Assembly (NCBI GenBank): GCA_900758495.1
Contig: CAAERO010000019.1
Location: forward strand, 14,252 to 78,251
Origin: Bacilli bacterium
Lineage (GTDB): Bacteria; Bacillota_I; Bacilli_A; RF39; UBA660
Length of the DNA: 64,000 nt
Direction: 5' to 3'
Part shown: positions 1 through 64,000 of the stretch, piece after piece
Layout: the number at the start of each line of letters is the position of its first letter
Position numbering within the stretch: position 1 is the stretch's first letter
Made by a program: the position numbers and the translations under genes
Notes under the pieces: generated by a model
What the model saw: the letters and a program-made list of their open reading frames with translations, nothing else
Told to the model about the DNA's origin: nothing
Database searches by the model: none

Positions 1-1492
1 CAATTATATCGTAATAGTTTTCAAAGCCCTAAAAACGCTTATAAACAAATGTAGAACCTAAAGAATTAGTACCTGACTAATCGTGATCATAAGGGTCTAC
101 TCCAAGTATATATAAACCAATAGGAGCATCTTTTACAGGATGTTCCCATATTACTATAGAACCAGTAGGATCATCGTCTTTACCTAGTGGGTATTTAGTA
201 ATATCACCTTGTTTCTTTACTATCCACTTTAAGGATCCATCAGATTCCCACACTAAATCCCCTATTTGTTTATGGTTGGTTAACTTCTTATTAGTGCGTA
301 TTCTTGCTAATTGTTCTTGTAGTTCTTTCTTAGGAAATATGTTACCATTGAATTCCAAACACGCTTCAGCAGGAGTAATAGGACGTTCCGCAATATATCT
401 ATCTACGGCTACAGAATTAGTAGAATTCTCAATAACTATCTTTCTTTCAGACAGTATATACTCCCTTGCTTTATAGGTCAGAGTATTACCATCATTATCC
501 ATATACAGACGATTACCTTTATCGTCACGTATATCCATGTTGGCATACTAAGGTATAAAGAATCCGCATTTAGTGTTGTCTACTGCTTCATCCCAGATGT
601 TATTAAGTTCGAGGCAATTAAATCCTTTTGGCTTATAAAACATCTCTTTAAGTGTAGCAAAGTTAGAATCCGTATCACCACCTGTACCATATGCAATCAT
701 AGTACCAAATGCTATACCGTCTGTCTCTACAGAAGGTCTAGCAATTTGCCATGCCGCACTTAATTCTTTAAAAGAACCGGCCTCTTCAAACATAATAAGA
801 TTAGCAATCTTACCACGTACTACATCTGGATTATCTTTCAAAGTAACTCCAATGATTTCAGACTTATAACCTACTTCAATCTTATTACCGTATTCATCAG
901 TAACCCACATACCTGCTCTACGTCTAAGCTGAGTACTAACAGATCTCTTTTTACTCCATGCAGTATGTTCGTCAATAAAGTCCATGTAACCCCAAGCTTT
1001 AGTAAGAGTACCATCATCTGTCAAATACTATTTATTAGATGCATATACATATGACTTAGAATCAGGTATTAAATAGTAATTACGACATAGCATAGCAGCA
1101 CATTTGTATGAGTAACCCTTACGTCTGGATTTCAATACACACAAATGTTTACCCTCTTCTTTGCATTGTTCTACACATTGGAAGTAGTAATAGTCATAAT
1201 CCCAGAAATCAGGGAATGTAACAATGTGTTCTGATTTATTCTTACCATCCACTATACGATTAACCTAACGATAAATAGGACAGTAATTTAAATAAAAATA
1301 GTTATAGCCACTAATGAAATCTCCATCATCAGCAGTATAACCATTAATACATTTCTGCTACTCTTCCTACCAGAAACGCATATATTCAGCCGTACCTTTA
1401 GGGTACGGACAATATGAGCCAGTTGCTATAAACTATAGTGCTGGCTTTCTAAATTTATTACTATTTAATATCCTTTTGTTAAAATCGACCAT
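1..1492 (-). CDS. terL: Terminase large subunit (TerL); C-terminal part runs off the left edge; needs TAG read as sense
   Basis: Track fragments 77..538, 548..1024 and 1028..1252 share one frame and are separated only by TAG (cta on + strand at 77, 548, 1028). The frame stays open up to ATG at 1492 across 4 more TAGs (PAL*FIA, FW*EE*QKC, IYR*VN) and down to base 2 across a TAG at 29-31. Terminase-like motifs: LKSRRKGYSY, LIMFEEAGSF, GVDPYDHD. Confidence 0.85.
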
Positions 1493-1500
1493 GTTTAACT

Positions 1501-1535
1501 ATAATAAAAGGGGCACGTTTCACAACGGACCCCTT
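1501..1535 (-). terminator. Possible intrinsic terminator between the suppressor tRNA and terL
   Basis: GGGG (1510-1513) pairs with CCCC (1530-1533), with flanking A/T pairs. On the minus strand the hairpin is followed by UUUUAUUAU. Confidence 0.4.
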
Positions 1536-1733
1536 CTCTTCAAACCTTAAAACATTTTTATGAAAAAATTTAAAATTAGTGCAAAAAGCACTAGAATAGC
1601 TCTCTAGGTTATACCAGACCCTAGGAACTGGCCGACTTACGATTCGGACCTTCATTAGCTGTGTTTACTGTTAATTACTCAGTAAGTGACTTAGGTAGTT
1701 ACGTTGTATGCGCGCCATACTTCAGTTAGTTAT

Positions 1734-1808
1734 TGGTAGCCCCACTAGGATTCGAACCCAGACTAAGAGGGTTAGAGCCTCCTGTGCTAGCCATTACACC
1801 ATAGGGCA
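1734..1808 (-). tRNA. Amber suppressor tRNA, anticodon CUA (reads UAG); probably Gln-type
   Basis: The reverse complement folds as a cloverleaf: acceptor (U)GCCCUA / UGGGGC(U), U8 G9, D arm GUGU-AAUGGCUA-GCAC, anticodon arm GGAGG-CUCUAAC-CCUCU, variable UAGU, T arm CUGGG-UUCGAAU-CCUAG, A73, encoded CCA (tgg 1734-1736). The anticodon is the complement of + strand tag at 1773-1775. Confidence 0.85.
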
Positions 1809-1869
1809 GTAAGACGTGGCTTCTTTTTAGACGCTCCACGTAACGTCGCTGATTGAATATGTTTTAACC

Positions 1870-2028
1870 TTATTTCTTAAACCAACCTTTGATACGTTTG
1901 GTAATTCTCTTATACCAAGGCTTAATTACCTGGCGTGCAGCTTCACATTCTGCAATTGCTTCTTCTACTGTCTTATTATCATCTGTCAGATCTACTATTA
2001 TGTCTGGCAGTTCATTAGTCTTTTTCAT
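1870..2028 (-). CDS. Small hypothetical protein (52 aa, below the track cut-off)
   Basis: ATG at 2028 to TAA at 1870-1872: MKKTNELPDIIVDLTDDNKTVEEAIAECEAARQVIKPWYKRITKRIKGWFKK. Fills the gap between neighbouring co-oriented genes. Confidence 0.45.
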   Translation of the reverse strand: MKKTNELPDIIVDLTDDNKTVEEAIAECEAARQVIKPWYKRITKRIKGWFKK

Positions 2029-2085
2029 AATCTCTTAAATTTGTTTATCTAAACGATAGTGTTATTTTTTTGTATCTCTGCAGTG

Positions 2086-2625
2086 TTATTTTCTAACACC
2101 AGTTGGTAATTCGAAAGGATTAATCTTAGCATCACCTTTAACCCTAGTAGTATCCATTTCTCCAGCTTTAACTGCTTTTTCCAAGAAGTCTAAAGTAACA
2201 TATGTATCTTTTACTTTAGCAAATCCTGCTAAGTATTTTTCTATCTTCTTTTCATCTAGTTCCTCTTCAAGACTATCGTGATAGTATTGAGTAAAAGTAT
2301 CTAGTTTGAGTCTAATACTATTTAACATTGCAAGAGTACGAGTATATTGTAATCTCTTAAATGTATCTTCAGCTATTAGTTCATCTGGAGTAAGTTGATA
2401 ACCTTCTGGGAAAAATTCTTTCTTTAATGCTTCTTCTAAGATATCCTCGGTCATACTAAGTACATATGGGCTATCCCATTTATTCTTAAAGACTATATAA
2501 CTGATAACTGCTATAGCATGTTGTTTATCAGCCTTGTCTTTTTCCCATATTTTCTTAAATGCTGGAATAGCTAATGCATCTTCGTGTATTGTTACATTAC
2601 CACCTAGAATATCAAATAATTTCAT
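2086..2625 (-). CDS. Hypothetical protein (179 aa)
   Basis: Intact standard-code ORF ending in TAA, co-oriented and tightly packed with its neighbours. No family recognised by eye. Confidence 0.7.
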   Translation of the reverse strand: MKLFDILGGNVTIHEDALAIPAFKKIWEKDKADKQHAIAVISYIVFKNKWDSPYVLSMTEDILEEALKKEFFPEGYQLTPDELIAEDTFKRLQYTRTLAMLNSIRLKLDTFTQYYHDSLEEELDEKKIEKYLAGFAKVKDTYVTLDFLEKAVKAGEMDTTRVKGDAKINPFELPTGVRK

Positions 2626-2637
2626 TAATAGTCTCTT

Positions 2638-3015
2638 TTATACTCTTTTTAAATTAGAACAAGGTTCTTTACATTCACAAGGTTCATCTTTTCCTGATTG
2701 CTCTTCTTTATATGCTGCTACTTGTTCTTTAATCTCAAGTATTACGGCTAATAATTCAGGTGAATCAAATACAATAGGACGTTTGATATATTCACCTTCC
2801 CAATTACGAATTAAACCAATAATTTGCCCTTTCTTATAGGGGATATATCCTCCTACGCCATTATTAGTTATCTCATCAATGATAATTCTACCATCGTCCT
2901 CAGCGATTTTAATATCACTAAGTTCATAACATGATCGTTCACTTTTATACTTAAGATCTTCAAACGAATCTCCTATTAATGTAAAGTCTAAGTTTTTTCC
3001 AATTATAGTTTCCAT
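2638..3015 (-). CDS. Hypothetical protein (125 aa)
   Basis: Intact ORF, 12 nt from the downstream gene start, same strand. Confidence 0.7.
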   Translation of the reverse strand: METIIGKNLDFTLIGDSFEDLKYKSERSCYELSDIKIAEDDGRIIIDEITNNGVGGYIPYKKGQIIGLIRNWEGEYIKRPIVFDSPELLAVILEIKEQVAAYKEEQSGKDEPCECKEPCSNLKRV

Positions 3016-3092
3016 ATTAATCTATTCTATAACTTGTATAATATTCTTTTTGTAATCGTGCTAGAATTACTCTAGCTTGTTTCTCAGAGCAA

Positions 3093-3911
3093 TTAGGATT
3101 TACATATTCTGGATCCATTTGATACTTCTCTATCATTCTTTGATAAATCTCCATTTCCTGTTCCAGACTTTCCTTTGTTATATTCATCTTCATATCTCCT
3201 TATCAGATTATTAACTAATATATTTAGCGTATGAAAATCTGTACTACCTGTAAAATGTACACAAGGTATTACATCTTTATCGATATTAATTCCAAATATA
3301 TCTTTCTGTATATCTCCTAATGAGCTAATGTCATAATATACATCGTGATTTCCGTCATTATTTCTGCATATATACTCAGCTTTGATATTATAGCGGTTGT
3401 AAGTTCTATTGCTTAACTCATGCCCTAGATTATCAAGCTTTTCTCTTATCTCAGATTCTTCCTTTTTTTGACACTCCTCAATATTTTCTCTATTTTTATG
3501 TTCCTTTTCAGAAATCATACTATCTATATCGAGTATATCTAATAAGCTATTGCAATCATCAATCTTCTTAGATATGCGGTTATTGAGTTTGTCAATTAAG
3601 GATTCCTGAGTTTCTCCGTGCTTACTGCAGTAGAGCATTGCTATGGCATTCCAAGCTACTTGTGCAAGATGTCTACAACCGGTTTCGTTGTCCATCTCTT
3701 CTCCCTTTTCGAATAACACAAGATGTCTGAATAATGCGGCTTTATATCTAGAGTAACCATCTTTAAGTAACTGCCAAGTATTGACTCCGTACTTCTTTGA
3801 TCCTTCAGTATATACTTTAACGATATCTTCTAATTCTTCTAGAGGCAATAAATCCCATCTGAGTTTATTATCTTTAAAGTCATTCTTTATCCCCTGTTTC
3901 ATATTTATCAA
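3093..3911 (-). CDS. Protein with an N-terminal DUF5664-like (dATP/dGTP diphosphohydrolase N-terminal type) domain; C-terminal half unassigned
   Basis: RWDLLPLEELEDIVKVYTEGSKKYGVNTW ... FRHLVLFEKGEEMDNETGCRHLAQVAWNAIAML matches my recollection of this phage domain. The family assignment was not verified. Confidence 0.5.
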   Translation of the reverse strand: MINMKQGIKNDFKDNKLRWDLLPLEELEDIVKVYTEGSKKYGVNTWQLLKDGYSRYKAALFRHLVLFEKGEEMDNETGCRHLAQVAWNAIAMLYCSKHGETQESLIDKLNNRISKKIDDCNSLLDILDIDSMISEKEHKNRENIEECQKKEESEIREKLDNLGHELSNRTYNRYNIKAEYICRNNDGNHDVYYDISSLGDIQKDIFGINIDKDVIPCVHFTGSTDFHTLNILVNNLIRRYEDEYNKGKSGTGNGDLSKNDREVSNGSRICKS

Positions 3912-4155
3912 TCAACTTTTGACAGATATCGTTAACTACTTTTTCTCTCTTCTCTAATGAAGAATCATCTTCGTCAGATACTTCTTCCAATCCCTTCATC
4001 ATATCTTCTATAAAGTCAAAGTATGATATCTTATCAGCTTCAACTGCCTTTTCTACAGAATTTAGTAACTTCTGTATGATTTCGGGGGCTTCCTTAGAGT
4101 TTTCTCTCTCTAGCTTAAGTAAGTGTAGAGAGGTTTCTTTATCTATTTTATTCAT
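3880..4155 (-). CDS. Hypothetical acidic protein (91 aa)
   Basis: Intact ORF overlapping both neighbours by a few codons, as expected in an operon. Confidence 0.6.
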   Translation of the reverse strand: MNKIDKETSLHLLKLERENSKEAPEIIQKLLNSVEKAVEADKISYFDFIEDMMKGLEEVSDEDDSSLEKREKVVNDICQKLIDKYETGDKE

Positions 4156-4573
4156 TATCTCTTATATAGTCTATCATGTATTGACCTATCTTACCGGCTA
4201 CCCATCCTACTAAATATGCGTAAGGTTCGTTTCTTTCATCAAAAGATTCTGCACGAGCTCCAATTAATTGCCATATTGCATCAGTAATATGTGTTGACTC
4301 ATGTGCAATTGTATTGAATAGAAACTCACTTATAGCTCCATTGCTATCTTCATCTAGGAAAGTTATAACTCCTTTATAACCACTTTTTCTTTCCTTTACT
4401 AAGAAGGTAGTTGCTGCTGAACCCATTGGATCTGCTGGTATGCCATCATCATCAATCAACATATCTTGTACAGTTCCATAGAACTTGAATCTCTTCTTAC
4501 TATTGTAAAAGTCAGATATTGTACCGATATACAATGACATGGGATAAAGGTCTAAATCATACTTTCTAATCAT
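4148..4573 (-). CDS. Putative zinc metallopeptidase-like protein (HExxH)
   Basis: Intact 141-aa ORF containing NTIAHESTHITDAIW, an HExxH motif in a helical context. Confidence 0.5.
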   Translation of the reverse strand: MIRKYDLDLYPMSLYIGTISDFYNSKKRFKFYGTVQDMLIDDDGIPADPMGSAATTFLVKERKSGYKGVITFLDEDSNGAISEFLFNTIAHESTHITDAIWQLIGARAESFDERNEPYAYLVGWVAGKIGQYMIDYIRDNE

Positions 4574-4826
4574 CTTTTATTGCTTTATATATGTTCGCTA
4601 CCGCTTTATTACTAAGTAAATACAGATATAAGTAAACATCATCTGTCATTTTATAAGTAACGCTAGGAGTTATGATTTCATTAGAGACATCATTTAACTA
4701 TACTTCACAAGTATCTTTATTACCAGTAGGATATGATAGTTTAAAGTATACCATATACTCAATTAATTCTGTAACTATGTCAATCTCTGGTATCTTTGTC
4801 AGTCTAATTATCTTTCTATCTCTCAT
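4557..4826 (-). CDS. Possible small ORF that needs TAG read-through (about 89 codons)
   Basis: ATG at 4826, in-frame TAG at 4698-4700 and 4566-4568, TGA at 4557-4559. It would fill an otherwise empty 400-nt gap. Without read-through it encodes only 42 aa. Confidence 0.3.
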
Positions 4827-4972
4827 GATTCTTCTTTATCTTTATCTTACCTAAGTAAGTAAACATTAAGGGTTTTTCATCTCTCTAGCTTATTTTCCTG
4901 TTAGCAAACAGGAATGGGTGAGTACATATTGTTTTTATTACCTAAGTAGGTAGGTTATACTTCTTACTTAAC

Positions 4973-5401
4973 TCAATAAATATATTCACTCCAGTTTTGT
5001 TCATCAGCTAAATCCTTAATAGTGTAATACTTATTATCAAGGAAAGCATCCAAATCCTTAGTATTCTCAAAGGTATCAGGTCTAACACAATTAATAGCTG
5101 TAAATAGATCTGCTACTGTAGCTTTATTAGAAGACAACCAATCACCTTCTTCCTTACTAGAATCAACAATAGTATTCAATCTCTTAAGTTCCTTTTTACT
5201 ATAAGCCTTCTTAGGTTCTGCTACTACTGCATCTTTACGCTCACCTTGAATACTAACTAGATCACAATCATCTGTAAATATAATAAACTTATTATACTTA
5301 AGATTCTTCTTTCTAATCTTGTACCAGAGTTTTACTATCCAATTATAATCTCTTTGTAATAGGATAGAACCTGGTTTAATTGACATATATTCCATATTCA
5401 T
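4973..5401 (-). CDS. Hypothetical protein (142 aa)
   Basis: Intact ORF whose start abuts the stop of 5403..5672. Confidence 0.7.
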   Translation of the reverse strand: MNMEYMSIKPGSILLQRDYNWIVKLWYKIRKKNLKYNKFIIFTDDCDLVSIQGERKDAVVAEPKKAYSKKELKRLNTIVDSSKEEGDWLSSNKATVADLFTAINCVRPDTFENTKDLDAFLDNKYYTIKDLADEQNWSEYIY

Positions 5402-5402
5402 A

Positions 5403-5672
5403 TTATTCTCTGTCTAGTCGTAATACGATAGTAATTTGTACTCTATCTCCAATCACTTCAGGTATCAAAGCAGGATTAACCATCCATTCATCATCTGCTT
5501 TACCCTTAACAATCAGACCTTTATCTCTTAATCTTCCTATATATCTACTTAGATTATCACCTGTAATGCCTGTTGCGGCTTTTAGATAACGTCTGTTTTC
5601 TGTACTTATAACATTCTTACTGTAACCAGGGAGCTTTGGAGTATTAATATCTAATTCAATGAGTAATACCAT
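5403..5672 (-). CDS. Winged-helix/HTH DNA-binding protein (putative transcription regulator)
   Basis: NRRYLKAATGITGDNLSRYIGRLRDKGLIVKGKADDEWMVNP looks like a MarR/wHTH recognition helix plus wing. Confidence 0.55.
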   Translation of the reverse strand: MVLLIELDINTPKLPGYSKNVISTENRRYLKAATGITGDNLSRYIGRLRDKGLIVKGKADDEWMVNPALIPEVIGDRVQITIVLRLDRE

Positions 5673-5797
5673 TATATCCTGCTCCCTGTCAGTAAGCTAA
5701 AGTACGCCATCAAGCGATCTGAGGAATTCTCGATAAAGATCCGTTTTCTTAACTGTTTTAACTAATTTGTTCATTTATTCGGATCCCTATTACGAGT

Positions 5798-6214
5798 TTA
5801 TTCATTAATAATATCTTTAATCTTGTTTAATACTTTAGTAAGGTTATAATAAACTGTATCAGCTTCTACTTTAACACAAGTAGGTACTTCTTGATTATTA
5901 TAAGCCTCTTCGAGTTTCTTGTGATCTGTTTCGTACTGTTCTAAGAGACTATCAATCGTATTGGCAATCGTATCAAGCTTGTCTGACATCTCTTCCAACA
6001 AAGTATCGTCACAGCTACATTCGTCCTCATCATCGAGTACAATGAGATAGCCCTCATCAACATATTCATCACAAGTATCTTTATCCATAAACAAAGCACG
6101 TTCACTCGTTTCGTCTTTAAAATAGAACTCAAACATTTCTGTTTCATCATTCCAAGTAAGGATATTACCTTTCTTACCACAAGCAAACTCTTTTACTACT
6201 TTATACTGTACCAT
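5798..6214 (-). CDS. Hypothetical acidic protein (138 aa)
   Basis: Intact ORF. The overlapping same-strand track ORF 5941..6186 is in another frame and is rejected. Confidence 0.65.
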   Translation of the reverse strand: MVQYKVVKEFACGKKGNILTWNDETEMFEFYFKDETSERALFMDKDTCDEYVDEGYLIVLDDEDECSCDDTLLEEMSDKLDTIANTIDSLLEQYETDHKKLEEAYNNQEVPTCVKVEADTVYYNLTKVLNKIKDIINE

Positions 6215-6323
6215 AATAATTATTATTTTTAATTGTCTTAATAGTTGTTACAATTACATAAACGTGAAGTGTTAAAAAGGTAACTATATTTTAACATTTG
6301 TTAACTATTTAACTTAATGCAAT

Positions 6324-6351
6324 AAAAAAGGCTAGATCCGCAGACCTAGCC
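6324..6351 (-). terminator. Intrinsic terminator after the GroES-like gene
   Basis: GGCTAG (6330-6335) pairs with CTAGCC (6346-6351). An A6 run at 6324-6329 on the + strand gives a U-run after the hairpin on the minus strand. Confidence 0.65.
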
Positions 6352-6380
6352 CCACAACAACTATTAATACGCATTAATAC

Positions 6381-6746
6381 TTATTTCTTAACTTTCTTTG
6401 CAACACAATCATAAGATTTTACCAGCATACTATCTTTGAATAAATCAAAGTCTTTAGCAAATTTCTTATTAAATACAATAGTATCTCCTACTTCAAATTT
6501 GAGGAGAGTAGAGTCTAGATTAGACCCAATTGCAAGTACGATACCGGTTCTCCACTCTGATTCAACTTCTTTTACTTCAGTCTTAGTATCAAACTTCTCA
6601 TAACCGTCTACGTCTTTTTCACCTGTACCAACTGCTTCAGTAACTTCTTTCTTTAACATAATAGGCGCAAGAGGTTTAACTAAGATATCCTGCAGAGGAG
6701 TATATTCTAAACCGTTAACTACTGTTTCAAGTACTTTATCTTCCAT
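6381..6746 (-). CDS. GroES-like co-chaperonin (Hsp10 family-like)
   Basis: ILVKPLAP ... TGIVLAIGSN ... FEVGDTIVFNK ... SMLVKSYDCVA follows the GroES pattern (IxVKP, GIVL, VGDxVxF), with an expanded loop. Confidence 0.5.
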   Translation of the reverse strand: MEDKVLETVVNGLEYTPLQDILVKPLAPIMLKKEVTEAVGTGEKDVDGYEKFDTKTEVKEVESEWRTGIVLAIGSNLDSTLLKFEVGDTIVFNKKFAKDFDLFKDSMLVKSYDCVAKKVKK

Positions 6747-6767
6747 ATATTTTATAACGTATAATTT

Positions 6768-6941
6768 TTATCTTTGTTCTATTAATTTCAGTATGTTTCC
6801 ACCCCAAATACAATTCCTTAAAGCCTTTGGGACACAATGTCTGGTATAGAAATAACAGCCGTCACAGCTACCATTGTCTGTCTTAACTACTTCAAATTTC
6901 TTACCTAGAATCTCTACTACTTTATTTTCTTTTGTTGGCAT
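6768..6941 (-). CDS. Small Cys-rich protein (57 aa), paralog of 7026..7226
   Basis: ATG at 6941 to TAA at 6768-6770: ...SCDGCYFYTRHCVPKALRNCIWGGNILKLIEQR. Same C-x2-C ... C ... C ... G-x-IL-K/R-x-IE pattern as the neighbouring ORF. Confidence 0.5.
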   Translation of the reverse strand: MPTKENKVVEILGKKFEVVKTDNGSCDGCYFYTRHCVPKALRNCIWGGNILKLIEQR

Positions 6942-7025
6942 ACTTCTTAAAGTTTAGTATAACCTGATATATTGCATGTACTATACCACCACCAATTATC
7001 AAGCCTATCCAGAATTCTTCTTTCA

Positions 7026-7226
7026 TTATAACTCTATCTTTCTAAGTATATAACCCTGTCTACACAATTGTACAATTCTATCTGGACAGCTATTATTATA
7101 TAAAGCACAACCTTTACAATACTTCTGAGAAGTATCTGTTTGTACTAATTGATAAGTGTTTCTATTATGATTTATGTACATACCTGAGTATGCCTCTATT
7201 TTATTAACTACTTTTCTTTTTCCCAT
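7026..7226 (-). CDS. Small Cys-rich protein (66 aa)
   Basis: ...YCKGCALYNNSCPDRIVQLCRQGYILRKIEL; intact ORF. Confidence 0.6.
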   Translation of the reverse strand: MGKRKVVNKIEAYSGMYINHNRNTYQLVQTDTSQKYCKGCALYNNSCPDRIVQLCRQGYILRKIEL

Positions 7227-7425
7227 AATACGTATTATATATACTTTAACTAAGTAAAGACATTATCTAAAGTAAGGACTATTAATACTGTCTAATCTGT
7301 CTTAGACTGTCTTTAACTGTATAGACAGTAACGTATAAAACACTACTTAGGTTCCCTTTTATATTAACTTTTTAACATTTATTAAGAACAATTATGGCTA
7401 TTTAACACACAAAATTTAACATTTT

Positions 7426-7887
7426 TTAAGATAATAATTTCTTTACCTTCTCCTTACTCTGATAACAGGTTATAAAATGCAGATGCCGGTATTCCCCTTT
7501 TGCTTTAATCTTTATTATATTTATCAATCTCTTACTAGGATCTACTGCGATAGATTGGTCAACTAACTGTGCCTTAGCTATTCGTTTGGCGAATATCCTA
7601 ATTCTACCTATATCATCTCTTTTACATCTTCTGAGATATCTTTCATTAAACCTATTTACATAGTGTTCACAACAGTGAAATATTACTATTTCATCTGTAC
7701 TCATATCATGATACCAGCCGGAAATCTCTTTACTGAAATTAGTAAAGTATACCTTATAAATCAGTTCACGGCCGGCTCTTATATTGACAACAATTATCTT
7801 AGTGTTATCAACAGTAACCTCTACATAGGGGAGCGAATCTATACTATCCCCTATCTTCTGTATATAATAATGTGGATCGTATTTCAT
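7426..7887 (-). CDS. Hypothetical protein (153 aa); first gene of the leftward block
   Basis: Intact ORF. A divergent intergenic region lies upstream. Confidence 0.7.
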   Translation of the reverse strand: MKYDPHYYIQKIGDSIDSLPYVEVTVDNTKIIVVNIRAGRELIYKVYFTNFSKEISGWYHDMSTDEIVIFHCCEHYVNRFNERYLRRCKRDDIGRIRIFAKRIAKAQLVDQSIAVDPSKRLINIIKIKAKGEYRHLHFITCYQSKEKVKKLLS

Positions 7888-7902
7888 ATATACATGAACG
7901 CA

Positions 7903-7935
7903 AAATGTTAAAATTTGTAATATAATTTAACATTT
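7903..7935. promoter_or_regulatory. Inverted pair of the recurring TTTAACATTT motif in the divergent intergenic region
   Basis: AAATGTTAAA (7903-7912) and TTTAACATTT (7926-7935) are reverse complements. Related copies: TTTTAACATTTGTTAAC at 6289-6305, TTTTAACATTTATTAAG at 7370-7386, ATTTAACATTTTTTAAG at 7414-7430. Confidence 0.4.
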
Positions 7936-7964
7936 ATTAAAAATTTTTTATAAAATAAAATTTT

Positions 7965-8066
7965 GGGAGAAAGGATGCGAGAGGTGACCAGCAAAGATTC
8001 ACTCCCCCGTATTATGTATCGGCAGGGAACACCCTATGGCTGTTTTGCTCTATGGCGTTCCCTTTT
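7965..8066 (+). ncRNA. Candidate small structured RNA or leader ending in a terminator-like hairpin
   Basis: GGGAG (7965-7969) pairs with CTCCC (8002-8006). GGGAAC (8025-8030) pairs with GTTCCC (8057-8062) and is followed by TTTT. The segment is locally GC-rich in an AT-rich intergenic region. Confidence 0.3.
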
Positions 8067-8765
8067 CTATGTTCACATTTTTTAACTTTTTAAACTTTTT
8101 TGCTTATGTTGTGTATTGTTAAACAATTTGAAAAGAGAGAAGACGAAAATCGTGAGTTACCGTATTATGTTATACGTGCTACTGGTACAGTAGGAGACGT
8201 AAACGCTACAAGTGCATTTAACGATGACGGGACTATTAATGTTATGGCTATGCAAAGTAGGGTTTACAATTTCACTAAAACCATGTTCCCAGCCACACGG
8301 GAACTATGTGATAGCCTTGAGAGCGGTATGCCTGTTGATGATGATAATAATGTAATAGAGGAACGCAAAATTAACCTTATGTTATATCAGTGGGATACGG
8401 GTAAAAAGTTTCATATCCTTAACAGGGATGGCGAATATTATTCGGATGAAAAAGAAGTCGAAAAAACAAGCGACGGTACGGCAAGGGTTAACGGTAAAGT
8501 GATACCAAAAGGACAAAAGTATAAAACAACTGAGTTAGTCCCCCGTGTGTATTCTAATATTAGTCTTGTACTGTTCTGTGATGCCGAAGAAAACAGTGTC
8601 GAAGGTAAACCGGAAGAACTTGCCGAACGTAACTTCAAAAGAGGCCTTGAAAACGGTACGTATGTTTTAGTAGATTAAAATATATGGCTTTTTCTCTCAA
8701 TGTGTGAAGCGTAGGGCTTAATAAGCCTTGCGCATTCTGCATATCACAATTGAATGTGAACATAG
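8067..8765. repeat. 13-bp perfect inverted repeat bracketing ORF 8106..8678
   Basis: CTATGTTCACATT at 8067-8079 and its exact reverse complement AATGTGAACATAG at 8753-8765. Confidence 0.8.
8106..8678 (+). CDS. Hypothetical protein (about 190 aa), visibly GC-richer than its surroundings
   Basis: Intact ORF. The first ATG is at 8106; the track starts at TTG 8100. Ends in TAA. Confidence 0.7.
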   Translation: MLCIVKQFEKREDENRELPYYVIRATGTVGDVNATSAFNDDGTINVMAMQSRVYNFTKTMFPATRELCDSLESGMPVDDDNNVIEERKINLMLYQWDTGKKFHILNRDGEYYSDEKEVEKTSDGTARVNGKVIPKGQKYKTTELVPRVYSNISLVLFCDAEENSVEGKPEELAERNFKRGLENGTYVLVD

Positions 8766-9123
8766 CGAAAATTAGTCAATAATCAAGATATAATCACCGC
8801 TGACAGACCGGGAATAAGAATAGTCTGTCAATTTAAAAAACTCAATAACTTCGGAGTAGCGTAAGCTACGGAGTTGTGTAACAATCCCAAGACATTGAGG
8901 GCACCAGTTTCTTATAATAGTATAGTTGGCAGACGTAAGGGCGTACTCAGCTGCCGTGTGAAGCAGTGAATTCTGTGGACTGATAGAGAACGTGTAATAT
9001 TCAGGCTATGCGTTACGTAGTTATAAGTTTTAGGTGTAAAATGCAAAATCAATGGGGATATCAAACGTCTCCAAAAGCTCTTCTAATTTGCTTTCTACGT
9101 GGTAATAGAAAAGCTGAATAACT

Positions 9124-9157
9124 CCCTATCTTATACTAGTTAAAAAGATAGGGTTTT
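9124..9157 (+). terminator. Intrinsic terminator closing the 8.7-9.16 kb ORF-free segment
   Basis: CCCTATCTT (9124-9132) pairs with AAGATAGGG (9145-9153), followed by TTTT. Confidence 0.7.
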
Positions 9158-9183
9158 AATGAAAATAACTAAATTCAATATAT

Positions 9184-9480
9184 ATGGAAGAATTCACAGC
9201 TTATACAGTAGAACGCATAAAAAGCAAGAAACAACTAGTCTTTAATATATCTTGTGATGTAGTTTTTAATTCTTTTAAGACACTCAAATATGCACAAAGA
9301 AGTAAGGCAATAGCATTATATGCAGCTGTATTAAATAGTACTTCTAACTCAATGCATACTGCATTTAATGACTTTGAAGAATATTGTGACAATCTATGTG
9401 ATTGGTACAATATATATGACAAAGAACAATTAAAGGCAGATATTGAAGATGCATATCATAGTCAGGAAATTACTAACTAA
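9184..9480 (+). CDS. Hypothetical protein (98 aa)
   Basis: Intact ORF ending in TAA. Confidence 0.6.
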   Translation: MEEFTAYTVERIKSKKQLVFNISCDVVFNSFKTLKYAQRSKAIALYAAVLNSTSNSMHTAFNDFEEYCDNLCDWYNIYDKEQLKADIEDAYHSQEITN

Positions 9481-9493
9481 AACATTATATATT

Positions 9494-9664
9494 ATGAAAG
9501 GTTTTATTATTTTCTTTGTGTATATAGTATTAACTCTTATTATACTATCTTCTCTCGGTCCAACAACTAAGGCAGGAATGGGTTGCTATGCTGCTTTTAG
9601 TACAGTGTACGTAGGCATATTAGCTATCATGATTGGATGTAAAGAAGAAGATAATGAAGAATAA
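9494..9664 (+). CDS. Small membrane protein (56 aa, two hydrophobic segments)
   Basis: ATG at 9494 in the frame of track ORF 9443..9664: MKGFIIFFVYIVLTLIILSS ... AAFSTVYVGILAIMIGC. Confidence 0.5.
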   Translation: MKGFIIFFVYIVLTLIILSSLGPTTKAGMGCYAAFSTVYVGILAIMIGCKEEDNEE

Positions 9665-9828
9665 AGAGTTTGCTATCTGTTTAGCCATAGCAATATCGTT
9701 ATGGCTAATCAGTATTGTGTCCTTCCATTTGTTTGGAATCTAATAATATAATATAGATTTTCGCAAAGTAATTATTCTATGAAATGCAAATCATCTACTT
9801 ATGTCGTGAGACATTATTTAACCACGTT

Positions 9829-9902
9829 AAAGTATAATAATATAAGTTAGGTATGCCCTTATAAAGACTTAGATAACGCTAAGGACTATATTATTATACT
9901 TT
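9829..9902. repeat. 16-bp perfect AT-rich inverted repeat (long hairpin or cruciform)
   Basis: AAAGTATAATAATATA (9829-9844) and TATATTATTATACTTT (9887-9902), with a 42-nt spacer that itself contains complementary words. Confidence 0.8.
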
Positions 9903-10663
9903 CTTCTTTAATGCGACCAACGTCAGTGACAAGTCTGATAAATGCAGAGTCAAAGAAGCTATTACAGTTTATTATGCACAAATAGATTATAATAGTAAAA
10001 CCACGTGGTAAGGGCACAGTTAGGTTCGCTGTGAGTGCGCCCTTTGTAGCAACTAACCAAAGCAAGTATAGATGGGAATAAGCTATTACCTCGATAGGCT
10101 TAATGAGGTGCTTGACAGTCTGACACTAACTGAACAATAAGTGTCAAATAACTCTCTACTGAATCACAGGCTCGAGACGTTTAAGAGTTAGCGTGTGTAG
10201 GTAGAGAGTTCTTTAAGGTGAGAATCCTTGACAAGCATGTGGGGCTTATATCTATCTATAAACAAGGAGACGGACTAATTTTTATTAGTACAAGGAGTCG
10301 GTTATAGTAGTATTAGTGCAGACTTTAAAATCATGCAGTATAACAATCTTCCATATACTAATGCAATAGTGAACTTCTGAATCATGTTATACTTATTAGT
10401 CCTAAGCGTAGGATAGTCCTCAACTTATTATGTTCCGTTAGCTTAATATGGATTTGTGGAATACTAAGAGTAGTATTGCTAGTATGTTTATATGTGAATA
10501 TAGGTATACTAGTTGCACTCATAAGGCAGCCTTCACGTGGCGAGTGTGTTAAGTAATAGGTTAAATAAATCTTCCAGTTTGTACCTATGAAAACTAATGC
10601 CTTATAAAATTAGTCAAAGTCTTTTATATCAATATATATTGTTTAATTAAAATTATCAAAATT

Positions 10664-10930
10664 ATGAGACAAAGTGTAATTAATTACGTGAAAGAGAATG
10701 GTATTAAGTTAGCTGCTAATTCAAAGGCATTAAAACTTATCAACAACGGAGCATCCGAGGCAGAAGTAGCTGTAGCTTTGCAGACTACAAAGGCATATAA
10801 AGAGGATTCTACTCTTCGTCAGATGTGCCAAGAAGTTGTTGCTGAGGCTGGCAAGGAACAAGCTGACAGTGCTAAAAAACCAGAGAATCATTCAAATTCT
10901 GCTCGTAGAGGAGAAAATGAACGATACTAG
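10664..10930 (+). CDS. Hypothetical protein (88 aa); ends in TAG
   Basis: Intact ORF with the conserved TTATCAAAATT-ATG start context. A strong terminator follows. Confidence 0.65.
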   Translation: MRQSVINYVKENGIKLAANSKALKLINNGASEAEVAVALQTTKAYKEDSTLRQMCQEVVAEAGKEQADSAKKPENHSNSARRGENERY

Positions 10931-10954
10931 TTTCATTCAATACAGATTTTGATT

Positions 10955-10989
10955 AAAGAGTTAGGTTCTTAGGAATCTAACTCTTTTTT
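10955..10989 (+). terminator. Intrinsic terminator
   Basis: AAAGAGTTAG (10955-10964) pairs perfectly with CTAACTCTTT (10977-10986), followed by a T-run. Confidence 0.8.
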
Positions 10990-11007
10990 AATTAAATTAG
11001 AAAGATT

Positions 11008-12303
11008 ATGACTAAGTGGCAAGAATCGTGCATTACAGCACTCGCTTCATCCCCAATGGCATGGGAAGCCTTTAAAATGAAGCAAAGAAACAGAAAGTTA
11101 TTATGGCAATATATAAATCGTATATGGCCATATAAACTGATTGCAGGAACGAAAGTAAATAAAAATAAGAAAGATCTTCTCGCTATTGCTAGAATACTAA
11201 AAAACCTATCATCTACAATTCAATATTATGTTCCAGGTATAGAAAGGGCAAGTTGTATAGAAGACGTTGATGTTCGATTTGATAAAGTAGACTGGCTTTG
11301 TATTAAAGATATTATATCGAAAGAAGATAGCGAATATAAAAGAATAGTTAGAGGAGCATATTGTGGCAATCACTTATTTTCTTTAGATTACACTTACCTA
11401 GATGATGATAATTTTGAAAGTTGGTGTATGTCTGGAGGCAATCATAATCTAATAGATGTTCTTAATACTTGTTTTGGGGAGTGTTATCTCCATGATCATT
11501 GTTATATAACTGGTATAAGATTTCATTCTAACATTACAAATACATATAATATGTTATTGCAAATGCAAGATGAAATAACTTATATTCTGTGTAAGATAGT
11601 TAAAACTATTGAAGGTGTTAAAGGTAATACTTTAAAGTACACCTTAAAAGACAGAAGAAAATATAATTCTTTAAATGTCGGTATTGAAATAGAACATGAT
11701 GCGGAATATCCTACACCAAATAAGATTCAAAGAGCTATCTTACTTAATAACTGTGTATCATATGATTCAGGTTATGATGGCAACTCTTCTAATAGGCTAC
11801 GAGAAAATCGTATTCGGTTAAATGGTATTAAAGGCTTAAAAGGCTTGTATATACTATTAACTAATATGAAAGAAAATTGTGCGATTGCCAAAAATAGTAG
11901 CGTACATATGCATATTGATTGTAAATATGACAACTTCTTTATGGATCGTAGTAAATTCTATAAAGGAAGTGAAAAAGATTGCATATATGGTATGGTAGAT
12001 GTTCTAGCTATTAGAATGAGTAAATATCAATCTAATACGGATAGTGCTTTGCAAATTATATCGGATATTGTAGAATATGAAGTTACTAGATATCATTTTA
12101 ATACTAGTGATTATACTAGATATGATAATGAATTTAACACTATAGAATATCGATTCGCGAAAATAAATTTTAACTATTCTGATTATGTTATACAAATTTT
12201 GACATTTATTCATATAACGGAGTGCATTAAGCATGATGCTCCGTTTAACATTCAGTATTTAGAGTTACTATATAAAGTAATGAAGAATCTGAATAATAAT
12301 TAG
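11008..12303 (+). CDS. Hypothetical protein (431 aa); ends in TAG
   Basis: Long intact ORF. Possible metal-site motifs (GIEIEHDAEYP, SSVHMHIDC) but no family assigned. Confidence 0.75.
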   Translation: MTKWQESCITALASSPMAWEAFKMKQRNRKLLWQYINRIWPYKLIAGTKVNKNKKDLLAIARILKNLSSTIQYYVPGIERASCIEDVDVRFDKVDWLCIKDIISKEDSEYKRIVRGAYCGNHLFSLDYTYLDDDNFESWCMSGGNHNLIDVLNTCFGECYLHDHCYITGIRFHSNITNTYNMLLQMQDEITYILCKIVKTIEGVKGNTLKYTLKDRRKYNSLNVGIEIEHDAEYPTPNKIQRAILLNNCVSYDSGYDGNSSNRLRENRIRLNGIKGLKGLYILLTNMKENCAIAKNSSVHMHIDCKYDNFFMDRSKFYKGSEKDCIYGMVDVLAIRMSKYQSNTDSALQIISDIVEYEVTRYHFNTSDYTRYDNEFNTIEYRFAKINFNYSDYVIQILTFIHITECIKHDAPFNIQYLELLYKVMKNLNNN

Positions 12304-12690
12304 GTTTCCGATCTAACACTGAAATTGCTAGCATTAAGGTGTTATACAGGAATTAGCGTAGACTAATCTTCTAGAGAATAGTCATTTATCGCTCGGTTTA
12401 TCTGTTCGTTCCAGTAATTGCCAAACGAAAAACAGATGGGCACACATGAAGAGGTAGCTGTCGAATTGTGTGTGTAGTTGTTTTGTTTATATCAATATTT
12501 AGCCTTCGTATTATATTAGAGGAATACATGTCACTAAATAAAGATATAAATAAGGCAAACCTCTGCCCTATAGTTTAATTCTGTAATCAATACAGAGTGA
12601 GTATAAAACAACAGTATGATGCTTACTGTTATCTAGGTTCTCAGTCCTAGTAGGGTACTATCTAAGAATTTTAACTAAAATCAATTTAGT

Positions 12691-12900
12691 ATGAAAGAAA
12701 AACCAAAGAAATCAGTTCGAATGTGGGTTGCAAGAGAAAAAAATGGAGCGTTATTTTTGTTCTGTGAAAAACCAAAAAAGAGTAAATCTTACTGGATAAA
12801 TTCAAATACGTTCAATAGTCTAGTACTCCCAAAAGAAGCTTTTCCTAGTGTAAAATGGGAAGACAATGAACCTACAAGAGTAATTATTAGATTAGCGTAG
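12691..12900 (+). CDS. Hypothetical protein (69 aa); ends in TAG
   Basis: Intact ORF abutting the next ATG (TAG-T-ATG). Confidence 0.55.
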   Translation: MKEKPKKSVRMWVAREKNGALFLFCEKPKKSKSYWINSNTFNSLVLPKEAFPSVKWEDNEPTRVIIRLA

Positions 12901-12901
12901 T

Positions 12902-13204
12902 ATGATTATAAGAAGAAACACTTCAGAAAATATACTTGCCACTATTAGTGAATCACTAGTAATAATAGTTGTTATAATTATAGTAGCAGTATCATTAGTC
13001 AAATATTCTAATAATAAAGACTATTACAACTATATAGAACTTAAAGCACAGTATAAGAACTATATTGTGACTAATAAGTATATACGGAACTCAGACACTT
13101 ATGTGTTAGAACTCATGAACCCTTTTAGTAAAAAGACTAAAGAGGTATATGTTAGAGATTATCTATATTATAATACTTATTTTGTAGGAGATACTATAAA
13201 ATGA
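12902..13204 (+). CDS. Membrane-anchored hypothetical protein (100 aa)
   Basis: Hydrophobic segment LVIIVVIIIVAVSLV. ATGA overlap with the next gene. Confidence 0.6.
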   Translation: MIIRRNTSENILATISESLVIIVVIIIVAVSLVKYSNNKDYYNYIELKAQYKNYIVTNKYIRNSDTYVLELMNPFSKKTKEVYVRDYLYYNTYFVGDTIK

Positions 13205-13536
13205 CAAGAAGTAAAAGCCAAAAGTATATATATCTATGTAGGTATAATAAGAGTAAGCCTTATCGTGTGATAATACGTCACAATGGTGAAAATATCCAAG
13301 TGGGAACATTTGCTACATTTCCTGAAGCTATTGAAGCTCGTAATAATAAATTACAGGAATTAGAAGCAAGAGTACCTATTAGTATTCTTACTAGAGTAAG
13401 TATTAAAGCAGCTATTAGAGAAGTTATAGAAGATTTAGAACAAGTAGCTAAGTCAATAAAAAATATAGACAGAGTTAGTTTTAATATAATATCTAATCAA
13501 ATTAAACAGTTATCCAAAGTGTTAAACAAATACTAA
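13201..13536 (+). CDS. AP2-domain DNA-binding protein
   Basis: KPYRVIIRHNGENIQVGTFATFPEAIEARNNKLQEL fits the AP2/ERF-type three-strand-plus-helix pattern common in phages. Confidence 0.55.
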   Translation: MTRSKSQKYIYLCRYNKSKPYRVIIRHNGENIQVGTFATFPEAIEARNNKLQELEARVPISILTRVSIKAAIREVIEDLEQVAKSIKNIDRVSFNIISNQIKQLSKVLNKY

Positions 13537-13544
13537 TCAAAATT

Positions 13545-13943
13545 ATGTTTGAACAAGTAAAAGATTACAAAAGTGCTTGTGCTGTATTAGGTAGGAAACC
13601 TATTGATAAGCGCAGGAAGTTAGATGAGCATGTTATATTATACATCATGCTGAGTACTATCACTGAAGCAATTAACTTTATTGCTAATGGAAACAAACCG
13701 TGGATACCAGTCTACCAACAAAACAAACCAATCAAAACATGGTACAGTTGGTGGTGTATTGATTGGAACAAGATTAAAGATGGTTCCGGTGCGGGTTTCT
13801 TCTTTCTGGGTTCTTACAATGGCCTTGGTGCTGCGTATGCTTATGTCGGTACTCATTTGAGGTTCATTAACAGAGAAGCAGCAGAATATGCAGCAAAAAC
13901 TTTTCAGCCATTGTATATGAAACATATCTTTGGAATCGATTAA
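13545..13943 (+). CDS. Hypothetical protein (132 aa)
   Basis: Intact ORF with the TCAAAATT-ATG start context. Confidence 0.65.
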   Translation: MFEQVKDYKSACAVLGRKPIDKRRKLDEHVILYIMLSTITEAINFIANGNKPWIPVYQQNKPIKTWYSWWCIDWNKIKDGSGAGFFFLGSYNGLGAAYAYVGTHLRFINREAAEYAAKTFQPLYMKHIFGID

Positions 13944-13973
13944 TTTATTATTAACTAAAAACATTTATCAAAA

Positions 13974-14441
13974 ATGGAAAGCCAAAACAAAAACGGGCTT
14001 ATTTATGCCCTAATTTTCAGTATTATCGCTTTCATTGTTAGTATAGGTACTGCTATTAGCGTACGTACTAATATTATGGACGATATTAAAGATGCTATTA
14101 ACCCTGATAAGGTTGAAAGTGTACAAACTACGGATACAACAACGTATACCGAACCGGTAACTATCGATGACATTCTCCAGTTCCGAAAGGATATTAAAGA
14201 ACAATCTCGATATGATTCAATATTTATGAATATGCCGGATGTAGCCCTTATTGCAATACTTATGAAAGGAGGCACTGAAATGTCGAATAGTGACATAGCC
14301 AAGGAGTATTTGCAAAACAGGAAGGACTACGATAATGTAGAATTTGGTGCACAAATTAATGATACTTATAAACAAAATAAGATTACACCAGATTCTATAC
14401 CGAGGAAATCTACGGCTGATATACCTATTAAAGATGAATAA
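13974..14441 (+). CDS. Membrane-anchored hypothetical protein (155 aa)
   Basis: N-terminal hydrophobic helix LIYALIFSIIAFIVSIGTAISV. Confidence 0.65.
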   Translation: MESQNKNGLIYALIFSIIAFIVSIGTAISVRTNIMDDIKDAINPDKVESVQTTDTTTYTEPVTIDDILQFRKDIKEQSRYDSIFMNMPDVALIAILMKGGTEMSNSDIAKEYLQNRKDYDNVEFGAQINDTYKQNKITPDSIPRKSTADIPIKDE

Positions 14442-14870
14442 AAATGTCCTTTATATTTAGTTATTGATAATTATTGCACTTGTTCGTGAGAATAGGTGCA
14501 ATTGCCTAAATGAATGTCTTCAGAAGATGACAAACCTGTGGGGCGTAAGTAATAAAGAGTCTGAAAGATTGCAGATAAGAGTATGCACTTATTGGCAATA
14601 TGCATACCAGAATAATTTATTATGATCGTGCGGACGTTAAAATCAGGTACTCCAATAAGATTTAGTTTTGCAGCTATTTCTGCTTATGAGTTAAAACTAA
14701 GCGAGAGCTTAAAATTGAAATTGAGACTATTCTAGTTTCGGTAAATAAGTAAAAAGCGTTTTACAAGTCTCTTATTAACAAGTGTAAGGTGGATATTAAC
14801 TGTTCAACAAAAAAATCCAGAATATCCTGGTCGTCGTCAATTGAGTTATTAACTTTTAAATATTTAAAAG

Positions 14871-15134
14871 ATGAGTATTTTAAAAAAAATTTATTTTAAG
14901 TGGAAAGCATTTAAAATGCGTTCTCGGGCTAAATCAGAGGCTCATAAAAAGCTCTTTAGTAGTCCACTAGCCTATACAAGGGCTATAAATGAAATTGATT
15001 GTCTTATTAATGGACATCAATGGAGTAGTGAATTCAATCCTAAAACAGAGCTTAATAAGCGGTTTAAGGATAGAGTATACTGTAAACATTGTGGGGTTCG
15101 TTATCATCAGCATACTTATAAAGAGGCAAATTAA
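14871..15134 (+). CDS. Hypothetical protein (87 aa)
   Basis: Intact ORF; first of a tight three-gene cluster. Confidence 0.6.
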   Translation: MSILKKIYFKWKAFKMRSRAKSEAHKKLFSSPLAYTRAINEIDCLINGHQWSSEFNPKTELNKRFKDRVYCKHCGVRYHQHTYKEAN

Positions 15135-15136
15135 CT

Positions 15137-15436
15137 ATGGTACGAATTTATAAAAATGATATTGCTTATATTGTTTGTGAAGTAAAGATATTCAAGAATG
15201 ATATATCTATTGGTACTACAAATAGTATAATCAATGAGTCCTACATAAAACAAATTATCAAAGATCCTAGTGATAATAGTACTATAATATCGTTAGAAGG
15301 TAGTTTTAGTATTATTGTAAATGAGAACTATGATGATTTTATCATTGAGTTCTTCCGTCCGGATCCTATTGCAATTAACAAACAACTAGCAGAAGGAAAA
15401 CAAAACAAGATAGGTTTTCAACATATTAATCAATAA
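15137..15436 (+). CDS. Hypothetical protein (99 aa)
   Basis: Intact ORF, 2 nt after the previous stop. Confidence 0.6.
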   Translation: MVRIYKNDIAYIVCEVKIFKNDISIGTTNSIINESYIKQIIKDPSDNSTIISLEGSFSIIVNENYDDFIIEFFRPDPIAINKQLAEGKQNKIGFQHINQ

Positions 15437-15440
15437 TATT

Positions 15441-15836
15441 ATGAGAATAGTAATTTTTGGTATTAAAGATGATTCACTCACTAGTGAAGAGATTAAAAAA
15501 TCACTCTCTAAAGCATTTCCTAATGAATGTGGAAATATTGTAGCTATAGAAACAAGCTATATTGCTGGAAGAGAAAACTGTGAAAGTCAAGATAGTGCTT
15601 TTATCAGGGCTTGTAAACAACTTTGTGTTGTATGTGGTGATCCTACTGAGGAAGAAGCATTTAGAGGAGCATTTTGGAAAGCGTTTTTTGTTGATAAGGC
15701 TATTGAGCCTATTATCCTTAAAACAATTGCTACTGGTCCACGATCAACGAGAGAGTATAATATACTGAAAAGTATGAATGCGGAATTCCTTCCGAAGCTT
15801 GCTATTTCAGCATTAACAACCCTTAACGAAATGTAA
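15441..15836 (+). CDS. Hypothetical protein (131 aa)
   Basis: Intact ORF. The internal alternative-frame track ORF 15562..15768 is rejected. Confidence 0.65.
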   Translation: MRIVIFGIKDDSLTSEEIKKSLSKAFPNECGNIVAIETSYIAGRENCESQDSAFIRACKQLCVVCGDPTEEEAFRGAFWKAFFVDKAIEPIILKTIATGPRSTREYNILKSMNAEFLPKLAISALTTLNEM

Positions 15837-15838
15837 TT

Positions 15839-15964
15839 ATGGGAAAGACGTTTAAAGACAGCTCTTATGCAATTAAGTCTGTAAACAAGAGAACAAAAAC
15901 AACACGTAGAGCTAAATTACAGCCTTATGATCGTAAATCTTTTAAATCTATAAGCTGTGAGTAG
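15839..15964 (+). CDS. Possible small basic protein (41 aa); ends in TAG
   Basis: ATG at 15839: MGKTFKDSSYAIKSVNKRTKTTRRAKLQPYDRKSFKSISCE. Confidence 0.3.
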   Translation: MGKTFKDSSYAIKSVNKRTKTTRRAKLQPYDRKSFKSISCE

Positions 15965-16154
15965 ATTAATCTGCAACCGGAAATTAAAAGCAACTACTCT
16001 TAATTTAATTAAGAATGATTGCCCGTTACAATGTAATAAACAACATTGTGATGTATGTCAGTTTAGAGATGATAACTCTAAAAAGACACAAACTAAAATA
16101 GTTACTGTCAATGCTCCTTCGCCAGAGGCATACGGCAAAGAATTATATTATTAA
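15957..16154 (+). CDS. Possible Cys-rich small protein (65 aa, GTG start)
   Basis: Track ORF with CPLQCNKQHCDVCQF. No ATG start, and it overlaps the previous candidate. Confidence 0.3.
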   Translation: MSRLICNRKLKATTLNLIKNDCPLQCNKQHCDVCQFRDDNSKKTQTKIVTVNAPSPEAYGKELYY

Positions 16155-16527
16155 CCCTAAACAAGTTAGTATGGTGCAGTCAACCCAAGCTACTATTTAC
16201 CAACCAAAACCCTAATGGAAGCTTAGAAATAAGCAAGAGTACAATGGACTATACAACGGTCAACCAGGTATTACTATCTAGGTCAGGTGAAGGAAAGGGG
16301 TTGCCTATGAATAAGGAATACGAATAAATAGGATAGTAGCATTAAGGGTATATAGCTTTGATCGGCTATATACCCACAATAAAAGTTAACTATAAAAATA
16401 GCAGGAGTATTGTATAACATAACGAAGGCCTACCTGTAGAGAGTGCTGTGAAATAGATTATTCTATGAAGTATGGCTTAATTCTGCACGCGAGTTATACT
16501 TTAGTTAACTTTAAAGAAATTGACTGT

Positions 16528-16578
16528 TAGGTCTATTGAATCGTCGTTTGGACACGGGTTCGACTCCCGTATGCTCCA
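16528..16578 (+). ncRNA. ssrA: tmRNA-like acceptor piece (3' half of the tRNA-like domain), located upstream of its 5' partner
   Basis: GGUCUAUU-GAAUC-GUCGUU, then UGGAC, T arm ACGGG-UUCGACU-CCCGU, 3' acceptor strand AUGCUCC and A73. This parallels the E. coli ssrA 3' end ...GGAC-GCGGG-UUCAACU-CCCGC-CAGCUCC-A. Confidence 0.65.
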
Positions 16579-16671
16579 CTATGTTCGTTCGACTCGAACC
16601 AGTGGCAGCTCCTGTGATGGGTAACTCTTCCTCATGTGTGAAATAACACAAATGGCAACTGAGCTGCAATC

Positions 16672-16813
16672 GGGGCATTATGGTTTTGACAGCGACATAG
16701 AGGAGATAGAATAGGTCAATAAGCAGATAACTGGCAATACAAGTTATGTAACAGATTACACTCGCTTAGTAGCGTGATAATCTGAACGGCTCGCCATTGT
16801 CGTAAAAGGCTGG
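16672..16813 (+). ncRNA. ssrA: tmRNA-like coding piece: 5' acceptor strand, P2 strand and tag reading frame
   Basis: GGGGCAUUAUGGUUUUGACAGCGAC parallels E. coli GGGGCUGAUUCUGGAUUCGACGGG. GGGGCAU pairs with AUGCUCC (16571-16577) and gives a G3:U70 pair. AGCGAC and AAUAGGUC pair with GUCGUU and GGUCUAUU of the upstream piece. Frame 16733-16774 encodes GNTSYVTDYTRLVA, followed by TGA TAA (16775-16780). The 3' boundary is uncertain. Confidence 0.65.
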
Positions 16814-16891
16814 GGTAAGTAGTTTCATAAGGCTTAGAAACGCTAACACTGATAAAGTTAGAAGAGGGAGGTTCGAATCCTCTCCTTACCA
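16814..16891 (+). tRNA. Non-canonical tRNA-like gene, possibly tRNA-Ile(GAU)
   Basis: Acceptor GGUAAG(U)/(C)CUUACC + A73, D arm UUUC-AUAAGGCUUA-GAAA, T arm GGAGG-UUCGAAU-CCUCU. The anticodon arm is CUAAC/GUUAG enclosing 9 nt (ACUGAUAAA). That can also be read as a canonical CUGAUAA loop (anticodon GAU, 16851-16853) closed by an A.A mismatch on a 6-level stem. A8 replaces U8, and 7:66 is a U.C mismatch. Confidence 0.5.
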
Positions 16892-16910
16892 CTATTTAAT
16901 TATCAAAATT

Positions 16911-17159
16911 ATGAGAACCATTAAACAAATAAAAGCTCGTAAGAGGAACTTTACAATTATGTATCTTACTGGTGTATTAACAATGCTTAATTACATCGAT
17001 AAGCAAATGAGAAATTATGTATTAAAAGGTGCTTTAAACAGTACACGAATTAGCATAGAGTACTTACTAATTCTCATTAAAGAAACAAATTATGAAGATT
17101 CCTTTTATGGTGAAACTCAAAAAGATGTAAAGTATGAGTGTAAAGAAAGCAATCAATGA
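16911..17159 (+). CDS. Hypothetical protein (82 aa)
   Basis: Intact ORF with the TTATCAAAATT-ATG start context. Confidence 0.6.
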   Translation: MRTIKQIKARKRNFTIMYLTGVLTMLNYIDKQMRNYVLKGALNSTRISIEYLLILIKETNYEDSFYGETQKDVKYECKESNQ

Positions 17160-17418
17160 CATCCTACCTCAAGAGTGGGATTATGTTCTTAGAAAGAACA
17201 AAGTTCTAACAAGAGTAATAGATTTAATCTATGAAAATTGTATACCTCAAAGCTGGCGTAACAATAGAATGCATAAGCGTTCTGTTGAACGCATAAGACA
17301 TCTAATTCGCAATTGTCCTTTTATAGATTGCTTTGATGCAAGAGCAACTAGTGAAGGATACGATTTTTGGAAAAGAATTGATTTAGAAATTATAAATTAT
17401 AAAGAACAATGTCGGTAA
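17134..17418 (+). CDS. Hypothetical protein (94 aa)
   Basis: Intact ORF overlapping the previous gene by 26 nt. Confidence 0.55.
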   Translation: MSVKKAINDILPQEWDYVLRKNKVLTRVIDLIYENCIPQSWRNNRMHKRSVERIRHLIRNCPFIDCFDARATSEGYDFWKRIDLEIINYKEQCR

Positions 17419-17600
17419 AGAAAATTGAAATTGTTCCTTGGGTAAAGTTTAACGCTCAAGGAGTCAAAGACGAATTAGAAGCTTTAGCTCAGTCTTGTAT
17501 CAGTAAAATGGATTTTCTTTCTCAGATTAAGGATAAATATGAACTTTCTTTATCTGATGCAAAGGTAGTAGCAGACAAATTTTTCAAAAAGGAGGAATAA
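17409..17600 (+). CDS. Hypothetical protein (63 aa)
   Basis: Intact ORF within operon-like packing. Confidence 0.55.
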   Translation: MSVKKIEIVPWVKFNAQGVKDELEALAQSCISKMDFLSQIKDKYELSLSDAKVVADKFFKKEE

Positions 17601-17603
17601 AAT

Positions 17604-18062
17604 ATGTTAGAACTTAAAAAACCAGGCTTATATATAGCCAATGGAAAGAACATTAGTGTTCTAGTGAGAATTGCAGGCACTGCGCCATGTTTGGTTGCTG
17701 TCAGAGGTATTTTACTGAATGACATGCAAAAAGACGGTACTATCACAGTACTAGAAAAAGACAGTCTTGAACTACAAGACATCGTAGCTAATCCGAAGTC
17801 ATATGTATTTGACTATCCCTCTGTAAGTGAGGCAGTCAAAAATGCATTAGGCTTAGAGGCTACTGAGAGAACTAAGATTGAGTATACGGAACAAGAGTTT
17901 AACGATTTCATTCAGGCTTATAAGAACAACAGAAAGATGTTCCCTGAAGATTATATTGTGAAAACTCAAGTTGTATTCATTAACAAAGGTTTCTCAAAAT
18001 CTCAGGCAGATATGATTATTGCTCAAATTGAAACAAGGTTAAGGCTTCAAGGAGAGTTGTAA
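17604..18062 (+). CDS. Hypothetical protein (152 aa)
   Basis: Intact ORF. Confidence 0.65.
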   Translation: MLELKKPGLYIANGKNISVLVRIAGTAPCLVAVRGILLNDMQKDGTITVLEKDSLELQDIVANPKSYVFDYPSVSEAVKNALGLEATERTKIEYTEQEFNDFIQAYKNNRKMFPEDYIVKTQVVFINKGFSKSQADMIIAQIETRLRLQGEL

Positions 18063-18063
18063 T

Positions 18064-18546
18064 ATGAATGTCATTGAGTATTTGCAAGATAAATTGGAGC
18101 CTGAATATAGGTTCTATTCAAGTACGTTACCTATAGTAACTACACCTGATATGCCTGTACCATTTATAATAAATGAAAAGGTATATGGATGTGGTAAATT
18201 TAACATAGGTTCTACCTGGTATAAGTTAGTAAAAGATAATTCTATAGAAGGTGCAATATTCTATGGATTACCTAATGCTCTTATTACTAGGATTAAACAT
18301 CCAGAAATAGCTACTATAGCTAAAAGAGTTCAAAGTAAGATATTAAATGTTATGATTACTGATATTCATAACTCAAACTCTAAAACAGAGTTAGTACAGT
18401 TAAGAATTGCGGTAAACATGATTATGAATTTAACTTATCTTGATTCCGATAAAAGACTAGAATGGTCTAATTGGATAAAAGAACTCTATTGGAAAAGAAA
18501 AGCTGTAATTAATCAATATATATTGGATTACATCCTTCCTTTCTGA
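18064..18546 (+). CDS. Hypothetical protein (160 aa)
   Basis: Intact ORF, 1 nt after the previous stop. Confidence 0.65.
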   Translation: MNVIEYLQDKLEPEYRFYSSTLPIVTTPDMPVPFIINEKVYGCGKFNIGSTWYKLVKDNSIEGAIFYGLPNALITRIKHPEIATIAKRVQSKILNVMITDIHNSNSKTELVQLRIAVNMIMNLTYLDSDKRLEWSNWIKELYWKRKAVINQYILDYILPF

Positions 18547-18551
18547 TCCTA

Positions 18552-18581
18552 GGATTACGGCTATTGAGTTAGCCGTAGTCC
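18552..18581 (+). promoter_or_regulatory. Strong 12-bp hairpin immediately upstream of the sigma-factor gene
   Basis: GGATTACGGCTA (18552-18563) pairs with TAGCCGTAGTCC (18570-18581), including one G.T pair. The loop is TTGAGT and no T-run follows. Confidence 0.5.
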
Positions 18582-18599
18582 ACTAAAAATCTAGCTACT

Positions 18600-19148
18600 A
18601 TGAAAGAAGAAGAAAAGCTTCTTGTAGAGCAAGCTAGAGAAGGTTCCGAAAAAGCTTTTAATACACTTTATAATAACTATTATAAAACAGTCTGGTATAC
18701 TGCTAACAATGTAGTACATAATTCAGATGCAGCAGATGATATAACATCTATGGTATTTACTAAAGTATATTTAAAGTTACAATCTTATACTAATCATATT
18801 TCATTTGAAATGTGGTTAAAGACAATTACAGTTAATACTGCAATTGACTATATAAGACGGAATAAAAAAGAGCAGTTAAATAACTATATTGATGATGAGG
18901 AGTCAAAGATTCAATTAAGCGGATTAGAACACAGTCCAGAAGATGATATGATATTTCAACAGAATATTAATATTGTTATGGAATGTATTCCTCGTCTTAA
19001 GAAAAAGTATAGAGATTTAATATATGCTCGACTTGATGGGAAATCCTATCAGCAAATTTCACAAGAGCTTGCCATACCAGAAGCAACAGTTAAAACCTGT
19101 TTAAATAAGGCAAGACAAAGACTAAAACAATTATTTAACCAATATTAA
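18600..19148 (+). CDS. ECF-type (group 4) sigma-70 family RNA polymerase sigma factor
   Basis: Region 2: AFNTLYNNYYKTVWYTANNVVHNSDAADDITSMVFTKVYLKL and SFEMWLKTITVNTAIDYIRRNKK. Region 4: LKKKYRDLIYARLDGKSYQQISQELAIPEATVKTCLNKARQRLKQL. Confidence 0.85.
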   Translation: MKEEEKLLVEQAREGSEKAFNTLYNNYYKTVWYTANNVVHNSDAADDITSMVFTKVYLKLQSYTNHISFEMWLKTITVNTAIDYIRRNKKEQLNNYIDDEESKIQLSGLEHSPEDDMIFQQNINIVMECIPRLKKKYRDLIYARLDGKSYQQISQELAIPEATVKTCLNKARQRLKQLFNQY

Positions 19149-19164
19149 CCAATACTTACAAATT

Positions 19165-19524
19165 ATGGCAAATTCATTTGGTCTATTGCTTGCTGCAATA
19201 GTGATATGTTTCATCATCGCAAGATTGATGAAAGATGCCAAAGCCTTTTCTAGATTAATGGCCATTCTAGTAATAGGCTTACTTGTAGGTGCAGGAGTTA
19301 AAGAAGTATATAAGGAATGTACTTCTACTCCTGAGAAAGCTGCAGTGGCTACTGTAGAATCAGCCCCCACGTATAGTAGTAATACACCCGTTGTTTGGAA
19401 TGTATTACCTTGCAATCAGGACTATACGAGTAAGGAAAACAAGGCTGAACGTGACAGTACAGTAACTGAAGCAGAAGGATTACCTACAGCGAGAACTGAA
19501 AGTAAATTTATAGATGACTCGTGA
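19165..19524 (+). CDS. Membrane protein (119 aa) directly downstream of the sigma factor; possible anti-sigma partner
   Basis: Two hydrophobic helices (LLLAAIVICFIIARL, LMAILVIGLLVGAGV). The position is typical of anti-sigma genes, but no sequence evidence supports that role. Confidence 0.5.
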   Translation: MANSFGLLLAAIVICFIIARLMKDAKAFSRLMAILVIGLLVGAGVKEVYKECTSTPEKAAVATVESAPTYSSNTPVVWNVLPCNQDYTSKENKAERDSTVTEAEGLPTARTESKFIDDS

Positions 19525-19612
19525 CTGCAGAGATTACATCTCAGAGTTAATTTATTTTATTTACAAGTATATAACCTATTAACTTATAGCGAAGGAGCGC
19601 TACATTATCAAA

Positions 19613-20950
19613 ATGGCAAAAGTTAGTAAAAAAGCTGAGAAATTAGCTAAGAAAAATAAGGCAAAGGTTGAGGAACCGTCAAAGACTCAAGATACTGTAG
19701 CTACTACAGTAGAAGCGCCGAAACCTGATAAAAAGCCTGCGGAAGTAGTGGAAAACAAAGAAACCAAAGATAAACCGCAGGTTAAGGACGAAAAGACCAA
19801 GACCGAAGGGGAAGTTATTGTTCCTGAAGTAGTAAAACCGGAAAGTGTTGCTATCACAACATCTACCTCATTGGGTGGAATGCTTGGTAGTGATGGCTCT
19901 AAGGACCGCATTGACAAGAATCATGCGATTGAGCTTATGGGCATTATTCGGAACGAGTATTTGACTAACCCAGAAACTCCTGAAAAGGTAAAAAAAGCAA
20001 TGAAACGTCAGTTTGACGTTATGACATCTGTTGCTTTAGTACAGTATTTCACTCAGCTTGAAGGCGACTTCCAGACTATGGGAGTACGTATTAATGCCGA
20101 AATGCGTGAACAAGCAGAACGCGTTCTTGGTGAATACCTTGGCATTAAGGTGAAGTATATGCAGGCAAATGATAATTCTCGTCAGTTAGTACTTGAGTTC
20201 AAGGAAGTGCCTGAGGAAGTGAAGGAAAACGCTAGAAAGGATGCAGCTGCAGCTAAGGAAGAAATTCCTGAACCAGATCCTAATATGCCAGCTGCAGATA
20301 AGTTGAAAGCTCTCCGTACTATTTTCTCACAGAAAGAAGGTATCGGAAAGAACTTCCTTCAAGGTATTGAATGGGGACGTAAGGCATTCTCATTCAGTAA
20401 AGAAGAAAAGAAGGCCGTTGTGCTTGCAAATCTCATTAAGAGTGGAGCAGATGCAACACTGCTTACCTGCATAAAAGGTATGGTAGGAGGCAAGTTGAAT
20501 ACTGAGCATAGCATTCTTGGTGCACATGCCTTGTTGAAGGGCTGGTGTCCGAGTGTTAGTGATGCAGAAATTGCAGAACTTATTCAGGTAATCGTTTCAA
20601 TCAATTCTGAAAAGAAATTGAAGGAATGGAACGAGAGAGCCGGTGACAATCTCAAAACAACCTTAGAGAAAGAACTCAGTGCCGTTACTCTCAATATTCT
20701 TACTGCAAACGCAGATAAGGCTATTGATGCTATCCTGAAAGGAAAAGATGATGAAGTAACTGTTATGAATGCTGATCAGAACGGCTTTGTAACTATTCAT
20801 CCATCTGCTATTTACAAGACACTTGTTTCTACATATGGCGATTCTCCAAGTATCCTCAAGGATAAAGTCGCAGAACTTGTCAAATATTATGCGAAACCTA
20901 TCGCAAGGTTTGCAGATTATGTAGACAAAAGTGCCTATTCCGACAAATAA
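19613..20950 (+). CDS. Hypothetical protein (445 aa) with a Lys/Glu/Pro-rich N-terminal region of about 90 aa
   Basis: Long intact ORF, visibly GC-richer than its neighbours, with the TTATCAAA-ATG start context. Confidence 0.75.
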   Translation: MAKVSKKAEKLAKKNKAKVEEPSKTQDTVATTVEAPKPDKKPAEVVENKETKDKPQVKDEKTKTEGEVIVPEVVKPESVAITTSTSLGGMLGSDGSKDRIDKNHAIELMGIIRNEYLTNPETPEKVKKAMKRQFDVMTSVALVQYFTQLEGDFQTMGVRINAEMREQAERVLGEYLGIKVKYMQANDNSRQLVLEFKEVPEEVKENARKDAAAAKEEIPEPDPNMPAADKLKALRTIFSQKEGIGKNFLQGIEWGRKAFSFSKEEKKAVVLANLIKSGADATLLTCIKGMVGGKLNTEHSILGAHALLKGWCPSVSDAEIAELIQVIVSINSEKKLKEWNERAGDNLKTTLEKELSAVTLNILTANADKAIDAILKGKDDEVTVMNADQNGFVTIHPSAIYKTLVSTYGDSPSILKDKVAELVKYYAKPIARFADYVDKSAYSDK

Positions 20951-20955
20951 TCAAT

Positions 20956-21336
20956 ATGAAACGGATTAATTTGTGGATCACACTATTCGTAGTGTGTCTT
21001 GGAGGATTTATTGGATTTGATCCAAATTCTCCGTCTCAAACTTTAGATGCAAGTCAGACTATGATTCGTTGGGTAGACGTACCTAAAACACCAGTAGACG
21101 TACTTGGTTTGAATTCTAAGTCTATCAATATCAATCTTAAGGATGAGACTGTATCTGTTGACGGTGACGTCAATAATACTTCTGTGACAATTACAAGGGA
21201 CGTTGAAACACTCCCGGAGTTTAAAACCAAGGTAATTGAAAAGGTAATTTATTTACCTGAAGACATTGCCTATAGAACTAAGTTTTTTAACAGGTTAATG
21301 CCTATTAATAAAACTTTACCAGTTAAAAACTGGTAA
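20956..21336 (+). CDS. Secreted or membrane-anchored hypothetical protein (126 aa)
   Basis: N-terminal signal-like segment MKRINLWITLFVVCLGGFIGF. Confidence 0.65.
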   Translation: MKRINLWITLFVVCLGGFIGFDPNSPSQTLDASQTMIRWVDVPKTPVDVLGLNSKSININLKDETVSVDGDVNNTSVTITRDVETLPEFKTKVIEKVIYLPEDIAYRTKFFNRLMPINKTLPVKNW

Positions 21337-23297
21337 TCTGCCGAAGATAAACGCAGACCGCTAATAGAGATGCACAAGCGGTATATAAGAGCTATAAGTG
21401 TAAAAATTCATTACTTGAGCCTGACTAAGCCGTGTGATGTGAGCAATACAGGATACTGAAATGTATAAGTAATAGCAAACACTATTCTATTTATACTATA
21501 GTATGATAACTTGTTGTGTTATAAAATTGTTCTATAACTGAAGAAGCAACAAGAAAATGGGAGAGCGTGCGTAACCCGTAAGTGAGAACCGACTGGTGAC
21601 TAAAAGACGCAGATGTGGAAGGAGCAGCTATCGCATCTAAACAAGGCAAAGGGGTATCGTTCACCTCTATACATATCCGTTTTAGCTATTTCAAAAGCAG
21701 AATCACGAAGGGATGTGAACACGTGCTGTATGTTGTCATTTAAATCTGAATCGACTAGCATTCTAGGGTAGTCTCCAAAACTCCCCTGTGCAGGGCGGTA
21801 ACCAATCCGTTGGCCAAAGAATACTAACCTAGTGTTTTACATATATTTAAAATCTTCACTCGTATCGAAGCGCATGATTCAATTGGGAATGGACATTATT
21901 TGTCTAAATATATGTATATAAAGGGGTAAATTATATAATAATGAGCAGAAATTGAGACAAGACATGGCTGAGTAGCAATGATCCATATAGAACTTCATTT
22001 GTATTGAAGCTATATGACTGATTAACTGGATTAGGTGCAAAACCTATACGCAATACAGTGAACGTAAGAGTTAGCTGTTTGGGAGAAATCCCTATGGAAA
22101 GTAAATTGCGTGTCTTACAGCTTGAGATATTTCATATATAGTTGCAATTACTATACTGTTTATGACAAATAAGCAGAATGAAGTTAAGGTTATTATATAA
22201 TAAAGTGACTTGTCAGTAATGTCACTATAAAATCTAACGTGCTTTGCACTGGAGTATAAACTGACTAGCGCCTGAAGTCCGCAATAAGACTATTGGTTGA
22301 TAGATATAGGATTAGTATAAATATATCTATTTCGAAAGAAAAGGGAGTGGGCCAGGACCACTATTAAAACTTGGAAAGTTGAAGTAAGGTTACTTTAGTA
22401 CTAAGGTTTGCTATAAATAATTTGGTAAGAGCTATGCACTCCAGCATAGAGCAGGATCTTACAAAGCATCCTAGAGGCCGACACGAAGCAGAGTGGAAGT
22501 AGTCTGTGTATTGCCTTAATAAGCAGCTTGCATATTAAAGAGAATATGAAGAAGGTAAGACTTATTAATGAGTGCCTACGCTGAATCGAACAGCTATAAC
22601 AAATAAGGAGAGTGTCAATATGTTCAACTTAAAAACAATAGGGAAGTTCAATGGTAGTAAGTTTGACAAGCTTACAAGCCACCCCGCTATCGAAGAACCT
22701 TGCTACATGAAATTTCGTAAAGTAATATGCGCAACATATTACCTAAGAAGATCGCTGAAACGATGCTTTAGTACCTCTCATTAGGGTATGTCGTTGAATG
22801 GTTGGAAATACCATGAGGTGAAGTAGTAACCCGAGATTTGTCGCAATGTCGGAAGTGAATTTGTCCGGAAGTGGGTGTCTTGAAAAATTAGACAGCTTTT
22901 GTAACAGTGTTTTAGTAACGTTTCTCAACAGAAACGACCCTCATTCGCTAGGTCCTATTTAGGATAAGAATGTTGTAATAGCTTATATGCCTGTAGACAT
23001 ACCAGTTGTCGATGATAGGCCCTGTATATTATACTAGTACAATACTTATGCTAGATTATATGATATATGGTACGGCGTTTTCGTATTGAAAGTTCAGCTT
23101 AACGTAAAAAAGGTCTGAATGAATAAGCAAGAGTTGATAGACTTTTTGTAAACAAATAATTCTATCTATAAACATACAGAGTATTTTTATAAATTGACAT
23201 ATTTTAATCGTTTAAGTGAAAGTAGATAGCAGAAGAACAGTTGACTCATACGTCTTATGAGTAAAGTCCTACGGGGAATACTGAGTATGAAGAATCA

Positions 23298-23437
23298 AGT
23301 AAATTACAGATTTTATCAGACATTAACAGATTTACAAGTAAACTTCAGAATATGCAATAGCATTACGATCTAGTAAGTGAGTTCTACTATACTTATACAC
23401 ATTAACAGTAAATTACAGATTTTATCAGACATTAACA
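23298..23437. repeat. Two identical 31-nt direct repeats 109 nt apart
   Basis: AGTAAATTACAGATTTTATCAGACATTAACA at 23298-23328 and 23407-23437. The core ACAGATTTTATC recurs at about 34750-34761. Confidence 0.85.
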
Positions 23438-23626
23438 ATTCGTCGTATTACTGAATACATTATTGAGATTAATTAACCTCTTTCAAAGCTTTATTAAAGC
23501 GGCTCTAAGAGACTGAGCAGGTTAGCAGAATAAGAGTAATACGCTAAATTTAAAAATTAGTATTAACAAAAAAATGATTGTATCTCGCTAAGAAATCAAT
23601 CTTAAAATCAAGTAGGAGATATTAAA

Positions 23627-24184
23627 ATGGAAAAAGCAACTATTAACGGTGCTATGATTGCTCCGTATCGGGCAGAGTTAGAAACTTGGAATCTTATTGG
23701 TAAGAAGATTCTGACAGTAAAAGCAGAACCGGCTGATTTGGAATATAATGACAAAGTTCGGGCAAATGAACTTCGTCTTGTTCGGCCGATTATGAAGTAT
23801 GTAATCGAAGAAATTGACATTACGGGTAGTCGTATAACTTGTCTTCCTGACGGCTGTACGCCGGTCATTGAATTGAACAATGATCCGTCTTTGCAGTTCA
23901 AAATTGGACCCGCCAAGTTCAATGAAGTAAACAATGAAACTATCGCTCAGGCTATTGAGTTCAATAGTAAACCGACTACAACTGGTCGTGCTCCAATCTT
24001 CTTTACTGATTATCTGAAGTTGACTGAACATGTCAACCGTCTGAACGGCTTCGAGATGGAAAAGGCTGATCAGATTGCAGAAGAGATGTTAAATCTCTCC
24101 AAGATGCTGAAGGAACTTAACAATCTTCAGGCTTCTAACTGTGATCGTTATTATGACGAGCTCGGTACTCCGATTAAAAAATAA
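23627..24184 (+). CDS. Hypothetical protein (185 aa)
   Basis: Intact ORF, GC-richer than average for the window. Confidence 0.7.
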   Translation: MEKATINGAMIAPYRAELETWNLIGKKILTVKAEPADLEYNDKVRANELRLVRPIMKYVIEEIDITGSRITCLPDGCTPVIELNNDPSLQFKIGPAKFNEVNNETIAQAIEFNSKPTTTGRAPIFFTDYLKLTEHVNRLNGFEMEKADQIAEEMLNLSKMLKELNNLQASNCDRYYDELGTPIKK

Positions 24185-24203
24185 CGAAAAGTTCTCGTAA
24201 AGG

Positions 24204-24719
24204 ATGAAAATACTTTCTGATTCTAAGAAATTATTACTTGAACTCCTTTTGAAAGATACTCGTATTAGTAGTGAAATTCTTCTTAATGGAGAAATTCCTG
24301 AGTCTATTAAGGTTCATGACGATGGGTCAGTAACCTTTTATAGAAGTAGACAGCATTGGTGGAGTTGGCTGTTTCAGGATAAAAAAACTTACGAGTTTCG
24401 GGAGTTGAGTACAATGATGCTTGCAGCTTATAGCAAGTATCTACCGCCAAATAAGTATCTCAATAACATTCTTACTCAGAAAGTTATTGAAGAAGCTTAT
24501 AAGACTCATGATTATGAGTCAGTTATCAATCGATTTGCTTTGTATGCTTTTCTAGGTGTAACAGAAGGGGATTACAAAATTAGTAAAACTATGCTGATAG
24601 ACGATGATCCACAGCAACAGCAAAAAAATGCGCGTGGACAAAAAATAGGCTCATGTATTGGCTATCTTAATTTAGGTGGTGGAGACATGGCAATCAATAT
24701 TAATCTCATAGAAGATTAA
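24204..24719 (+). CDS. Hypothetical protein (171 aa)
   Basis: Intact ORF. Confidence 0.7.
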   Translation: MKILSDSKKLLLELLLKDTRISSEILLNGEIPESIKVHDDGSVTFYRSRQHWWSWLFQDKKTYEFRELSTMMLAAYSKYLPPNKYLNNILTQKVIEEAYKTHDYESVINRFALYAFLGVTEGDYKISKTMLIDDDPQQQQKNARGQKIGSCIGYLNLGGGDMAININLIED

Positions 24720-24883
24720 TTATTCATGAATAAGTATTAGCAGATGTACGCTCATTCCATGCTTAGAATTGAATAGACTCATCAAAAGAGTATTTAGTAG
24801 ATATGTAAAGACTATAGTAAATAGATGTAAATGTTATTAAAGTAATTATGTATCGAATAAGAAATGGAGATGTTTATATAAAA

Positions 24884-24927
24884 CCACAAGAGCCCAAGAT
24901 GATGGGTCAGGGCTTCTTGGTTTTTTT
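24884..24927 (+). terminator. Probable intrinsic terminator
   Basis: Imperfect hairpin (..GAGCCC / GGGCTC-like core, CCA/TGG outer pairs) followed by T7 at 24921-24927. Confidence 0.55.
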
Positions 24928-25076
24928 ATCTGCTAGTAGATAATGACCGTAAGGTTAATAAGGCAAGCTTGAAATAATTAGAGCTACTCTTTCGATAGAG
25001 CTACTAGCACTACAGGTAAGCGATTTCTAATATACGTTATTTTAATCAAGTATTAACTTTTTAAAAATCAACATAT

Positions 25077-25601
25077 ATGACAAGATCAATTACAACAAAT
25101 ATTAAGCCAAACATACTCATTACAAAACGTGATAAATTAACTGCAGAGATTACTCGTAGCTGGCGAATTATAGCTACAGAGAATGTAGTTAAAAAAGGTT
25201 TTACTCGTAATTATGATTTACGAGCATTACTAACTCATATTCGTGCTATGTACGAAGAGCTAGTAATTCTTAAGTTACGAATCCAGTGTGCTAATATGGG
25301 AATGAAGTTTAAAGATCTTCCTAAGGATGCTAACATTATTAACATTTATAAGCTATCAGCTTTAAATGAATTCTATGTTAAGCTAGGTGAAATGGCTAAA
25401 GAGCATACAATTAATCCTGTGCTTAAGGCTAAAAAAGGAAAACGTAATTTAGGTATTACTGAAGAACTTACACGTACATATTTCCGTAATATGCAAAATG
25501 GGTGTTTGTTAACATTGAATAGTTTGCGTAAAGCAATTGCTGATTTCAATGACAATACAGATTTAAGTGATGATTCTGCACCTTTGTATTTAGTAGCATA
25601 A
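25077..25601 (+). CDS. Hypothetical protein (174 aa)
   Basis: Intact ORF followed by a terminator. Confidence 0.7.
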   Translation: MTRSITTNIKPNILITKRDKLTAEITRSWRIIATENVVKKGFTRNYDLRALLTHIRAMYEELVILKLRIQCANMGMKFKDLPKDANIINIYKLSALNEFYVKLGEMAKEHTINPVLKAKKGKRNLGITEELTRTYFRNMQNGCLLTLNSLRKAIADFNDNTDLSDDSAPLYLVA

Positions 25602-25647
25602 CATTACTTTTATTGTTTTCATAAAAGTTTTAAAAATTAATGAGCAA

Positions 25648-25676
25648 AAGGAGTAGTAGAAATATTACTCCTTTTT
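25648..25676 (+). terminator. Intrinsic terminator
   Basis: AAGGAGTA (25648-25655) pairs with TACTCCTT (25666-25673), followed by a T-run. Confidence 0.75.
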
Positions 25677-25692
25677 ATAAAATATTACAACT

Positions 25693-26379
25693 ATGAATAA
25701 GACTGATCAACAGAAAAATAATACATATATAGACTACTGGACAAAAACCGGTAAGTCTTCTAAAGAAGCTAATCAATCTATTAAGATTGCAAAGACTGTA
25801 ACTTATACAGATAAAAGTGGTACAAAACGTACTCGAACTACATTTCAACATCCTATTTTAAAGGATATTACGTTTAGTAAACCGCATATTAGAAATAGCG
25901 GTCTTACTGAGGAAGAGAAGAAGGAACGCTTTGACAAAGCTCCTTTCAGTGACTATCATGACAAACTGATTAACTCTACTTATAGTAGAGAGAACCGTAT
26001 AGCTAAACAGCAAATGCTAAAGGCTATTCATGATGAGAAAATACAGAGTATTATGTTTAAGAAAGCAACGCATAAACTTGCCGTAACTAAATATAACCAA
26101 GGAGATTGTCCTAATTTATTAGTAGTAAAATTATATGATAGTAATAATCTACCATATGATTTTAGTAGTACACCATCTCGACTCAGTTTAGAGGAACTTC
26201 GCAAGAAAGCTGAAACTATGAACTTAGAATTCAGCAAGTCAATACGAAACTATGCTGGAATTGAAATTTGGGAAAAATCAGAATATATGAAGAAATATAA
26301 TGGCGGAAACTATCGTTTCTGTATATTCCGAGAAAAACAAGACAGTAAATCAGAAAAAGAAACCAAATTAGCAGCATAA
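25693..26379 (+). CDS. Hypothetical protein (228 aa)
   Basis: Intact ORF. Confidence 0.7.
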   Translation: MNKTDQQKNNTYIDYWTKTGKSSKEANQSIKIAKTVTYTDKSGTKRTRTTFQHPILKDITFSKPHIRNSGLTEEEKKERFDKAPFSDYHDKLINSTYSRENRIAKQQMLKAIHDEKIQSIMFKKATHKLAVTKYNQGDCPNLLVVKLYDSNNLPYDFSSTPSRLSLEELRKKAETMNLEFSKSIRNYAGIEIWEKSEYMKKYNGGNYRFCIFREKQDSKSEKETKLAA

Positions 26380-26603
26380 TGGATGAAATTACAGCATTAG
26401 ACATTATCAGTATTAAGCGAGAAGCAGCAAAACTTATTCGAGTAAATACTGAAATACGTGAAGGGCAAGCTATATACATAGCAGCTCAGAAAATGTTCCC
26501 TAAAGCAGTTGATAAGTTGAAACATACTAAGGTTGATTGCTTCTATGAAGATTCTAGAATAGATTCGTTTCTACTAGAGTTACAGAAATTAAACAATAAT
26601 TAA
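26379..26603 (+). CDS. Hypothetical protein (74 aa)
   Basis: Intact ORF with TAATG overlap to the previous gene. Confidence 0.6.
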   Translation: MDEITALDIISIKREAAKLIRVNTEIREGQAIYIAAQKMFPKAVDKLKHTKVDCFYEDSRIDSFLLELQKLNNN

Positions 26604-26607
26604 AGCC

Positions 26608-26627
26608 AGAGCTAGGAAACTAGCTCT
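26608..26627 (+). terminator. GAAA-capped hairpin just upstream of tRNA-Met (weak terminator or processing signal)
   Basis: AGAGCTAG-GAAA-CTAGCTCT. Only a short, interrupted T-run follows. Confidence 0.45.
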
Positions 26628-26630
26628 TAT

Positions 26631-26702
26631 TGTGGGGTGGAGCAGTGGTAGCTCGTAAGGCTCATAACCTTAAGGTCGTAGGTTCGAATCCTACCCCCGC
26701 AA
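26631..26702 (+). tRNA. tRNA-Met (anticodon CAU), initiator-like
   Basis: UGUGGGG-UG-GAGC-AGUGGUA-GCUC-G-UAAGG-CUCAUAA-CCUUA-AGGUC-GUAGG-UUCGAAU-CCUAC-CCCCGCA-A. Very similar to E. coli tRNA-fMet as I recall it (CGCGGGGUGGAGCAG..GGUAGCUCG..CUCAUAA..CCCCGCAA), but with a U1-A72 pair and only two G-C pairs next to the anticodon loop. Confidence 0.85.
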
Positions 26703-26721
26703 CTAACTAAACTTTAATGAT

Positions 26722-28719
26722 ATGCAAATACGTGGAAAGACGGTATTTGTATTCGATATCGAGGTATTTCAAAATATCTTTCACTGTTCTGTTAAAAATA
26801 CAGAAACAGGAGAAATATATAAGTTTGAAATCTCTGAAAGAAAGAACCAACTAAGAGAATTAGTAAAGTTCTTTAAACAAGTAGATTCTTACATAAAATG
26901 GGGAGATTTCTATACTACAGATTTAGAAATAAAATCTGAGATTATCTTTTGTGGATATAATAATCTACATTATGATAATCCTATAATAAACTATATTATA
27001 GAGTATGAAGACAAACTCATGAGTTATAATGTAGCTACAATATGTAGTTCTATATTTAACTTAAGTAGGACTATTACTACTTCTACAGAAGATGATATAG
27101 AAACTTGGAAACATTGGAAGTATCAGATTTGGTTTGATACTTTTGATTTACTTACTATGCTTTACTCTAATAAACTTAGAGTAAGTTTGAAAGAAATTCA
27201 AGTAACTATGCAATATCCTAATGTACAAGAATTTGTATGTGATTGGAGTAAGCCTCTTCCATTAGAAGATTTTGACAATATGATTGATTATAATATCAAT
27301 GATATTGAATCAACTACAGAGCTTTTAAATAGATGTAAGAAAGATATTGACTTACGTATAGCTATTGAAGACGAATACGGTGTACGAGTCCTTAGTAAGG
27401 ATGGTGTAAACATTGGAATGAAGATTTTAACTCAAAAGTATCTTGAAAAAACAGGTCTAACCTGGTGGGATATTGAAGGATTAAGATCACCAATGGATTA
27501 TATACCATTAAAGGATGTAATACTACCGTTTATTAAATATGATAGTCCTATCTTACAGGAAGTACTAAATGATATGAAAAATCAGATAGTATCTCCTGGT
27601 AGAAAAGGCTACGAAAATAACTTCGTATTTAATGGTTTACGTTACACTGTAGGAGTAGGAGGGATTCATTCTAAAAATGATCCTGAAATTATTATTCCTA
27701 AAGAAGATGAAATGCTCATTGACATCGATGTCGCATCACTATACCCAAGTATGTTAATAGAATATGGATTTTACCCTAAACATTTAGGTCCTGAATTCTT
27801 AGAAGTATATTCTCAAATTAAAGATGAGAGAATAGAAGCAAAACATAATGGAGATAAAGTGAAAAATGAGACATTAAAGTTAGCGTTAAATGGTTTGTCA
27901 GGTAATCTACAAAATCAACATAACTTCTGTTATAGTCCTTTCGCAGTAATGCAAATTAGGATAAATGGACAGTTATTATTGCTAATGTTAGCTGAAAAGC
28001 TAACACAAATAGGATGTCGAATCGTCCAGGCAAATACTGATGGTCTGTTTGTATTACTTAAGAAAAGTATATATGAACAGGCTAACAAGATTTGTCGAGA
28101 ATGGGAACAACTTACAAGACTTACTCTTGAAGAAGAGCGTTTTGAAGCTATGTACCAATATGCAATTAATGACTACATTGCAGTTAAAGAAGGATATAAG
28201 GAAACTAAAAATCCTGATTTAATTAAGACAAAAGGTATGTTTATTACTAAAGTACTATTAGGTAAGGGATTATCTGCAAAGATAATACCTGAAGCTATTA
28301 TAAAGTACTTTGTAGATGGTATACCAGTAGAAGACACTATAAAAGGATGTACAGATATACGTAAATTCTTAATGTCTGAGAAAACTGGTAAACAATGGCA
28401 TGTTGAATACATGAACCAAGAACAACAGCGAACTAATCGTTTCTATGCATCTACTAATGGTGGATACTTATGGAAATGGAAATATACAGGTCATGCAGAA
28501 GGTGAAGTAGTAGAATACTATGAACCTTATGTAGGAAGACAAAGCTATATTGTAAAAGAAAAGTCATATCAGAATATGCTTACTGCATCTGGTGTTACTC
28601 TTTTGAATAAGTTCGATGATAAACCAATTGAAGAACGCAAAATTAATTACAGATATTATCTTAGAGAAGCTCTAAAGATAATTGAAGAATTACAACCAAG
28701 ACAATTAGAACTGTTTTAA
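26722..28719 (+). CDS. polB: Family B DNA polymerase with 3'-5' exonuclease domain
   Basis: Exo motifs VFDIEVF, YNNLHYDNPII, YNINDIEST. Pol motif A DIDVASLYPSML (DxxSLYPS), motif B KLALNGLSGNL, motif C QANTDGLFV. Confidence 0.85.
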   Translation: MQIRGKTVFVFDIEVFQNIFHCSVKNTETGEIYKFEISERKNQLRELVKFFKQVDSYIKWGDFYTTDLEIKSEIIFCGYNNLHYDNPIINYIIEYEDKLMSYNVATICSSIFNLSRTITTSTEDDIETWKHWKYQIWFDTFDLLTMLYSNKLRVSLKEIQVTMQYPNVQEFVCDWSKPLPLEDFDNMIDYNINDIESTTELLNRCKKDIDLRIAIEDEYGVRVLSKDGVNIGMKILTQKYLEKTGLTWWDIEGLRSPMDYIPLKDVILPFIKYDSPILQEVLNDMKNQIVSPGRKGYENNFVFNGLRYTVGVGGIHSKNDPEIIIPKEDEMLIDIDVASLYPSMLIEYGFYPKHLGPEFLEVYSQIKDERIEAKHNGDKVKNETLKLALNGLSGNLQNQHNFCYSPFAVMQIRINGQLLLLMLAEKLTQIGCRIVQANTDGLFVLLKKSIYEQANKICREWEQLTRLTLEEERFEAMYQYAINDYIAVKEGYKETKNPDLIKTKGMFITKVLLGKGLSAKIIPEAIIKYFVDGIPVEDTIKGCTDIRKFLMSEKTGKQWHVEYMNQEQQRTNRFYASTNGGYLWKWKYTGHAEGEVVEYYEPYVGRQSYIVKEKSYQNMLTASGVTLLNKFDDKPIEERKINYRYYLREALKIIEELQPRQLELF

Positions 28720-28767
28720 CAGAATCTAACATATTGTATCAAAATTTTAGGATTGTCATAAACTTTA

Positions 28768-29337
28768 ATGCTTATGATACTAGAACTAGATACATCTCTA
28801 TTAAACAAGTATAATATTTCAATAAATCAATTAGTATTTATTTCTCTTGTATTGAATGATAATCAACCTAATAATCAAGACATTCAGGAACTTCTCAGCC
28901 GAGTTAATGAAGAAGAGATACAAGAGTTAATTCAACGTAACATTGTTGTAGTAAATATTTCTGACAACAATCAAATTTATAGTCCTTCAGAAGAACTACT
29001 TAAGTCTATTAAAAAAGATAGAGAAAGTATGTTCAATGAGTTCTATGAAGTATTTCCAGTTTATGTTACAAGGCCTGATGGTACAAAAGGCTTTCTAAGA
29101 GCTAATATAAACAAATGTAGAAAGGAATATAACCGTATCATAGGTAAATCCAAAGCAATGCATAATCATATTATGGCTTGTCTGAGGTACGAAATAGATG
29201 ATAAAATGCGAACAGGCAAAATAGGTTATATGAAAACTATGTGGAAATGGCTCACTCAACATGAGTGGGAATATTACGAAGAGCAAATGAACTTAGAACA
29301 ACAAACAGCAAATAGTTATGGAACAGGAATCCTTTAA
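28768..29337 (+). CDS. Hypothetical replication-module protein (189 aa)
   Basis: Intact ORF between polB and the helicase. No family assigned. Confidence 0.65.
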   Translation: MLMILELDTSLLNKYNISINQLVFISLVLNDNQPNNQDIQELLSRVNEEEIQELIQRNIVVVNISDNNQIYSPSEELLKSIKKDRESMFNEFYEVFPVYVTRPDGTKGFLRANINKCRKEYNRIIGKSKAMHNHIMACLRYEIDDKMRTGKIGYMKTMWKWLTQHEWEYYEEQMNLEQQTANSYGTGIL

Positions 29338-30292
29338 AACATTACCGTTTAAAACAATAGCTGAAGTAACAGATGAATCTGTTAGATATATTCAAGCTAG
29401 AAAGGATAAGACAATTGTGCCTTTAAAAACACGATGGTCTAAGTTCAATAAAGTTTGCTGTGGTGGATTAGAACCAAATATGATTTTAACAATCGCAGGA
29501 GGTTCAGGTTCTGGTAAATCAGCATTTGCGAATACGCTTGAAACTGATTTAATTGATTTGAATACCGATCAGGATATTGTAATCTTAGATTTTTCGTTTG
29601 AGATGCTTAGTTATAGACAAATTGGTCGAAAGTTAAGTAATCGATTAAGACGCACTACCTCGGAATTATATAGTGCGAATGACAGTATAGATGATGCTAC
29701 TTTAGATAAAGTTAAAGAAGAAGCAGAAAAAATTAAAAAGTATCAAATATTTTATATTGATACTCCTAGTACTGTAGAAAGTATCGAAAAAACTATAGAT
29801 TATTTTCACAAAACAATAGCTAAGGATAAATGGCTTATTGTTATACTTGACCATGCCTTACTTGTAGAAGGCGAAAGTGAACGTGGAACAATAGTCGATT
29901 TACAGAAAATGTTTATTCGTAAAAAGAAATTATCTAATACGAGTATTATACAGATTTCACAGATGAATCGAAATATTGAACAACCTGATAGGATAAACAA
30001 TCCTTCTATGCATTATCCTATGCGTAGTGATTTAGCTGCATCAGATGCAATATTCCAAGCTAGTGATTATGTGATAGCTTTATCACGTCCAGAATTACTT
30101 AATATACTTAGCTATGGAGTTAATCGCTTACCTGTAAAAGACAAGGTATATCTTCATTTCTTAAAAGTAAGAGATGCTGGAGAACCATGTATATTAGAGT
30201 TTAACAATGAGCTTAAGTATGGTAATCTGATAGAAGCTAGTCCGAGTACTACGATGCAGCATACAGTAGTATTTAATAATAAAGTAGGCTGA
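29318..30292 (+). CDS. DnaB-family replicative helicase (RecA-like C-terminal domain only)
   Basis: Walker A TIAGGSGSGKSAFA, Walker B WLIVILDHALLV, and IIQISQMNRNIE (an SQxNR motif). Confidence 0.75.
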   Translation: MEQESFKTLPFKTIAEVTDESVRYIQARKDKTIVPLKTRWSKFNKVCCGGLEPNMILTIAGGSGSGKSAFANTLETDLIDLNTDQDIVILDFSFEMLSYRQIGRKLSNRLRRTTSELYSANDSIDDATLDKVKEEAEKIKKYQIFYIDTPSTVESIEKTIDYFHKTIAKDKWLIVILDHALLVEGESERGTIVDLQKMFIRKKKLSNTSIIQISQMNRNIEQPDRINNPSMHYPMRSDLAASDAIFQASDYVIALSRPELLNILSYGVNRLPVKDKVYLHFLKVRDAGEPCILEFNNELKYGNLIEASPSTTMQHTVVFNNKVG

Positions 30293-30296
30293 AATT

Positions 30297-30827
30297 ATGA
30301 AAAATATTTTAACTATATCTCTTCCGAACAAAAAGTGTGATAAGAATGGTATTTATAAGAACTATTTGCTAAAGCGTTTAGCTCTTACTTATCCTGAGTT
30401 GTTAATCGATGGTATCGATACTGAAGAGACACCGTTTAGTTATCAGTATATTGGACCAAGCGATAAGATTCGTTTTGGTGCAGACTTATATTCTGCATGC
30501 GACGTAGCTAAGTATCGGAAGTGTACTTATTGTCCGTTTGCAGAAGAAAACTATAGCCTTGCAACACAGTTTGAATTGGCTATGAAAAAATTAGATGATT
30601 ACGCTAAACTTCGCCGTGATTATCGTAAACCGTTATATGATTTCCGTTTGCCGGATGGTACTCCTGTTAAAGAGTACGGAAATTTTATTCAGGTAGGTTA
30701 TAAGCTTATCCCGAAGTATAATCGTGGATATATTATGTCTTTACCTCGCGAAGAAAAGACTATCATTAATAACATTATTGTTATGATTAATAACAATACT
30801 GAAATTAATGCTTCATTAAATCTTTAA
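30297..30827 (+). CDS. Hypothetical protein (176 aa)
   Basis: Intact ORF. Confidence 0.65.
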   Translation: MKNILTISLPNKKCDKNGIYKNYLLKRLALTYPELLIDGIDTEETPFSYQYIGPSDKIRFGADLYSACDVAKYRKCTYCPFAEENYSLATQFELAMKKLDDYAKLRRDYRKPLYDFRLPDGTPVKEYGNFIQVGYKLIPKYNRGYIMSLPREEKTIINNIIVMINNNTEINASLNL

Positions 30828-30907
30828 TTTACTTTACAATATCAGATTCTTTCAGATTATATCAAATACTATCATATTAGATGTAAAGTAGTATAACCTA
30901 ATTTATT

Positions 30908-31648
30908 ATGTTAATACTACCAACTGAAAAGAATAAACCAAAGGTGCAGAATCCACGATTTCTGATACTTTTCGGTAAACCAAAAGCTGGTAAAACGACT
31001 TTACTTTCTATGCTTGAAGGTTGTCTCATTATAGACTTAGAAGGTGGTTCTGAGTTCTTAGAAGCACTTTCTATTCAAGCAAGAAGCGTTAATGATTTAG
31101 CTGAAATAGCAAATCAAATTAGACAAAAGATTACTCAAACAGGTACAAAACCCTATAAGTATATTGCAATTGATAATGCAACTCGCTTAGAGGAAATCTG
31201 TTTACCTTATGCTGCTACTTTATATCGTCAAACTCCTATGGGTAAGACGTATAAGGGTAATGATGTAAGACAGCTTCCTAATGGATCCGGTTATTTATAT
31301 CTTAGAGAGGCAGTAAAGAAAGTAATTTTTATGTTTAAAGAACTATGTGATAACTTCATCCTTATTGGTCATACTAAAGATAAAATGATTAATAAGGATG
31401 GTGAAGAGCTTACAGAAATGGCAATAGACCTAGTTGGAAGATTAGGAGACATTGTTTGTGGTGAAGCAGATGCTGTAGGTTATGTCTATCGTAAAAAGAA
31501 TGAGACTCATATCTCATTCGAAGGTGGAGATAACTCAGTACGTGAAGCCAGAGCTCCTCACTTAAGAGGAAAGAACATAGTTATTGCAGAAAGTAATGAG
31601 AACAATGAGATTACAACTCATTGGGATCGAATCTATTTACCAGAATAA
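30908..31648 (+). CDS. AAA_24 / Sak4-like RecA-fold ATPase
   Basis: Walker A FLILFGKPKAGKTTLLS and Walker B-like YKYIAIDNATRLEE. The size and its position next to an SSB-like gene fit this family. Confidence 0.6.
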   Translation: MLILPTEKNKPKVQNPRFLILFGKPKAGKTTLLSMLEGCLIIDLEGGSEFLEALSIQARSVNDLAEIANQIRQKITQTGTKPYKYIAIDNATRLEEICLPYAATLYRQTPMGKTYKGNDVRQLPNGSGYLYLREAVKKVIFMFKELCDNFILIGHTKDKMINKDGEELTEMAIDLVGRLGDIVCGEADAVGYVYRKKNETHISFEGGDNSVREARAPHLRGKNIVIAESNENNEITTHWDRIYLPE

Positions 31649-31659
31649 AACACATTGAT

Positions 31660-32295
31660 ATGTATAGTAAAGAAAGAGCGCAACAGATAACAAAGAATGA
31701 CGTTAAGTTTATTCCTGCAGGTATTCAAGAGAATGTAGCATTGAAAAGTGCACGTGTAGCTGAATCTCCTACAGGTAGAAAGTTTTTTGAAGTAGTATTT
31801 GAGAAAAACGGAGCAACTCTAACTCAAACAGAATGGAAGCCCGATAATAAAAACGGACAACTTAGTGATGAAGATGTACAGAGAAAGGAAGATAATCAGT
31901 TCTCTCGTACTATGCAGTTGCTTCTTTGTTTTTACAAAGACGAAGAACTTGTATTTAACGGTACTAATTTTGAAGAATTTGCAAAAGAAGTAGTAGACTA
32001 TTTGAATAAAGCAGATAAGTCTAAACTTCTGCGTGTTAAAATTGTATATAACGATAAGGGTTATACTACTCTTCCGTCATATGCAAAATATACTTTTATT
32101 GAGCCTATGATATTGCCTGAAGGTCAAACTTCAGCAATTACAGAACTGCGTATTGACAATTTTACTAAGCCAGTAGTTGCAGATGTTGAGACACCTGTAG
32201 CTAATCCGGGTCCTAGTGAAAGCATCAGTATCTCACCTACAGTAGAAGCTGCAGTAGAGAACAATGCAGAGAATCCTTACGGATTGCCGTTTTAA
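31660..32295 (+). CDS. Probable single-stranded DNA-binding protein
   Basis: ATG at 31660 in the frame of track ORF 31621..32295. The C-terminal tail ...AENPYGLPF resembles the SSB tip motif (D-I-P-F type). Sits in the replication module. Confidence 0.45.
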   Translation: MYSKERAQQITKNDVKFIPAGIQENVALKSARVAESPTGRKFFEVVFEKNGATLTQTEWKPDNKNGQLSDEDVQRKEDNQFSRTMQLLLCFYKDEELVFNGTNFEEFAKEVVDYLNKADKSKLLRVKIVYNDKGYTTLPSYAKYTFIEPMILPEGQTSAITELRIDNFTKPVVADVETPVANPGPSESISISPTVEAAVENNAENPYGLPF

Positions 32296-32340
32296 TAGGA
32301 CAATAAAATCTTAAGCCTACGCTAGGCATAATATAGCGAT

Positions 32341-32414
32341 ACGTGAGTAGCATACCGCCATGTGAGTCTTTAGACAAAATAATGGATTACTAATAGTATG
32401 CACTCACGTTTTTT
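32341..32414 (+). terminator. Long-stem intrinsic terminator
   Basis: ACGTGAGT(A)GCATAC (32341-32355) pairs with GTATGCACTCACGT (32396-32409), followed by T6. Confidence 0.7.
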
Positions 32415-32443
32415 ATTTGTAGAACTAAAAAATCAATTTTTAT

Positions 32444-33610
32444 ATGAGATTATCAAAATTTATTAATAAAACTTTCCTTAAGAAAACAGGTACAGATGCA
32501 GAGATAGTAGATACTAAGTACACAATTCAGAACATTAACACAAGAGATGGAGTTAATGTAAAACGAGATGAATTGAAAGTAGGAGATATTATCTATGCTG
32601 CTATATCTACTACTATAAAAGAAAATGGAAAGAAAAAGCGATTAAACTTAAGAAAAGATATCTACCAACTTAAAGACTCATATGGTAGATTTACGTTTAT
32701 CGATTATCTTGGTAATGAGTACAAGACATCTTTGACGGCTATTAAGATTATTAATTATTTATCTGCTAAGCAGAAAGAAGCAGAAATAAATGATTTACTT
32801 GATAAGCATGAAAAAGAACTTATAGAAGCAGAGAGACTAAAGTATCTAGAGGAGAGTAAACGACTAGGATTTAAGTTTACTGACCTTGAGCCAGAAGATA
32901 AGTTACGTAGAACTATTGACGCTGGCATAAAGAATATATGGATGGTTGGTCCAGCAGGATGCGGCAAGAGTACAATGGCAAGAAATGTAGCTAAAGAGCT
33001 AGAATTACCTTACCTTTGTATTAGTTGCGGCATTGGTACTTCGGCTACCGAGTTTATTGGTTATAAGTATCCGACGCGTGAAAAGACTCGTTTTGCAGAG
33101 TTTTACGCTGAGCCATCTATTATATTGATTGACGAGATAACGGCATTAGATCCTGCAGTTGCACAGATCTTAAATGCAGCGTTAGCTAACGATGAAATTG
33201 AGACTACTACGGGCTTAGTTCATCGACATCCAAACTGTATTATTATTGCTACTAGTAATACTTTTGGTTTTGGATGTGATCGTCAATATGTAGCAAATAA
33301 CCAGTTAGATGCGTCCACTATAGACCGCTTTGTTGGTGGTATTGTAGAGGTTACGTACTCTGCTAAATTTGAAGATAGATACGATGCAGAAGTTGTAGAA
33401 TATGTCCGAATTCTTAGAGCTTTCGTTCAAGAGCAGAATTTACGAAAAGTATGTTCTACTCGTATGATTCAAGCGGGTCATAATCTCAAATATCATCATT
33501 TCATGGATTGGAAATGGCGTCTGACTATTAACTGGACAGACAATGAGAAAGAGCAGTTAACTAGATGGTTAACTGAAAAAGGAATAGAAAAAGCTATTAA
33601 GAAACATTAA
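32444..33610 (+). CDS. MoxR/AAA_5-type AAA+ ATPase
   Basis: IWMVGPAGCGKSTMARNVA (Walker A), SIILIDEITALDPAVAQILNAAL (Walker B and sensor), CIIIATSNTFG. Confidence 0.7.
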   Translation: MRLSKFINKTFLKKTGTDAEIVDTKYTIQNINTRDGVNVKRDELKVGDIIYAAISTTIKENGKKKRLNLRKDIYQLKDSYGRFTFIDYLGNEYKTSLTAIKIINYLSAKQKEAEINDLLDKHEKELIEAERLKYLEESKRLGFKFTDLEPEDKLRRTIDAGIKNIWMVGPAGCGKSTMARNVAKELELPYLCISCGIGTSATEFIGYKYPTREKTRFAEFYAEPSIILIDEITALDPAVAQILNAALANDEIETTTGLVHRHPNCIIIATSNTFGFGCDRQYVANNQLDASTIDRFVGGIVEVTYSAKFEDRYDAEVVEYVRILRAFVQEQNLRKVCSTRMIQAGHNLKYHHFMDWKWRLTINWTDNEKEQLTRWLTEKGIEKAIKKH

Positions 33611-33621
33611 ACAACTTCTAT

Positions 33622-34416
33622 ATGGTAGAATTATCTTATACGTACGATAGCATTAGTAAATTTTATGAAGACGCTCTTCATCCTACACCTGAGGGTAATA
33701 TAGAAGATACTTTGCGCCACCTACAAACTGAAGAAATAAGCTTTAGAGGTAACGATATTGCAACTATTAAAAAGAGTCAATATAGTTATACTAAAGGTCT
33801 AGCTGAAATGAAAAAGCTAGATTTAAATCTTAATTTAGGTGGTTCAAAGAGATCTTATAAATGGGATGAAACTGATGGTGATGATATTAGCTATGATCGA
33901 CTTATAGACGGTTTTCCAGCTATGAAAAAGCGAATTAAAAGTCATGGAATAGGAAGTGGACGTTTAGTAAACATATATGTAATAATATCCGAAAATTGCT
34001 GTATTGGTTCACAAGAGATGCTTGTTAAAGCCTATACTGCAATGCAGATTGTAGATTTACTCGAAAATTTAGGATATCGTGTAGCAATATATTCTTGTGA
34101 TTGTACTCTTGATTCAAGTGGTACATATAAAGGAGAAAAAGGAGTTAAATACACGGTACAAGTATGTTTAAAACGACATGAAGATTCTTTGAATCAAGGA
34201 TTAATACTTAATGGAATTAGTCCTTGGTTTTTTCGCTATTATTTATTTGCTCATCAAAAGGGTAGATATAAAAATGGTTGGGGAATGGGAAGAGCTGTAG
34301 AAATGGAGCTCGAACAGACCAGAGAGAATATTGTCATTAATCATGGAGAGTGTCTAAATAAAAGATCTGCTGATAGCAAAATAAAGCAGATAATAAAATT
34401 ATTCGGAATAGATTGA
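33622..34416 (+). CDS. Hypothetical protein (264 aa), probable partner of the MoxR-type ATPase
   Basis: Intact ORF 11 nt downstream. The partner role is inferred from gene order only. Confidence 0.6.
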   Translation: MVELSYTYDSISKFYEDALHPTPEGNIEDTLRHLQTEEISFRGNDIATIKKSQYSYTKGLAEMKKLDLNLNLGGSKRSYKWDETDGDDISYDRLIDGFPAMKKRIKSHGIGSGRLVNIYVIISENCCIGSQEMLVKAYTAMQIVDLLENLGYRVAIYSCDCTLDSSGTYKGEKGVKYTVQVCLKRHEDSLNQGLILNGISPWFFRYYLFAHQKGRYKNGWGMGRAVEMELEQTRENIVINHGECLNKRSADSKIKQIIKLFGID

Positions 34417-34789
34417 TACGTTATGCAATAAATAGCAGCTATGCCTAAATCCCGCATAGTGGTGTACAAAGATAGGTGTGAGTCCTATGATACGAAGTTT
34501 ATTTCGACGTCTTTTTAGGAAGTATAGCTTTTATCACTAGATAAAAGATTTTACTGTCCTATAAAATGGTAGCAGTACTGAATAGGGAATAGATGACTTC
34601 TGTTTAACAGATATAGGGCTATTGATTTCTTGTATTGATTACTACTATTTTCGTGCGAACACAAAGATGTAAAGTAATTTTCCAGAGATTATTCATATAT
34701 TGTCTAATATTTTTTTAAACTTTACGCCAATGTAAAATAACATATAATAACAGATTTTATCCTATAGTAGTGAGAGCTATAGGATATAC

Positions 34790-34871
34790 GGGAGATGCGT
34801 TAACTGTAATAGGTAGTACAGGTCGCCGAATGGAGATAGCGTGTGGTATGGTTCGAATCCATCCTCTCCCA
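34790..34871 (+). ncRNA. tRNA-like element with no assignable anticodon arm
   Basis: Canonical T-loop context AUGG-UUCGAAU-CCAU, acceptor-type helix GGGAGA (34790-34795) / UCUCCC (34865-34870) and A71. A D-arm-like hairpin CUGU-AAUAGGUAGU-ACAG is present. I could not fold a 5-bp/7-nt anticodon arm. GGAGAU(A)GCGU is duplicated at 34791 and 34832. An alternative outer helix AUGCGUUA (34795-34802) / UAACGCGU (34875-34882) exists. Confidence 0.45.
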
Positions 34872-34889
34872 CACTAACGCGTACAGGAT

Positions 34890-35879
34890 ATGTATGATAA
34901 AAGAAGGGTAAAGAAACCCACAGAATGTATTACTTTAGATTATATATTATCTAAGGTAACCGAATACGACATATATGCTCATTACTTAGGGCAATTCAAA
35001 GTAGGAGCTATCTATAATAGTCCATTTCGTAAGGATAAAAACCCTTCTTTTGGAGTTTATTATAGTAAGCGAACAAAACAGCTATTATTTAAAGATCACG
35101 GTACAGGAGAATGTGGAAATGTAATTAAGTTTGTATCCTTATTCACAGGAATAACAAACTATAATGATATTCTTAAGGATATTATTAAACAATTGCATAT
35201 TACTCCTGATACTACTTTAGATAATAGTAAGCAGTATACTCCATCTACAGATACTGTTATTGGAGTAGTACGCCAGGACTTTACTTCAACTGATATAAAT
35301 TACTGGCAACAATTTAATATATCTAAGGAAACATTAAAGAAATTTAATGTTAATAGTATTAAATACTATTTATGCAATGGTATTGTAAAAGGTATTTATA
35401 AACCTGAAAATCCTATGTATGCTTATAAAGTATACAATAACTTTAAAATTTATAGACCATTAGCAGATAAATATACAAAATGGCGTAATAACTTAACTGA
35501 ATATGACATTCAAGGTTATGCTCAATTACCTAAAAAAGGAGATGTATTATTTATAACTAAAAGTATGAAAGATGTAATGTGCCTTTATGAGATGGGAATA
35601 CCCGCAATATCTCCTTCATCTGAAAGTACTTTTATTCCTAATGATATATTAGAGGATCTTAAGAAGCGTTTTAAGCGCATTATAATCCTGTTTGATAGAG
35701 ACCCAGCAGGAGTAAGATATAGTCGTAAAATAAGCCTTAAAATGGGCTTAGAAGCTTGTTTTATACCAAAGTATTTAAATGCAAAAGATGTATCGGATGC
35801 TATAAAATTAAATAACTTTGAAATTGTAAAAAAAGAAATAGAGAAAATTGTTAACAAACAATATAAACATGCGTTATAA
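34890..35879 (+). CDS. DnaG-like DNA primase (Toprim)
   Basis: NSPFRKDKNPSFGVYY resembles the DnaG CPFHxEKTPSF motif without the Cys ligands. Toprim-like VLFITKSMKDVMCLYEMGIPAISPSSE ... IIILFDRDPAG. Confidence 0.6.
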   Translation: MYDKRRVKKPTECITLDYILSKVTEYDIYAHYLGQFKVGAIYNSPFRKDKNPSFGVYYSKRTKQLLFKDHGTGECGNVIKFVSLFTGITNYNDILKDIIKQLHITPDTTLDNSKQYTPSTDTVIGVVRQDFTSTDINYWQQFNISKETLKKFNVNSIKYYLCNGIVKGIYKPENPMYAYKVYNNFKIYRPLADKYTKWRNNLTEYDIQGYAQLPKKGDVLFITKSMKDVMCLYEMGIPAISPSSESTFIPNDILEDLKKRFKRIIILFDRDPAGVRYSRKISLKMGLEACFIPKYLNAKDVSDAIKLNNFEIVKKEIEKIVNKQYKHAL

Positions 35880-35906
35880 TATTATATGTTTATATAATTT
35901 AACAGC

Positions 35907-36446
35907 ATGAAAAAAGAAAATGAAATTTGGAAAGTTATACCAAATTATGAAAATTATGAAGCTTCTAATTTTGGAAGAATAAGGTCAATTGATAGAGTAG
36001 TTAAGAGAGATCGTTATACTACCAGAAAGATAAAAGGTAAAATACTACAGCAGTTTGCTAAAAACTCAGGATATTTACAAGTAAATTTATCTAAAAATAG
36101 TAAAATAGAAACAAAAACCGTACACAGGTTAGTAGCTATTACTTTTTTAGAAAACACAAATAATTATACAGATGTTAACCATAAAGATGAAAATAAACAT
36201 AATAATAATATTAATAATCTTGAATGGTGTACTAGAAAGTATAATATGAACTATAATAAATTGCCACTTAAGAAATATAAGAAGGTATTAAAATTTAATA
36301 AAGAAGGATGTTTACTATGTATCTATACAAGTTTAAAAGAAGCTGCAGAGCTTAGTAATTTATCTAAGAGTACAATAAGTGGTTATTGTAATAACTTACA
36401 TAAAGATCCTAACGGATATATTTGGAAATATGAAACCAAAAAATAA
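35907..36446 (+). CDS. HNH homing endonuclease (NUMOD4 + HNH_3 + C-terminal HTH type)
   Basis: WKVIPNYENYEASNFGRIRS (NUMOD4), VHRLVAITFLEN...VNHKDENKHNNNINNLEWCT (HNH), SLKEAAELSNLSKSTISGYCN (DNA-binding module). Confidence 0.85.
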   Translation: MKKENEIWKVIPNYENYEASNFGRIRSIDRVVKRDRYTTRKIKGKILQQFAKNSGYLQVNLSKNSKIETKTVHRLVAITFLENTNNYTDVNHKDENKHNNNINNLEWCTRKYNMNYNKLPLKKYKKVLKFNKEGCLLCIYTSLKEAAELSNLSKSTISGYCNNLHKDPNGYIWKYETKK

Positions 36447-36828
36447 AAAGAAATAGACAAAAGGTAGAGTAAAAAATGCTACACCTAATGTCTACAATGG
36501 TATAAAGTTCCGAAGTAAACTTGAAACCTATACATACAAAAAACTTAAAGAAGCTAAAATTCCAGCTGAATATGAATCAACCCACTTTGAGTTAATACCT
36601 AAGTTCGAATATAATGGAGAGAAAGTAAGAGCTATGACTTACTTACCTGATTTTATAGGTAAAGACTTTATAATTGAATGTAAAGGACTCATTGGAGATT
36701 CATTCCCTTTACGTTGGAAAATCTTTAAGTATACTCTAATGAAGAGTAATTCTAACTATAAACTATATTTAGTTAGAAACCAAAAACAAGTCGATGCTAT
36801 AATCGATGAATTAAAAACCAAAAATTAA
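36430..36828 (+). CDS. T7 endonuclease I-like Holliday-junction resolvase (PD-(D/E)xK); needs read-through of TAG at codon 9
   Basis: The conserved part YNGIKFRSKLETYTYKKLKEAKIPAEYE...MTYLPDFIGKDFIIECKG lies upstream of the only downstream start (36634). There is no ATG/GTG/TTG between the TAG at 36454-36456 and 36634. The in-frame ATG at 36430 gives MKPKNKKK-TAG-TKGRVKNATPNVYNGIKFRS... Confidence 0.6.
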
Positions 36829-36834
36829 CAGATT

Positions 36835-37734
36835 ATGTCAGAATTTATAAAAGTTGGAGAAAAAATTGTCAATAAACCTACAGGTCTTGATTATGACTTG
36901 ATAAATGGTAAAGTATATAATTTGAAATGGGACCGTTACAACGGAATGTCCTATTTTGAAGAAGATGGTTTACTTAGTCTCCCAGCCAAAGTATATACAA
37001 CAAAGAGTGATGATGTTTTCATCAAGCGTGTAAATACATATTTCCAGAAAACAAGTAAATTGTCTACTGGAGTAATGCTTAGTGGCATTAAAGGTACTGG
37101 CAAAACCGTTATGGCTAAAGTTATAGCCAAAAATTCTAATCTGCCTATTATTGTAGTAGATGAGGATTATCCTACAGGTCGTATTAACGATTTCTTCCGT
37201 AAGTTCGAAACCCCTGTTACAATTATCTTTGATGAGGTAGATAAACACTGGGATACAGAAGATTTGTTAGGATGGCTTGATGGTGTACAGACTAATGCTA
37301 AGAAATTAGTTCTGTTTACTTGTAATAACGAAGATAGAGTAAATGACTATCTGAAAGATCGTTGTTCACGTGTACGTTATATTAGACACTTTGAAGCAAA
37401 CGATAATGCTCGATTCTTACGTGAAATCTTACGAGACAAAGGTATTGCAGAAGATAAGATTGAAGATACTTATACATTTATTGTAAATAACTTTGGTCTA
37501 TTATCTATTGATAATATCTTATCATTTATCGATGAAAAACTCTTATTCCCTGAACTTTCTAATGAAGAGATATTTAACGATATGAATATTTCCTCTAAGA
37601 AAGGTAAAAAGAATATAATCGGAGAAACACCAGATGAAGAAGATGAAGATGATGATGATTGGTTGTATGATGATGACGAAGAATACGAGGAGGATGAAAG
37701 TCTACACAAGATAATTATGTGCTCTTGTAACTAA
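36835..37734 (+). CDS. AAA+ ATPase with a strongly acidic C-terminal tail
   Basis: Walker A GVMLSGIKGTGKTVMAK, Walker B VTIIFDEVDK. Tail: EEDEDDDDWLYDDDEEYEEDE. Confidence 0.7.
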   Translation: MSEFIKVGEKIVNKPTGLDYDLINGKVYNLKWDRYNGMSYFEEDGLLSLPAKVYTTKSDDVFIKRVNTYFQKTSKLSTGVMLSGIKGTGKTVMAKVIAKNSNLPIIVVDEDYPTGRINDFFRKFETPVTIIFDEVDKHWDTEDLLGWLDGVQTNAKKLVLFTCNNEDRVNDYLKDRCSRVRYIRHFEANDNARFLREILRDKGIAEDKIEDTYTFIVNNFGLLSIDNILSFIDEKLLFPELSNEEIFNDMNISSKKGKKNIIGETPDEEDEDDDDWLYDDDEEYEEDESLHKIIMCSCN

Positions 37735-37741
37735 AAAAAAT

Positions 37742-37767
37742 AAGGCTAGTAGAAATACTAGCCTTTT
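37742..37767. terminator. Intrinsic terminator (A-run before, T-run after)
   Basis: AAGGCTAGTA-GAAA-TACTAGCCTT, a perfect 10-bp stem followed by TTTT. Confidence 0.8.
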
Positions 37768-37775
37768 CTAATATT

Positions 37776-38540
37776 ATGAAAGTATGTGGTTTAAGTGATT
37801 TACATGGTAATTTTATTGATATACCAGAGTGTGATGTACTATGTATCTGCGGAGATATAGTAGGATTAGTTGAACAACGTTCAATTGAACAGTCTAGACA
37901 TTGGTGGTATAATAGATTTACTAGTTGGGTTAATAGATTACCTTGTAAAAAGGTAATTATTACTCCTGGAAATCATGATTTTTTCCTTGAAGATGCTTAT
38001 AAAAAAGGTTATCTTGAAGAATTACGTAAAGATTTAAGCGCTAGAACTAATGGTAAGTTAGAAATTCTTATAAATAGTGAATATACTTACGAAGGAATAA
38101 AGTTCTATGGCTGCCCTTTTATACGTCCTATAAAGTTCCAAAATGGAAGATGGGCGTTTGAGGATGATTATAATGAGGAAAGTAATATTTGTTGTTATGA
38201 TAATATTCCAAAAGATACAGATGTACTTCTTACTCATGATAATCCCTATTATAATGGTATATTAAACTATCTTATACCTAAAAATATAAAATATCATCTA
38301 TACGGTCATTGGCATGAAGGAACTTCTTTTATTGAAAATAATAAATATAGACATAATTGTTCTATATTGAATGATATGTATAACATAAAAGATAATTTTA
38401 AGCCTATAGTTATTGATGTTAATAAGGACATTGTTCCTATAAAAGAGGATGAGATTCCTCTACCAGTAACTGGAGATATTATAGATGATGAGCAAAATTT
38501 AACAGATGAAGATTATGAACTTGATACAGAAAGCAATTAA
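37776..38540 (+). CDS. Calcineurin-like metallophosphoesterase
   Basis: LSDLHGN, ICGDIVG, TPGNHDF, LTHDNP, GHWH motifs in canonical order. Confidence 0.8.
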   Translation: MKVCGLSDLHGNFIDIPECDVLCICGDIVGLVEQRSIEQSRHWWYNRFTSWVNRLPCKKVIITPGNHDFFLEDAYKKGYLEELRKDLSARTNGKLEILINSEYTYEGIKFYGCPFIRPIKFQNGRWAFEDDYNEESNICCYDNIPKDTDVLLTHDNPYYNGILNYLIPKNIKYHLYGHWHEGTSFIENNKYRHNCSILNDMYNIKDNFKPIVIDVNKDIVPIKEDEIPLPVTGDIIDDEQNLTDEDYELDTESN

Positions 38541-38781
38541 GAAAGCAAAAGATTTTATTGACGAAAAAGTTATGTCTCGTAAATTCGATCTTTATATAAA
38601 AACAAAAAAGATAGAAATAGAACAGGATATAATAGAAGCAGAAGAGAATATTGAAAAGGCCTTAAAACAAGGATGTTTTGAGAATGCTTTCATAAATTTT
38701 CGTACAATGAATAGAATCAAAGAAGGTTTTGAGTATTTAGACAAATTTGAAAAATACGTAAAAGAAGATCGTAAAGAATGA
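38506..38781 (+). CDS. Hypothetical protein (about 88-91 aa)
   Basis: Intact ORF overlapping both neighbours. An alternative ATG is at 38515. Confidence 0.55.
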   Translation: MKIMNLIQKAIKKAKDFIDEKVMSRKFDLYIKTKKIEIEQDIIEAEENIEKALKQGCFENAFINFRTMNRIKEGFEYLDKFEKYVKEDRKE

Positions 38782-39767
38782 TGAATATAGAAATTCCATA
38801 TTATGAGGATAATACTAGAATTTCAAATTCAGCAATAGGTTGGTTTCTTAAAAAAGGTCCAAGATATCTTCGTGATATGTTAGATGGAAAAGAAGAAGGT
38901 ATGAGTGCTAAGTTTCTTGAAAAAGGTACTATGATACATGAATACATTCTTCAACCTGAGGAATTTTGGAAAGACTATGAGATATTAGACTTTGAAGTTC
39001 CAAAGGTAAAACAACAAAGAGATTTATGTGAATATTATAGTTCACATAAATTAACAGATCCTTTAGCAGATGATGATAAATTATTATTAGAAGCATATAA
39101 TAATTCTTACAATAATACAAAATCTGCAGAAATTAGGAAAAACGAAGCTAAGAAGATTGTAGAAACTTACAGTGACTACATTAACTATCTTCAAATAAGT
39201 ACTACAAAGAAAGTAATTTCTTTTGCAGACTTAAATATGCTTAAACAAATTAAGCAAAATCTCCAAGAACATGTAGCAGCTAATAAACTGTTATTTAATG
39301 TTCCGACTACATATACCTGTCATAATGAATTTCATATTAACTGGCAATATAAGAACATAGACTGTAAGTCTTTATTAGATAGAGTTATGTTTGATCACGT
39401 TAATAAGAAAATTATTTTGATAGACCTCAAAACAACAAGTGATATTTATAACTTCAAACATTCCGTAGAGGAGTTTGATTATTATAGGCAAATAGCTTTT
39501 TACCTTTGTGCTATTACCTGGTATATGCTTAATGAGTTAAATCTCAATGTAGATGATTATGACTTAGAAGCATATATTATTGCTATACAAACAAATGGTA
39601 AGTATGAAGTTAGAGTATTTAATATGTTTAACGAAGAGGAGTTACTCAAGCGTAAAGACATAATATCAGAAGCTTTAACAGAAATATCATATCATATCAG
39701 TTCTAACAATTGGGAACATACTCGTAAATATTATGAGAATGATGGAATTGAAGAACTTACAGGCTAA
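38778..39767 (+). CDS. PD-(D/E)xK (RecB/Cas4-like) exonuclease
   Basis: LLDRVMFDHVNKKIILIDLKTT (D ... D/E-x-K core), preceded by HEYIL. Sits in the replication/recombination module. Confidence 0.55.
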   Translation: MMNIEIPYYEDNTRISNSAIGWFLKKGPRYLRDMLDGKEEGMSAKFLEKGTMIHEYILQPEEFWKDYEILDFEVPKVKQQRDLCEYYSSHKLTDPLADDDKLLLEAYNNSYNNTKSAEIRKNEAKKIVETYSDYINYLQISTTKKVISFADLNMLKQIKQNLQEHVAANKLLFNVPTTYTCHNEFHINWQYKNIDCKSLLDRVMFDHVNKKIILIDLKTTSDIYNFKHSVEEFDYYRQIAFYLCAITWYMLNELNLNVDDYDLEAYIIAIQTNGKYEVRVFNMFNEEELLKRKDIISEALTEISYHISSNNWEHTRKYYENDGIEELTG

Positions 39768-39908
39768 GACAGTAGAAGACTTGGATATTGAGATGACAAT
39801 AAATAGTTGTGTCATTACTAATCCGGCTGATGAAGTTGATGAGAATAAAGTTGAAGAAGTAGATAATTCTACAATTGAAGATAAAGTCGAAGTAACTGAT
39901 GAAGCAGC

Positions 39909-40334
39909 ATGATAGATTTTAGTAAATACAATAAAGGGCTACGATTATACGCAGCCCTTTTTGAACTAAATCCTCATGTATTTAATACTGATACTTTTAT
40001 AGATATGCTAATACTTAATAACAATAGTATTGGATTAGTCTATAATAGATTATATGATCAGTATATTATCTCTGAGATTACTCAGAATAGATTCTATTAT
40101 AATAAACGGTTGGTATTTTATAATGGAACAAAACAATATGCCTATGTACTTACTCTTTTTGATAAGGAATACATAGACATTTATAAAGATATTTATATAA
40201 ACGGATCTTTACTCTTAAGTAAGCAATTTTTAATTAAAGTTTGTATTATTTGGAAAGATTTTTTAAGTGATTCTTTTTTTGATTGTTTAAAATGTGAAGC
40301 ATGTGAACAGTGCCAACAAAAAAGCCAGGTGTAA
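39909..40334 (+). CDS. Hypothetical protein (141 aa); last gene of the rightward block
   Basis: Intact ORF. Its TAA lies inside the bidirectional terminator loop. Confidence 0.65.
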   Translation: MIDFSKYNKGLRLYAALFELNPHVFNTDTFIDMLILNNNSIGLVYNRLYDQYIISEITQNRFYYNKRLVFYNGTKQYAYVLTLFDKEYIDIYKDIYINGSLLLSKQFLIKVCIIWKDFLSDSFFDCLKCEACEQCQQKSQV

Positions 40335-40351
40335 TAGCCTGGCTTTATTTT
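40317..40351. terminator. Bidirectional intrinsic terminator at the convergence of the + and - blocks
   Basis: AAAGCCAGG (40321-40329) pairs with CCTGGCTTT (40338-40346). An A-run precedes it and TTATTTTT follows. Confidence 0.8.
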
Positions 40352-43300
40352 TAATTACCTGCGATTTGTTTATCGTAGTATCTTCGTTTACTTGGAATAT
40401 CATTAAGTTCTATAACATTCTTAAATGGAGTAGACTACCAGAAAGCTTTTTCTAGTTGAGTATCTCCTTTGTATGCTCCTCTAGATATTACTTTATTTTT
40501 ATCTTTTTTATCTGTAAATAATCCATATACTTGTTCTATAGGATAAGATACAATTGCACCAAAATTATCTATTAAGCTATATAACGGTGTAGGAGTTTTA
40601 ATAGTACTATATACATCTGTAAGCTTATATGGAGCTCCTGATTCAAAAGAGGTTCTTGCCATTACATAAGCAAATAAGTTTAATAATTTATTACGCTTAT
40701 CATCATCTGCGGCTTGTCCTGTAATATAGGCTATAAATGGCCACATAGCAAGAATAAGAGATAATTCTACTTTAAGTTTTTTAAGATTAGTTCTTGTTAA
40801 CTCATCTTGTATTCCTTTATTTAATACAAGTTGGTTAAAAGAAGTAGTAAGAATATCTATACCTTTTTTGTCTTTGTATATTTCAGAGAATACTCTTAAT
40901 GGAGTTCTTAATAGTCCTTCTACATATCTCTAAGAAGTATAGTCCCACTATTTAGACATTGTCCATCTTTCTTGCATAATGATAGGTATATACTATCTAT
41001 GCATCATACACATAGCACCAAATACATTAGTAGTAAATTGTGCTTTCTATAAAGGTGTAAGCTAACCATCTGCAGATGCGGCTAGATTCTTAGCCGTATT
41101 ACCTACAGTAAATTTAGCTTTATTAACAGCATATTGGTCTTTAGGGTCAATGGCTTTTAATTCTCCATTAACAAATTTGATAGAAGCTTTAAAGGATTTG
41201 TATTTCTTCCAATTATCCTTAGTATCTTCTGTTCTACCATATTTGTTAAAATATTCCTCTTTAGATAGAAACACACCGTTTACATTTTTATAGTTGTACA
41301 TAACAGAATTTAGAATTTGTCCTTTAATGAAATAATCAGACATAGAATAAATTCCAAATGCCCACTCATTCTGTAATACGTTGAGCCATCTATTACGGTT
41401 TGTATTTCTTGACAAACTTTCTAATGTAGAACCTACTTCAAAATAATCCATAGCTGCCATCTGAGGACTCTTATAATGCTTATTGCCAGCATTAATGCCA
41501 TACTTAAAGGTATCATATACTAAGTCCTTGAAACCCGCTGCTGCATCAGAAAAATCATAATATCTACCAGTAATTGCATTTACTAAATGTGAATGCAAAG
41601 CTGTAAAGAATCCAGTAAAAGCACAAGCAAAATTCAAACCTAAGTTTCGCAGAGTACCATAAATACGTAAGTTATTAAATAACTTAGTAATGTTATACTC
41701 TCTTTCTCCAATAGAGAATGTAATAGAGTTAAGCTTAACATCATATACATTCATATCTATGAACTTCTTCGCAAACTAATAAATGTTAGTCTAATCTCCA
41801 TCTTTAGGTTCTATTTTCTATTTGAAGAATTTCTTAACAGCAGCTGCTACTCCAGTATTAGAACCAGTATACTTTCTTTGACCTAAGAAGGCTTTAATGT
41901 TTTCTACTTTAGCTTTAATAGCTGATTTCTATTTAAAGTTCTCAGCCATTTTAAAGTATTGAATAACAGAACCAACCATATCTGCAGAAATAGTAGCAGG
42001 ATCATCTAAGTCTTTAATAAAGTACTATGGAACCATAGCTAAAGAAGTACCATCAGGTGCGGTTCTAACCTTCTTCTGCATACCCTAATCATCTCCCTTA
42101 ACAGATACACTATCAAGTAAATAATCTTTAGTAGCAGTAAAAGGATTATAATTATGAGCCTTTAAGAATTTATACCAAGAGCCTGATATCTATGGCAACT
42201 TATACTTATTTAAATTATGTAAATTATCTAATTTATTATTAGACTCTTCCATAGTATCTATAATAGCTTGACGTAATTCCTTAAGCTCTTTATTCTGCAT
42301 CACAGCTTTATAAGCCTTACTGTTATCATATAAAGACATCTTAGGCTGATAGTATTCATCATTAGTTCTATCAAAGTTCTTATTATAGAAAGGAGATTCT
42401 TCAGATATTTCAGAGAAATTCATTGAAGGTTGTACAGTTATATATTTATCATCTTTAGGTACAATCTTAGTATAATAGGATTTAGGATGTACTCTACCTT
42501 GTGCATCTCTATAAGTATGTCTAAGCTCAAAATCTTGAAGAGTACCAGGCATTTCCTAATCAAGCATAGCTGCTTCTGCATAGTCTCTTCTATATCTATC
42601 AGTAGGAACTATTTTAGCTATGTCTTCAAACTTAATACCAGCTTTCTACTTATTTGTTTTCTTAGACTTACGAATAACTCTCATTCGAGCATCTAATCTA
42701 TTTATTAAGTTCATAACATGATTAGACATAAGATTAGTATTAATCTCGCCAGTCTTATCATCTCTGAAAGCATTAAGTATTTCCCTTTTTTGACGGTTTA
42801 ATTCCTCATACTTTTCTCCATAGTTAGTTCTATCTACTTTAGATAATAAGTCATAGAATTCTTCAGAATATACTGTACGAGTATTTCTTTCGTACCACTT
42901 ATTATAGTCTTTATCGCTAAGTTCTTGTTCTTTCTATTTACGTACTGCTTCAAACTTTTCCATATTAGTCTTCATTTTAAGACCTTTGGCTATCTTATCA
43001 TTAAGTTCAGTAAGTTCGTCAGCTATTTGTCTTTCAATAGAACCTTCTGGCTTTTCATTACCCATAAGGTCATACTTACTTGCCAATTGTTTCTTTTCTA
43101 AGAATAAGACTTGTAACCTATTCCACTCTTCTTCAGTAAACTTCTCATACTGAATTATGCCATCTATATTCTTATACTTACTAGTAAGGTCTCGGATCTT
43201 AATCATAATATTTTCACGTGCATTAGACGCTTCATCACTAAGAGCATTAAACATATCATAATACTCTTTAGTATATTTACGCTCACAATGCTTAGAAAGC

Positions 43301-44580
43301 CATTCATTACGCTTACGATTATACTGAATACGTAATTCTCTATTCTCTGGTAAAGTTAATTCTCCAGGATGTAAACCTAATTCTTTCCTTGTATCCTCTA
43401 AGAACTTTTTATAGTCTCTTTGAAATTTACCGTAATTCCTTTCTCTTACTATATAGCCTGTAGTTTTACCTTCATCATCTACTTCAAACAATACTTTTTG
43501 ATTGTTACCAGCAGCCTTTAATTTCTCTAATAAAGAGTGTGCTTTCACAAAAGTATTATTATTAATAGTATTTTCAGTATTTTGAAGTATATTGAATAAT
43601 GTCTTGATAGCTTCATCATTAATCTTATCGCCTGCACCAAACCATCGTGTAAGAGAAGAGATATCGTTATTAGTCTCCTTAGTATTCTCAGCTAAGTAAT
43701 TATATATAGTAGGTGAACCTACCTAGATACCATTGTTAAGCATAATCTCTCTGGCATTCTATACCTACATGCGCTTAACATGATCAGAGCAGGCATCAAG
43801 AATAGATTTACATATAGATAAGTCTGACATCAATTTATCATATTCTTTAGTTCCTATAATATCACTATAACTTGATAAGTCTACTAAAGAATTATACACT
43901 TCATTTGCATATTTACAGTAGAATCCGAAGTAGTTCTTATTAAGAGAAACTAATCTTTCGTCAGATAAAGCATTAGTACGATTATTATACGCATCTATTA
44001 CTTCTCTTGCCACTGTTCTAATATCATCCTTAAGTTCGTCAGTAAAGTCCATAATAACTTTTATGTCCTCTATAACTCCATTCTATATATTCTTTATCTG
44101 ATATTTGATTTGTTCTTTTAATTCAGTTCTCTTAGCTGGATCCTTTTCATCAATAGAATTAAGACGAGATATAAGACCTTGTTCGAGATTCTTTCGTATA
44201 CTTCTTAATCTATCATCTAATTCTTTCTTAGTATTAAAGTTATACTTATTTAAATTATCAATAGATACTTCTATAAATCTAGCATTTTCATCTGTACTAG
44301 ATAAAAACTACTCTTCAAAACTTAGGTTTCTTGTCTATATATCGGCTGACAAATAATCAAAGCTTTTAGCTCTCTCAATTATAGCCTTATCTCTATCTCC
44401 ATTATATTTCTATAATAGGTCTTGGAATAGCTAAGACTAAGATCCATCAGGATCCTAGTCTATAGCATAACCATTATTTTCAGATATGACATAATAAGCA
44501 GCGTCTTCACTATTAAGTACCTTTGCTACTTCATCAAAAGCTGCTTTAACTTCTTTATTCTTTAAATTTAAACACTGCAT
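40351..44580 (-). CDS. Large virion-associated/ejected protein (1409 codons, function unassigned); TAG-recoded
   Basis: Track fragments 40435.., 41062.., 42190.., 42934.., 43765.. share one frame. ATG at 44580 lies 2 nt after the upstream TAA. The frame continues past the TAG at 40435 to TAA at 40351-40353. Gap 40747-41064 was checked codon by codon: 5 TAG, no TAA/TGA. Confidence 0.75.
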
Positions 44581-44582
44581 AA

Positions 44583-47500
44583 TTATTCACATTCTTTTCT
44601 ACGTTTCTTACCCAATTCCGCTAATGCAGACATATCTTCAAAACTTTCATTCTGTGCTGTATCAGATACAGTTTCTATATCAGGAGCAGATTGGGCTTCA
44701 AATACTTCAGTCAATTGACTTACATCTTCTATTTGTTGCATAAAATCTTCTATTGCCTCAATTGCAGTAAAGTCTTCTGTTTCGATAGTACCATATACAA
44801 AATCAGTAGCTTCTTGCATCATTTCTGGAGTAATAGTAACATCTTCTGTTGGAACAATTACGTCTTCAACATCAATATTAGATACATTATCCATAACAGG
44901 ATTTCCATCCTCTGTACCTGCTATTTCCTTTGCATCCTATTCTATTCTTGCTTTAATAGAATTTATTTCTCCAGGGAAGAACTGTTTAGTAAAACCAGAA
45001 CCAGCTTTAGGATCTTTAATAGCCTTTAATGCTAATGCTTCAATTTCACCTTCAGTCAGTAATGCATTATAATTAAATGAATTAGCTTCAAATGCAGAAG
45101 GTTCTAAGCTATGTTTCTAGAATTCCATAACTCTAAATCCATTATCAATAACACCTAATTTAGGTATTCTTTGATATATATACTTAGTACCTCTTCCTAC
45201 AGTTTCACCTTCTTCATTAATATAAGAAACTTGACCTACTTTTCTATATAGTTCTGTTACTTTAGAAGTACCAGCTCCATTTACTACTTTAATAAATTCT
45301 TTCTTAGAACGTGAAGTAGCAAATAAATCTGTTTTCAAGGTAGTTCTTACTCTTCCTCTTTCAGAAGTACGATGTAATACTTTATCCCCTTTTTCCACAT
45401 TTATTTCAAATGGTTGAACTACACTATCATCCTACCATAAGTTACGTGCAATAGTAATATTGATAGAAGGGAAATACAAGGCCTCAGCATTATCATTCTC
45501 TTCAGCAATAGAAGCATAAGCAGCTTGATTAGAGGAACTCTTAAATGACTTTAAACCTTCTTTAATAACATTTACGTAACCGTTTTCTTCTTTCCACTTA
45601 TTAGGAACAAGATTAAAGAAGTTATTACTACCTCTTTCATCATAAGAAGTTAAGTATGCATACTTAGCTAAGTCATTAGCAAATTCTCTAACTATAGGAT
45701 CATCAGACTCAAGTAATTCAGCAAAAGCAGATACTAATTGATTCTCGGTCTCATAGTCATTACTTAAGGAAGAATCAGATAATACAATACGGTCTATTAA
45801 CTGTACTGTACCATCCGCTTGATATTCCTGTAAATAATTAAGTAACTGATTACGTATATAACCATCTTGACCAATTAACGACGGGAATCTATCTTTGTTC
45901 TCCATTATGTACTACTTGATGCCAGTTAACCTTTTACACATACTATCTTCGCCATATAGCATCCCTACTAATTCTTCATCAGTAGCATGTAATGCGGGTA
46001 AGTCTCTAGACAGTCTTGCTCTAATAATAGAGTCGATATAGGAAGAGAATCTGTTTACGAATTTCTTATCCCCTATATGCTTATAAGCTATTGCCTCTTG
46101 TCCATTATTATATACAATGTCCTTTCTTTGACCAAATATACCCATTGCTGATGTGAAGATATTCTGGAATACCTAAGTTGCAGGGAATGCCTAAGAACGC
46201 AATAATTTACGTGGTAATGATGTACCATGATGTAGCTTAGTACTTAAGAATGTTTTACCAAAGTAAGTACGTAGAGCTTCTTGAGGATTCTTTTCATCAA
46301 ATTCCTATCCTTCAATAACGAAGTATTCTGCATTATCATAAATGAACGTCTCATATGAATTTCTGAAGTTCATCTACTGAGCAAGAGTGTTACCAAACTT
46401 CTTAGTATCAATCTAAGAACGATGTACTAATTCGCTTAATCTCTTAGCATCATTATTAAGCTCATTGTAAGCTTTAAGAACGATTAACTAAGTATAAGGA
46501 TCTTTAGTGGTTAGACCATTGATAAGACTACTATCATTGAACACAGTACTTCTATCGTGTACAAATTTAGTTTTGTCGTATATTAAATCTATACCTACTT
46601 CATCTGCTATACTATTATACTTCTTAATATGATCATACTTAGTAGGATCACTATTATCTAAAGAATCTATATATGACTTGTATTGTTTAAAGTACTTGTC
46701 ATATAAAGTAGCAACTACCTGATTTTCAGTCTAAGTAGTAACACCATATACACCCTTATTAGCAATCATAGAATCAGCAAATTCTTTCAATATAGGCTAT
46801 GCTAAAAAATAGAATGTAGTCTTACCCATACCACCACGTAACAGTAAGTTAGTCATGTTATAAGTAACTTGATTTACATTCAGAGCCATAATATATGGAT
46901 CTTTAGCAACGTCTACATGTGCATTAATCATTGCTGATAACCAGTCTAGTATTCTAAAACCATCTCTACCTCTGATAGCATCTATAGTTCCTAAACCATA
47001 AGGATTACCTTTAGTATATATCATCTATAGATGTACTAATTGAGTTAAACAGTGATTAGTAGAATTAAGTGCAAACGGAGCAATACCTGCTTTACCACCT
47101 GTATATTCCTCTTTACGAGCAAGTTGGAATGAAGGTAATAGTTCATACATTGGCAAAGCTTCCTCTTTAATAGAAGGCTGTATAAGAGGTAGAATATCTT
47201 TCTAAAGTAACTTAGTAAGAGTATCAATAGAAGCTCTGGTTTCTGCCATATTCTTGCTATCTGATACTACTAACTGATAACTCTATATAATCATATTCTA
47301 CAATGCCTTAGTACTCTGCTTGTCCTCTGGTAGTACGTTTCCTTCTTCATCTGTCTCATACTGCATTATATTACCATTCTCGTCATAATTAAGAGTAGCT
47401 AAATACAATTTATCAACGTCGAAGTCAGAACCAGTCATAGCAGTAAATTCATCAGGAACTATGATGGTATCACCTATTCTATCTGGTAACACATCTACTA

Positions 47501-50500
47501 CTTTAAAGCTAAACGTTGAAGAAAGACCCTGAGTAGGGATACGGTAACCAACACCCATAGGAGTGGCATCCTTACCTATTATACCTTTCTCAAGTAACCA
47601 TCTTCTCATTTGGCCATAACTACCTTGATACTCTTTTGGTACAATGTGTCTAAAGAAGTTAGTACTAAGCATGACATCCATACTACCGTCTTTATTCAAG
47701 AAACGTAATTTCTTACCATCATTAAATGCAGTACCTATTGCAGATTGTTTACGAGCACCAGTAGCTTTGAAACCAAATGAAGACATCTGAATAGCTGAGC
47801 CACCTGGAGTATTTAAATCTACTACTTGTTTATTAATGTAAGATATTATTCTGCTTTCAACCCAATTTCTTGAACTTGTAGCAGCAAGAGGAATACGGAA
47901 TTCACCATTTTCATCTAACTTAAATCCATCAATTACTTCATCAGACATACCTGAAGAAACGGCCTGACTTATTAAGTAATCTGATAAAGCTTTATTATTA
48001 ATAGTACCGTCTTTAAGGAATCGTTTTAATACGTCATTGGCTCCTCTTACAGATAATTTATTAATAGCACTCATTACTCTTTCTTTGATTTGAGCACCTG
48101 TAACAGACTGTCCTTTATTATTACCATAAGTACGATTATCTATAAGGTTACCAAGGCATATCTTAACTGCCTAAGTACCAAATGAACGATCCAAATGTTC
48201 ATGAGGACTAGTATTAAGCTGCAATCTTAAGTTACTGATATCCTACTTAAATACTGGTAGATTACCCTCTTGGTGATACTTATCATAAGACGGTTTGCCA
48301 AGATCTTCTATATTGAAAGTATTATTCATACTATCCAAATATGTTTGATACTTTTGTCTACCACCTACTTTAACAGCAGATTCAAAAGTAAGCATATCGA
48401 TAGTTCCCAGTTCCTCATTGTTCATGCGCTCATAAAGAAGTCTATTATCACCTTTAGCCAACACCTTAAACATAGGGAACATTGCCATCTTATCAAATAC
48501 TGGTATATTCAAATTAAGCTGGCTATCTCGATGATCACCAAAGTAAACCATCTTCAAAGGATTGATAAGAGCTGAAGTAGTTTTAGCATACTTAACAGGA
48601 TCATTAAGCCAACTTTCGTCTTCTCCTTCCATTATTCTATATGCTTCTTCTATTTCATCAGACCAGTTACCAAGTGCTTTCATGATACGCCTGTATAAAG
48701 CAGGACGTACATATACAGCAGCATCAGATTGGTTAATAGCTCCGTCACTATAAGGATTAGCGCTATTCTTAGAATAACTATCTACAAACTTCTATTGCTC
48801 TTTATCCAAAGAATCATAGAACTTCTATTCCTTTTCTTCAGTATTAAGAGCTTCTATCAACATATCATCTGTATAAGCAGGATATCTTTGACTAAGCAAA
48901 TCTCTTAATATAGAGTTACGGAATATCTTATACAATTCTCCATAGTATTCAGAACCAATTTCATTATCCTTCAAATGCAATACACTAATAGAAGTGTCAT
49001 TTTCTGCAGGATTGTCCCATATAGTTCTAAGATTAGTACCAGTAGAAAGTACAGCAGATAGACGTTTGATCTTGTCTACATCTCGACCAGATATAACATC
49101 GTAGCTTGCTATTACTTCTCCACTATCGTCTCTTACTTCCTTATTAAACTTCTTCCATTTATAGTAAGCAGGGTCACCTGTAAAGCATTTCTCTACCTCT
49201 ATAATAGATAAAGCACTATTAGCTACATGAGAACCAATAATAGAGTACAGTATATCTTCATTAAGTAATGAACCTTCTTCCGTAGTATACATACCATTAT
49301 TAGCTGCTTTTTTATAGTAAGAGTATATATTATAAGGAATAAGTTTATTTACAAACCTACCATTTTTGAAGCCCAATATACCTCTATTTACAAGTTTGTT
49401 CATCTCTCTTGTAGTAGCTCCTACAAGTAGATTATTCATAGCTTGATAAATATTAGCACTTGTAGTCAGTTCTTCACTACTATTAACTCTTTCAAAACCG
49501 AGCAATAATACTTTAAGATCTTTAAGATACTACATTACTTCTTCATTAGAACCATTTTTTTCGAGGTTAGCTAAATCCTAGTTAATATTAATGATTCTGT
49601 CACCAACTCTAAGACTACTAAAGTATCTAAATCTACCACCATTACCACTAGCGTCCATCTTACCATTCTTAATCTTACCGTGGTAATTATCAACTCTCAG
49701 AGTAGGATTCTTCTCTACAAATGGCTTATGAACATAGTAATCGAATACTGCATCAAATTCATCTAACCAGTAATTAATAAAGATATCGAGAGTTCTTTTA
49801 CTAAATCGTCTATCATCAGTAATGATTAAAGACACATCATCGGGTATCTCTTCACCTAATACAGCATAGTAATTAGCTGTACCTTCATCAAAGTACTTAG
49901 AGGTTATAGTATCTCTTACTAATTGTAAACCAGATATACTGTACCAAGTCTTTTTATCAGACATAGTAGGTAGTATCATCTGATTGTTGAAGGTAAGAGT
50001 TAATTTAGCTATATAGTCTTCAATAGGTGTAATGCCAAAGTAATCACGACTTGATTCTCCTATATTAAGTGCTAAGAAGTTATGCAACTTAAAGTTAGTA
50101 TCTTTAGCATTTGCAATCAAACTTCTTCTACTATAAGGAGTATCTAATATCTATTGTCTTTTACCATGAGCATCTTTATTGATATTACGTACCTAATCTG
50201 AAAAATAATTATTTTCGCTAATAGGATATACTAAAGCACCATCTGCTCCTACTACACTGAATTCTTGTGGAGACGGATGTACCTTACCATATGCTACAGC
50301 CATTTTATTAATCTGAGCATCCTTAGAGCTATAATTGAATATACGGTCAATAGTTCTTGCTGTACCTTGCCCAGAACGCTTTTTAATATAAGATTTACCT
50401 GATAAGCCAAGAGCTACGATATCACCTAATACACCGTTATTAAAGCTCTATCTTTCCTTAGAAGACCAGAATGAAATAAACTTGTTTAATTGTTCATTAT

Positions 50501-53500
50501 CTGTAATGTTAGAATCTGGCATCTAAGACAATAAATAATTAAGAGCTAATTCATCAAATGGTATTTGAATAGCATTACATATTTGTATGAAATTATCTTT
50601 CATTTCCTGTAGTACTAATTCACTATCAGGCATATTTTTCTTTAACTTCTTAGCTTTAGTAGCCAATATATTAAGTCTGGTTCTTCGTGAATTGACATAC
50701 TTAACAGCGTTAGGATCGAGATATCTCTATCCGTTATCATCCACTTTTACATTAGCGGATGCAAAAAATGCCTTAGACCATCTTGATGGTAAACGTCTAA
50801 TCTTTCTAAGATTATCACTGTCTAACACTTCCCAAATAGATCTCTTAAGAGCAGCAGCTGTTTCAAAATCCCTCTATTCATCTGACATATCATATGTAAT
50901 ATTAGGAGTATCCGATTTAGCCTCAATCGTATTCATCTGAATTTTAGCTGACTTAATTGTAGTCTCTAGCTGAGTTTTAGTATTATCGTCAATAGGATTC
51001 TCTTCAGATGTAAACATTTCATTCAATGCATAGAATGTGGGATCTGTTTCAGCTAATCTAGCTGTAGTATCAATAATATCTTGATAAGAATCAATATCCC
51101 ATAAATTCTCCATTATCTTATTCCATACAATATTGAATGATTCAGTAGTAGGAATACTAAATATTTCATCTAATACTGGAGCTATTTCTCTAGTAACTAC
51201 TCCAGTCTGTTCATCTCTAATAAATGTATATTCATACTTAGGTACAGAATAGAAGAACAGTTTAGCTCTGAATGCAATATTATCTTTCTTAGATATATCT
51301 CCTTGATTTTTATCCCAAGTGTTATCAGGATTATCACCAGTTTCAGTATCTAATCTATTATCTTCTTCAGTCTGTTGCTTATCTACTTCTTTAATACCTA
51401 ATTGATTAAGTCTACTCAATATATTCTTCTTAAATATATCTTTATTACTTACGACATCCTCTACTAACGGTATGTATTCCTCAGCAATCCAACCTGCATC
51501 TATTCTATCCTGAATAGTATCGAACATACCATCTATATCTAATGCATGAACATCATCAATAGTTCTAATATTATACATTGAAAGAGCTGTAGAAGTCAAT
51601 GAATTAGCTACACTATAAAAGGTCTGAGAGTCAAATATGTTAGGCATATTATTAATCTGCTCTGCAGTAAGACCAGGTATATAATATGTTACTCCATATG
51701 GATGTTTTCTATAGAATTCTTCAGCTATAGTATCAGCTACTTTATAATCTTTAAACTATCCTTGTTTAATAGCTTTAAATAACTGTCTAGGGAAGTTAGG
51801 TTTACCAAATAAAGCTCTAATATAGTCTCTTACATTCTTAAAAAATTTGACGATTTTATATCGCAGAGAAGGATTCTTTTCATTAATCATATAACTTCTA
51901 AATTCCTCTGCGAGAGCTTCTTCAACCTACTGTTCAGTATAATCTCTAGCTTCACTATGAGTGTTGACATACTCTTGATATACAGCTCTACGTTGAGCTT
52001 CATTCAGTAACAGTAAACTAACATAGTGAAATGCTTCATGATATTCTACACCTTCTCCAGATTGTAAAGATAAACCTATTTGTGGCATTATTTCTTGAGT
52101 AATAGCATTGACTACCATTCTCATAATACCATATGCCTTTTCATTAGAACCAGTAGCAAACATAGCATTAGTCACTATAATATTCTCTGGATCCAATCCA
52201 AGCGTATCTACTAACCATTTTCTAGCAGATTCAGCATTAAGTGTATTAGTACCTCTTACTGTAGAGAATACTCCTGCTACTTTATCTTTAGGAGTCTATA
52301 ATACAATCTTCTTACCTTGTCTATTAGTAATAATACCCCAAGTATGACCAGGAAGCAATTTCTAATTAGAAGGAATAGTAAGACCATATTTATCAAGATT
52401 CTCTTGTGTAGCAGGTTCAGCTATCACCGGTTGTTTAGGAGTACCTTGTTTCTTTTCAGGAGTAGCCTTAACTGGAGATTGAGTAGCTATAGTCTGTCCA
52501 TTAGAAGCAACAGAAGATCTTGTAGCAGTAGAAGCCTTCTTCTATGATTCTACTACTTTCACATCATCCGCATATACAAAAGGAGCTTTAAAAGCATGAT
52601 CACCTAAGTCAGTCTTTATCTTGCCATGATTGATAAACCAAGCAGCCATAAGAATAGGCTCATTAACTTTTACAAGTTTACCATTCTATTTACTATAACC
52701 TAATTCTCTAAGAGAGAAAGTAATGGCATCATTACCGAAACGTATTTGAGTATCATCATTAGATGCTAATTCAGGATGATTAGTTATTACTCTAATCATA
52801 CCATTTACTACCTACTCAGGAATACGGGACATTAATAAATCTTTATCTGTATTCCAGTGTATATTCTGTGATATCTCATATACGATTCTTTTCTTCTATG
52901 AGTCAGTAATACCGTCAAGTTTAGTATAACGAGTAGTATAACCCATTCTAGGATTAGTATAATCTCTTAATGCTCCATTTACAAAGAATCTTTTACCAAG
53001 AGCATTTTCATATACATTTAACTACTTTCTTACCAAGAAGTTAAGAGAAACCTTTTCTTTATCTGTTAAACCAGATACAATAGTCTTATCCCCATTATTA
53101 GCAAGAATACCAAGTAAGAATTCATCTATTTCATTATGGAAGAATCCATTAACCATAAGTTCGTAAATGAACTCTGCGGTACTCATAGGAATAGGCTTAC
53201 CGTTTTCATCTCTATTGATAGTACCATCTACATTCTTACTTAACTATATTTCACTATAATTATTTACATTGGGTATTCGATGTAATTCTTCTGCTAACAT
53301 TATAGGCAAAGTACTATTCTATGACGGAGTATTTTCTACTTTAGGAACATAATACAATTTACCAGCATATCCAGTACCTTGAACAGAAGTATCGTCAGTC
53401 TAATCTAGTTTTACAATACTAAAGGGATTTAAACCAAATGGCCCAGTACCGTATCCTATTTCTACATCTCCAGTAACAATAGCTTCTGTTAATTTGTGAC

Positions 53501-56500
53501 CATCACTAGGTATCTAAAAGTCGTCAACTTCATTCAAATGTCTATAAACAGGATTACCGTTTTCATCTACTATGTTATTAAGAGTACCATTGCTGATACG
53601 CATATTAGTAGGTTTAACGTGTTTTGCTGCCTCTAGAGGCAATCTACCATCTGTAAAATAGTTCGGTGCGTATTGTTTGATGATCTTAGTTCTAAGGGCA
53701 AGCAAATGGCTAATCTGAGCATCTACATCTTCAGGAGTCATACCAAGATTAAGTAGGTCATCTCTCAGACTTTGAGTAATAGCTCTTAAAGAAGTATTAT
53801 ATACTATACCATCTTTTTCTATAATCAGATGTATAGCTAAGTTCTTCAATGCGGTATCTCCACCACTCATATCATGTGTACTTGAGGTTACCACATAATA
53901 TGCGTCATCTACCGTACTAAGCCATCCTGGAGTAGCCAGGTTAACTGCTAATACAGAGCCAGGTCTACGTTCAGCTGCTTTGCCATCCTTTGTAATGAAT
54001 GTAACAGGTTTGCCTGCTACTGTAATAGGCATTACTTCATCAGTAGTAGGTAAGTAGAAGAAAGTATTAGCTATGTAAGCTCTCTTTTGTTTACTCTTAG
54101 TAATAATAGGATTACGTTCGTCCATATCTGCTGTATCATTAGCATACGTAGCAGGACCAGTAAATCCATCATCATACATTTCGTCAAATACATTTTGTAC
54201 TTGAAGCATTTCTTCTCCTATAGTAATAGAGTTATCCGGATTCTATTGCATAGTAGGATCCCATTTTACTTCATCTGTAGCAGGGTCAATGTATACCTCA
54301 GATGCTTTACCTTCTTCAAGAGTAGGAGGAGCTACTTTATCTTTCTATGCTTCCTATATTGGAGCAGGAGTAGGTTCAATGCTAGGAGAAGGTTCTGGTG
54401 TTTGTACTTCAGGTACTTTTGGTTTCTTTTCCTCTATAGTAGAAGGAACGTCTTTGTCTTCTTTTTCTTCTTCAAATGAAGACTGAGAATCATCGTTTGC
54501 TGCTTCTTCAGCAGAATCATTAATAGGATTTTCTGGAGTTACTTCTTCTACAGCATTGGTGGCTATCTCTATATCTAATTTAGAATTATCGTCATTATCC
54601 TAATTGTTATTAACAGCTTCCTCCTATACCTTAGTACGCTCTGTATCATCAACATAAGTATCGTCTAATTCATACTCTCTAGCTTCTTCTTCATCGAGTA
54701 ATTCTTGAGGTAATGTCTCTAATTCAGGATTTGCTTCCTATTCCAATTTATTTACAAGAGTTTCAATCTAAGAAATAGTTTTACTATCCTCATCTTCTTT
54801 TTCCTTCATCTCATCCTGAGGTACAACAGGAGGAGTATTTTCTTCCATTGTATCCATAGGAGATTCAGTTTTCTCAGCTGGAGAAGGTTGTTCTAAAGTA
54901 GCAGGTTCCTCAGTAGTTACAGTTTGAGTATCTTCATCAACTACAGGTTCTTCTGCAGGAGTACCCTACTCTTCTTCTTTTTCCTGTCTTGCTACCTGTT
55001 CTTTGCTATCTCTACGTATTAAATCTCTTTGAATAACAGATACAGCTCTACGCTTATAAAGTGATTGCTTATCAGCTAAGTTCTCGCTTTCATCCCACTC
55101 CTTATTTACTTTGTCATTGTAGTCTTTGATTACCTGTTGTTCAGATCTAGGCTGTCTTCCATTAGCTTCATCTTCATTAGCTGCATTAGTAAGTATAGAT
55201 TGTCTTTGAGCATCTGTTATATTATCCCAAGTAGGTCTATAAAGTCTTGTATCGCCAGCATAAGAACCGACGATATATGCAGCATTATGTTGAATAAGAT
55301 CTTGTGTAGCTCCGTCATTAATAAACTTCTCAGTAAGAGCTTGTTCTAATTCCTCTTGATAGGGAAGAGCTATAGCGTTTAATGCTTCTTGTTGCTCTGT
55401 TGTTCTTTTATTCTATTTCTTTAGATTCTTAATATACTATTGAATTCCAGATATACCATCTATGTTGACGTCTAAGTTTAAGTCCTACTTTAGACGTTTT
55501 AAATCTTGCTTTCTATTAGATAGCTCCGTATCAATAGTATTAAGAACTTTAAAATAAGTATTATTTATAAGATTATTAATAGCACTCTCTCTATATTGAA
55601 CAAAGTCTATTGCTTCATCTCCTTCTAATTCGTCTACATATTGATTATACATTAGTCTAAACATACTATCTAACGTATTATCATTACGTATTTTAGATTC
55701 AAGTTCTTCAATAGCTTTAGTAGAATTTTCAGAAGCTTGTGTCTGATCATTCAATCTATCACGTAAATTAATGGCATTCTTGATAATCTGATTATATTGT
55801 GTATCACCAAAAGTAGCATTAATTTGATTAGCTATATCATTAAGTTCTTTATTAGAGACATAAGTAGATACAGTATTAGCTAAAGCTATGTCTTCATCAA
55901 TCATTTCATCAGTTACACCTTCTGGCTTATATTGTTTCAATGATTGTAAAGAGTTACGTATTCTACCAAAGTTATTACCATTCTACTTAGAAGCGGAGAT
56001 AAACTGATCTATTTTGTTATCTCTTTCAGCATCAGCATAATGATCAGCAGTAAGACCTCTAAGTTTATTGTCTGTTAATACCTGCTTAGTGCCTTCATAT
56101 ACATCCCTAGCTCCATATACTCCTGTCATAAACAAACCAGTAAATCCACCAATCTTCATTTCATTGATAAGATCCTTATCTGTATTAAGAGTATTATCTG
56201 GATGTATTCCATAGTAAGCTAAATTGGCTTCTAATCCTAGATTAGCCATATTGGCTGCACCACTTAACAAAGAATATCCTTCAGCATTATCATAATCTCC
56301 TTTTTGATATCTACTAGATACTAAATTCTGAACACCTTCTTCAGTACGTTCAGTAAAATAACTTAATCCTAAAGCTTTACCTAATTTAGTAATAGTACTT
56401 AAAGCATCCTTAGTAGCTACTTTACCCATAGGGTTCTTAGATATCTTATCAGCTACTCTGGTAAGGGTATTATCAAGTATGGAATTACCTGCCTCAGCTA

Positions 56501-58097
56501 ATCCTCTATTAGATACTGACTAAGCCATTTCAGCAGAAGTAGCCATGTTAGGAGTCTTACCCAGTAATCTACGCATACCATATGCTCTAGACAGCCATTG
56601 GCCACCATATGAGAATAAAGTAGATTCTACATAATCAGGAATAGATAAGGCTGAGTTAGTCTGTTTTAATACTTCTAAACCCTTTTTAGATTCGTCAAGT
56701 ATTTCGTTATATCTTGGATCGTCAGTCTTTAACTGTTGTGCTACGGATGCTTGAAATATTTCATAATCATCCATATCATCTACAGGATAGCCTAATGAAG
56801 CCAATCTAGACTTCGTCTGATTAGTAATATTAGAAATATTAATACCTAATTCATTAGCACCATTAAGTACTCTTTCTTGATATGCAGAGAATGCTTCTGA
56901 AGATGTTTCACTATCGCGCATATAAGAAGCTATGGCATAGTTAACTCCAGCTTCAGTCATAGCATATAACAAAGGTAAAGTACCACCAGAGCTTGCAGAG
57001 AGAGCTCCTTTAGCTACTCCATTCAATATAGCACTGGCTCCCATTTGACCAATCATAGCTCCAAATTCTGAGTAACTACTACCTAAATGAGGCAATGCGT
57101 AATACCAACTCATAGGATCGTCGATACTAATTTCGTTTCTCTCGAATTTAGCTTTGAATTCTGGGTCTATCTTAGTAGGATCGAATAATAGATTACCTTT
57201 CTTGATAGTGTTAATCTTAGCTTGAATATCTTCTTCTTTAGATTTCTTTCTGGCATTAGCTACCTGTAAAGCTTCATCTAACTAACTTACTTGTGTAGAA
57301 AGAGAATTCATATCATTCTTATTTCTACTATCCCACATAAACTACATTTGTTCAGGACTGAGTTTACCTATATTACCAAATATAGTATTAACTCCCTCAG
57401 CAGACAACATGTGTTTAAAGTTATTATTGGGATTTAAGTCAGCAGAGTAATTTGCATTAAGGTAGTCATAAGTTAAATATTTTAAATAATCTTTAACACT
57501 ACCAAACTTCTCACGATTCTTAAATAGTTCTTGAGGTCTTGTTTCATAAAATATATCCTGCAGATAAGGATTAGTTCTAGCCATTTCCTTAACAGCAGGT
57601 TCTAATTGAGCAATTTTTTGGCTCAATTCATTCTAACGAGTATAGGCTGCAGCTAATTGTGAATCAGACCAGTTATACCCATTAAGCTCTATATTCCTAT
57701 TTAAGTCTATTAATTCTTGTTTAGAATTTAAATAGTCTTTAGCATTTTCTAGTTGAGGAACCCATAATCCTTCAGTAGAAGATAGCTCACTATACTTCTT
57801 ATCCAAGTTAACCTAATGACCTTGTACATTAGCTTGTCTCCAAGGATCTAATACAGTGTGACCTATTTTATTATCTGTAATTATATCTAATAAGCTAAAC
57901 TCATTATCTTTTTCAGTTTTTGGTCTACTGTAATCAGCTTCTTCCAATTGTTTATGTACAGACTCAGCTGCTTCATTAAGCAACTGAGCCTATCTGGCTT
58001 CTTGACTGTATTCTTGTATTCCAAAGGTATCTAGCTTTGGAGTATCATAGAGCTCAAAATCTCTTGCTCTTTGTTTAGTATTAAGTATTTTATCCAT
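44583..58097 (-). CDS. Giant (4504-codon) virion protein containing a crAss-like virion RNA polymerase module; TAG-recoded
   Basis: 16 track fragments from 44583 to 57626 share one frame. ATG at 58095-58097 is preceded by an in-frame TGA at 58119-58121; the gene ends in TAA at 44583-44585. GSDFDVDKLY (DFDVD at 47412-47426) is a DxDxD catalytic-type motif with GYRIPTQG upstream. HEAFH lies at 52026-52040. About 2.9 kb of inter-fragment gaps were checked: only TAG interrupts the frame. Confidence 0.75.
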
Positions 58098-58105
58098 AAT
58101 AGATA

Positions 58106-59827
58106 TTAATTCATTCTTTCATACTCTGAAATGAGATTCTATGTATCTGTAATTTTACTGCTCAAATGTCTATTATCGTGAGTCCAAGCTGCATCTCTTG
58201 TAATTGCTGACTCACCTTCATCTGGTATTAAACCTAAAATTGGAACTCTAATAAATTCTCTTGTTTTATCTGACACAGTTCTAGAAGTACCATCACTAGT
58301 AGAACTCTATCTATCTGTTGTAGATGTAGTTGTATCTCCTAATTTAACCTTTCTCATTCCCATTGCAGCTCTTTCTTCAGGAGTGAAATCACTCATTTGC
58401 TCAATAGGAATATAAGCGTATTTTCTTTGGTATAAGAAGTTACCATCAGTAGTTACTTTAGGATCACCTTTGATAATAAAGTCGTGATACTTATTACCCA
58501 TTTGCCAATTGTGTTTAAATTTATCACGAGCTACCATACCTTTAACTGTAGTATCACTCAAGTTCTTAGCATTTCTACCGCCAGGATTAATAACATTTGA
58601 ACGAGTGGTTCCCATTAATCCGTAAGCAAAGTCTTCAGCAAGAATAAAGTTACGAGTATCGTTAGCTTCATATCCACCATAAGCTTTAGTACCATTAGTA
58701 CCCTATTTAGCATATACATCACTTACTTCAGGGCTAAGTGGACTGGACATAACATCTAACAGATAGTTCTCTGCAGCAACAAGACTCTTGTGATTTCTTG
58801 CTATTTGGTTAAAGCTATTACGCATTCTAGCCTGCATTACAGCAGGGTTAGTATTAGCAGCATAAATAGCCTAATCTTCAGGGGATAATGCATCTACACC
58901 TTTCTACATTACTACAGATACTTTATCAGGAGTAAGACCACTAAAGTTATCCATTAATGTCTTACGAGCATCTCTATGTAATATAGTAGTAAGATTGTTC
59001 ATTGCTTGAGCACTTCTATTAGCAGCAGCTTTCATCTGTAACTTAGCACTTTCCATCCACCAAGGATCACGTTCAGCCTAATCATATGCAAACTCTCTAC
59101 CAGCTGTGATTAGAGTGTTATTAAGTTGATACTCAGCATCTTCTTTACTAAGACCTTGTCTTTGTAATATTTCAAGATGCTTACGGTATTCAGGAGTATT
59201 CTGTATACTTGATAGATTCTTTTGAATTTCATAATCTGTTCTATCTGTAGATACTCCAGAGTGTATCCAACCATTTGACACTCCAATAAAGCTAGCCTTC
59301 AGGTTATCAACATATGGTTTAACTAAGTCTACTTCTGATTTATAGGCTAAAGGAGATATATCGTTGAATATATCATCCTGTGCTGTATCATAATTAGTAA
59401 AGTCTACATCATGCCATAAAGGGTTATATTTACCAGATAACATTAATTGTTGATTTGCTTTCTATCTAGCAAGCATACCCTCTCTACTCTACTTAAGTCT
59501 ACTTAAATAACCGTAATCGATATTATTAATTCTCTATTGTAGTCTAGATCTAAAGTTAGCATCCTTCATAGCATCTGGATTAGTAGATGCCTCTTGAATT
59601 AAATCAGAGAACTTACCTATAGAATTTCTATAGTAGTTTTCTGTATCTACTGCAGAAGGAGATTGAAACTCTCCAAATGTAGTAATTGTATTTGTCAAAT
59701 CTTTTGCAGCCTAATCTACAGCTTCTTTCTGTGCTGCACCTATCCTATATAATTCACCAAAATTAATAGGAACGTATGTGTTTAATATAGGAGCTTCTGC
59801 AGCTCTATCATATCTATTTGCCTACAT
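58106..59827 (-). CDS. Virion-associated protein (573 codons, function unassigned); TAG-recoded, second codon is TAG
   Basis: ATG at 59825-59827, TAG at 59822-59824, TAA at 58106-58108. Joins track fragments 58307..58615 and 59078..59443 in one frame. Confidence 0.7.
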
Positions 59828-59838
59828 AATTTATCCTA

Positions 59839-61842
59839 TTATCTTAAGTACTTACTCCAATTCTTAATAGCATCTGATGTAAATCCTGCCTGTAAGAACG
59901 GTTTATATAATTCAAGCATAGCCTTATCTCTCTTACTTTGATTACGCATAAGAGATTTGTTTTGTGCAAATTGACTCAACTGACTTAATCCAGCTCTACG
60001 AATATTACGAGCAGAAGCTCTATTTTGTGCATTGAGATCTGAAGCGAGGTTTGTAGCATTGACCCATTGTTTACCAAGATCATTCATAGCATTAGCGTAT
60101 TCACCTTTATACTGATTATTAACATTACTTTCAGTAGCTCTGGCTGCAGCTTTAGCTTTATTTGCTTGGATAGCATTCTATAATCTAAATGCCATATTAT
60201 GACCAGTATTAGTCATTTGTTGACTTGCACTATAATTAGCCACATCTCTATTTTGCTCTATATCTCTAAGTAAAGGATTAATATTATATCTACGTCTACC
60301 CATAGTATTAGCAATAGCAGATGCGTATGGATTATAATTAGCCTATACTGATTCTGGATTACCTGTGAATAGATTAGACATTATTGGAGCTAGTGTTGCA
60401 AAGTCACTAATAGCGTCTACCCAGTTAGGACTATTTACTTCAGGAGTATTAACTGTAGTAGGATTAGTACCTATAGTAGGCATTATACTTCTAGTTCTAA
60501 TATCTTGAGGAGTAGCGGATACTTCTGGTACTATTTCATCAATAGTACTTAAATCAGACATTATCTCTGGAGCAACTACAGATTTAGCTACTCTAGGAGT
60601 AGCCTTTTTAGAAATAGTCTAAGAACTACTAAATTTAGTTCTTTTGGGAGCAGTAATAGTCACTTCAGGTAATGTACCAGCATTTACTTCTGATACTCTA
60701 CCATAATTATCCCAAGGAGCAGTAACATCTCCTTTTATACCCCAAGTATCTCTAACTCTTGGTGTAGGAGCACTAACACCCATACTGATTTCACCAGCAA
60801 ATCTAGGGTCTATCATAAAACCAGCAGCATTGTATCCAGCTGGAGTATTGTCACCTCCTCTAGCAAAACTCTCTAGTTCTTTAGTTTTATTCTTAATACC
60901 TTTCTTAGCTTTAATACTTTCTTGCATAGCAAATAGTTTGTCATGCATTAATTTATTATTCATCTCATTAAGCATATTTGCATTCTAAGCGTATATGTCT
61001 TTTCCTTTACTTTTCTTTCTAGTCATTACTTTATCACCTAATTCTGCAAAGGTTTTATTTGTACCAGGCACTTTCAAAGTATTACTTAATATTCTACTTC
61101 CTTCTGGTAAGTTTACTAAATTACTGTCTGTAGGCTATCCTTGTTCAGGTACTTTACTTACTGAACCATCTGGAGTCTATATTAATTCTCCATCGTCTAC
61201 ATAAGCCAATGATGAAGGAACTTTACCACCGTACTCAAATACATCAGTATCAAATTCTGTATTATCTTCATTAAATTCATTAGCTAATCTTTCTGTACCA
61301 GCTACAGCTTCTCTATTTTGAAATGCATTCAACCTTATAGCTGCTCTACGTCTTCTAAGTTTCTTATTTCTAAATGCACCTCTTAAGCCAGTACCCAGAG
61401 TACCTTCATCAAAGTCAGTAAATGAGGTCATTTCTGCTGCTTTTCCTTTCTTACCAATAAGACCAACTGCTGCACCAGCAATACCACCTACTAAACCACC
61501 TACAGGTCCACCTATAGTCATACCAAGTTGTGCTCCAGATCCTGCACCTTCCGCTATACCAGTAAGAGATTGCATAGTAGCCTCTCCACCAGTAGTAGCA
61601 GTAGAAGTCTAGAAAGGACTTGTCAATGTATTTATGGCTCCAGGTATTGCCTAAGCTATTTCTGATATATTTCCTATATTTGTATTAGCAGGATTATTCT
61701 TAATCATAAGATTGTTAGGGTTATTTGGAGCAGTCCCCCTAGCCATTGATGATTGTAATTCCTACATATTACTTAAAGATACCGGCAAACCAAACTACGC
61801 AGCAGGAATCTATATCTTTCTTTTCTTTGTATTCTTTTTCAT
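59839..61842 (-). CDS. Virion-associated protein with a Gly-rich hydrophobic segment (667 codons); TAG-recoded
   Basis: ATG at 61840-61842 (MKKNTKKRK...), TAA at 59839-59841. Joins fragments 59839.., 60343.., 60619.., 61177.. in one frame. Contains AGSGAQLGMTIGGPVGGLVGGIAGAAVGLIG. Confidence 0.7.
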
Positions 61843-61843
61843 A

Positions 61844-64000
61844 TTAAATTCTAGAATATCTATAAGTAGTTGTTATCTAAGGCATCTAAAAAGAATAATC
61901 CTTATCTGATTTAAATTTATAATCACATATCATATATTTACCTCTCATTCTAGCAGGGAATGACATATTATCATCCTCTTCAAATGAATCCTGTCTTGGA
62001 ACTGGTAATCTATAAGTATCTTCACGATAGTCAAATACTAAATCCTAACCGTCTTTATTAGCTACCTAGTGTTTAGTAGTTAATTTAATACTATCAAGAA
62101 TATCATTGGTTAGTATTTTATTATTTGGATCTATAAAGTCTCCCTATAACTGAATATTATCAAATACTTTAGTATACTGAGGATCTTTGTTTACTACTAT
62201 CTTTAATCTAATGTCTTTACTAGTATCACCAAATCCTTCTATATCTAATGAATTAATGATATAGAACTCATTATTCTTAGTTGTTACAATTTTATCTGTA
62301 AGAGGTAACGTAAAATCTGGATCAAATGTATATAAAGATGTAAATGCGTTTAATTTTTCATTATATATCAAAGACTTATTATACAGTCTGAACCATACTT
62401 CATCATATTTCTTATCATACAATGAATTAGCTCCTTTAGTCTTTTGATTATACATGTTATTCATATAAGACTGCACGTTACAATCTTTTGATATTATACT
62501 TATTCCACTTCCTGTAGATTTACATATTTCATTCTTATTAGAATCGTACCAATATATGCTATTACTAGAGTTAACAATACTTCTATCATTAACTACATTA
62601 GTACCATTTAGAGTACTCAAATAATCGTATCTATCCAATACTCCACCAGTACCTAATACTAGTTGTCCTACATTGTTATCTTGTATTAGTGATCTTTCAT
62701 TTACAGATAGTATACCAAATGCATTATTCTACCAGAAGTATAGTCTATTGAATATACCTTTTATATTAGTTATCTCTCCATACTAATAATCTACATCTAT
62801 AAAATCAGCAGGTTTAAATATAGACCAATTATCTATATTCTCATTTGTAGTTTTAGCTTGTGAAACATATACCCTATTAGCTGATTTTACATTTGCTTCA
62901 TCATATAATCCTCTAGTACTAAATATTTTTCCATCAGGCTATGCAGAGTATGCGTCATTATATAAATAATAAGGTTTACTTTGCGAATGATATGTACCTA
63001 ATTGAACAGGTTCTATTTGCAAATATGCATCTACATTATTTGAAGCACCATTATATGTTCTATTAGTCATTTGCCCCATAGATAATTTCAAATTGATAGT
63101 GCTTTCTAATGGAATATACGCTCCGAAATAACGTTTTCGTTCAGACCAAGAATCACCACCAGAAGCTTCATTTCTTTGAAATATCATTTGAGATGGATAA
63201 TCTAGAATCCCAATATAAGTATCTCCCCCAAAAGCATATACTACAGGATTATTCTTATCGCCATATGACCCTATAGGTATATATGTAGAACTAGTTCTAG
63301 CTGAATAAGTATTACCGTTATATGGTATTAATGGTTTTTTTGCATTAACTACAATTAATGGGCAATTATCATTAGCATGTTCATCACGATAAAATGAAAT
63401 AGGTTGGATTGAAAGTATATCATCATCTGATACCTATAATATAAGACATGGACCAGCTGGGCCATAAGTAATTACATCTATGTTACTTCCGCCTTCATAA
63501 AAATTACTAGCAGTCCAATTAGAATAAGTAATGTTACCTATATTAGCTTTATAAGGTTTTACTCCGCCGTTTAGTACAGCGTTGTATGGTATTATAGCTG
63601 GAAGTTTTGCATCTACTATGCTTTGTTCCTTTCCTATAAATTTAGAATTTACTCGAAAGTAGAATTTCTATATATAAGCACAGTACCAATCATCATTGTG
63701 AATTGCAAATACTTGTGATGCTGAAGCTGACGGATTATTACCAGAATTATATACTTTAGTACTTTTTCTATTAGTAACATGAGATGTTCCTTCTGGTAAA
63801 CGCTAAGCTGAGTTATTCATAGCTACCCAGTTTTGCACATTTGTACCTTGCTGATCTGTATCTTGTTTACTGAAATCAGATATAAGAACGGCTTCCTATC
63901 TGAGATATATATTGTCTTTAAATAGAGCTTCAGTCTTTTCTCCATTAAAACATACTTCTGGTGATATAAACCTCCAATAATTATCAGTTATATCTTCTTC
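61844..64000 (-). CDS. Virion structural protein, N-terminus beyond the right edge; TAG-recoded
   Basis: TAA at 61844-61846 abuts the next ATG (TAA-T-ATG). The frame of fragments 62144..62638 and 62939..63187 continues across TAGs at 61877, 61886, 62045, 62066 and 62144. Confidence 0.7.

Follow-up and report, generated by a model that had tools for sequence, protein, structure and literature searches.

Recoding of TAG from stop to glutamine in late genes, together with phage-borne suppressor tRNAs, has been described in delta crAss-like phages (PMC7886860), and metaproteomics reads TAG as Q in two crAss-like phages (PMC9523058). The gene for the suppressor tRNA (Sup-CTA) is usually found where the recoded strand block begins, at its 5' end (225/303 genomes; 10.1101/2022.06.29.495998). 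In the current model, early expression of code-change genes unlocks the late genes, and 'code change modules' stand upstream of recoded cassettes (Borges et al.). Both the placement rule and the TAG=Gln assignment are already published (Yutin 2021, Borges 2021, Pfennig 2022, Peters 2022), and the locus analyzed here is one more instance of them.

The window (the whole 64,000-nt stretch of DNA that was analyzed) agrees with the 2021/2022 model in having Sup-CTA at the 5' end of a recoded block, dual-coded early genes and a tRNA that would enable late translation. It departs from that model in two respects: the tRNA lies at an internal switch of a long minus-strand block, after 13 TAG-poor genes on the same strand, and one of these upstream genes already needs suppression. 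Jade phages, too, have standard-coded genes directly upstream of recoded late/lysis genes, in what Borges et al. call a 'code change module'. They, however, recode TGA to Trp and add TrpRS and RF1, whereas the window offers the tRNA alone, with no aminoacyl-tRNA synthetase or release factor, GlnRS and RF2 included, among the 43 proteins scanned. A cellular counterpart is E. coli supE (glnV), which like the window tRNA joins a tRNA-Gln-type body to a CUA anticodon; supE arose by point mutation of a cellular tRNA and suppresses weakly, whereas the phage tRNA is obligatory to the phage's code.

The window belongs to a crAss-like phage (Crassvirales, Suoliviridae). Over its first 6 kb it shares 99% identity with MT836720, an unannotated fragment of a human-gut phage, and 83% identity, across the matching 48% of the query, with cr125_1 (Crassvirales, Suoliviridae, Uncouvirinae). 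On the minus strand, a block of small genes (7887-1870) is followed by the tRNA and then by terL (1492-2), which runs off the window. The plus strand carries a replication and regulation block (8106-40334), and a second minus-strand stretch (40351-63820), homologous to the virion structural region of cr125_1, holds five virion genes including one for a giant protein of 4504 codons. On the circular map this virion block, read from 63820 to 40351, is the distal, recoded end of the late region that terL begins. The upstream block (1870..7887, minus strand) comprises 13 small genes in an effectively standard code, with Pfam and PHROGs matches; its products include a dATP/dGTP diphosphohydrolase, a DUF7399 protein and a Cpn10-like protein. 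A terminator scan marks a terminator-like site within this block at 6328-6353, and a 52-codon gene at 1870-2028 had been overlooked by the first-pass annotation.

Several other features of the plus-strand block are recorded here in their own right. Known RNA structures cluster on the plus strand at 9957-10336, 14516-14648 and 16176-16343: a RAGATH-7 (170 bits), a pair of Hatchet ribozymes scoring 96.6 and 89.1 bits, and a RAGATH-9 (146.5 bits). The neighbouring ORFs have no Pfam match. A permuted two-piece tmRNA gene, also on the plus strand, occupies 16487-16868; ARAGORN calls it, and Rfam RF04321 scores it at 47.8 bits (cutoff 47). Its tag, GNTSYVTDYTRLVA, is terminated by TGA TAA (16733-16780), and a weak tRNA-like match (27 bits) lies 3' of the tag at 16814-16891. 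A ribosome-rescue RNA and stop-codon suppression in one phage make a notable pairing. Within the region 21340-23620 (2.3 kb), which has no ORF longer than 70 codons, a stretch of 31 nt is repeated perfectly and in direct orientation (23298-23328 and 23407-23437).

The suppressor gene itself is 75 nt long and lies on the minus strand at 1734..1808, with its CUA anticodon at 1775-1773 (sequence TGCCCTATGGTGTAATGGCTAGCACAGGAGGCTCTAACCCTCTTAGTCTGGGTTCGAATCCTAGTGGGGCTACCA). Its earlier description as an amber suppressor is borne out by ARAGORN and by the Rfam covariance model RF00005, which scores it at 54.8 bits (cutoff 29; E=4.7e-9) across model positions 1-71 of 71. The acceptor stem opens with the U1.U72 mismatch that had been reported together with A73, both of which are visible in the sequence; six good pairs, including G2-C71 and C3-G70, follow, and CCA is encoded. 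The D-loop has 8 nt (AAUGGCUA), the variable loop 4 nt and the anticodon loop reads CUCUAAC, and the canonical core nucleotides are all present (U8, G18G19, U33, the GTTCGAATC T-loop and the discriminator followed by CCA). In an alignment of 25 distinct phage tRNA versions and three Bacteroidales tRNA-Gln, the cloverleaf with stems of 7, 4, 5 and 5 bp is paired in 97.4% of cells and shows double changes at 16 of its 21 pairs, which none of 500 shuffles matched; the D-stem is invariant in this alignment as a product of the search pattern, which fixed it. Public wastewater contigs from several runs break or branch precisely at the edges of the gene (1729-1740 and 1813-1819), and the tRNA is a conserved island common to co-occurring phage strains with differing flanks.

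ARAGORN labels this gene tRNA-Pyl. Genuine tRNA-Pyl has a short D-loop that lacks G18G19, a 6-bp anticodon stem and a 3-nt variable loop, and is accompanied by pylS and pylBCD. The label only reflects the CUA anticodon: the canonical G18G19 D-loop, the T-loop, the 5-bp anticodon stem and the 4-nt variable loop rule tRNA-Pyl out, and a scan of 43 window proteins turned up no Pyl genes.

The first TAG-recoded late gene is terL, the large terminase gene, of which the N-terminal 497 codons are visible (2..1492, minus strand; product 82% identical to that of cr115_1). It contains eight in-frame TAGs, and the five virion-block genes contain 26, 59, 11, 11 and 11 (118 in total), in keeping with the earlier statement that translation from terL onward needs TAG suppression. 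Taken together, the late genes have 126 TAGs in 8308 codons, and TAG makes up 33% of CAA+CAG+TAG. The counts are 1 TAG in 1657 codons (1/39 Gln-type codons) for the 13 upstream minus-strand genes and 0 in 7275 codons (0/229 Gln-type codons) for the plus-strand block. TAG is scarce as a terminator too, ending 2 of the 50 ORFs in the standard-code blocks, and the stop codons of the upstream block 1870..7887 are eight TAA and two TGA. Because TAG is avoided both inside genes and as a stop, the early, standard-code blocks read alike in both codes. The late genes of the window must be annotated with code 15. The sole TAG-ending ORFs of the standard-code blocks lie on the plus strand at 10664-10930 and 11008-12303; under suppression the former would gain 14 codons, up to a second TAG (26 if counted to the first TGA), and the latter 20.

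The position of the tRNA is conserved among relatives. Nine recoded RefSeq Suoliviridae genomes (cr53_1, NC_055889; cr60_1, NC_055891; cr7_1; cr124_1; cr125_1; cr114_1; cr4_1; cr6_1; cr109_1) carry a tRNA(CUA), annotated as tRNA-Gln, at the same junction. The tRNAs of cr53_1 and cr60_1 are 93-95% identical to that of the window, and MT836720 matches it at 100%. As in the window, the anticodon is CUA and the gene follows the small-gene block and precedes terL or dUTPase plus tail genes. The interval to terL differs: relatives carry there a tRNA-Met and/or an HNH/homing endonuclease gene, whereas the window has a 241-nt non-coding spacer, and its own tRNA-Met sits at 26631 on the opposite strand. 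In the standard-code relatives cr10_1, cr1_1 and cr55_1 the junction holds no tRNA and terL no TAG. Scanning IMG/VR for the D-arm followed by CTCTAA returned 111 contigs, 49 of them Suoliviridae-like, and on these 49 the same-strand ORFs contain 2.6 TAGs per 1000 codons upstream of the tRNA and 14.6 downstream. The proposed location at the switch from TAG-free to TAG-rich genes is confirmed by these contigs, with a leak at one regulator gene.

Suppressors of other gut phage clades (contigs of 160-190 kb, and Lak phages) share with the window tRNA the D-arm, U1, A73 and the CUCUAA anticodon loop, and differ in having U1-A72 or U1.G72 in place of U.U. Among the other clades with a similar tRNA (the 160-190 kb contigs), no clean switch from TAG-free to TAG-rich genes was found at the tRNA. 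Six IMG/VR contigs (L020, L026, L049, L051, L080 and L103) have a tRNA(CUA) with the same D-arm that is longer by about 20 nt in the stretch from anticodon stem to T-arm; either a long variable arm or a small insertion may explain this.

The leak concerns a putative winged-helix transcriptional regulator (5403..5774, minus strand). All upstream genes from 2086 to 7887 had been described as intact in the standard code; this one has an in-frame TAG at codon 26 (5699-5697), which falls within the conserved N-terminus and is present in cr125_1 and cr115_1 as well. The protein has a weak MarR_2 match (E=0.0019), its RefSeq homologs are annotated as transcriptional regulators, and a PDB sequence search returned nothing significant. 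In this family 21 of 41 homologous loci contain one TAG, at codon 26, 40 or 85, each of which is Gln in close relatives, and the three sites were acquired independently. TAG occurs in 40 of 43 unique terL homologs, and the other upstream families are nearly TAG-free. As one upstream gene needs the suppressor, the tRNA is no strict border between codes.

Which amino acid the tRNA inserts can be approached from the proteins it would serve. At the terL alignment columns in which any phage has TAG, Gln accounts for 99 of 279 residues and the next commonest residue for 30. Four of the eight TAG sites in the window terL are invariant Gln in all three standard-code relatives, and some of the terL TAG columns show K, E or N in relatives.

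The D-arm had been likened in the first-pass annotation to that of tRNA-Gln, and this argument stands in part. The D-arm is identical at 17/17 positions to tRNA-Gln(UUG) of Bacteroidaceae, Prevotellaceae and Porphyromonas, and within Bacteroidales the tRNAs with this D-arm are tRNA-Gln(UUG or CUG). As a general proof of Gln identity it fails, since His (51) and Arg (55) dominate over Gln (11) among 120 prokaryotic tRNAs with the same D-arm. Overall identity to the Gln, His and Arg tRNAs that share the D-arm is 54-56/72 for all three, so Gln is not separable from His and Arg by whole-body similarity. The D-arm argument holds for Bacteroidales alone, and there it has to be combined with U1, A73 and a position 20 other than A. 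These further features do agree: the window tRNA and Bacteroidales tRNA-Gln have in common U1, G2-C71, A73, an identical D-loop (GGCTA) and a variable loop of 4 nt. Bacteroidota tRNA-Arg has G1-C72 and A20, whereas the window tRNA has C20, and His tRNAs carry C73, unlike the A73 of the window tRNA.

Recognition by GlnRS can be considered in the same way. The E. coli GlnRS identity set consists of U35, G36, the discriminator and the pairs 1-72, 3-70 and 10-25; GlnRS tolerates A36 given U35 and acceptor features, and several amber suppressors are charged by it (PMC9976931). The window tRNA possesses U35 and the G10-C25 pair and deviates from the E. coli set at A36, A73 and C3-G70, the loss of G36 being unavoidable for any amber suppressor. 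A73 is also the discriminator of tRNA-Gln in Bacteroidaceae, Prevotella and Porphyromonas; that of E. coli tRNA-Gln is G73. At 2:71 and 3:70, relatives of the window tRNA switch to C2-G71 and U3-A70, and host tRNA-Gln has G2-C71 with U3-A70 or C3-G70. In the anticodon loop the window tRNA has C32 and A37 where host tRNA-Gln, unlike it, has U32 and G37, and this difference, which together with the open U1.U72 also sets the phage tRNA apart from supE, suggests that the suppressor is a dedicated one and not a newly arisen point mutant. With Gln at the terL TAG columns, Gln at the regulator TAG sites and the features shared with Bacteroidales tRNA-Gln, the suppressor probably inserts glutamine, as had been hinted.

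The mismatch at the first acceptor pair is a trait of the lineage. Among 29 distinct phage suppressors with this D-arm, U1 and A73 are each present in 27, and at position 72 A occurs 12 times, U 9 times and G 6 times. Counted over the 25 phage versions and three host tRNA-Gln of the cloverleaf alignment, the 1:72 pair is UA in 12, UG in 6, CG in 1 and unpaired in 9; the host tRNA-Gln have U1-A72. All Suoliviridae versions have U.U, even those with compensatory swaps at 2:71 and 3:70, and its retention beside swapped neighbours marks the open first pair as a fixed lineage trait. The amidotransferase route recognizes U1-A72, and U1.U72 would not fit it (PMC9976931). A weak 1:72 pair counts among the features of tRNA-Gln identity, and the open pair may be linked to recognition by GlnRS.

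One recoded relative seemed to have no suppressor. The terL of cr115_1 (L006, NC_055898) is recoded, and neither a default ARAGORN scan of the locus nor the annotation of the stretch shows a suppressor tRNA. At 4433-4733, at the same junction upstream of terL, we found a suppressor tRNA split by a 228-nt intron. Splicing as CTCT/intron...G/AAC yields an anticodon loop identical to that of the window tRNA, and ARAGORN calls the spliced sequence a tRNA(CUA), with U1.U72 and A73 again present and the intron inserted after U35. ARAGORN's own reading of the split gene, Ser(CGA), fails to give U before the 5' splice site and G at the intron 3' end; only the CUA split gives both, as group I introns demand, and the Ser(CGA) reading is rejected for that reason. 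Rfam reports a weak group I match to the intron (21.3 bits, E=0.0045; cutoff 50). The exons are identical in cr115_1 and in three contigs of about 101-102 kb (L244, L245 and L246), and the introns differ by a few substitutions. Undetected non-canonical suppressors are one open explanation for recoded phages in which no Sup-tRNA is called (PMC7886860). Split suppressors like this one may account for some of those 'missing' from surveys; we found no published description of an intron-split suppressor tRNA.

The tRNA is flanked by predicted RNA structures on both sides. A 5' leader hairpin (ACGUGG...CCACGU; 1814..1841, minus strand) ends 5 nt before tRNA position 1. Many Suoliviridae lineages have a counterpart 4-6 nt upstream of the tRNA, built on other stems (AUGUGG/CCACAU, GAGGA/UCCUC, GUGGGG/CCCCAC and CCCGU/ACGGG; mean z about -1.9). 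Hairpins at the same place with different stems suggest a structural signal, which may serve in processing, termination or initiation.

On the other side, the 241-nt interval to terL (1493-1733) has a fold z of -3.7 as a whole. Its larger part is a structured spacer between the tRNA and the terL leader (1538..1733, minus strand), in the place where relatives have the tRNA-Met and/or homing endonuclease gene, and the cargo varies among cr125_1, cr60_1, cr109_1, cr6_1, cr114_1 and cr4_1. Rfam assigns the 241-nt spacer to no family, with sub-threshold matches only to terminator-like ends of Bacteroides sRNAs, and a consensus fold across five relatives gave nothing (-0.2 kcal/mol). A small spacer hairpin at 1626-1646 (minus strand) has a conserved loop, AUCGUAAG, on a stem that varies by compensation (CCGA/UCGG in the window, CUGG/CCAG in cr125_1 and CCUA/UAGG in cr60_1).

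Directly before terL stands a conserved terminator-like hairpin (1497..1537, minus strand; dG -18.1 kcal/mol), with the core GGGGUCCGUUGUGAAACGUGCCCC at 1510-1533 followed by UUUUAUUAU. It has a 4+9-bp stem with one internal mismatch, a GUGA loop and a U-run, and it ends 13 nt 5' of the terL ATG. The 24-mer core (GGGGTYCGTTGTGAAACGYGCCCC) is found once in the window, against 0 expected, and once in each of 35 related loci; in those loci whose surroundings were examined it is downstream of the tRNA and just before terL, kept while the flanks diverge. The hairpin is conserved in sequence and displays no covariation. A simple terminator scan overlooked it. Among the standard-code relatives, cr10_1 carries another terminator-like hairpin in the corresponding position. 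With a G+C-rich stem-loop and a U-run it has the anatomy of an intrinsic terminator, and we treat it as a predicted terminator.

Promoter searches around the junction gave little. The exact Bacteroides -7 motif TAnnTTTG is absent from the minus strand between 795 and 3299, and a sigma-70 scan found 46 sites against 41 expected by chance. Several lineages have a motif resembling TTTTTCATRA 35-45 nt upstream of the hairpin; the candidate late-promoter motif ATTTTTTCATAA was set aside as no commoner in the window than chance. The standard-code block encodes an ECF-type sigma factor (18600-19148, plus strand; Sigma70_r2 E=9.7e-13, Sigma70_r4_2 E=1.1e-11), a candidate director of late transcription. 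RNA-labelled runs containing this sequence proved to be wastewater/virome contigs with flat depth over genes and spacers, which looks like DNA carry-over and says nothing on transcription.

We favour, with a probability of about 0.85, the reading that a dedicated tRNA-Gln-type phage amber suppressor decodes the UAGs of the late genes as glutamine by way of host GlnRS. The host glutaminyl-tRNA synthetase would charge the phage tRNA with glutamine, and the charged tRNA would read the UAGs that make up about one third of late-gene glutamine codons, in the genes for packaging, virion and giant virion proteins. Located at the 3' end of the TAG-poor block and directly before terL, the first recoded gene, the tRNA would also act in timing: late proteins would be completed only after it has been made, and early genes would be read the same in either code.

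That the tRNA inserts some other residue strikes us as very improbable. Pyrrolysine is suggested by ARAGORN's label, Lys, Glu, Trp, Tyr, Leu and Ser are one anticodon change away, the His and Arg bodies are as similar as the Gln bodies, and K, E or N appears at some TAG columns. Against this, Gln is by far the commonest counterpart of TAG and the sole invariant one, and proteomics in related phages shows Q; U1, A73, C20 and U35 fit Bacteroidales tRNA-Gln and neither Arg nor His, and the G18G19 and T-loop, with no Pyl genes seen among the proteins scanned, are unlike tRNA-Pyl. Another proposal, made by Yutin et al. (PMC7886860), is that such a tRNA acts mainly on the host or on competitors by read-through of UAG stops in host or co-infecting phage genes, with recoding a tolerated by-product. 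The phage does avoid TAG as its own stop, and its tmRNA gene could handle ribosomes stalled after read-through. We nevertheless consider this improbable as the main function, because the one-third share of TAG among late Gln-type codons and its presence in nearly all unique terL homologs indicate that the phage itself depends on suppression.

A rival to the timing element of the favoured reading is co-transcription of the tRNA with terL and the late operon, which was considered possible in the first-pass annotation; the suppressor would then be made at the same time as the recoded mRNAs instead of serving as an earlier 'key'. The two genes are indeed on the same strand and 241 nt apart, as first described, with the terL ATG at 1492. 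The 13 nt after the hairpin leave no room for a promoter, so the terL mRNA must start upstream and include the hairpin, which requires either read-through from upstream or a promoter inside the spacer, and the exact TAnnTTTG is absent there. The conserved hairpin and U-run between the two genes nevertheless have intrinsic-terminator anatomy, relatives insert standard genes or another tRNA in this interval, the phage encodes its own ECF-type sigma factor, and the TTTTTCATRA-like motif could be a late promoter, although it occurs in the window at chance frequency. On balance we regard co-transcription as rather unlikely. In a more elaborate scheme the suppressor, instead of decoding passively, would start a two-layer late switch: the putative regulator at 5403-5774 would need the tRNA for its synthesis, and the hairpin 13 nt before terL would be the site of release for late transcription. 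This scheme is a long shot; were it true, the code change would feed forward into transcription. It is similarly speculative that, within this scheme, the fixed U1.U72 is an adaptation that leaves the acceptor end already open for GlnRS and compensates for the missing G36.

The window illustrates the published arrangement cleanly and with good controls: a suppressor tRNA sits at the code switch. It adds that the tRNA resembles the tRNA-Gln of the likely host in its acceptor end and D-arm, that an open 1:72 pair is fixed in one phage family and that the boundary between codes leaks at one regulator gene, and it draws in cr115_1, a 'suppressor-less' recoded relative that carries an intron-split tRNA.

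Follow-up and report, generated by a model that had tools for sequence, protein, structure and literature searches.

Circularly permuted tmRNA (ssrA) genes are known from Alphaproteobacteria (Caulobacter), some Betaproteobacteria and Cyanobacteria, where an acceptor piece is followed by a spacer and then by a coding piece, the same order as in the locus described here. RNase P and tRNase Z are the enzymes to which the general model for permuted tmRNA genes assigns the processing (PMC3985003). Among 29,415 Bacteroidota genomes, 24,380 carry a standard-form tmRNA and only 48 give permuted calls (PMC11915505 Table S2). Phages can also encode these RNAs, and a survey of 402 tmRNA-carrying phages includes mycobacteriophages, Streptomyces phages and marine phages (PMC9004378), with about ten crAssphage genomes entered as ‘Permuted’ in its Table S1 (Buchholz et al. 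2022; PMC9004378). Finally, an RNA composed only of a tRNA-like domain (TLD) has been described in mycobacteriophage DS6A, for which a decoy role has been proposed, and in E. coli a comparable molecule acts as a tmRNA inhibitor (PMC4131195, PMC11915505).

Here we analyze a stretch of 64,000 nucleotides of phage DNA (the window), in which a reading made from the sequence alone had noticed a two-piece tmRNA-like locus at 16528-16813. That observation is confirmed, and comparative evidence makes it very probable that positions 16519-16813 hold a working tmRNA gene in circularly permuted form, carried by a crAss-like phage (family Suoliviridae). The sequence-only reading could not vouch for any phage precedent, yet precedents exist: two-piece tmRNAs have been reported in marine phages, crAssphages are marked as permuted in the survey cited above, and RefSeq carries an annotation at the homologous locus. 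The locus is a new example of a gene already annotated in relatives, whose existence and permuted call are on public record. What is new here is the link to its ancestry, the tRNA-like element after the coding piece, and an intron in the T loop.

Results

Detection and parts of the gene

ARAGORN independently calls a permuted tmRNA (‘tmRNA*’) at 16487-16868 with the tag GNTSYVTDYTRLVA, identical to the tag of the sequence-only reading, which had proposed running this program with its permuted option. When Rfam models are applied to the whole window, the general permuted model RF04321 (tmRNA_permuted) matches 16519-16777 with 47.8 bits (E=2.5e-6) and clears its gathering score of 47 by only 0.8 bits; its scores in relatives range from 37.5 to 50.9. 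These two calls bear out the claim that the tmRNA gene of this phage is circularly permuted. The lineage-specific permuted models, which had been named as part of the same check, do not: none of RF01849, RF01850 and RF01851 (alpha, beta and cyano) reaches its gathering score in the window, and the best lineage-specific score in relatives is that of beta_tmRNA in cr53_1 (27.4 versus 84).

An ordinary one-piece gene was considered and rejected. The standard model RF00023 remains below threshold in the window (30.8 versus 47), and no 3′ partner for the coding part lies downstream, as had been pointed out from the sequence. Position 16571 is the sole site on the + strand of all 64 kb that offers 7/7 pairing with GGGGCAU, then an A, with a 5-bp T arm directly upstream. 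Because there is no pairing partner downstream, the gene order is truly permuted. The parts of the gene are as follows.

16519..16578, + strand: acceptor piece, recognized by sequence, ARAGORN, Rfam, conservation and covariation
16519-25, 16532-37 and 16543-48, + strand: 3′ strands of P2c, P2b and P2a, respectively, within the acceptor piece
16550-16553, + strand: GGAC of the tmRNA 3′ end
16554-70, + strand: T arm, made of ACGGG (16554-58), UUCGACU (16559-65) and CCCGU (16566-70)
16571-77, + strand: 3′ acceptor strand AUGCUCC, followed by the discriminator A at 16578
16579..16671, + strand: spacer of 93 nt between the 3′ and 5′ ends of the tRNA-like domain, presumed to be excised in processing
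16672..16813, + strand: coding piece, recognized by ARAGORN, Rfam, the conserved tag frame and P5 folding
From 16672, + strand: 5′ end GGGGCAUUAUGGUUUUGAC, with the 5′ acceptor strand GGGGCAU at 16672-78
Within the coding piece, + strand: D-loop analogue UAUGGUUUUGAC
16691-96, 16705-10 and 16714-20, + strand: 5′ strands of P2a, P2b and P2c, respectively, within the coding piece
Before the resume codon in the coding piece, + strand: 12-nt single strand with U(-5) and A(-4)
16733-16774, + strand: tag ORF GGC...GCG (GCG at 16772-74), then UGA UAA at 16775-80
16752-58/16778-84 and 16763-66/16771-74, + strand: outer and inner stems of helix P5 (predicted fold)
16786-90/16799-803 and 16792-95/16808-11, + strand: stems S1 and S2 of a candidate pseudoknot after P5
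16814..16891, + strand: tRNA-like element, Ile-GAU-like with an extended anticodon stem, directly 3′ of the coding piece

All the 3′-end elements first described at 16551-16578 are present in the sequence, with the correction that GGAC begins at 16550, one base earlier than had been stated; the tmRNA-type 5′ end is found at 16672 as described. Of the CCA, the first C alone is encoded after A16578. In relatives, sequence conservation of the acceptor piece begins sharply at ATTGAC, and the spacer is mosaic and conserved in neither sequence nor length (63-601 nt), its first base always being C. The spacers of some relatives contain a tRNA-His or an endonuclease ORF.

The element at 16814-16891 scores 27.0 bits with the Rfam tRNA model (threshold 29, E=0.002), and ARAGORN makes no tRNA call for it. 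Exactly this position is occupied in every relative by a tRNA (Ile-gat, Leu-taa) or by a minihelix of acceptor plus T arm, and the element is probably an RNase P signal that fixes the 3′ end of the coding piece. The unconserved, mosaic spacer and a tRNA or minihelix that always abuts the coding piece both bear on whether the transcript is cut into two RNAs.

Covariation and predicted structure

Covariation was assessed on an alignment of 45 distinct sequences from related loci, in which 97.6% of cells are paired, compared with 30-52% in slid controls. The alignment has a covariation score of 0.180; shuffles give 0.065, and none of 500 reaches the observed value. Double changes occur at 12 pairs. 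The T stem covaries at all five of its pairs and the acceptor stem at pairs 6 and 7, with acceptor pairs appearing as AU, UA or CG depending on the lineage, and covariation is likewise present in P2a and P2b. The compensatory changes that the initial reading had proposed looking for in related phages are thus found in the acceptor stem, the T stem, P2 and P5. The divergent cr7_1 has changed four of seven acceptor pairs and all of P2a with compensation, and has kept G3:U70.

As in a tRNA-like domain, the 7-bp acceptor stem GGGGCAU/AUGCUCC adjoins the T arm. The G3:U70 pair occurs in 45/45 distinct sequences and in cr7_1, and an A follows the acceptor strand in all of them, which together constitute the signals of alanine identity. 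Two helices proposed at the outset, this acceptor stem with its invariant G3:U70 and P2a (AGCGAC/GUCGUU), are therefore present in the sequence and covary in relatives. The distal P2 helix had to be redrawn: in the register first proposed, AAUAGGUC/GGUCUAUU, pairing is lost in 7 of the 45 relatives as counted on the alignment, and an alternative register holds instead. It joins GAUAGA (16705-10) with UCUAUU (16532-37) and GGUCAAU (16714-20) with AUUGACU (16519-25), and its pairing is kept, with two compensatory pairs.

Because neither P2c nor the pseudoknot stem S1 ever varies among the 45 sequences, these two stems are without covariation support. In stem S2 a single pair is compensatory, changing from UA to CG in five sequences. 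For all variants, folding predicts a bipartite P5 hairpin with the stop codon inside it, built from different sequences both in its outer stem (GAUUA/UAAUC, GACU/AGUC, GAACU/AGUUC or GGACU/AGUCC) and in its inner stem (CGCU/AGCG, CGUAUU/AAUACG or CAUAUC/GAUAUG).

PK1 is important for the function of E. coli tmRNA. The phage RNA has no space for this pseudoknot, as the distance from P2c to the resume codon is 12-13 nt (23 in cr7_1), and PK3 and PK4 are absent, such that one candidate pseudoknot at most stands in place of the PK1-PK4 set. Since reduced pseudoknot sets are known for two-piece and organellar tmRNAs (PMC3985003), we regard the RNA as a reduced form, and the missing pseudoknots are no argument against its membership among tmRNAs. 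The T loop varies within the family: the sublineage of cr56_1 and cr113_1 has a non-canonical loop of 8 nt, and in some relatives, cr4_1 and cr6_1 among them, a group I intron resides inside the T loop.

The tag frame

The tag frame opens on a GGC resume codon with U(-5)A(-4), has no start codon and encodes a hydrophobic C-terminus. The frame first proposed, 16733-16780 ending in UGA UAA, can be read in the sequence and is the one that ARAGORN translates. Similarly, the initial Gly, which had been likened to Bacteroidota tags, the U and A at -5/-4 and the hydrophobic end are all borne out by Bacteroidales tmRNAs and by the tags of relatives. Across 29 distinct versions the frame is kept through 3-nt indels and many synonymous changes; it spans 13-14 codons and ends in LVA, IAA, LAA or ITA. 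The phage tag is longer than host tags and contains a conserved internal core, V(T/M)DYT(R/N), that is not in host tags.

The sequence-only reading had also placed weight on the absence of TAG from this frame, and here we disagree. The tag-frame stops of the 45 variants are indeed TAA (25), TGA (20) and never TAG, yet standard-code phage genes avoid this codon as well. Because only 2 of the 40 standard-code ORFs in the window end in TAG, its avoidance is the default, and we rejected the TAG-free frame as a signal.

Genomic setting and relatives

The tmRNA gene belongs to the early/middle block of standard-code genes; a phage sigma factor follows 1.8 kb downstream, and the suppressor tRNA lies elsewhere. 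When ten neighboring ORFs were scanned with Pfam and PHROG, the sole match was this ECF-type sigma factor (18600-19148); the ORF at 17409-17600, called ‘ribosomal protein-like’ in the annotation of relatives, matches neither collection. Scans for sigma-70 promoters and terminators gave no excess over shuffles, and the Bacteroides-type promoter TAnnTTTG is matched just once, at 16353, inside the loop of a hairpin.

The same permuted order is found in approximately 100 related Suoliviridae contigs, including all of the approximately 95 complete loci, and each of the 13 RefSeq Suoliviridae in the collection, which represent several subfamilies, has a tmRNA in this place. RefSeq annotates “transfer-messenger RNA, SsrA” at the homologous locus of cr52_1, cr60_1, cr114_1, cr115_1, cr125_1, cr7_1 and cr124_1, and the gene is present and unannotated in cr4_1, cr56_1, cr113_1, cr53_1, cr6_1 and cr109_1. 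The annotation is missing from half of these relatives because ARAGORN is defeated by introns, long spacers or odd T loops.

The amber suppression postulated for this phage is borne out by a tRNA(CUA) at 1734-1808 and by 9-59 in-frame TAGs in each late ORF. Every Suoliviridae genome checked combines the tmRNA, tRNA(CUA) and TAG-rich late genes, as do cr7_1 and cr124_1, which had been missed by BLAST. We found no Suoliviridae genome with the tmRNA and without recoding, or the reverse, and hence no within-family contrast.

Proposed processing and action

We propose that a single transcript would contain the acceptor piece (~60 nt), the spacer (93 nt), the coding piece (142 nt) and the tRNA-like element. 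The acceptor piece would pair with the 5′ end of the coding piece through the 7-bp acceptor stem and the three-part P2, creating the tRNA-like domain. RNase P would then cut at G16672 and at 16814, the 5′ end of the tRNA-like element, and a tRNase Z-type activity together with CCA addition would complete the 3′ end after A16578 to yield a two-piece RNA. Charging by the host alanyl-tRNA synthetase is expected to proceed via G3:U70 and A73, and host SmpB would bring the RNA to ribosomes that have stalled on reaching the 3′ end of an mRNA. Translation would resume at the GGC at 16733, append (A)GNTSYVTDYTRLVA and stop at UGA UAA, thereby freeing the ribosome and marking the product, probably for proteolysis.

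We infer the use of host SmpB because the TLD motifs are identical to those of the host. A tblastn search with an E. coli SmpB query, covering 64 kb of the ~97-104 kb genome, gave no match better than E=6.3 for a phage SmpB. Because no SmpB was found in this window, the model depends on host SmpB accepting the reduced RNA.

Discussion

The most plausible reason for the phage to retain such a gene would be extra rescue and tagging capacity during takeover, including for readthrough caused by its own amber suppressor. The premise of the readthrough idea is sound and the idea plausible, as suppressor tRNAs are known to generate tmRNA substrates (Ueda 2002, as cited in PMC3985003), and it is confounded because the co-occurrence falls within one clade. 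In its most complete form, this account has the two-piece RNA originating independently by the permutation and shrinking of a Bacteroidota tmRNA, without PK1, with its tRNA-like signals and in some relatives a T-loop intron, and retained family-wide to clear UAG-readthrough ribosomes and tag their products with the phage’s own degron; as a whole we put this forward tentatively and judge it somewhat unlikely. Alternatively, the same functional two-piece tmRNA might have a value unrelated to amber recoding, by raising or replacing rescue capacity, which we hold to be quite possible, if short of an even chance. The need could then come from host mRNA decay or from defenses that cut mRNA or tRNA, or the benefit might lie in re-tagging rescued products with a phage-specific tag of 13-14 amino acids. 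To our knowledge, most of the 402 surveyed tmRNA-carrying phages belong to groups without reported stop-codon recoding, which counts in favor of a value unrelated to recoding, as do the position of the gene in the standard-code block rather than beside the suppressor tRNA and the longer tag with its own internal motif. Against it stand the joint occurrence of tmRNA, tRNA(CUA) and TAG-rich late genes throughout the Suoliviridae genomes checked and the suppressor-generated substrates just mentioned.

Other readings deny that the RNA tags proteins at all. Its tRNA-like domain might titrate host SmpB or alanyl-tRNA synthetase as a decoy and so inhibit trans-translation, leaving the ‘tag’ untranslated. 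The TLD-only RNA of DS6A would be a precedent (PMC4131195, PMC11915505), and an RNA that keeps host-like SmpB-facing motifs and is missing PK1 would suit this role. However, the tag frame, resume context, stops and P5 are conserved across deep divergence with synonymous changes and 3-nt indels, and because a decoy needs none of these features we consider it improbable. A non-functional relic or an artefact, for example a captured host tmRNA fragment (attP-like) stitched together by ARAGORN, is more improbable still. Fragments from the 3′ end of tmRNA genes are indeed common cargo of integrative elements (PMC9004378), the Rfam match is a marginal one, and a spurious ARAGORN ‘tmRNA*’ call was seen beside a real Bacteroidales tmRNA. 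Nevertheless, the two halves covary, with 4/7 acceptor pairs swapped in cr7_1, and the locus is kept in place in 13/13 RefSeq Suoliviridae and the approximately 100 contigs. Because unrelated fragments could not covary, covariation between the halves rules out the attP-like or host-fragment reading.

If the locus indeed encodes a working two-piece tmRNA, it is relevant to stop-codon-recoded gut phages, which switch the genetic code of the cell mid-infection, a change whose side effects fall on host and early-phage mRNAs. Part of the means of coping with these effects may be a family-wide phage ribosome-rescue RNA, a concrete candidate that lends itself to testing, and its tag sequence is an exact search string for metaproteomics. 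Furthermore, what looks like a natural minimal two-piece tmRNA (~200 nt, no PK1, one-piece ancestor) bears on which parts are dispensable and on how frequently permutation occurs.

Origin and comparison with known tmRNAs

The closest counterparts are the tmRNAs of RefSeq crAss-like phages. They represent one and the same gene, equally placed upstream of the phage sigma factor, and differ in nothing of substance; the tag of cr52_1 is identical, GNTSYVTDYTRLVA, with the same ARAGORN permuted call. The RefSeq and Table S1 records consist of an automatic feature line or a table row, in which structure, origin and the two pieces are not described, and none of the papers retrieved in our literature searches discusses the tmRNA of a crAss-like phage.

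In sequence, the phage RNA looks like a shrunken derivative of the one-piece tmRNA of its Bacteroidota host lineage. It shares with Bacteroidota tmRNAs the 5′ motif GGGG-N5-UGGUUUUGACAGCG, the 3′ segment ...CGUUUGGAC-T arm and the UAUAACU|GGC context. Bacteroidota genomes account for 77/80 among the matches listed for the 5′ motif, which in this phylum forms the beginning of standard tmRNAs; their tags include GENNYALAA, GETSYAFAA and GNNNFALAA. A Paludibacteraceae tmRNA has the 26 nt of 16545-16570 unchanged at its 3′ end and shares the resume context as well. Bacteroidota tags also begin with Gly (GETSYAFAA, GNNNFALAA, GNTQYAMAA versus phage GNTSY...), and neither the host nor the phage gene encodes the CCA beyond its first C. 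In contrast, host genes are unpermuted, measure ~370-400 nt (~390 nt for the host tmRNA versus ~200 nt for the phage RNA) and have a full pseudoknot set, whereas the phage gene is in two pieces and has the longer tag.

The two-piece tmRNAs of the alpha, beta and cyano lineages resemble the phage RNA in joining their pieces through the acceptor stem and P2, in alanine identity, and in a tag ORF followed by a stop-codon helix. Their coding pieces typically have PK1 and PK2 (PMC3985003), whereas the phage RNA offers no PK1 space and one candidate pseudoknot. Because the signatures of the phage gene are Bacteroidota-type, the alpha, beta and cyano models score below threshold and the host lineage is one-piece, its permutation looks independent of those three lineages.

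Permuted tmRNAs detected by ARAGORN are likewise encoded by marine phages (OM43 phage Melnitz, pelagiphages and cyanophages; PMC9004378), and they too resemble the tmRNA of a host-related lineage. The form that those phages copy is permuted in alphaproteobacteria or cyanobacteria to begin with; the host lineage of the present phage has a one-piece tmRNA, which suggests that the permutation took place in or for the phage. The gene described here also differs from the marine-phage genes in having no attached riboswitch, and is flanked instead by a tRNA-like element. The tmRNAs of mycobacteriophages (Bxz1 group) and the DS6A RNA are also phage-encoded and dependent on host SmpB, but Bxz1-type genes are one-piece, and the TLD-only RNA of DS6A is without the tag frame that the phage gene here keeps conserved together with P5.

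Detection of a permuted tmRNA gene

ARAGORN reports a permuted 'tmRNA*' at 16487-16868 with the tag GNTSYVTDYTRLVA and a double stop, and RF04321, the general permuted model of Rfam 15, matches 16519-16777 with 47.8 bits (E=2.5e-6 for the window), exceeding its gathering score of 47 by a thin margin. The standard model RF00023 gives 30.8 bits in the window, below the threshold of 47. Given these scores, and because permuted calls by ARAGORN are sometimes spurious, we concluded that tool detection alone is insufficient and that such calls need independent support. At one comparison locus (L123, 1435-2059) a spurious second 'tmRNA*' overlaps a real Bacteroidales tmRNA of the one-piece form at its 3' end.

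All of the 3'-end elements that a sequence-only reading had listed are present, but GGAC begins one base earlier than claimed (16550). A direct scan of the 64-kb + strand for 7/7 pairing with GGGGCAU, an A next and a 5-bp T arm immediately upstream returned 16571 as the sole site combining all three. It gave no downstream partner, as that reading had asserted, and thus the gene order is truly permuted.

Features of the window
1734-1808, - strand: amber suppressor tRNA, anticodon CUA (CTA; ARAGORN label 'tRNA-Pyl')
9957-10146, 10209-10336, 14516-14648, 16176-16343, + strand: RAGATH-7, two Hatchet ribozymes and RAGATH-9, an upstream cluster of structured RNAs
16550-53, + strand: GGAC, from sequence
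16554-70, + strand: T arm ACGGG / UUCGACU / CCCGU, from sequence
16571-77, + strand: 3' acceptor strand AUGCUCC, from sequence
16578, + strand: discriminator A, from sequence
From 16672, + strand: 5' end GGGGCAUUAUGGUUUUGAC, past a 93-nt spacer, from sequence
16733-16780, + strand: tag frame GGC...GCG UGA UAA, from sequence
16814-16891, + strand: tRNA-like element (Rfam tRNA 27 bits against a threshold of 29; no ARAGORN call)
18600-19148, + strand: ECF-type sigma factor (Sigma70_r2/r4), 1.8 kb downstream of the tmRNA and syntenic in all relatives

Covariation and coding selection

About 105 related loci were collected by two pattern scans of IMG/VR and from BLAST hits. Every complete locus shows the permuted order, with the 3' acceptor strand upstream of its 5' counterpart, and ARAGORN gives 'tmRNA*' for most loci. 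Pairing was counted with an explicit structure on an alignment of 45 distinct acceptor-plus-coding concatenations. Paired cells amount to 97.6%, versus 30-52% in controls with the 3' partners shifted 1-3 columns, and the covariation score is 0.180 versus 0.065 in shuffles (reached by 0 of 500). Twelve pairs are changed on both sides; covariation is present at all five T-stem pairs, and acceptor pairs 6:67 and 7:66 vary as A-U/U-A, U-A/A-U and U-A/G-C. The proposed P2a helix AGCGAC/GUCGUU, part of helix P2 joining both pieces, has two compensatory pairs, and the G3:U70 pair seen earlier is unchanged in 45/45 sequences.

Two further Suoliviridae genomes in RefSeq, cr7_1 and cr124_1 of the Oafivirinae, have the gene in syntenic position, though they are too divergent for BLAST. 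The cr7_1 acceptor stem, GGGCGUG/CACGUCC, has 4 of 7 pairs swapped yet retains G3:U70, and its P2a is AGACAGA/UCUGUCU. These compensated stems rule out both a pair of unrelated fragments and a host-gene fragment of the attP-like kind. The tag frame itself argues against a decoy RNA without a tag. Related peptides (GNTSYVTDYTRLVA in the window, GNFYVTDYTRIAA, GNTSYVMDYTRLAA, GNYSYITDYTRITA and DKSFVTDYTRIAA elsewhere, and GNVNNIVDYTNVA in Oafivirinae) are encoded by 29 distinct nucleotide versions. Because their lengths differ by multiples of three and many changes are synonymous (GAU/GAC, UAC/UAU, ACU/ACA, CGC/CGU, AUU/AUC, GCA/GCG), the frame is under coding selection. The tmRNA gene at this locus is real, conserved and permuted, and it is almost certainly functional.

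A compact structure

The distal helix first proposed, AAUAGGUC/GGUCUAUU, is out of register, since RNAcofold and pair counts show its pairing lost in seven sequences; GAUAGA (16705-10)/UCUAUU (16532-37) has two double compensatory changes in those seven. P2 is closed by an invariant helix, GGUCAAU (16714-20)/AUUGACU (16519-25), and conservation among relatives starts exactly at ATTGAC, which places the acceptor piece at approximately 16519-16578. Only 12 nt separate P2c, the last part of P2, from the resume codon, and so the pseudoknot PK1 has no room.

A stop-codon helix of the P5 type is a classic tmRNA feature. Here P5 is a bipartite helix formed by the last six tag codons together with the stops and the bases beyond them (outer stem CAGAUUA/UAAUCUG and inner stem CGCU/AGCG in the window), and it is predicted in every variant from differing sequences. 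Past P5 lies a hairpin, ACGGC/GUCGU, whose loop could pair with downstream AGCU (in the window, CGCC and GGCU). This pairing shows a single compensatory pair in the alignment and is regarded only as a candidate pseudoknot.

Putative processing signals and unusual alleles

The spacer is a mosaic and unconserved except that its first base is always C, and it takes many sizes from 63 to 192 nt, with 601 nt in three records. In cr114_1-type loci it holds a complete tRNA-His(GTG) (L004, from cr114_1, 1593-1665; also L067), effectively making the precursor a tRNA-punctuated operon. Immediately 3' of the coding piece every variant has a tRNA-like element: tRNA-Ile(GAU), tRNA-Leu(UAA) or a 45-nt acceptor-plus-T-arm minihelix. 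The window's element combines a 5-bp anticodon stem with a CUGAUAA loop (anticodon GAU) and also contains an A-A mismatch. The flanking element and the unconserved spacer fit a model in which RNase P would cleave at G16672 and G16814, and a tRNase Z-like activity would cut past A16578 before CCA completion.

RAGATH-9 stops about 20 nt short of the acceptor piece in cr125_1, cr115_1 and MT835588; there are hints of a role for this RNA in forming the 5' end of that piece. A strong hairpin at 16346-16375 (+), GGGTATATAGC-TTTGATC-GGCTATATACCC, adjoins the acceptor piece in cr60_1, cr53_1 (with compensatory changes) and L119, and the window has an insertion of about 140 nt separating the two. A 63-aa ORF at 17409-17600 (+), 'ribosomal protein-like' in relatives, has no Pfam or PHROG match.

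In eight loci (L003, from cr4_1, 747-1500; L010, from cr6_1; L027, L040, L068, L072, L096 and L102) a group I intron of 297-871 nt splits the permuted gene directly after T-loop nucleotide 7. The cr4_1 intron scores 75 bits with Rfam Intron_gpI, and some of these introns hold an opposite-strand endonuclease-like ORF. Intron-bearing genes are missed by ARAGORN and unannotated in RefSeq, and a 2025 tmRNA database paper lists gene forms without a combined 'permuted plus intron'. A sublineage of L007 (cr56_1), L008 (cr113_1) and L012 (MT835588) has a 601-nt spacer with a reverse-strand 'endonuclease' ORF, a non-canonical 8-nt T loop (UAUCGUAU) and the acceptor stem GGGGCUA/UAGCUCC.

Amber recoding and possible function

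The window comes from a crAss-like member of the Suoliviridae: when the locus and the 15 kb that surround it were searched with BLAST, the matches were solely 'uncultured phage crNNN_1' RefSeq genomes, cr4_1 being nearest, and human faecal phage scaffolds. Late - strand ORFs between 40351 and 64000 have 11-59 in-frame TAGs apiece (one ORF has 4512 codons), and the - strand ORF 2-1519 has nine. Within the + strand block 8094-40334, which includes the tmRNA, most ORFs have none and the maximum is three. Together with the tRNA(CUA), these TAG-laden late genes show that the earlier premise of amber suppression was correct, in agreement with published work on Suoliviridae (PMC10136315). TAG ends only 2/40 standard-code ORFs, 10664-10930 and 11008-12303 (+), which would be extended once the suppressor is expressed. 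The tag frame does lack TAG, as noted previously (stops TAA 25, TGA 20, TAG 0), but with so few TAG-ended genes this is the genome's default and largely uninformative.

From its family membership, the phage tmRNA would be charged with alanine, enter stalled ribosomes with SmpB, and then tag and release their products. No SmpB gene was found in the 64-kb window; the parts of the tRNA-like domain that face SmpB match host-type tmRNA exactly, which makes the host's SmpB the likely partner. The idea that it rescues ribosomes after amber readthrough has a sound basis, because nonsense-suppressor tRNAs are described as generating tmRNA substrates through readthrough (Ueda et al. 2002, as cited in PMC3985003), and because tmRNA, tRNA(CUA) and TAG-rich late genes occur together in all three genomes checked (the window, cr7_1 and cr124_1). 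In evolutionary terms this co-occurrence counts as one event. The tmRNA gene is a neighbour of the sigma factor within the early/middle block of standard-code genes and does not adjoin the suppressor tRNA. To our knowledge, the groups forming most of the surveyed tmRNA phages are not recoded. The survey (PMC9004378) covers 402 tmRNA-carrying phages. On balance we consider it rather unlikely, though a serious possibility, that retention of the gene is linked to recoding.

Origin and comparison with known tmRNAs

We searched prokaryotes, with one genome representing each species, for GGGG-N5-TGGTTTTGACAGCG and obtained at least 120 loci; 77/80 among the matches listed carry a Bacteroidota label. 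Where ARAGORN was applied to Bacteroidota loci, the motif begins ordinary one-piece tmRNAs of 369-400 nt with tags such as GENNYALAA, GETSYAFAA, GNNNFALAA and GNTQYAMAA. A Paludibacteraceae tmRNA 3' end, ...CGTTTGGACACGGGTTCGACTCCCGT, has 26-nt identity to 16545-16570, and its resume context UAUAACU|GGC is common to the window. Bacteroidota tmRNAs are overwhelmingly one-piece, with 24,380 standard versus 48 permuted calls in 29,415 genomes (PMC11915505 Table S2). In the window, none of the alpha, beta and cyano Rfam tmRNA models reaches threshold. On the simplest reading, which is based on shared motifs rather than phylogeny, the Suoliviridae lineage would have captured a host-type tmRNA, permuted it and trimmed it to about 200 nt; this permutation would be independent of known permuted lineages.

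Phage precedents, which the sequence-only reading could not verify, do exist. Two-piece tmRNAs have been reported from marine phages, Melnitz among them (PMC9004378), Table S1 of that work lists as 'Permuted' the CrAssphages cr115_1, cr114_1, cr10_1, cr50_1, cr273_1, cr272_1, cr131_1, cr130_1, cr125_1 and cr124_1, and RefSeq labels this locus 'transfer-messenger RNA, SsrA' in seven Suoliviridae genomes. RefSeq viruses were also screened in the tmRNA database paper. The gene is therefore already on record: it belongs to a phage gene family that has been annotated before, and earlier cases of such a gene are known. Our literature search found no paper on the crAss-like tmRNA, its structure, origin or recoding link, and its Bacteroidota ancestry, minimal architecture lacking PK1, tRNA-like punctuation and intron-bearing alleles appear to be undescribed. 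The locus gives a clean, testable way to study translation management by amber-recoding phages, and also a minimal tmRNA that occurs naturally. Its Suoliviridae lineage is distinct from the classical two-piece tmRNAs; published examples typically keep both PK1 and PK2 (PMC3985003), whereas the phage RNA leaves no space for the former.

Follow-up and report, generated by a model that had tools for sequence, protein, structure and literature searches.

Large and intricately folded non-coding RNAs are rare, and in the past such RNAs have proved to be ribozymes, the cores of ribonucleoproteins (RNPs) or, recently, self-assembling cages. OLE, found in extremophilic Firmicutes, is a cellular RNA that has its own dedicated partner proteins, the pRNA of phage phi29 (~170 nt) is part of the packaging motor, and GOLLD and ROOL have lengths of ~0.6-0.8 kb. 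Both GOLLD and ROOL are large, intricately structured non-coding RNAs, often borne by phages or prophages and found near tRNA genes (PMC5737381, PMC12286853). The locus described here, an open reading frame (ORF)-free gap in the genome of a crAss-like phage, shares with them the phage location and a nearby tRNA, features of context that do not establish membership. In contrast, its conserved core of ~1.7 kb is approximately 2-3 times longer, it occurs in Bacteroidota-infecting crAss-like phages instead of Lactobacillales or rumen organisms, and neither covariance model matches it in sequence or structure.

We then compared the locus with the whole of Rfam 15, within the window (i.e., the entire 64-kb stretch of DNA analyzed) and in six diverged relatives. 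The first-pass annotation had suggested GOLLD- or ROOL-like classes, and membership in GOLLD, ROOL, HEARO or raiA was found in neither set. At gathering thresholds, with OLE and intron models included, the gap gave no match, and permissive filters (E up to 10) returned only four chance-level matches to unrelated families, with 12-20 bits. In the six relatives, no match to GOLLD, ROOL, OLE, HEARO or raiA was found at E up to 1. Moreover, no riboswitch or leader family in Rfam matched the gap, and no self-cleaving ribozyme (hatchet, twister, hammerhead, pistol and others) was detected within 21200-23750. Regarding introns, even a cutoff of E=10 gave no group I or II model match in the gap, and the flanking ORFs are separate genes, the downstream one having its own Shine-Dalgarno sequence. 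Our search of the literature on crAss-like phages, Suoliviridae and large structured non-coding RNAs found no description of this locus.

Other systems resemble the locus in part. OLE is likewise a long, multi-domain RNA with many conserved unpaired nucleotides, thought to act as an RNP, but its model does not match here and no recognisable partner protein is found among the neighbours. In architecture, the helix core, invariant loops and lineage-specific expansion segments recall rRNA, RNase P RNA and group II introns; these are, however, defined by covarying long-range closing helices, none of which rises above the null here, there is no homology, and the locus lies in no host gene and has no intron-encoded protein. 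As with the phi29 pRNA, a phage-encoded RNA would act as a folded structure and not as a message, but the gap RNA would be ten times larger, it belongs to the early/replication module, and nothing was found to connect it with packaging. RAGATH-7, RAGATH-9 and Hatchet are conserved structured RNAs of the same genomes and the same co-directional early operon, but they are single Rfam motifs of 130-210 nt, whereas the gap locus exceeds them in size by an order of magnitude and has no match to any of the three. Overall, the comparative sequence evidence indicates a hitherto undescribed locus for a folded non-coding RNA of very large size or for a closely packed series of RNA modules.

The window belongs to a crAss-like phage of the family Suoliviridae ('delta' crAss-like phages). 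The gap, at 21337-23626 (2290 nt), sits between two + strand genes inside a co-directional operon, bounded by the stop codon of the ORF at 20956-21336 and the ATG of the ORF at 23627-24184. Upstream lies an ECF-type sigma factor gene (18600-19148), and a few kb downstream, within the same replication module, a DNA polymerase gene. The nearest tRNA is a tRNA-Met at 26631, and in every relative checked a tRNA is found 1.2-3 kb downstream of the gap. Rfam models also identified a cluster of RAGATH-7, Hatchet, RAGATH-9 and tmRNA at 9.9-16.9 kb, in the same operon, with the Hatchet matches at 10209 and 14516. Apart from the sigma factor, sequence searches of the neighbouring proteins against PHROGs, Pfam and PDB found no function, and neither did an AlphaFold2 model (pLDDT 63) of a 445-aa neighbour searched with Foldseek (best E=0.2). 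Besides this 445-aa protein, the conserved neighbours include proteins of 126, 185 and 171 aa.

That the gap is free of ORFs, as previously claimed, was borne out both with the standard code, whose longest ORFs there encode 70 aa (+ strand) and 61 aa (- strand), and when TAG, TGA or TAA was reassigned singly, in which case the longest stop-to-stop frames reach 97-114 aa. Substitutions in the gap alignment are spread evenly over the codon positions (0.44/0.45/0.42), without three-base periodicity and without a long conserved frame, whereas flanking ORFs in the same alignment give, e.g., 0.62/0.45/0.86. The description of the gap as a GC-enriched island held only for a mild enrichment, 35.1% against 32.7% for the 64-kb window (89th percentile among equal-sized windows) and 37.2% in the conserved core; the 5 kb upstream have a GC content of 35.7%, and adjacent genes reach 43%. 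The elements recognized in the gap are as follows.

21337..23626, + strand: whole non-coding locus; syntenic ORF-free gaps in all Suoliviridae relatives examined
21339..23080, + strand: conserved structured core (~1.74 kb), with low variability, no codon periodicity and ordered motifs
21502..21642, + strand: 5' subdomain (R1), covered by a covariance model
21510-21516/21547-21553, + strand: R1 helix, with inserted hairpin 21518-21523/21533-21538
21557-21561/21575-21579 and 21611-21617/21632-21638, + strand: further R1 helices
21584..21600, + strand: near-invariant single-stranded motif GAGAACCG-AYU-GGYGA
21673..21716, + strand: covarying helix 21673-21678/21711-21716 around a variable hairpin, with a conserved AUCA loop
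21984..22016, + strand: hairpin 21984-21990/22010-22016, 7 bp, three compensatory pairs
22081..22092, + strand: hairpin GGGA-GAAA-UCCC with a GNRA tetraloop
22207..22227, + strand: hairpin GUGAC...GUCAC followed by invariant UAUAA; stem covaries across clades
22276..22291, + strand: universal hairpin AGUC-CGCAAUAA-GACU; loop conserved, stem with four lineage-dependent sequences
22301..22329, + strand: covarying 8-bp hairpin 22301-22308/22322-22329
22638..22764, + strand: 3' subdomain
22644-22651, + strand: invariant internal loop AAGUUCAA, between helices 22641-22643/22683-22685 and 22652-22655/22678-22681
22723-22730/22736-22743, + strand: hairpin with a CGCAA loop
22754-22759, + strand: CGCUGA motif
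22967..23191, + strand: patch 94% identical to the distant relative cr4_1 (otherwise ~50%), absent from the close relative L007
23244..23277, + strand: twin hairpins, ACUCAUA-CGUCU-UAUGAGU and then CC-UACG-GG
23288..23351, + strand: lineage-specific insertion carrying repeat copy 1, only in the window and close kin
23440..23626, + strand: less conserved tail, leader of the downstream gene, including hairpin GCUUUAUUAAAGC
23614-23619, + strand: Shine-Dalgarno sequence AGGAGA of the downstream gene

To evaluate conservation, relatives were fetched from four Suoliviridae subfamilies, originating from human, macaque and rabbit samples. A syntenic ORF-free gap of 1.9-2.3 kb is present in every Suoliviridae relative examined: all 78 loci with a complete gap have it at the same place, with 2043-2289 nt, and further gaps of 1.9-2.2 kb were found in cr113_1, cr53_1, cr118_1, cr130_1 and cr124_1. 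None of these relatives has a protein gene here, which speaks against the possibility, raised beforehand, of a gene disrupted in this genome. The motif set also occurs in at least 120 IMG/VR contigs. In bacterial genome contigs, a pattern scan gave 21 matches, only five of which were confirmed by model R1; these five, two on contigs of ~100 kb and the others on short ones, look like mis-binned phage contigs, and beyond such apparent phage contigs the scan found no cellular homologues.

At the nucleotide level, alignments of the closest clade indicate that the gap is under stronger constraint than its protein-coding neighbours, as 31-50% of its alignment columns are variable and 54-73% of those of the flanking ORFs. 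With nhmmer, cr6_1 (E=2e-84) and L063 (E=1e-43) are matched along the whole gap and clade B in two co-linear blocks; three anchor motifs keep constant offsets, the motif order is the same in all clades, and the middle region is also alignable across relatives. The invariant unpaired motifs comprise GAGAACCG..UGG, the internal loop AAGUUCAA, the CGCAA loops, UCUCCAAA and CGCUGA; the first of these, GAGAACCG, is identical in 16 cluster representatives, and the relative cr118_1 has GAGUACCG. Lineage-specific insertions fall at hairpin tips or between conserved helices, resembling expansion segments. A complete lack of sequence and structure conservation, which would have spoken against a functional element, is contradicted by these conserved motifs together with the covarying stems.

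The first-pass annotation had also described the gap as full of local hairpins. An excess of hairpins beyond chance was not supported, as minimum free energy (MFE) z-scores of 300-nt tiles ranged from -2.5 to +1.4, mostly around 0 and no better than those of flanking genes, and a strand-resolved census of GNRA and UNCG tetraloops remained at chance level. Since these single-sequence z-scores are not significant, they were left out of the evidence for structure, which comes from covariation and not from folding stability. By that measure, the two hairpins given as examples are real: the one at 21984-22016 covaries in relatives, as listed above, and the one at 22207-22227 appears in other lineages as GUAAC/GUUAC, UCAG/CUGA or UCAC/GUGA. 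In addition, the hairpin at 22081..22092 is replaced by GAGAC-UUA-GUCUC in cr125_1 and cr114_1.

A covariance model (CM) of R1 was built from one clade, with clade B left out of the seed. When used as a query, it found exactly one full-length + strand match per clade-B locus, with E from 1e-12 to 1e-4. In the resulting CM-based alignments, which lean toward the modelled structure, R1 had 96.4% of cells paired (74% in shuffles, 35-46% in slid controls), clade B had 156 of 163 cells paired, and 42 distinct sequences had 92.5% of pair cells paired (66.8% in shuffles, 35-48% in slid controls). Both sides had changed in 24 of the 30 R1 pairs, and 71 of the paired clade-B cells differed on both sides from clade A. 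Two regions besides R1 agree in covariation; the 3' subdomain, in a plain MAFFT alignment, had 96.4% paired against 79.9%, and 11 of its 16 pairs were compensatory. Furthermore, an energy-free scan for perfect local stacks counted 19, 17 and 7 antiparallel stacks against 3, 4 and 0 parallel ones, the latter serving as the null. In clade B, the best medium-range closure spans ~165 nt with 8 bp, and none of its 184 cells is unpaired. These results indicate that the locus forms at least 20-30 conserved stem-loops of local range and multi-stem domains reaching ~200 nt in size, with covarying stems. The proposal of one or more large structured RNAs has thereby gained strong support, from nucleotide-level conservation and covariation across the family.

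The non-Watson-Crick pairs of the R1 CM alignment, 42 G·U against a single A·C, point to an RNA on the + strand. In agreement with this, putting A·C in place of G·U lowered the stack counts from 19 to 5 and from 17 to 12, and the GC skew of the gap is the same as that of + strand genes. An earlier count with noGU-alifold (16 G·U against 6 A·C) was underpowered and is superseded by the CM-alignment count and the stack scan.

Three further candidates were considered and rejected. The long inverted repeat 21465-21480/22406-22421 showed no covariation as a helix in the alignment; an 11-nt tetraloop-receptor (UAUGG + CCUAAG) failed, its words not being conserved and its flanks being unpaired; and weak repeats suggested tandem modules of ~400-nt periodicity inside the gap, which tile-versus-rest nhmmer and self-BLAST ruled out.

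The 3' part of the gap is variable. The patch at 22967..23191 is probably a recombination tract within it, judging from its uneven identity to relatives. The twin hairpins at 23244..23277 are kept in clade A, cr6_1-like and L063-like genomes, not in clade B, and could possibly represent a 3' end or a processing element. The 31-nt direct repeat noted previously is exact (23298-23328 and 23407-23437), and shuffling the window never produced a match. Its first copy lies in the 23288-23351 insertion, which is missing from the four more distant relatives aligned; copy 2 (23407-23437) is the ancestral one. The repeat was rejected as a phage-wide promoter motif, with just two occurrences in the window. 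The tail at 23440..23626 is probably not part of the RNA core.

On balance, we consider it reasonably probable, from comparison of the sequences, that the gap serves as a gene, or as a unit the size of one, whose product is a structured non-coding RNA of very large size encoded on the + strand, representing a new family and a hallmark of Suoliviridae. Such an RNA would be co-transcribed with the surrounding early/replication operon (sigma factor, RNA, tRNA, DNA polymerase), and would then act in trans as one compact RNA or as an RNP scaffold. The invariant loops may make tertiary contacts or bind phage proteins, host translation factors or tRNA-related factors; the proposed scaffold or RNP role is modelled on the suspected role of GOLLD and ROOL, which are likewise phage-associated and tRNA-linked. 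A more specific proposal, which we put forward tentatively, is that one RNA molecule comprises the whole core (~1.7-2.0 kb) and adopts a single compact tertiary fold, working as an RNA machine during infection.

It is somewhat unlikely that the locus is instead a head-to-tail array of independent structured RNAs of 100-300 nt, each with its own role. Only local and medium-range helices are supported, as RNAalifold long helices are poorly supported and stacks with a span above 150 nt do not exceed the null, with 29 antiparallel and 32 parallel ones; the several small non-coding RNAs of the same operon (RAGATH-7, Hatchet, RAGATH-9 and tmRNA) offer a model for such an array, and the 225-nt patch exchanged between distant phages behaves like a module. 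Nevertheless, none of 146 unique sequences has lost a module, changed the module order or has an ORF between modules, and the length is kept at ~1.9-2.3 kb. Moreover, no internal ribozyme, promoter or terminator was found, and the insertions look like expansion segments on a fixed core.

Considerably less probable is a cis-acting structured leader of the genes from 23627 onward, or a trailer of the upstream genes, controlling translation, stability or termination. The operon is co-directional and no promoter of the locus itself was detected, and the last 190 nt hold the next gene's leader and Shine-Dalgarno sequence. However, ~550 nt of poorly conserved, indel-rich sequence separate the conserved core from the start codon, no known cis-regulator comes near a 1.7-kb core with ~30 helices and invariant loops, and the Rfam searches matched no riboswitch or leader family. 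The transcription-control hub suggested by the first-pass annotation is likewise unsupported, because scans of the gap for a conserved sigma-70-type promoter, an intrinsic terminator or the Bacteroides TAnnTTTG motif found none conserved.

A DNA-level element, such as an origin, packaging or partition site with hairpins acting in DNA, is very improbable. The locus is non-coding and conserved, and within the replication module it precedes the DNA polymerase gene by a few kb, but the stems tolerate G·U and not A·C (42:1), and one-strand compensatory pairing over 1.7 kb is the signature of an RNA. The replication origin proposed earlier also found no support: GC skew is uniformly positive over 8-40 kb, with sign switches at ~8 kb and ~40 kb and no inflection at the gap, there are no iterons or repeated boxes besides the lineage-specific duplication, and the core is more GC-rich, not AT-rich. 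A disrupted, intron-split or unusually recoded protein gene is barely credible: delta-group crAss-like phages do have TAG recoding and many introns (PMC7886860), and the window carries an amber-suppressor tRNA at 1734-1808, but no single reassignment opens a long frame, no period-3 pattern is seen, gap indels are not multiples of three, no intron model matches and no relative has a gene here.

If the whole core were indeed a single compact fold, no larger structured RNA, ribosomal RNAs aside, would be known from bacteria or their viruses, and it could be, e.g., a catalytic RNA, a self-assembling cage of the GOLLD/ROOL type, or a decoy for host translation or defence factors. Its carrier is one of the most abundant human-gut phage families, and the locus accounts for a 2-kb 'hole' in crAss-like genome annotations that is now left blank or filled with apparently spurious small CDSs. 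It is also a concrete object for study by RNA-seq, chemical probing and cryo-EM. Together with the tmRNA, suppressor tRNA, hatchet ribozymes and RAGATH RNAs, the gap adds to the evidence of a heavy investment of crAss-like phages in RNA-level functions.

By BLAST against phage records, the window belongs to the subfamily Uncouvirinae of the family Suoliviridae (Crassvirales), with cr114_1 and cr125_1 (Aurodevirus) and cr115_1 (Birpovirus) as the closest named genomes, at approximately 80-85% nucleotide identity. The ORF-free stretch at 21337-23626, hereafter the gap, lies within a long co-directional (+) early/replication operon running from ~8 kb to ~40 kb. Upstream of the gap, the operon carries small ncRNAs, an ECF-type sigma factor and three proteins of unknown function, in that order; downstream, it continues with four unknown proteins, a tRNA-Met and a DNA polymerase, and then a helicase, a Sak4-like protein and a primase. 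The features referred to here are as follows:

1734-1808, minus strand, tRNA with anticodon CUA (labelled 'Pyl' by ARAGORN), an amber suppressor
9957-10146, plus strand, RAGATH-7, in the same operon as the gap
10209-10336, plus strand, first hatchet ribozyme, 63 nt 3' of RAGATH-7
14516-14648, plus strand, second hatchet ribozyme
16176-16343, plus strand, RAGATH-9
16487-16868, plus strand, permuted tmRNA
18600-19148, plus strand, ECF-type sigma factor (Sigma70_r2 and r4_2), 2.2 kb upstream of the gap
19613-20950, plus strand, 445-aa protein

A second ncRNA-rich stretch of the same operon thus spans 9957-16868 (+), where the first hatchet could release the 3' end of RAGATH-7 by cleavage. The amber suppressor tRNA suggests that TAG is recoded in late genes, which has been described for delta-group crAss-like phages (PMC7886860). 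Parts of 40-64 kb hold few minus-strand ORFs that reach 100 aa, possibly as an effect of TAG recoding.

In agreement with the first-pass annotation, the gap (2290 nt) is devoid of plausible ORFs: the longest standard-code ORFs inside it have 70 and 61 aa and, with TAG, TGA or TAA reassigned singly, stop-to-stop frames reach at most 97-114 codons. The 31-nt direct repeat was also recovered, as exact copies at 23298-23328 and 23407-23437, with no further occurrence in the window. The first copy sits inside a 64-nt insertion (23288-23351) that is confined to the window and its close kin and duplicates the segment 23407-23437 exactly; neither this insertion nor another one at 23042-23080 occurs in the four more distant relatives included in the alignment. 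The GC island proposed earlier is a weak premise: the enrichment is modest, as the gap has 35.1% GC and its core (21339-23080) 37.2%, against 32.7% for the window, while the upstream 5 kb has 35.7% and neighbouring genes reach 43%. The description of the gap as full of hairpins likewise proved a weak premise: folding-energy z-scores (300-nt tiles) lie mostly between -0.7 and +1.4 in the gap and are lower in flanking coding sequence, so that visible hairpin abundance is not evidence in itself.

We then turned to relatives, which were fetched from IMG/VR with the downstream 185-aa protein as query. In all 78 loci whose upstream region is complete (56 unique sequences, falling into 16 clusters at below 95% identity), an ORF-free gap of 2043-2289 nt was found at the same place. 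Among RefSeq genomes, the gap measures 2.13-2.15 kb in cr4_1, cr113_1 and cr53_1 (Loutivirinae), 2.08 kb in cr6_1 (Bearivirinae), 1.92 kb in cr118_1 (Uncouvirinae, Besingivirus), and 2.03 and 2.16 kb in the Oafivirinae cr130_1 (macaque) and cr124_1, respectively. Across six closest-clade representatives, 31-50% of columns vary in 21337-23036, compared with 54-73% in flanking ORFs; the change rate by codon position is flat in the gap (0.44/0.45/0.42), whereas flanking ORFs show a third-position excess (e.g., 0.62/0.45/0.86), and the lengths of gap indels are not multiples of three. These patterns indicate a non-coding gap whose nucleotide sequence is itself under selection. Its final ~550 nt (23080-23626) are far more variable and indel-rich. 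A 225-nt patch at 22967-23191 is 94% identical to cr4_1, a Loutivirinae genome that is elsewhere ~50% identical, and is missing from a close relative, L007; it looks like a recombination tract between distant phages, located in the variable 3' part of the RNA.

A profile of the closest clade aligned almost full length with cr6_1-like genomes (E=2e-84) and with those resembling the fetched locus L063 (E=1e-43), and in two co-linear blocks with Loutivirinae. In addition, three anchor motifs occur at near-constant offsets in all 16 of the 16 clusters:

21584-21591, GAGAACCG
22276-22291, hairpin AGUC-CGCAAUAA-GACU
22641-22654, GGGAAGUUCAAUGG

The middle region around the 22276-22291 hairpin aligns across clades with hairpin order unchanged, and no internal duplication was found within the gap.

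Covariation was evaluated with R1, a covariance model of the 5' subdomain (window 21502-21642; 143 positions, 30 pairs) seeded solely from the closest clade, cr6_1 and L063. It gave exactly one full-length match per locus, always syntenic and on the plus strand, in every Loutivirinae locus (E 1e-12 to 1e-4) and likewise in cr118_1 (3e-11), cr130_1 (7e-7) and cr124_1 (0.013). Over 22 distinct sequences, 96.4% of pair cells hold standard pairs, whereas column shuffles give 74.0% and slid partners 35-46%; both sides have changed in 24 of the 30 pairs (4-8 in slid controls), and the covariation score is 0.50, compared with 0.05-0.11 in controls. In the clade left out of the seed, 156 of 163 cells pair, and in 71 of them both partners differ from the seed clade. 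With 42 distinct sequences, pairing stands at 92.5% (66.8% in shuffles, 35-48% in slid controls), and there are 281 doubly changed cells, whereas shuffles give 97 and slid controls 18-47. For the 3' subdomain (22638-22764), a plain MAFFT alignment of 16 representatives has 96.4% paired cells vs 79.9%, with 11 of 16 pairs compensatory, and the universal hairpin at 22276-22291 combines a constant loop with four stem versions. Furthermore, an energy-free scan for perfectly compatible local stacks (at least 4 bp and at least 2 compensatory pairs), in which parallel stacks served as the null, found 19 antiparallel vs 3 parallel stacks in the closest-clade set and 17 vs 4 in Loutivirinae; stricter criteria on 23 Loutivirinae-like sequences left 7 vs 0. 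Both hairpins quoted in the first-pass annotation are among the covariation-supported ones, and its large structured RNA candidate was right in kind, given conservation and covariation across the family.

We infer that the RNA is read from the plus strand, as are its neighbours, because the R1 alignment holds 42 G·U pairs and a single A·C, because swapping A·C in for G·U (the case of a minus-strand RNA) brings the supported stacks down to 5 in the closest-clade set (19 with G·U) and to 12 in Loutivirinae (17 with G·U), and because the gap has the same GC skew (+0.12 to +0.14) as the plus-strand genes around it. RefSeq annotates small hypothetical CDSs in the homologous RNA region of relatives, namely KNV58_gp066 of cr125_1 (L001, 3163-3324) and, on the opposite strand, KNV54_gp20 of cr113_1 (L083, 5922-6359). 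They are not conserved and, in view of the non-coding selection, homology and covariation of the gap, are probably spurious.

Whether the locus folds as one molecule was addressed through long-range pairing. Helices spanning more than 150 nt showed no excess over the parallel-stack null (29 antiparallel vs 32 parallel), and cross-clade sequence alignments were too noisy for a global test; RNAalifold long-range helices were poorly supported in both clades, and the largest well-supported closures span ~165-200 nt. A fixed array of smaller RNAs is the main rival reading and the less likely one. Across 146 unique sequences, parts of the locus are never lost, reordered or gene-interrupted, and total length is held at ~1.9-2.3 kb in spite of many indels. 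Insertions specific to one lineage fall either at the tip of a hairpin or in between conserved helices, e.g., an extra hairpin within the loop of helix 21510/21553, 70 nt that some Loutivirinae carry 3' of the 21611/21638 helix, and extra hairpins 3' of AACACG. Unpaired conserved motifs are frequent: CGCAA loops recur, and 22644-22651 forms an asymmetric internal loop of 8 nt, AAGUUCAA. Features of this kind commonly mark sites of tertiary contact or protein binding. Maintained order, steady length, insertion placement and conserved unpaired motifs argue for one functional unit, and a single RNA or RNP scaffold of ~1.7-2.0 kb that acts in trans is, on balance, the most likely reading. Scans of the locus revealed no conserved promoter of the sigma-70 or Bacteroides type and no plus-strand intrinsic terminator, and the simplest reading is that the RNA is co-transcribed with the operon.

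Membership in GOLLD, ROOL, HEARO or raiA, raised earlier, found no support: all families of Rfam 15, among them these four, OLE, group I/II introns, RNase P and self-cleaving ribozymes, gave no match in the gap or in six diverged relatives. GOLLD and ROOL, which are large, ornate, phage-associated and tRNA-linked (PMC5737381) and form RNA-only cages (PMC12286853), are nonetheless the nearest analogues in kind, resembling the gap RNA in context and scale; a tRNA gene is likewise found near the gap, 1.2-3 kb downstream in every relative checked. The suggested replication origin fails on both GC skew and repeats. GC skew changes sign at ~8 kb and ~40 kb, where gene orientation flips, and these points are better replication-landmark candidates than the gap.

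Regarding distribution, the three-motif pattern of the 3' subdomain is present in at least 120 IMG/VR contigs, most of 50-105 kb. A similar pattern had 21 matches among the genomes of 185,579 bacterial and archaeal species, only 5 of which also carried the 5' subdomain. Two of these five contigs are ~100 kb, as long as a crAss-like genome, and the others are short. The two long ones, CANRPB010000001.1 (L093; 98.7 kb, deposited as a Bacilli MAG, from a rabbit sample) and MSGT01000071.1 (L097; 100.1 kb, deposited as a Sphaerochaeta MAG), both carry the RNA and are probably mis-binned phage genomes. As all five look like phage sequence that was mis-binned or came in as contamination, these species genomes give no sign of a cellular homologue.

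The sigma factor co-occurs with the RNA, since its crAss-like homologues with checked taxonomy are all Suoliviridae. The conserved neighbours (445, 126, 185 and 171 aa) had no match in PHROGs, Pfam or PDB sequences. Homologues of the 445-aa protein occur solely in crAss-like contigs; its N-terminal ~100 residues are basic, lysine-rich and predicted to be disordered, its C-terminal domain is helical, and its AlphaFold2 model (medium confidence, pLDDT 63) gave no significant Foldseek match. This protein may be an RNA-binding partner of the gap RNA. Literature searches, which covered the 2021 comparative genomics of crAss-like phages (PMC7886860) and a 2023 Crassvirales review (PMC10136315), turned up no description of the locus. 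Overall, the comparative evidence indicates that the gap holds a very large structured ncRNA locus on the plus strand, new and shared across the family, with its conserved neighbour proteins as candidate partners.

Follow-up and report, generated by a model that had tools for sequence, protein, structure and literature searches.

A conserved amber codon near the start of a nuclease gene in TAG-recoded crAss-like phages, a candidate gate on the timing of its expression

Results

A nuclease gene with one in-frame amber codon

The window (the whole stretch of 64,000 nucleotides analysed here) carries a primase gene (34890-35879), downstream of it a NUMOD4/HNH homing endonuclease gene recognised by profile matches (35907-36446, plus strand), and then, also on the plus strand, the coding sequence of a DUF1064 PD-(D/E)XK nuclease, or 'Holliday junction resolvase' (36430-36828). 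The homing endonuclease thus occupies the primase/resolvase junction, and its 3' end supplies the ATG of the nuclease gene (36430-36432). The nuclease gene has 132 codons, including one in-frame TAG, and stops at a TAA (36826-36828). Translation of 36430-36831 gives MKPKNKKK*TKGRVKNATPNVYNGIKFRSKLE...LPDF...ECKG...KTKN, in which the asterisk is the TAG of codon 9 (36454-36456), a single one, as the initial annotation of this gene had it. We refer to it as the sentinel amber codon; by sequence and alignment it stands for Gln when a suppressor tRNA is present. The first catalytic acidic residue of the PD-(D/E)XK motif, Glu32 (in FRSKLE; 36523-36525), is invariant in our alignment, and the remainder of the active site follows as Asp74 and Glu83-Cys-Lys85 (LPDF...ECKG; 36649-36684).

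A mechanical list of open reading frames, in which each frame opens at the first ATG, GTG or TTG after a stop, has this gene start only at 36634 and returns a protein of 64 aa. The corresponding codon, Met69 (36634-36636), is the first canonical start after the TAG: the list and a separate scan for starts agree with the earlier claim that the window holds no in-frame ATG, GTG or TTG between codon 9 and codon 69. It had also been claimed that the conserved N-terminal half of the nuclease lies upstream of 36634. This holds too, as the Pfam DUF1064 alignment covers residues 19-109 and the first canonical start falls beyond Glu32. The 64-aa product would be devoid of this residue and of the N-terminal strands and helix of the predicted fold, and would be an incomplete domain, so that the finding that could have undone the initial annotation (a short product that is a complete functional domain) did not materialise.

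Family and predicted fold of the nuclease

Translated with Gln at the TAG, the protein matched Pfam DUF1064 (PF06356) at 46.4 bits against a cut-off of 24.7 (E = 6.3e-12), residues 19-109 aligning with profile positions 8-107 of 117. DUF1064 comprises predicted PD-(D/E)XK nucleases of tailed phages (Kosinski et al. 2005, PMC1189080), and the protein in the window shares with the family both the motif and the significant HMM match. It also matched PHROG 190 ('Holliday junction resolvase'; E = 1.7e-13), from which, together with the annotation of RefSeq relatives, the name of the gene derives. In 29 homologs E32, D74, E83 and K85 are invariant, in the E...D...E-x-K arrangement of the superfamily. 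These catalytic residues are among 58 invariant alignment columns, and the rest of the ORF is intact.

The predicted structure of the residues after the TAG is a mixed alpha/beta core of moderate confidence (pLDDT 74). Its best structural matches in the PDB (Foldseek) were the PD-(D/E)XK nucleases I-Bth0305I, SSO0001, VRR_NUC and TnsA, all with non-significant E-values. T7 endonuclease I (1fzr/1m0d) was not among the top 50 of these matches, the query being a monomer model with the pLDDT just given, and a sequence search of the PDB with the nuclease returned nothing relevant. The match to Pfam Phage_endo_I (PF05367) reached 17.7 bits against a cut-off of 29.1 (E = 0.0028). The description of the enzyme as 'T7 endonuclease I-like' can therefore be kept at the level of the PD-(D/E)XK superfamily, but at the level of the family it has to give way to DUF1064. 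From its sequence, the enzyme is probably a DUF1064 nuclease that debranches DNA or resolves junctions, this activity being a prediction.

The phage and its two codes

The window derives from a TAG-recoded crAss-like phage of the Suoliviridae, whose nearest RefSeq genome is cr125_1, Aurodevirus hominis (Uncouvirinae). It bears the marks of such a phage (genetic code 15): a tRNA(CUA), TAG-rich late genes, and TAG aligned with Gln. The suppressor tRNA gene, with anticodon CUA, was found by ARAGORN at 1734-1808 on the minus strand, is matched by the Rfam tRNA model at 1737-1808 (54.8 bits), and is the likely reader of the sentinel codon. The late-gene block (40351-63820, minus strand) is heavily recoded, with five ORFs that are continuous only if TAG is a sense codon. 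They contain 118 in-frame TAGs in 7811 codons (1.5% of codons and 32% of Gln codons), and some late proteins have as many as 26-59.

The picture is the reverse in the early block. As had been noted before, the other plus-strand genes are free of internal TAGs (0 of 220 Gln codons in 30 genes and 6996 codons, between 11 and 40 kb). One of them (11008-12303, plus strand) ends in TAG, as do several early-block genes in relatives, so that in this block TAG acts as a stop. Apparent coding gaps on the plus strand hold RAGATH-7, RAGATH-9, two Hatchet ribozymes and a permuted tmRNA. Two TAG-containing ORFs obtained under relaxed settings, 9779-10081 and 14335-14625, were discarded as genes because they overlap the RAGATH-7 and Hatchet RNAs.

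The amber codon among relatives

We collected 311 loci from IMG/VR and GenBank, corresponding to 240 distinct gene sequences, and classed a phage as recoded when its large ORFs were rich in TAG. Of the 169 distinct sequences that come from recoded phages, 160 have an N-terminal TAG, a figure to be read as a tally over phylogenetically related lineages and not as independent events. Its carriers belong to three subfamilies, the Uncouvirinae, Loutivirinae and Bearivirinae. By contrast, none of the 48 sequences from standard-code relatives, mostly Boorivirinae, has a TAG in the nuclease gene, despite a similar basic tail at the start of the gene, and among those without the codon is L054, a standard-code phage nested within the recoded clade. 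The DUF1064 genes of Steigviridae, which are likewise standard-code phages, start with GTG.

In the Uncouvirinae and Loutivirinae the TAG lies in the basic tail, at codons 2-15, in about 15 different contexts (for example MVAKRNKKK*TKGRV, MAKLKSKKTKK*GKV, MKRLTKKKG*KKV, MEQKKK*GKV, MKK*KKQGRV and MLK*DHS...), while in the Bearivirinae it is found at codon 31-33 (YTY*KLKEA). The nine recoded sequences without it come from Buorbuivirus (cr4_1/L070 type) and Oafivirinae (cr124_1, Bohxovirus and Dulem virus 42), and hence the gate is dispensable and not universal. Nor is it always a single codon, since some Loutivirinae have two or three TAGs, one of them at a conserved Gln. Altogether, 15 sequences contain TAGs further in (codons 41, 114 and 123). 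Among the 240 distinct sequences we found none with a TAG in the body of the gene and no N-terminal TAG.

The closest proteins in the databases have Gln exactly at the position of the TAG in the window, and their DNA reads TAG there. In relatives that lack the TAG, the sentinel position aligns with a Gln encoded by CAA. The RefSeq gene model of the cr125_1 ortholog (NC_055900.1) runs across the TAG. As the same arrangement recurs in NC_055900.1 and in many independent assemblies, we rejected a pseudogene and a sequencing error at the codon, the latter being another finding that could have overturned the initial annotation.

Upstream context and the homing endonuclease

Aligning the window with the relative L001 revealed a remnant of the primase 3' end (…IKRNRQKVE*) at 36434-36472 of the plus strand, in the frame one base downstream of that of the resolvase. 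L001 and L002 have no homing endonuclease, and in both the primase gene runs into the start of the resolvase; homologs of the homing endonuclease were found in 18 loci. By this comparison, insertion of the homing endonuclease replaced the first codons of the nuclease and left a remnant of the old primase end. After the insertion, a new in-frame ATG still precedes the TAG.

Across lineages, the TAG is kept whatever gene lies upstream (primase in either of the other two frames, small ORFs, or the homing endonuclease), so an overlapping frame does not account for it. We likewise rejected overlapping upstream coding or a DNA motif as what holds the codon in place, given that both the flanks and the geometry of the overlap vary. 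The one thing that the contexts share is a purine as the next base, which also follows most late-gene TAGs.

In all TAG-bearing lineages the TAG is preceded, at a distance of 1-14 codons, by an in-frame ATG, and no TAA or TGA intervenes, an arrangement for which the chance rate of an in-frame upstream ATG is 18% per TAG (635 plus-strand TAG trinucleotides of the early block). No start downstream of the TAG is conserved: ATG, GTG and TTG are not, and the Ile codon that is conserved there is constrained by the protein, so that we discarded an alternative start. Initiation at ATG 36430 followed by read-through of the TAG is thus supported as the only consistent route to the conserved domain, as first proposed for the window and now seen in some 15 N-terminal contexts, and we are confident that the full-length nuclease needs a suppressor to read the TAG.

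Turnover of synonymous sites and of other TAGs

At residues identical between the window and other lineages, synonymous codon identity was 0.43-0.68 (0.89 for one close relative), meaning that silent sites have largely turned over. A conserved Gln in the body of the protein, the first Q of QKQV, provides an internal comparison. Of the sequences compared here, all with the N-terminal TAG in place, 57 have CAA at this Gln, 40 have CAG and 15 have TAG. TAG therefore means Gln within the nuclease gene itself, and the three codons appear to interchange quickly where nothing holds them. Within one Loutivirinae subgroup the codon for this body Gln varies among close relatives, whereas the N-terminal TAG is fixed.

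We found nothing comparable in the genes around. Fifteen neighbouring early genes have, two singleton TAGs aside, no in-frame TAG in 18-82 orthologs each, and in an unbiased scan the other TAG-containing plus-strand ORFs were nearly all genes with a terminal TAG or upstream extensions in which an ATG closely follows the TAG. These surveys support the nuclease gene as the only one of the early block with an N-terminal TAG requirement. On a neighbour-joining tree of the protein, the distribution of the codon needs either one early gain and several losses, or several gains.

Discussion

A model for the sentinel codon

In the model that we propose, the nuclease message belongs to the standard-code replication block. 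While infection is at an early stage, the host would read UAG as a stop, and ribosomes initiating at AUG 36430 would release a peptide of 8 residues. With no usable start after the UAG, no enzyme would be made at this stage. As tRNA(CUA) builds up and the late genes can be read, the UAG of codon 9 would be decoded as Gln and the 132-aa nuclease would appear. An early amber codon would in this way tie synthesis of the nuclease to the code switch, and the sequences suggest that the enzyme is probably made solely after it. The rationale for the delay would be that debranching nucleases have their role at packaging, as T4 endonuclease VII does, and, if present early, would cut replication and recombination intermediates; early expression may be toxic. 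In this model we infer that translation at first ends at the TAG, at what time the tRNA is expressed, that the enzyme resolves junctions and that a delay is of benefit.

Taking the comparison of lineages as a whole, we lean towards the view that the N-terminal TAG is maintained by selection as a timing gate. As to the wider proposal that recoded phages use 'sentinel' stop codons, in which one reassigned codon at the 5' end, kept by selection, ties a standard-code gene to the code switch, our judgement is evenly balanced.

Alternative explanations

The main alternative is that the codon is tolerated without being selected. If the nuclease is needed only late, a TAG would be neutral once a suppressor exists and would accumulate in the unconstrained basic tail; the product would still depend on the suppressor, and the codon would be a by-product with no regulatory function. 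This fits the high variability of the tail sequence, which indicates weak constraint, the large share of TAG among late-gene Gln codons, the recoded lineages that have no TAG, and the extra body TAGs of Loutivirinae, with CAA, CAG and TAG swapping freely at a conserved Gln. The same swapping can be turned against neutrality, though: the body site is polymorphic among close relatives in contrast to the fixed N-terminal TAG, and body TAGs never come alone. The N-terminal TAG is moreover retained in about 95% of distinct sequences and in three subfamilies in spite of synonymous turnover. A rough estimate from late-gene usage predicts well under one TAG per tail of 10-15 codons, far below what is observed. 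We therefore regard neutral tolerance as possible but rather unlikely. That the codon limits the dose of the nuclease, and not its timing, seems improbable to us. Incomplete suppression at one early UAG would then keep the enzyme low relative to the upstream primase, whose gene in most relatives extends over the start of the nuclease. Such nucleases are generally needed in small amounts, and where the homing endonuclease is missing, the overlap of the gene start with the primase 3' end limits independent control of initiation. Yet late proteins with dozens of TAGs need near-complete suppression at each codon, so that a single TAG would cost little yield, and the extra TAGs of some lineages would add little effect.

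We considered two further possibilities. In one, the TAG would end a tiny upstream ORF, and the nuclease would be reached independently of the suppressor, through a non-canonical start, reinitiation or a frameshift. The Ile codon of GIKF (ATA/ATT) is a conserved near-cognate start, but initiation there would forfeit the first predicted strand. In genomes of the L001 type, the primase gene reads across the TAG in its own frame, and ribosomes slipping by -1 at CAA AAG G could enter the nuclease frame. This frameshift is conceivable in those genomes; we rejected it as a general bypass of the TAG because lineages vary in the upstream gene and in its frame, and because the old primase frame in the window has no start. 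From the TAG to the catalytic Glu there is no conserved canonical start, GTG or TTG occurring in only three scattered sequences, and the stretch from ATG to TAG is open and in frame with the nuclease in every TAG-bearing lineage, against the chance rate given above. We hold a suppressor-independent route to be very improbable. The other possibility, a recent nonsense mutation or a miscalled base, could be entertained while a single sequence was in view, before any comparison. With the arrangement recurring in independent contigs and in RefSeq, and with the ORF otherwise intact down to its invariant columns, its probability is negligible. The reading that we favour is that of a timing gate under selection.

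Implications

A role of recoding in the timing of phage infection has been widely proposed, on evidence that so far consists of correlations at the level of gene blocks. One conserved amber codon gating one enzyme within a standard-code block would be the smallest form of this idea, and one open to direct testing. If it is true, the code switch would be a general regulatory signal to which individual genes of the early block can subscribe, beyond the late modules, and the nuclease gene would be a natural one-codon reporter of the time of the switch. It also suggests that debranching nucleases must be kept off replicating phage DNA, and that different phages do so by different means. There is a practical side for annotation too, since under code 11 the gene yields a 64-aa fragment or is missed, and tools that assign codes by block would label the region as standard-code.

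Comparison with known systems

Block-wise recoding of TAG to Gln in the late genes of crAss-like and other gut phages, with a proposed role as a timer of late or lytic functions, is established in the literature (Ivanova 2014; Yutin 2021, PMC7886860; Borges 2022, preprint 10.1101/2021.08.26.457843; Peters 2022, PMC9523058; Mgcod, 10.1101/2022.06.29.495998), and proteomic confirmation of TAG as Gln in crAss-like phages has already been published. Our case shares with these reports the phage family, the tRNA(CUA), the meaning of TAG and the logic of a message that is untranslatable before the switch. They differ in scale: the published reports deal with whole late modules and many TAGs, with the replication block classed as standard-code or 'dual-coded', whereas here one gene within the replication block has typically one TAG near its start, conserved across three subfamilies. 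We found no mention of a nuclease or resolvase with a reassigned codon in the recoding literature that we searched, and no report of internal stop codons in DUF1064 members in the literature searched for that family. A RefSeq gene model that reads through the codon already existed; what is new is the pattern, namely one early-block gene with a near-start TAG in three subfamilies and its absence from standard-code relatives.

Small nucleases that remove branched DNA ahead of packaging or in the course of it are also known from phages T4 (endonuclease VII, gene 49) and T7 (endonuclease I, gene 3). The T7 enzyme has the same order of motifs, E...D...E-x-K, as the protein in the window, by a reading of the sequence and a weak Pfam match, while T4 endonuclease VII has a different fold. 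Translation of T4 gene 49 is restricted by mRNA structure in early transcripts, and to our knowledge neither enzyme is controlled by a stop codon. The T4 enzyme does most of its work at packaging, very late in infection (PMC3016281).

In Qbeta A1 and MuLV gag-pol, one in-frame stop likewise decides whether a downstream protein is made. There, host tRNAs sustain a low and constant read-through that yields two functional products. In the window, the product that precedes the stop has 8 residues, and the codon is expected to be read by a dedicated, virus-encoded suppressor tRNA, so that the outcome would change with time instead of following a fixed ratio. As far as can be judged from sequence, these two features argue against programmed read-through of the Qbeta/MuLV type.

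Mobile elements in the replication module

A NUMOD4/HNH homing endonuclease and a junction remnant (35907-36472, plus strand) lie precisely at the junction between the primase and the resolvase, the nuclease gene with a TAG at codon 9. In the window, the endonuclease has replaced the primase C-terminus, of which a remnant (..IKRNRQKVE*) is left in another frame, and it is the endonuclease gene that provides the resolvase with its ATG. The same junction sequence, ..IFGNM, is found in L077 (around 9980-10010), a relative from a distant lineage with ~62% protein identity, suggesting that homing into the primase/resolvase junction has happened repeatedly. In cr125_1 (L084, NC_055900.1), the nearest RefSeq genome, the Mre11-like phosphoesterase (4824-6731) is annotated in RefSeq as two fragments with a 'mobile intron protein' endonuclease between them. 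The gene is unbroken in the window (254 aa, 37776-38540), and the difference looks like another mobile-element insertion polymorphism of the same module.

TAG codons and structured RNAs in the early block

TAG is the real stop codon of some genes of the plus-strand early block, both in the window (11008-12303, plus strand) and in many relatives (e.g.: L025 6663-7817 and L063 9031-10029). In the relatives, a TAA or TGA usually lies 1-6 codons past the terminal TAG, so that late read-through would extend the protein by no more than a few residues; for the gene in the window, the following stop comes 21 codons past the TAG, at 12366. One relative, the divergent recoded phage L068, has an early-block ORF with five in-frame TAGs (8227-9015, plus strand; 262 codons). 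The rest of its early block is TAG-free, and this ORF could be a late-type gene particular to that lineage or one acquired recently.

The early block also encodes a cluster of structured RNAs on the plus strand (9957-10146, 10209-10336, 14516-14648, 16176-16343, and 16519-16777). Rfam searches identified RAGATH-7 at 170 bits, a pair of Hatchet ribozymes at 97 and 89 bits, RAGATH-9 at 147 bits and, barely above threshold (47.8 bits vs 47), a permuted tmRNA; ARAGORN, too, placed a tmRNA here (16487-16868). A tmRNA carried by a stop-codon-recoded phage may have a bearing on ribosome rescue during the switch of UAG from stop to Gln. Approximately 2.3 kb of the early block (21337-23626, plus strand), within which the G+C content of the window peaks (0.39), lack a convincing ORF under both codes and gave no match in the Rfam search.

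Apparent onset of TAG use on the minus strand

The minus-strand region from 7887 down to 77 contains the phage suppressor tRNA(CUA) gene (1734-1808, minus strand). The genes that precede it in transcription order (7887 down to 2086) are TAG-free; among them is an amidase-type endolysin-like gene (3093-3911, minus strand). Directly downstream lies the terminase large subunit, which under the standard code is split by a stop into two fragments (77-538 and 548-1024). Given this arrangement, the position of tRNA(CUA) seems to be the point at which TAG use starts on the minus strand. Read by eye, the tRNA gene encodes CCA and has a U-U mismatch between positions 1 and 72; such an unpaired 1-72 position recalls tRNA-Gln identity in E. 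coli.

Follow-up and report, generated by a model that had tools for sequence, protein, structure and literature searches.

Amber codons as sense codons in the late genes of a gut crAss-like phage

A gene call in genetic code 11 destroys 24 kb of the window (the whole 64,000-nucleotide stretch of DNA analyzed here), including the genes for the terminase and a virion RNA polymerase. Is TAG a sense codon in these genes, and if so, which amino acid does it specify, what decodes it, and how far along the genome does the altered code extend?

The window is from a human-gut crAss-like phage (Crassvirales, Suoliviridae) near Aurodevirus hominis cr125_1 and represents about two-thirds of the phage genome. 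It encodes a crAss-type TerL and a giant virion protein with an RNA polymerase (RNAP) motif and shows the conserved architecture of the Suoliviridae (Delta group); the best terL matches are all from Suoliviridae. The closest RefSeq relative, cr125_1 (NC_055900.1; Suoliviridae, Uncouvirinae, Aurodevirus hominis), shares 78.3% nucleotide identity over 88.6% of the window, and the two genomes are colinear. Under ICTV thresholds, species are delimited at 95% nucleotide identity and genera at about 70% over the genome. Over the 64 kb of about 98 kb compared, the window phage clearly does not belong to the same species as cr125_1, from which it differs as a separate species-level lineage, and the two may belong to one genus. 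Near-identical sequences without annotation are MT836416.1 (99.6%) and MT836720.1 (98.6%), and terL in some IMG/VR contigs is ~100% identical at the amino acid level across the 497 codons present in the window.

RAGATH-7, Hatchet, and RAGATH-9 RNAs are common to cr125_1 and the window, and RefSeq annotates a tmRNA in cr125_1 at a position syntenic with the window. A literature search for tmRNA or Hatchet/RAGATH RNAs in crAss-like phages found nothing directly relevant. For an ORF-free stretch at 21.7 to 23.6 kb, an E-value Rfam scan and a repeat scan found no explanation.

Open reading frames of the late block

With only TAA and TGA taken as stops, positions 40351 to 64000 of the minus strand hold five back-to-back ORFs of 1,409, 4,504, 573, 667, and more than 718 amino acids. 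Across the five, TAG occurs in frame 119 times; TAA and TGA interrupt none of them, and every stop is TAA. The stop-to-stop bounds are 40351-44586, 44583-58118, 58106-59830, 59839-61872, and 61844-64000, the last running off the window. An earlier note on this DNA had proposed that the minus-strand fragments collapse into five runs ending in TAA, and exactly five such ORFs were found; its TAG counts for individual gaps (5, 8, 4, 4, and 3) all match the listed TAG positions. The spacers between consecutive ORFs are 2, 8, 11, and 1 nt, as in TAA-TT-ATG at 44585-44578 and TAA-T-ATG at 61846-61840. The note had put the distance from each stop to the next ATG at 1 to 9 nt, which holds for the spacers of 2, 8, and 1 nt but, trivially, not for the one of 11 nt.

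The terL gene, which encodes the large terminase, behaves in the same way. Its N-terminal 497 codons lie at 1 to 1492 on the minus strand, where the gene runs off the window edge. As had been claimed, 8 in-frame TAGs are counted from the ATG at 1492 to the edge; a ninth TAG, at 1501, is upstream of this ATG. Over their full lengths, neither terL nor the five ORFs contain an in-frame TAA or TGA, giving 127 TAG and zero TAA or TGA codons in 8,368 in-frame codons for all six. In the off-frames of the late-block DNA, all three stop codons number in the hundreds. In the 13.5-kb ORF alone, the other two frames have 106 and 380 TAA and 60 and 272 TGA codons.

Under code 11, splitting the late block from stop to stop leaves 39 pieces that reach 60 amino acids, 26 of which reach 100; counting from ATG gives 28 ORFs with the same 60-amino-acid minimum. 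These figures are in keeping with the earlier estimate of about 35 fragments. ORFs of at least 60 amino acids cover 0.48 of the coding strand at 40341-64000 under code 11 and 0.99 with TAG as sense. Same-strand controls with TGA or TAA as sense gave 0.49 and 0.52. For the whole window, stop-to-stop coverage at 100 amino acids or more increases from 0.67 to 0.87 with TAG as sense. These values are ORF-based proxies and not Prodigal gene calls; the gain exceeds the 10% in coding density with TAG as sense that was used to recognize recoding in contigs of 5 to 100 kb (PMC9523058). TerL, RNAP, and structural genes are broken by TAG alone and never by TAA or TGA, the pattern expected of code 15.

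Each late ORF has an ortholog in cr125_1, and the five there contain 38, 78, 10, 5, and 29 in-frame TAGs. The 1,409-amino-acid protein (40351 to 44580, minus strand; 26 TAGs; TAA stop at 40351-40353) is the ortholog of gp020 and differs from it in being 224 amino acids shorter. The 4,504-amino-acid giant virion protein (44583 to 58097, minus strand; 59 TAGs) carries a crAss-type RNAP domain and is 79% identical to the 4,502-amino-acid gp021. Its residues from about 2940 to 3950 match PDB 6VR4, the phi14:2 gp66 virion RNA polymerase (E value of 1.3e-26), and the GSDFDVDK catalytic motif (RNAP DFDxD type) is intact in this region; the label "RNAP module" given to it earlier was correct. The 573-amino-acid protein (58106 to 59827, minus strand; 11 TAGs, one at codon 2) and the 667-amino-acid protein (59839 to 61842, minus strand; 11 TAGs) are orthologs of gp022 and gp023. 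The former had no Pfam or PHROG match, and PHROGs gave no match for the 667- and 1,409-amino-acid proteins. The last ORF (61844 to 64000, minus strand; 12 TAGs) is the C-terminal part, 718 codons long, of the gene for a virion structural protein orthologous to gp024 (1,376 amino acids) and matches phrog_28748, "virion structural protein" (E value of 1.2e-89). The window terL is 85% identical in amino acid sequence to that of cr125_1.

If the TAGs were real stops, the block would consist of pseudogenes, fragmented genes, or an assembly or sequencing artifact, and the 39 code 11 fragments would be its expected appearance. This explanation is effectively refuted by the complete lack of TAA and TGA in frames whose off-frame counterparts are full of stops, by the same TAG pattern in 80 independent contigs, and by ortholog identity that continues past every TAG with catalytic motifs intact. 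The late proteins align to those of cr125_1 over their full lengths at 69 to 85% amino acid identity, unbroken across every TAG, and the match to 6VR4 likewise spans several TAGs. TAG is thus a sense codon in these genes, a phenomenon already documented for this phage lineage (crAss-like phages) in 2021 and 2022.

The amino acid specified by TAG

Comparisons at the DNA level indicate that TAG in the late genes is a glutamine codon. Evidence for glutamine was taken from codon comparisons, and database protein homologues were set aside because TAG is already rendered as Q in many public gene calls and the argument would then be circular. The RefSeq annotation of cr125_1 already reads through TAG. 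In a codon alignment to cr125_1, 104 window TAGs face 38 TAG, 38 CAA, and 4 CAG codons, the rest being mostly GAA or AAA. The TAG sites thus turn over between the two phages, with 38 of the 104 shared. Of the 66 window TAGs aligned to a cr125_1 codon other than TAG, 42 face glutamine, while glutamine codons make up only 3.3% of all codons aligned to cr125_1. The CAA:CAG ratio at these columns tracks glutamine codon usage and not mutational proximity to TAG. About one-third of the columns not facing TAG hold E, K, D, or other residues, and these are variable columns; the non-glutamine residues have the substitution profile typical of Q.

Three further comparisons gave the same partner. In the 80 closest IMG/VR relatives, terL has 4 to 14 in-frame TAGs each, and conserved TAG columns across these independent contigs contain only TAG, CAA, and CAG, with the exception of one AAA. 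No standard-code relative was found among these 80 terL loci, all of which have TAGs, and more distant RefSeq phages were fetched to supply a standard-code comparison. In the standard-code phages cr10_1, cr50_1, and cr55_1, terL is free of TAG; at four of the eight window TAG columns, all three encode glutamine, and glutamine fills 14 of the 24 cells overall. Of 7 TAG positions aligned to phi14:2 gp66, whose structure has been solved experimentally, 4 face Q. The strong preference for glutamine that TAG-aligned columns were expected to show is therefore present in all four comparisons. None of the three outcomes that the earlier note had named as refuting its reading was observed.

TAG might instead have been reassigned to pyrrolysine or to Tyr, Lys, Glu, Leu, Ser, or Trp, each of the last six being one mutation away from TAG, and E or K does occur at some TAG columns in the comparison with cr125_1. 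We consider this very unlikely. Glutamine is the overwhelming partner of TAG in the four independent comparisons; CAA is the commonest partner despite being two mutations from TAG, while TAT/TAC, TGG, TTG, and TCG are essentially absent. Pyrrolysine decoding would involve a pylT-type tRNA together with pylS/pylBCD, with TAG not aligned to a standard amino acid. Here TAG aligns to glutamine, and the complete annotation of the colinear genome of cr125_1, on which this point rests, lists no aminoacyl-tRNA synthetase or Pyl genes. Proteomics found Q at TAG codons in two other crAss-like phages (PMC9523058).

The tRNA of the phage also argues for glutamine. An amber suppressor tRNA gene with anticodon CTA and a tRNA-Gln-like body lies at 1734 to 1808 on the minus strand (ARAGORN; Rfam tRNA, 54.8 bits), about 240 nt upstream of terL and on the same strand. 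ARAGORN labels it "Pyl," which could be taken to favor pyrrolysine, but the name follows from the CTA anticodon alone. Among its nearest neighbors from outside the crAss-like phages, the three tRNAs that were checked are tRNA-Gln species with CTG or TTG anticodons, and its cr125_1 ortholog is annotated as tRNA-Gln(CTA). The aminoacylation identity of the window tRNA would accordingly be glutamine, as far as its body indicates. Some of its BLAST neighbors are annotated as tRNA-Arg or tRNA-Leu.

The position of the tRNA gene is conserved. Of 36 related loci, 31 have a tRNA(CTA) ahead of terL. One is also found upstream of terL in cr125_1; the window differs from cr125_1 in lacking an HNH gene and a tRNA-Met between the suppressor tRNA and terL. 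This position is not universal, since no suppressor was found within 4 kb upstream of terL in the other 5 of the 36. An alignment of 13 copies folds into a cloverleaf, with compensatory changes in 15 of 20 pairs and an invariant CTA. The minimum free energy fold of the single tRNA gave no cloverleaf (z = −0.3) and was uninformative. As read from the aligned copies, the conserved position, compensatory stem changes, and invariant anticodon are the signature of a functional gene under selection.

The five relatives with no detectable suppressor within 4 kb of terL, together with the imperfect agreement between recoding and suppressor tRNAs noted by Yutin et al. (PMC7886860), would fit read-through by other means, such as a host suppressor or inhibition of RF1 by the phage, with the tRNA(CTA) being incidental. 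The selection signature of the tRNA and its location exactly at the head of the recoded operon make this highly improbable, and decoding by the phage tRNA is the preferred reading.

Early genes and the border between codes

TAG accounts for 127 of the 387 inferred glutamine codons in late genes (33%), against 2 of 263 (1%) in early genes. The blocks at 1873-7226 (minus strand) and 8106-40334 (plus strand), which hold the early and middle genes, fit the standard code. The earlier proposal that TAG is sense was borne out in the late genes but does not extend genome-wide: in the early and middle blocks, TAG is avoided and acts as a real stop at gene ends. TAG is the first stop in 4 of 51 early genes, two of which have a cr125_1 ortholog with TAA in the same place or close to it. 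The converse is seen in three early genes of cr125_1, which carry TAG at sites that are TAA or TGA in the window. For two or three early genes, read-through of TAG is required. A blanket code 15 call over-extends several early genes past genuine TAG stops, and RefSeq NC_055900.1 appears to have over-extended gp008, gp084, gp082, and gp067 in this way. Annotation of the window genome needs block-aware codes.

At the convergent junction between the standard-code plus block and the recoded minus block is a GC-rich hairpin flanked by A and T runs (40320 to 40349; AAAAGCCAGG-tgtaata-GCCTGGCTTTATTTT), read from the sequence. Strand and GC skew both switch at this hairpin, which marks the border between the code blocks and is likely a bidirectional terminator.

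Lone TAGs in two early genes stand apart from this pattern. The first is in a putative Holliday junction resolvase (36430 to 36828, plus strand; DUF1064/PD-(D/E)XK nuclease) that matches Pfam DUF1064 at 46 bits and PHROG_190 at 5.8e-13; its single TAG is codon 9, at 36454-36456. An in-frame TAG separates the only ATG from the conserved catalytic core in 74 of 80 recoded relatives, corresponding to 32 of 35 distinct variants of the N terminus. The TAG drifts in position over 5 to 24 codons within a Lys-rich leader, and no second TAG occurs in the remaining ~116 codons in any of the 80. In standard-code cr10_1, cr50_1, and cr55_1, the leader has no TAG and contains glutamine (CAA or CAG) two to four codons before a conserved Val. 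An alternative arrangement, with the TAG ending a short upstream ORF and the true start located downstream, was rejected: no ATG follows the TAG, the codon for the conserved Val is GTA or GTT and not GTG, and in the standard-code relatives the Lys-rich leader is part of one uninterrupted ORF.

The second lone TAG is codon 26 (5697-5699) of a gene for a 123-amino-acid protein (5403 to 5774, minus strand), called "transcriptional regulator" in cr125_1 by RefSeq, in an otherwise TAG-free block upstream of the suppressor tRNA. The only Pfam match of this putative regulator is a sub-threshold one to MarR_2. All 46 close relatives compared have TAG at codon 26, and 33 more distant ones encode K or D there. 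This invariance is only a hint, because the same clade also shows no variation at one of the eight TAG sites in terL.

We tentatively suggest, with less than even confidence, that this lineage uses single 5′ "sentinel" ambers in selected genes of its standard-code block to time their translation individually. The putative resolvase offers the clearest case, and the putative regulator could be a second. If so, the resolvase would be made only after the suppressor tRNA appears, which would suit an enzyme needed only to debranch DNA before packaging and potentially harmful earlier. The words "resolvase" and "Holliday" are absent from the two preprints on code switching that were searched for them. 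The leader amber, if a real gate, would offer a compact, testable example of a regulatory model so far supported mainly by gene-set statistics.

The code switch as a proposed late-gene timer

The arrangement is very probably that of a late operon written in code 15 and decoded by a phage tRNA(CUA), with early genes in the standard code and the switch acting as a late timer. The late minus-strand operon would run from terL through portal, head, and tail genes outside the window to the virion proteins and RNAP, ending with the 1,409-amino-acid protein at 40351, with UAG read as glutamine throughout. The predicted decoding agent is the tRNA with the CUA anticodon and tRNA-Gln-like body at the head of this operon. 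Early and middle genes, fitting the standard code of the host, would be translatable on entry. The suppressor tRNA would then accumulate, presumably charged by the host GlnRS, and the TAG-laden late genes would become translatable. Because late genes could be translated only once this tRNA had accumulated, the code switch would double as a late-gene timer. The order of early and late expression is suggested by gene functions and the literature.

Code 15, with TAG read as glutamine, has been described in crAss-like phages by Yutin et al. in 2021 (PMC7886860), Peters et al. in 2022 (PMC9523058), and Borges et al. (10.1101/2021.08.26.457843); the earlier note's statement that such recoding is documented agrees with the first two. 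The timer model, the coincidence of code switch and strand switch, and a Sup-CTA tRNA ahead of the recoded block have also been described (bioRxiv 10.1101/2021.08.26.457843 and 10.1101/2022.06.29.495998). Since the code-switch late-gene timer is already known in gut crAss-like phages, the window is a further instance of it and leaves understanding unchanged. As in other code 15 crAss-like phages, recoding is confined to late, structural, and lysis genes, replication genes use the standard code, a phage suppressor tRNA is present, GC content is low, and TAA is the dominant stop; the window differs from them in no way in kind and is one more such genome. It also resembles the block-wise multi-code genomes reported with Mgcod (10.1101/2022.06.29.495998), in that code and strand switch together (here at 40334/40351), a Sup-CTA tRNA precedes the recoded block, and the early block is almost dual-coded. 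It differs from those genomes in that its early block, with genes ended by TAG and genes reading through it, is not perfectly dual-coded.

TAG codons in the late genes

Megablast and blastn searches placed the window alongside crAssphage cr125_1 (NC_055900.1; Crassvirales, Suoliviridae, Uncouvirinae, Aurodevirus hominis), to which 88.6% of it aligns at 78.3% nucleotide identity with the same gene order. Two unannotated GenBank fragments, MT836416.1 (99.6%) and MT836720.1 (98.6%), and several IMG/VR contigs are near-identical to the window. The window has a GC content of 32.7%, and its GC skew shows three strand blocks: minus from 1 to about 8000, plus from about 8000 to 40340, and minus from 40351 to 64000.

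With only TAA and TGA taken as stops, the last of these (the late block) is read as five abutting minus-strand ORFs: 40351-44580 (1409 aa, 26 in-frame TAGs), 44583-58097 (4504 aa, 59 TAGs), 58106-59827 (573 aa, 11 TAGs), 59839-61842 (667 aa, 11 TAGs), and 61844-64000 (more than 718 aa, 12 TAGs). All five terminate at TAA with neither TAA nor TGA interrupting the reading frame, while the two alternative frames of the block hold hundreds of each. A further 8 in-frame TAGs lie in terL (1-1492). The late operon is unbroken around the genome, running leftwards from terL out of the window, reentering at 64000, and ending at 40351, where a GC-rich hairpin (40320-40349) parts it from the converging plus-strand block.

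The earlier note had claimed from the sequence that TAG is a sense codon in the late genes and terL. Its TAG counts for individual gaps all agree with the computed positions, and its only slip was to put every intergenic spacer at 9 nt or less (one is 11 nt). In the comparison of coding density that it proposed, ORF coverage of the late-block coding strand rose from 0.48 to 0.99 once TAG was sense but was 0.49 with TGA freed and 0.52 with TAA freed. Translation with the standard code (code 11) breaks the block into 39 stop-to-stop pieces 60 aa or longer. Such a pattern cannot be due to chance.

The 4504-aa protein contains the crAss-type virion RNA polymerase: its residues about 2940 to 3950 match the solved phi14:2 gp66 (PDB 6VR4, E 1.3e-26), and the match takes in the catalytic motif GSDFDVDK. 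The ORF at 61844-64000 encodes a virion structural protein (phrog_28748, E 1.2e-89). PHROG searches found no family for the 1409-, 573-, and 667-aa proteins, nor did Pfam for the 573-aa protein.

Glutamine at TAG and the suppressor tRNA

Since many public protein predictions already render TAG as Q, codons were compared instead. Among 104 window TAGs aligned to cr125_1, 38 faced TAG, 38 CAA, and 4 CAG, and the rest mostly GAA (8) and AAA (5); Gln codons make up only 3.3% of the codons aligned to cr125_1. In the reverse comparison, cr125_1 TAGs faced window CAA 28 times and CAG 20 times. CAA is the commonest partner of TAG, in proportion to Gln codon usage, despite being two mutations away, and the correspondence therefore lies at the level of the amino acid.

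Comparisons with other relatives gave the same preference for Gln, the residue that the earlier note had expected. terL was recoded in 80 of 80 IMG/VR contigs, with 4 to 14 TAGs apiece, and its four conserved TAG columns held TAG, CAA, and CAG only, save one AAA. The terL genes of cr10_1, cr50_1, and cr55_1, standard-code Suoliviridae relatives, lack TAG, and all three share Gln at 4 of the 8 columns where the window has TAG. The phi14:2 polymerase, once aligned, had Q opposite 4 of 7 TAG positions. In late genes, 33% of the codons inferred to specify Gln are TAG (127/387), versus 1% in early genes (2/263).

The minus strand encodes a tRNA with anticodon CTA at 1734-1808, some 240 nt ahead of the terL start, and the same tRNA gene precedes terL in 31 of the 36 related loci compared. 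When 13 diverse copies were aligned, they folded into a cloverleaf with compensatory changes in 15 of 20 pairs and an invariant CTA anticodon. The "Pyl" label assigned by ARAGORN is a product of the anticodon alone. Outside crAss-like phages, the nearest matches are mostly annotated tRNA-Gln (three that were checked have anticodon CTG or TTG), with a few annotated Arg or Leu, and the cr125_1 ortholog is tRNA-Gln in RefSeq. Host GlnRS would presumably charge this suppressor tRNA. No release factor or aminoacyl-tRNA synthetase is listed in the complete annotation of cr125_1, whose genome is colinear.

TAG as a stop in the early and middle blocks

Among roughly 51 genes with homolog support in these blocks, TAG is nearly absent. 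In the early blocks it behaves as a genuine stop, as is shown by ortholog pairs that interchange stop codons. The final TAG (15962-15964) of window gene 15839-15964 occupies the exact site of a cr125_1 TAA, codon 265 of cr125_1 gp008 is a TAG at the exact site of a window TGA (34414-34416), and a TAG in gp084 lies opposite a window TAA (8676-8678). In two more early cases, similarity stops at the TAG. Early-gene TAG stops in the window are at 15962-15964, 12301-12303, about 10928-10930, and 4566-4568; early-gene TAG codons of cr125_1 are at record positions about 7551, 82157, and 92651. The first stop among the 51 genes is TAA in 38, TGA in 9, and TAG in 4. TAG thus carries two meanings in one genome, and blanket annotation with code 15 (TAG read as glutamine) overextends some early genes. 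In RefSeq NC_055900.1, gp008, gp084, gp082, and gp067 appear to be overextended through TAG stops.

The early block also encodes several RNAs. ARAGORN called a permuted tmRNA-like gene at 16487-16868 (plus strand; tag peptide GNTSYVTDYTRLVA), which scored 47.8 bits against Rfam tmRNA_permuted (gathering score, 47); in cr125_1, RefSeq annotates a tmRNA at the syntenic position, 87913-88362. We speculate that it might handle ribosomes that read through host TAG stops. Strong plus-strand Rfam matches at 9957-10146, 10209-10336, 14516-14648, and 16176-16343 comprise RAGATH-7 (170 bits), two Hatchet ribozymes (97 and 89 bits), and RAGATH-9 (147 bits). All four are found in cr125_1 too, in identical order, and a literature search found no report tying them to phages. 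About 1.9 kb at 21743-23627 has no ORF of at least 55 aa on either strand and no Rfam match at an E value of ≤0.1, and it carries a perfect 31-nt direct repeat (copies at 23298 and 23407). Most of the stretch aligns at about 78% identity to cr125_1, where its counterpart (92947-94799) is likewise unannotated. The early block also encodes an ECF-type sigma-70 factor (Sigma70_r2 and r4_2; 18600-19148, plus strand) whose amino acid identity to the cr125_1 ortholog, 94.5%, far exceeds the average for the genome.

Lone early TAGs and the published code switch

Two or three early genes require TAG readthrough. The clearest example is a putative Holliday-junction resolvase (36430-36828, plus strand; Pfam DUF1064, 46 bits; PHROG_190, 5.8e-13) in the standard-code replication block, with TAG at codon 9 (36454-36456). 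Of the loci in 80 relatives (61 to 99% amino acid identity), 74, representing 32 of the 35 distinct leaders, carry an in-frame TAG after the sole ATG and before the conserved NATPN core. No alternative start lies downstream of this TAG, and no relative has another one among the 116 or so codons that follow. Recoded cr60_1, cr125_1, and cr115_1 carry the TAG, and cr273_1 and cr118_1 lack it; in standard-code cr10_1, cr50_1, and cr55_1, the same leader is free of TAG and has a Gln nearby. Where present, the TAG lies anywhere from 5 to 24 codons ahead of the core, in a leader rich in Lys. We suggest tentatively, at less than even confidence, that the leader is selected for "a TAG somewhere," a suppressor-tRNA-dependent translational gate on a late-acting nuclease in an early operon. 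Alternatively, a single ancestral TAG may have been moved by drift and indel shuffling. The resolvase TAG may be a new observation.

The adjacent HNH endonuclease gene (35907-36446, plus strand) is 99.4% identical in amino acids to the cr125_1 copy, against a nucleotide background of about 78%. This high identity continues through roughly 40 codons at the start of the resolvase, suggesting that the gene homed recently and co-converted its flank.

A 123-aa putative regulator (5403-5774, minus strand), a "transcriptional regulator" in cr125_1 RefSeq with only a sub-threshold Pfam match (MarR_2), contains a single in-frame TAG, at codon 26 (5697-5699); the block upstream of the suppressor tRNA is otherwise TAG-free. 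All 46 close relatives have TAG at this codon, and the 33 more distant relatives have K or D. Such invariance is not exceptional: of the eight TAG sites in terL, one is equally invariant in the same clade. In the gene for an 89-aa hypothetical protein (4557-4826, minus strand), a third early-block in-frame TAG, at codon 43 (4698-4700), lies opposite Arg in cr125_1 and homology continues past it; either it is read through or the window copy is truncated.

[quoted passage not shown] Metaproteomics confirmed code 15 in two other crAss-like phages (PMC9523058), and recoding has been described as a brake on premature expression of late and lysis genes (bioRxiv 10.1101/2021.08.26.457843). The recoding claim of the earlier note is real and was correctly interpreted: of the features that define a code-15 crAss-like phage, the window has all those open to in silico testing. 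The value of the finding lies in annotation. In the published picture, early genes use the standard code, the suppressor tRNA stands ahead of the recoded block, and the code and strand switches coincide (PMC7886860; bioRxiv 10.1101/2022.06.29.495998). The nearly TAG-free early and middle blocks fit that picture, and the annotation of cr125_1 already treats TAG as read through, like our reading of the window.
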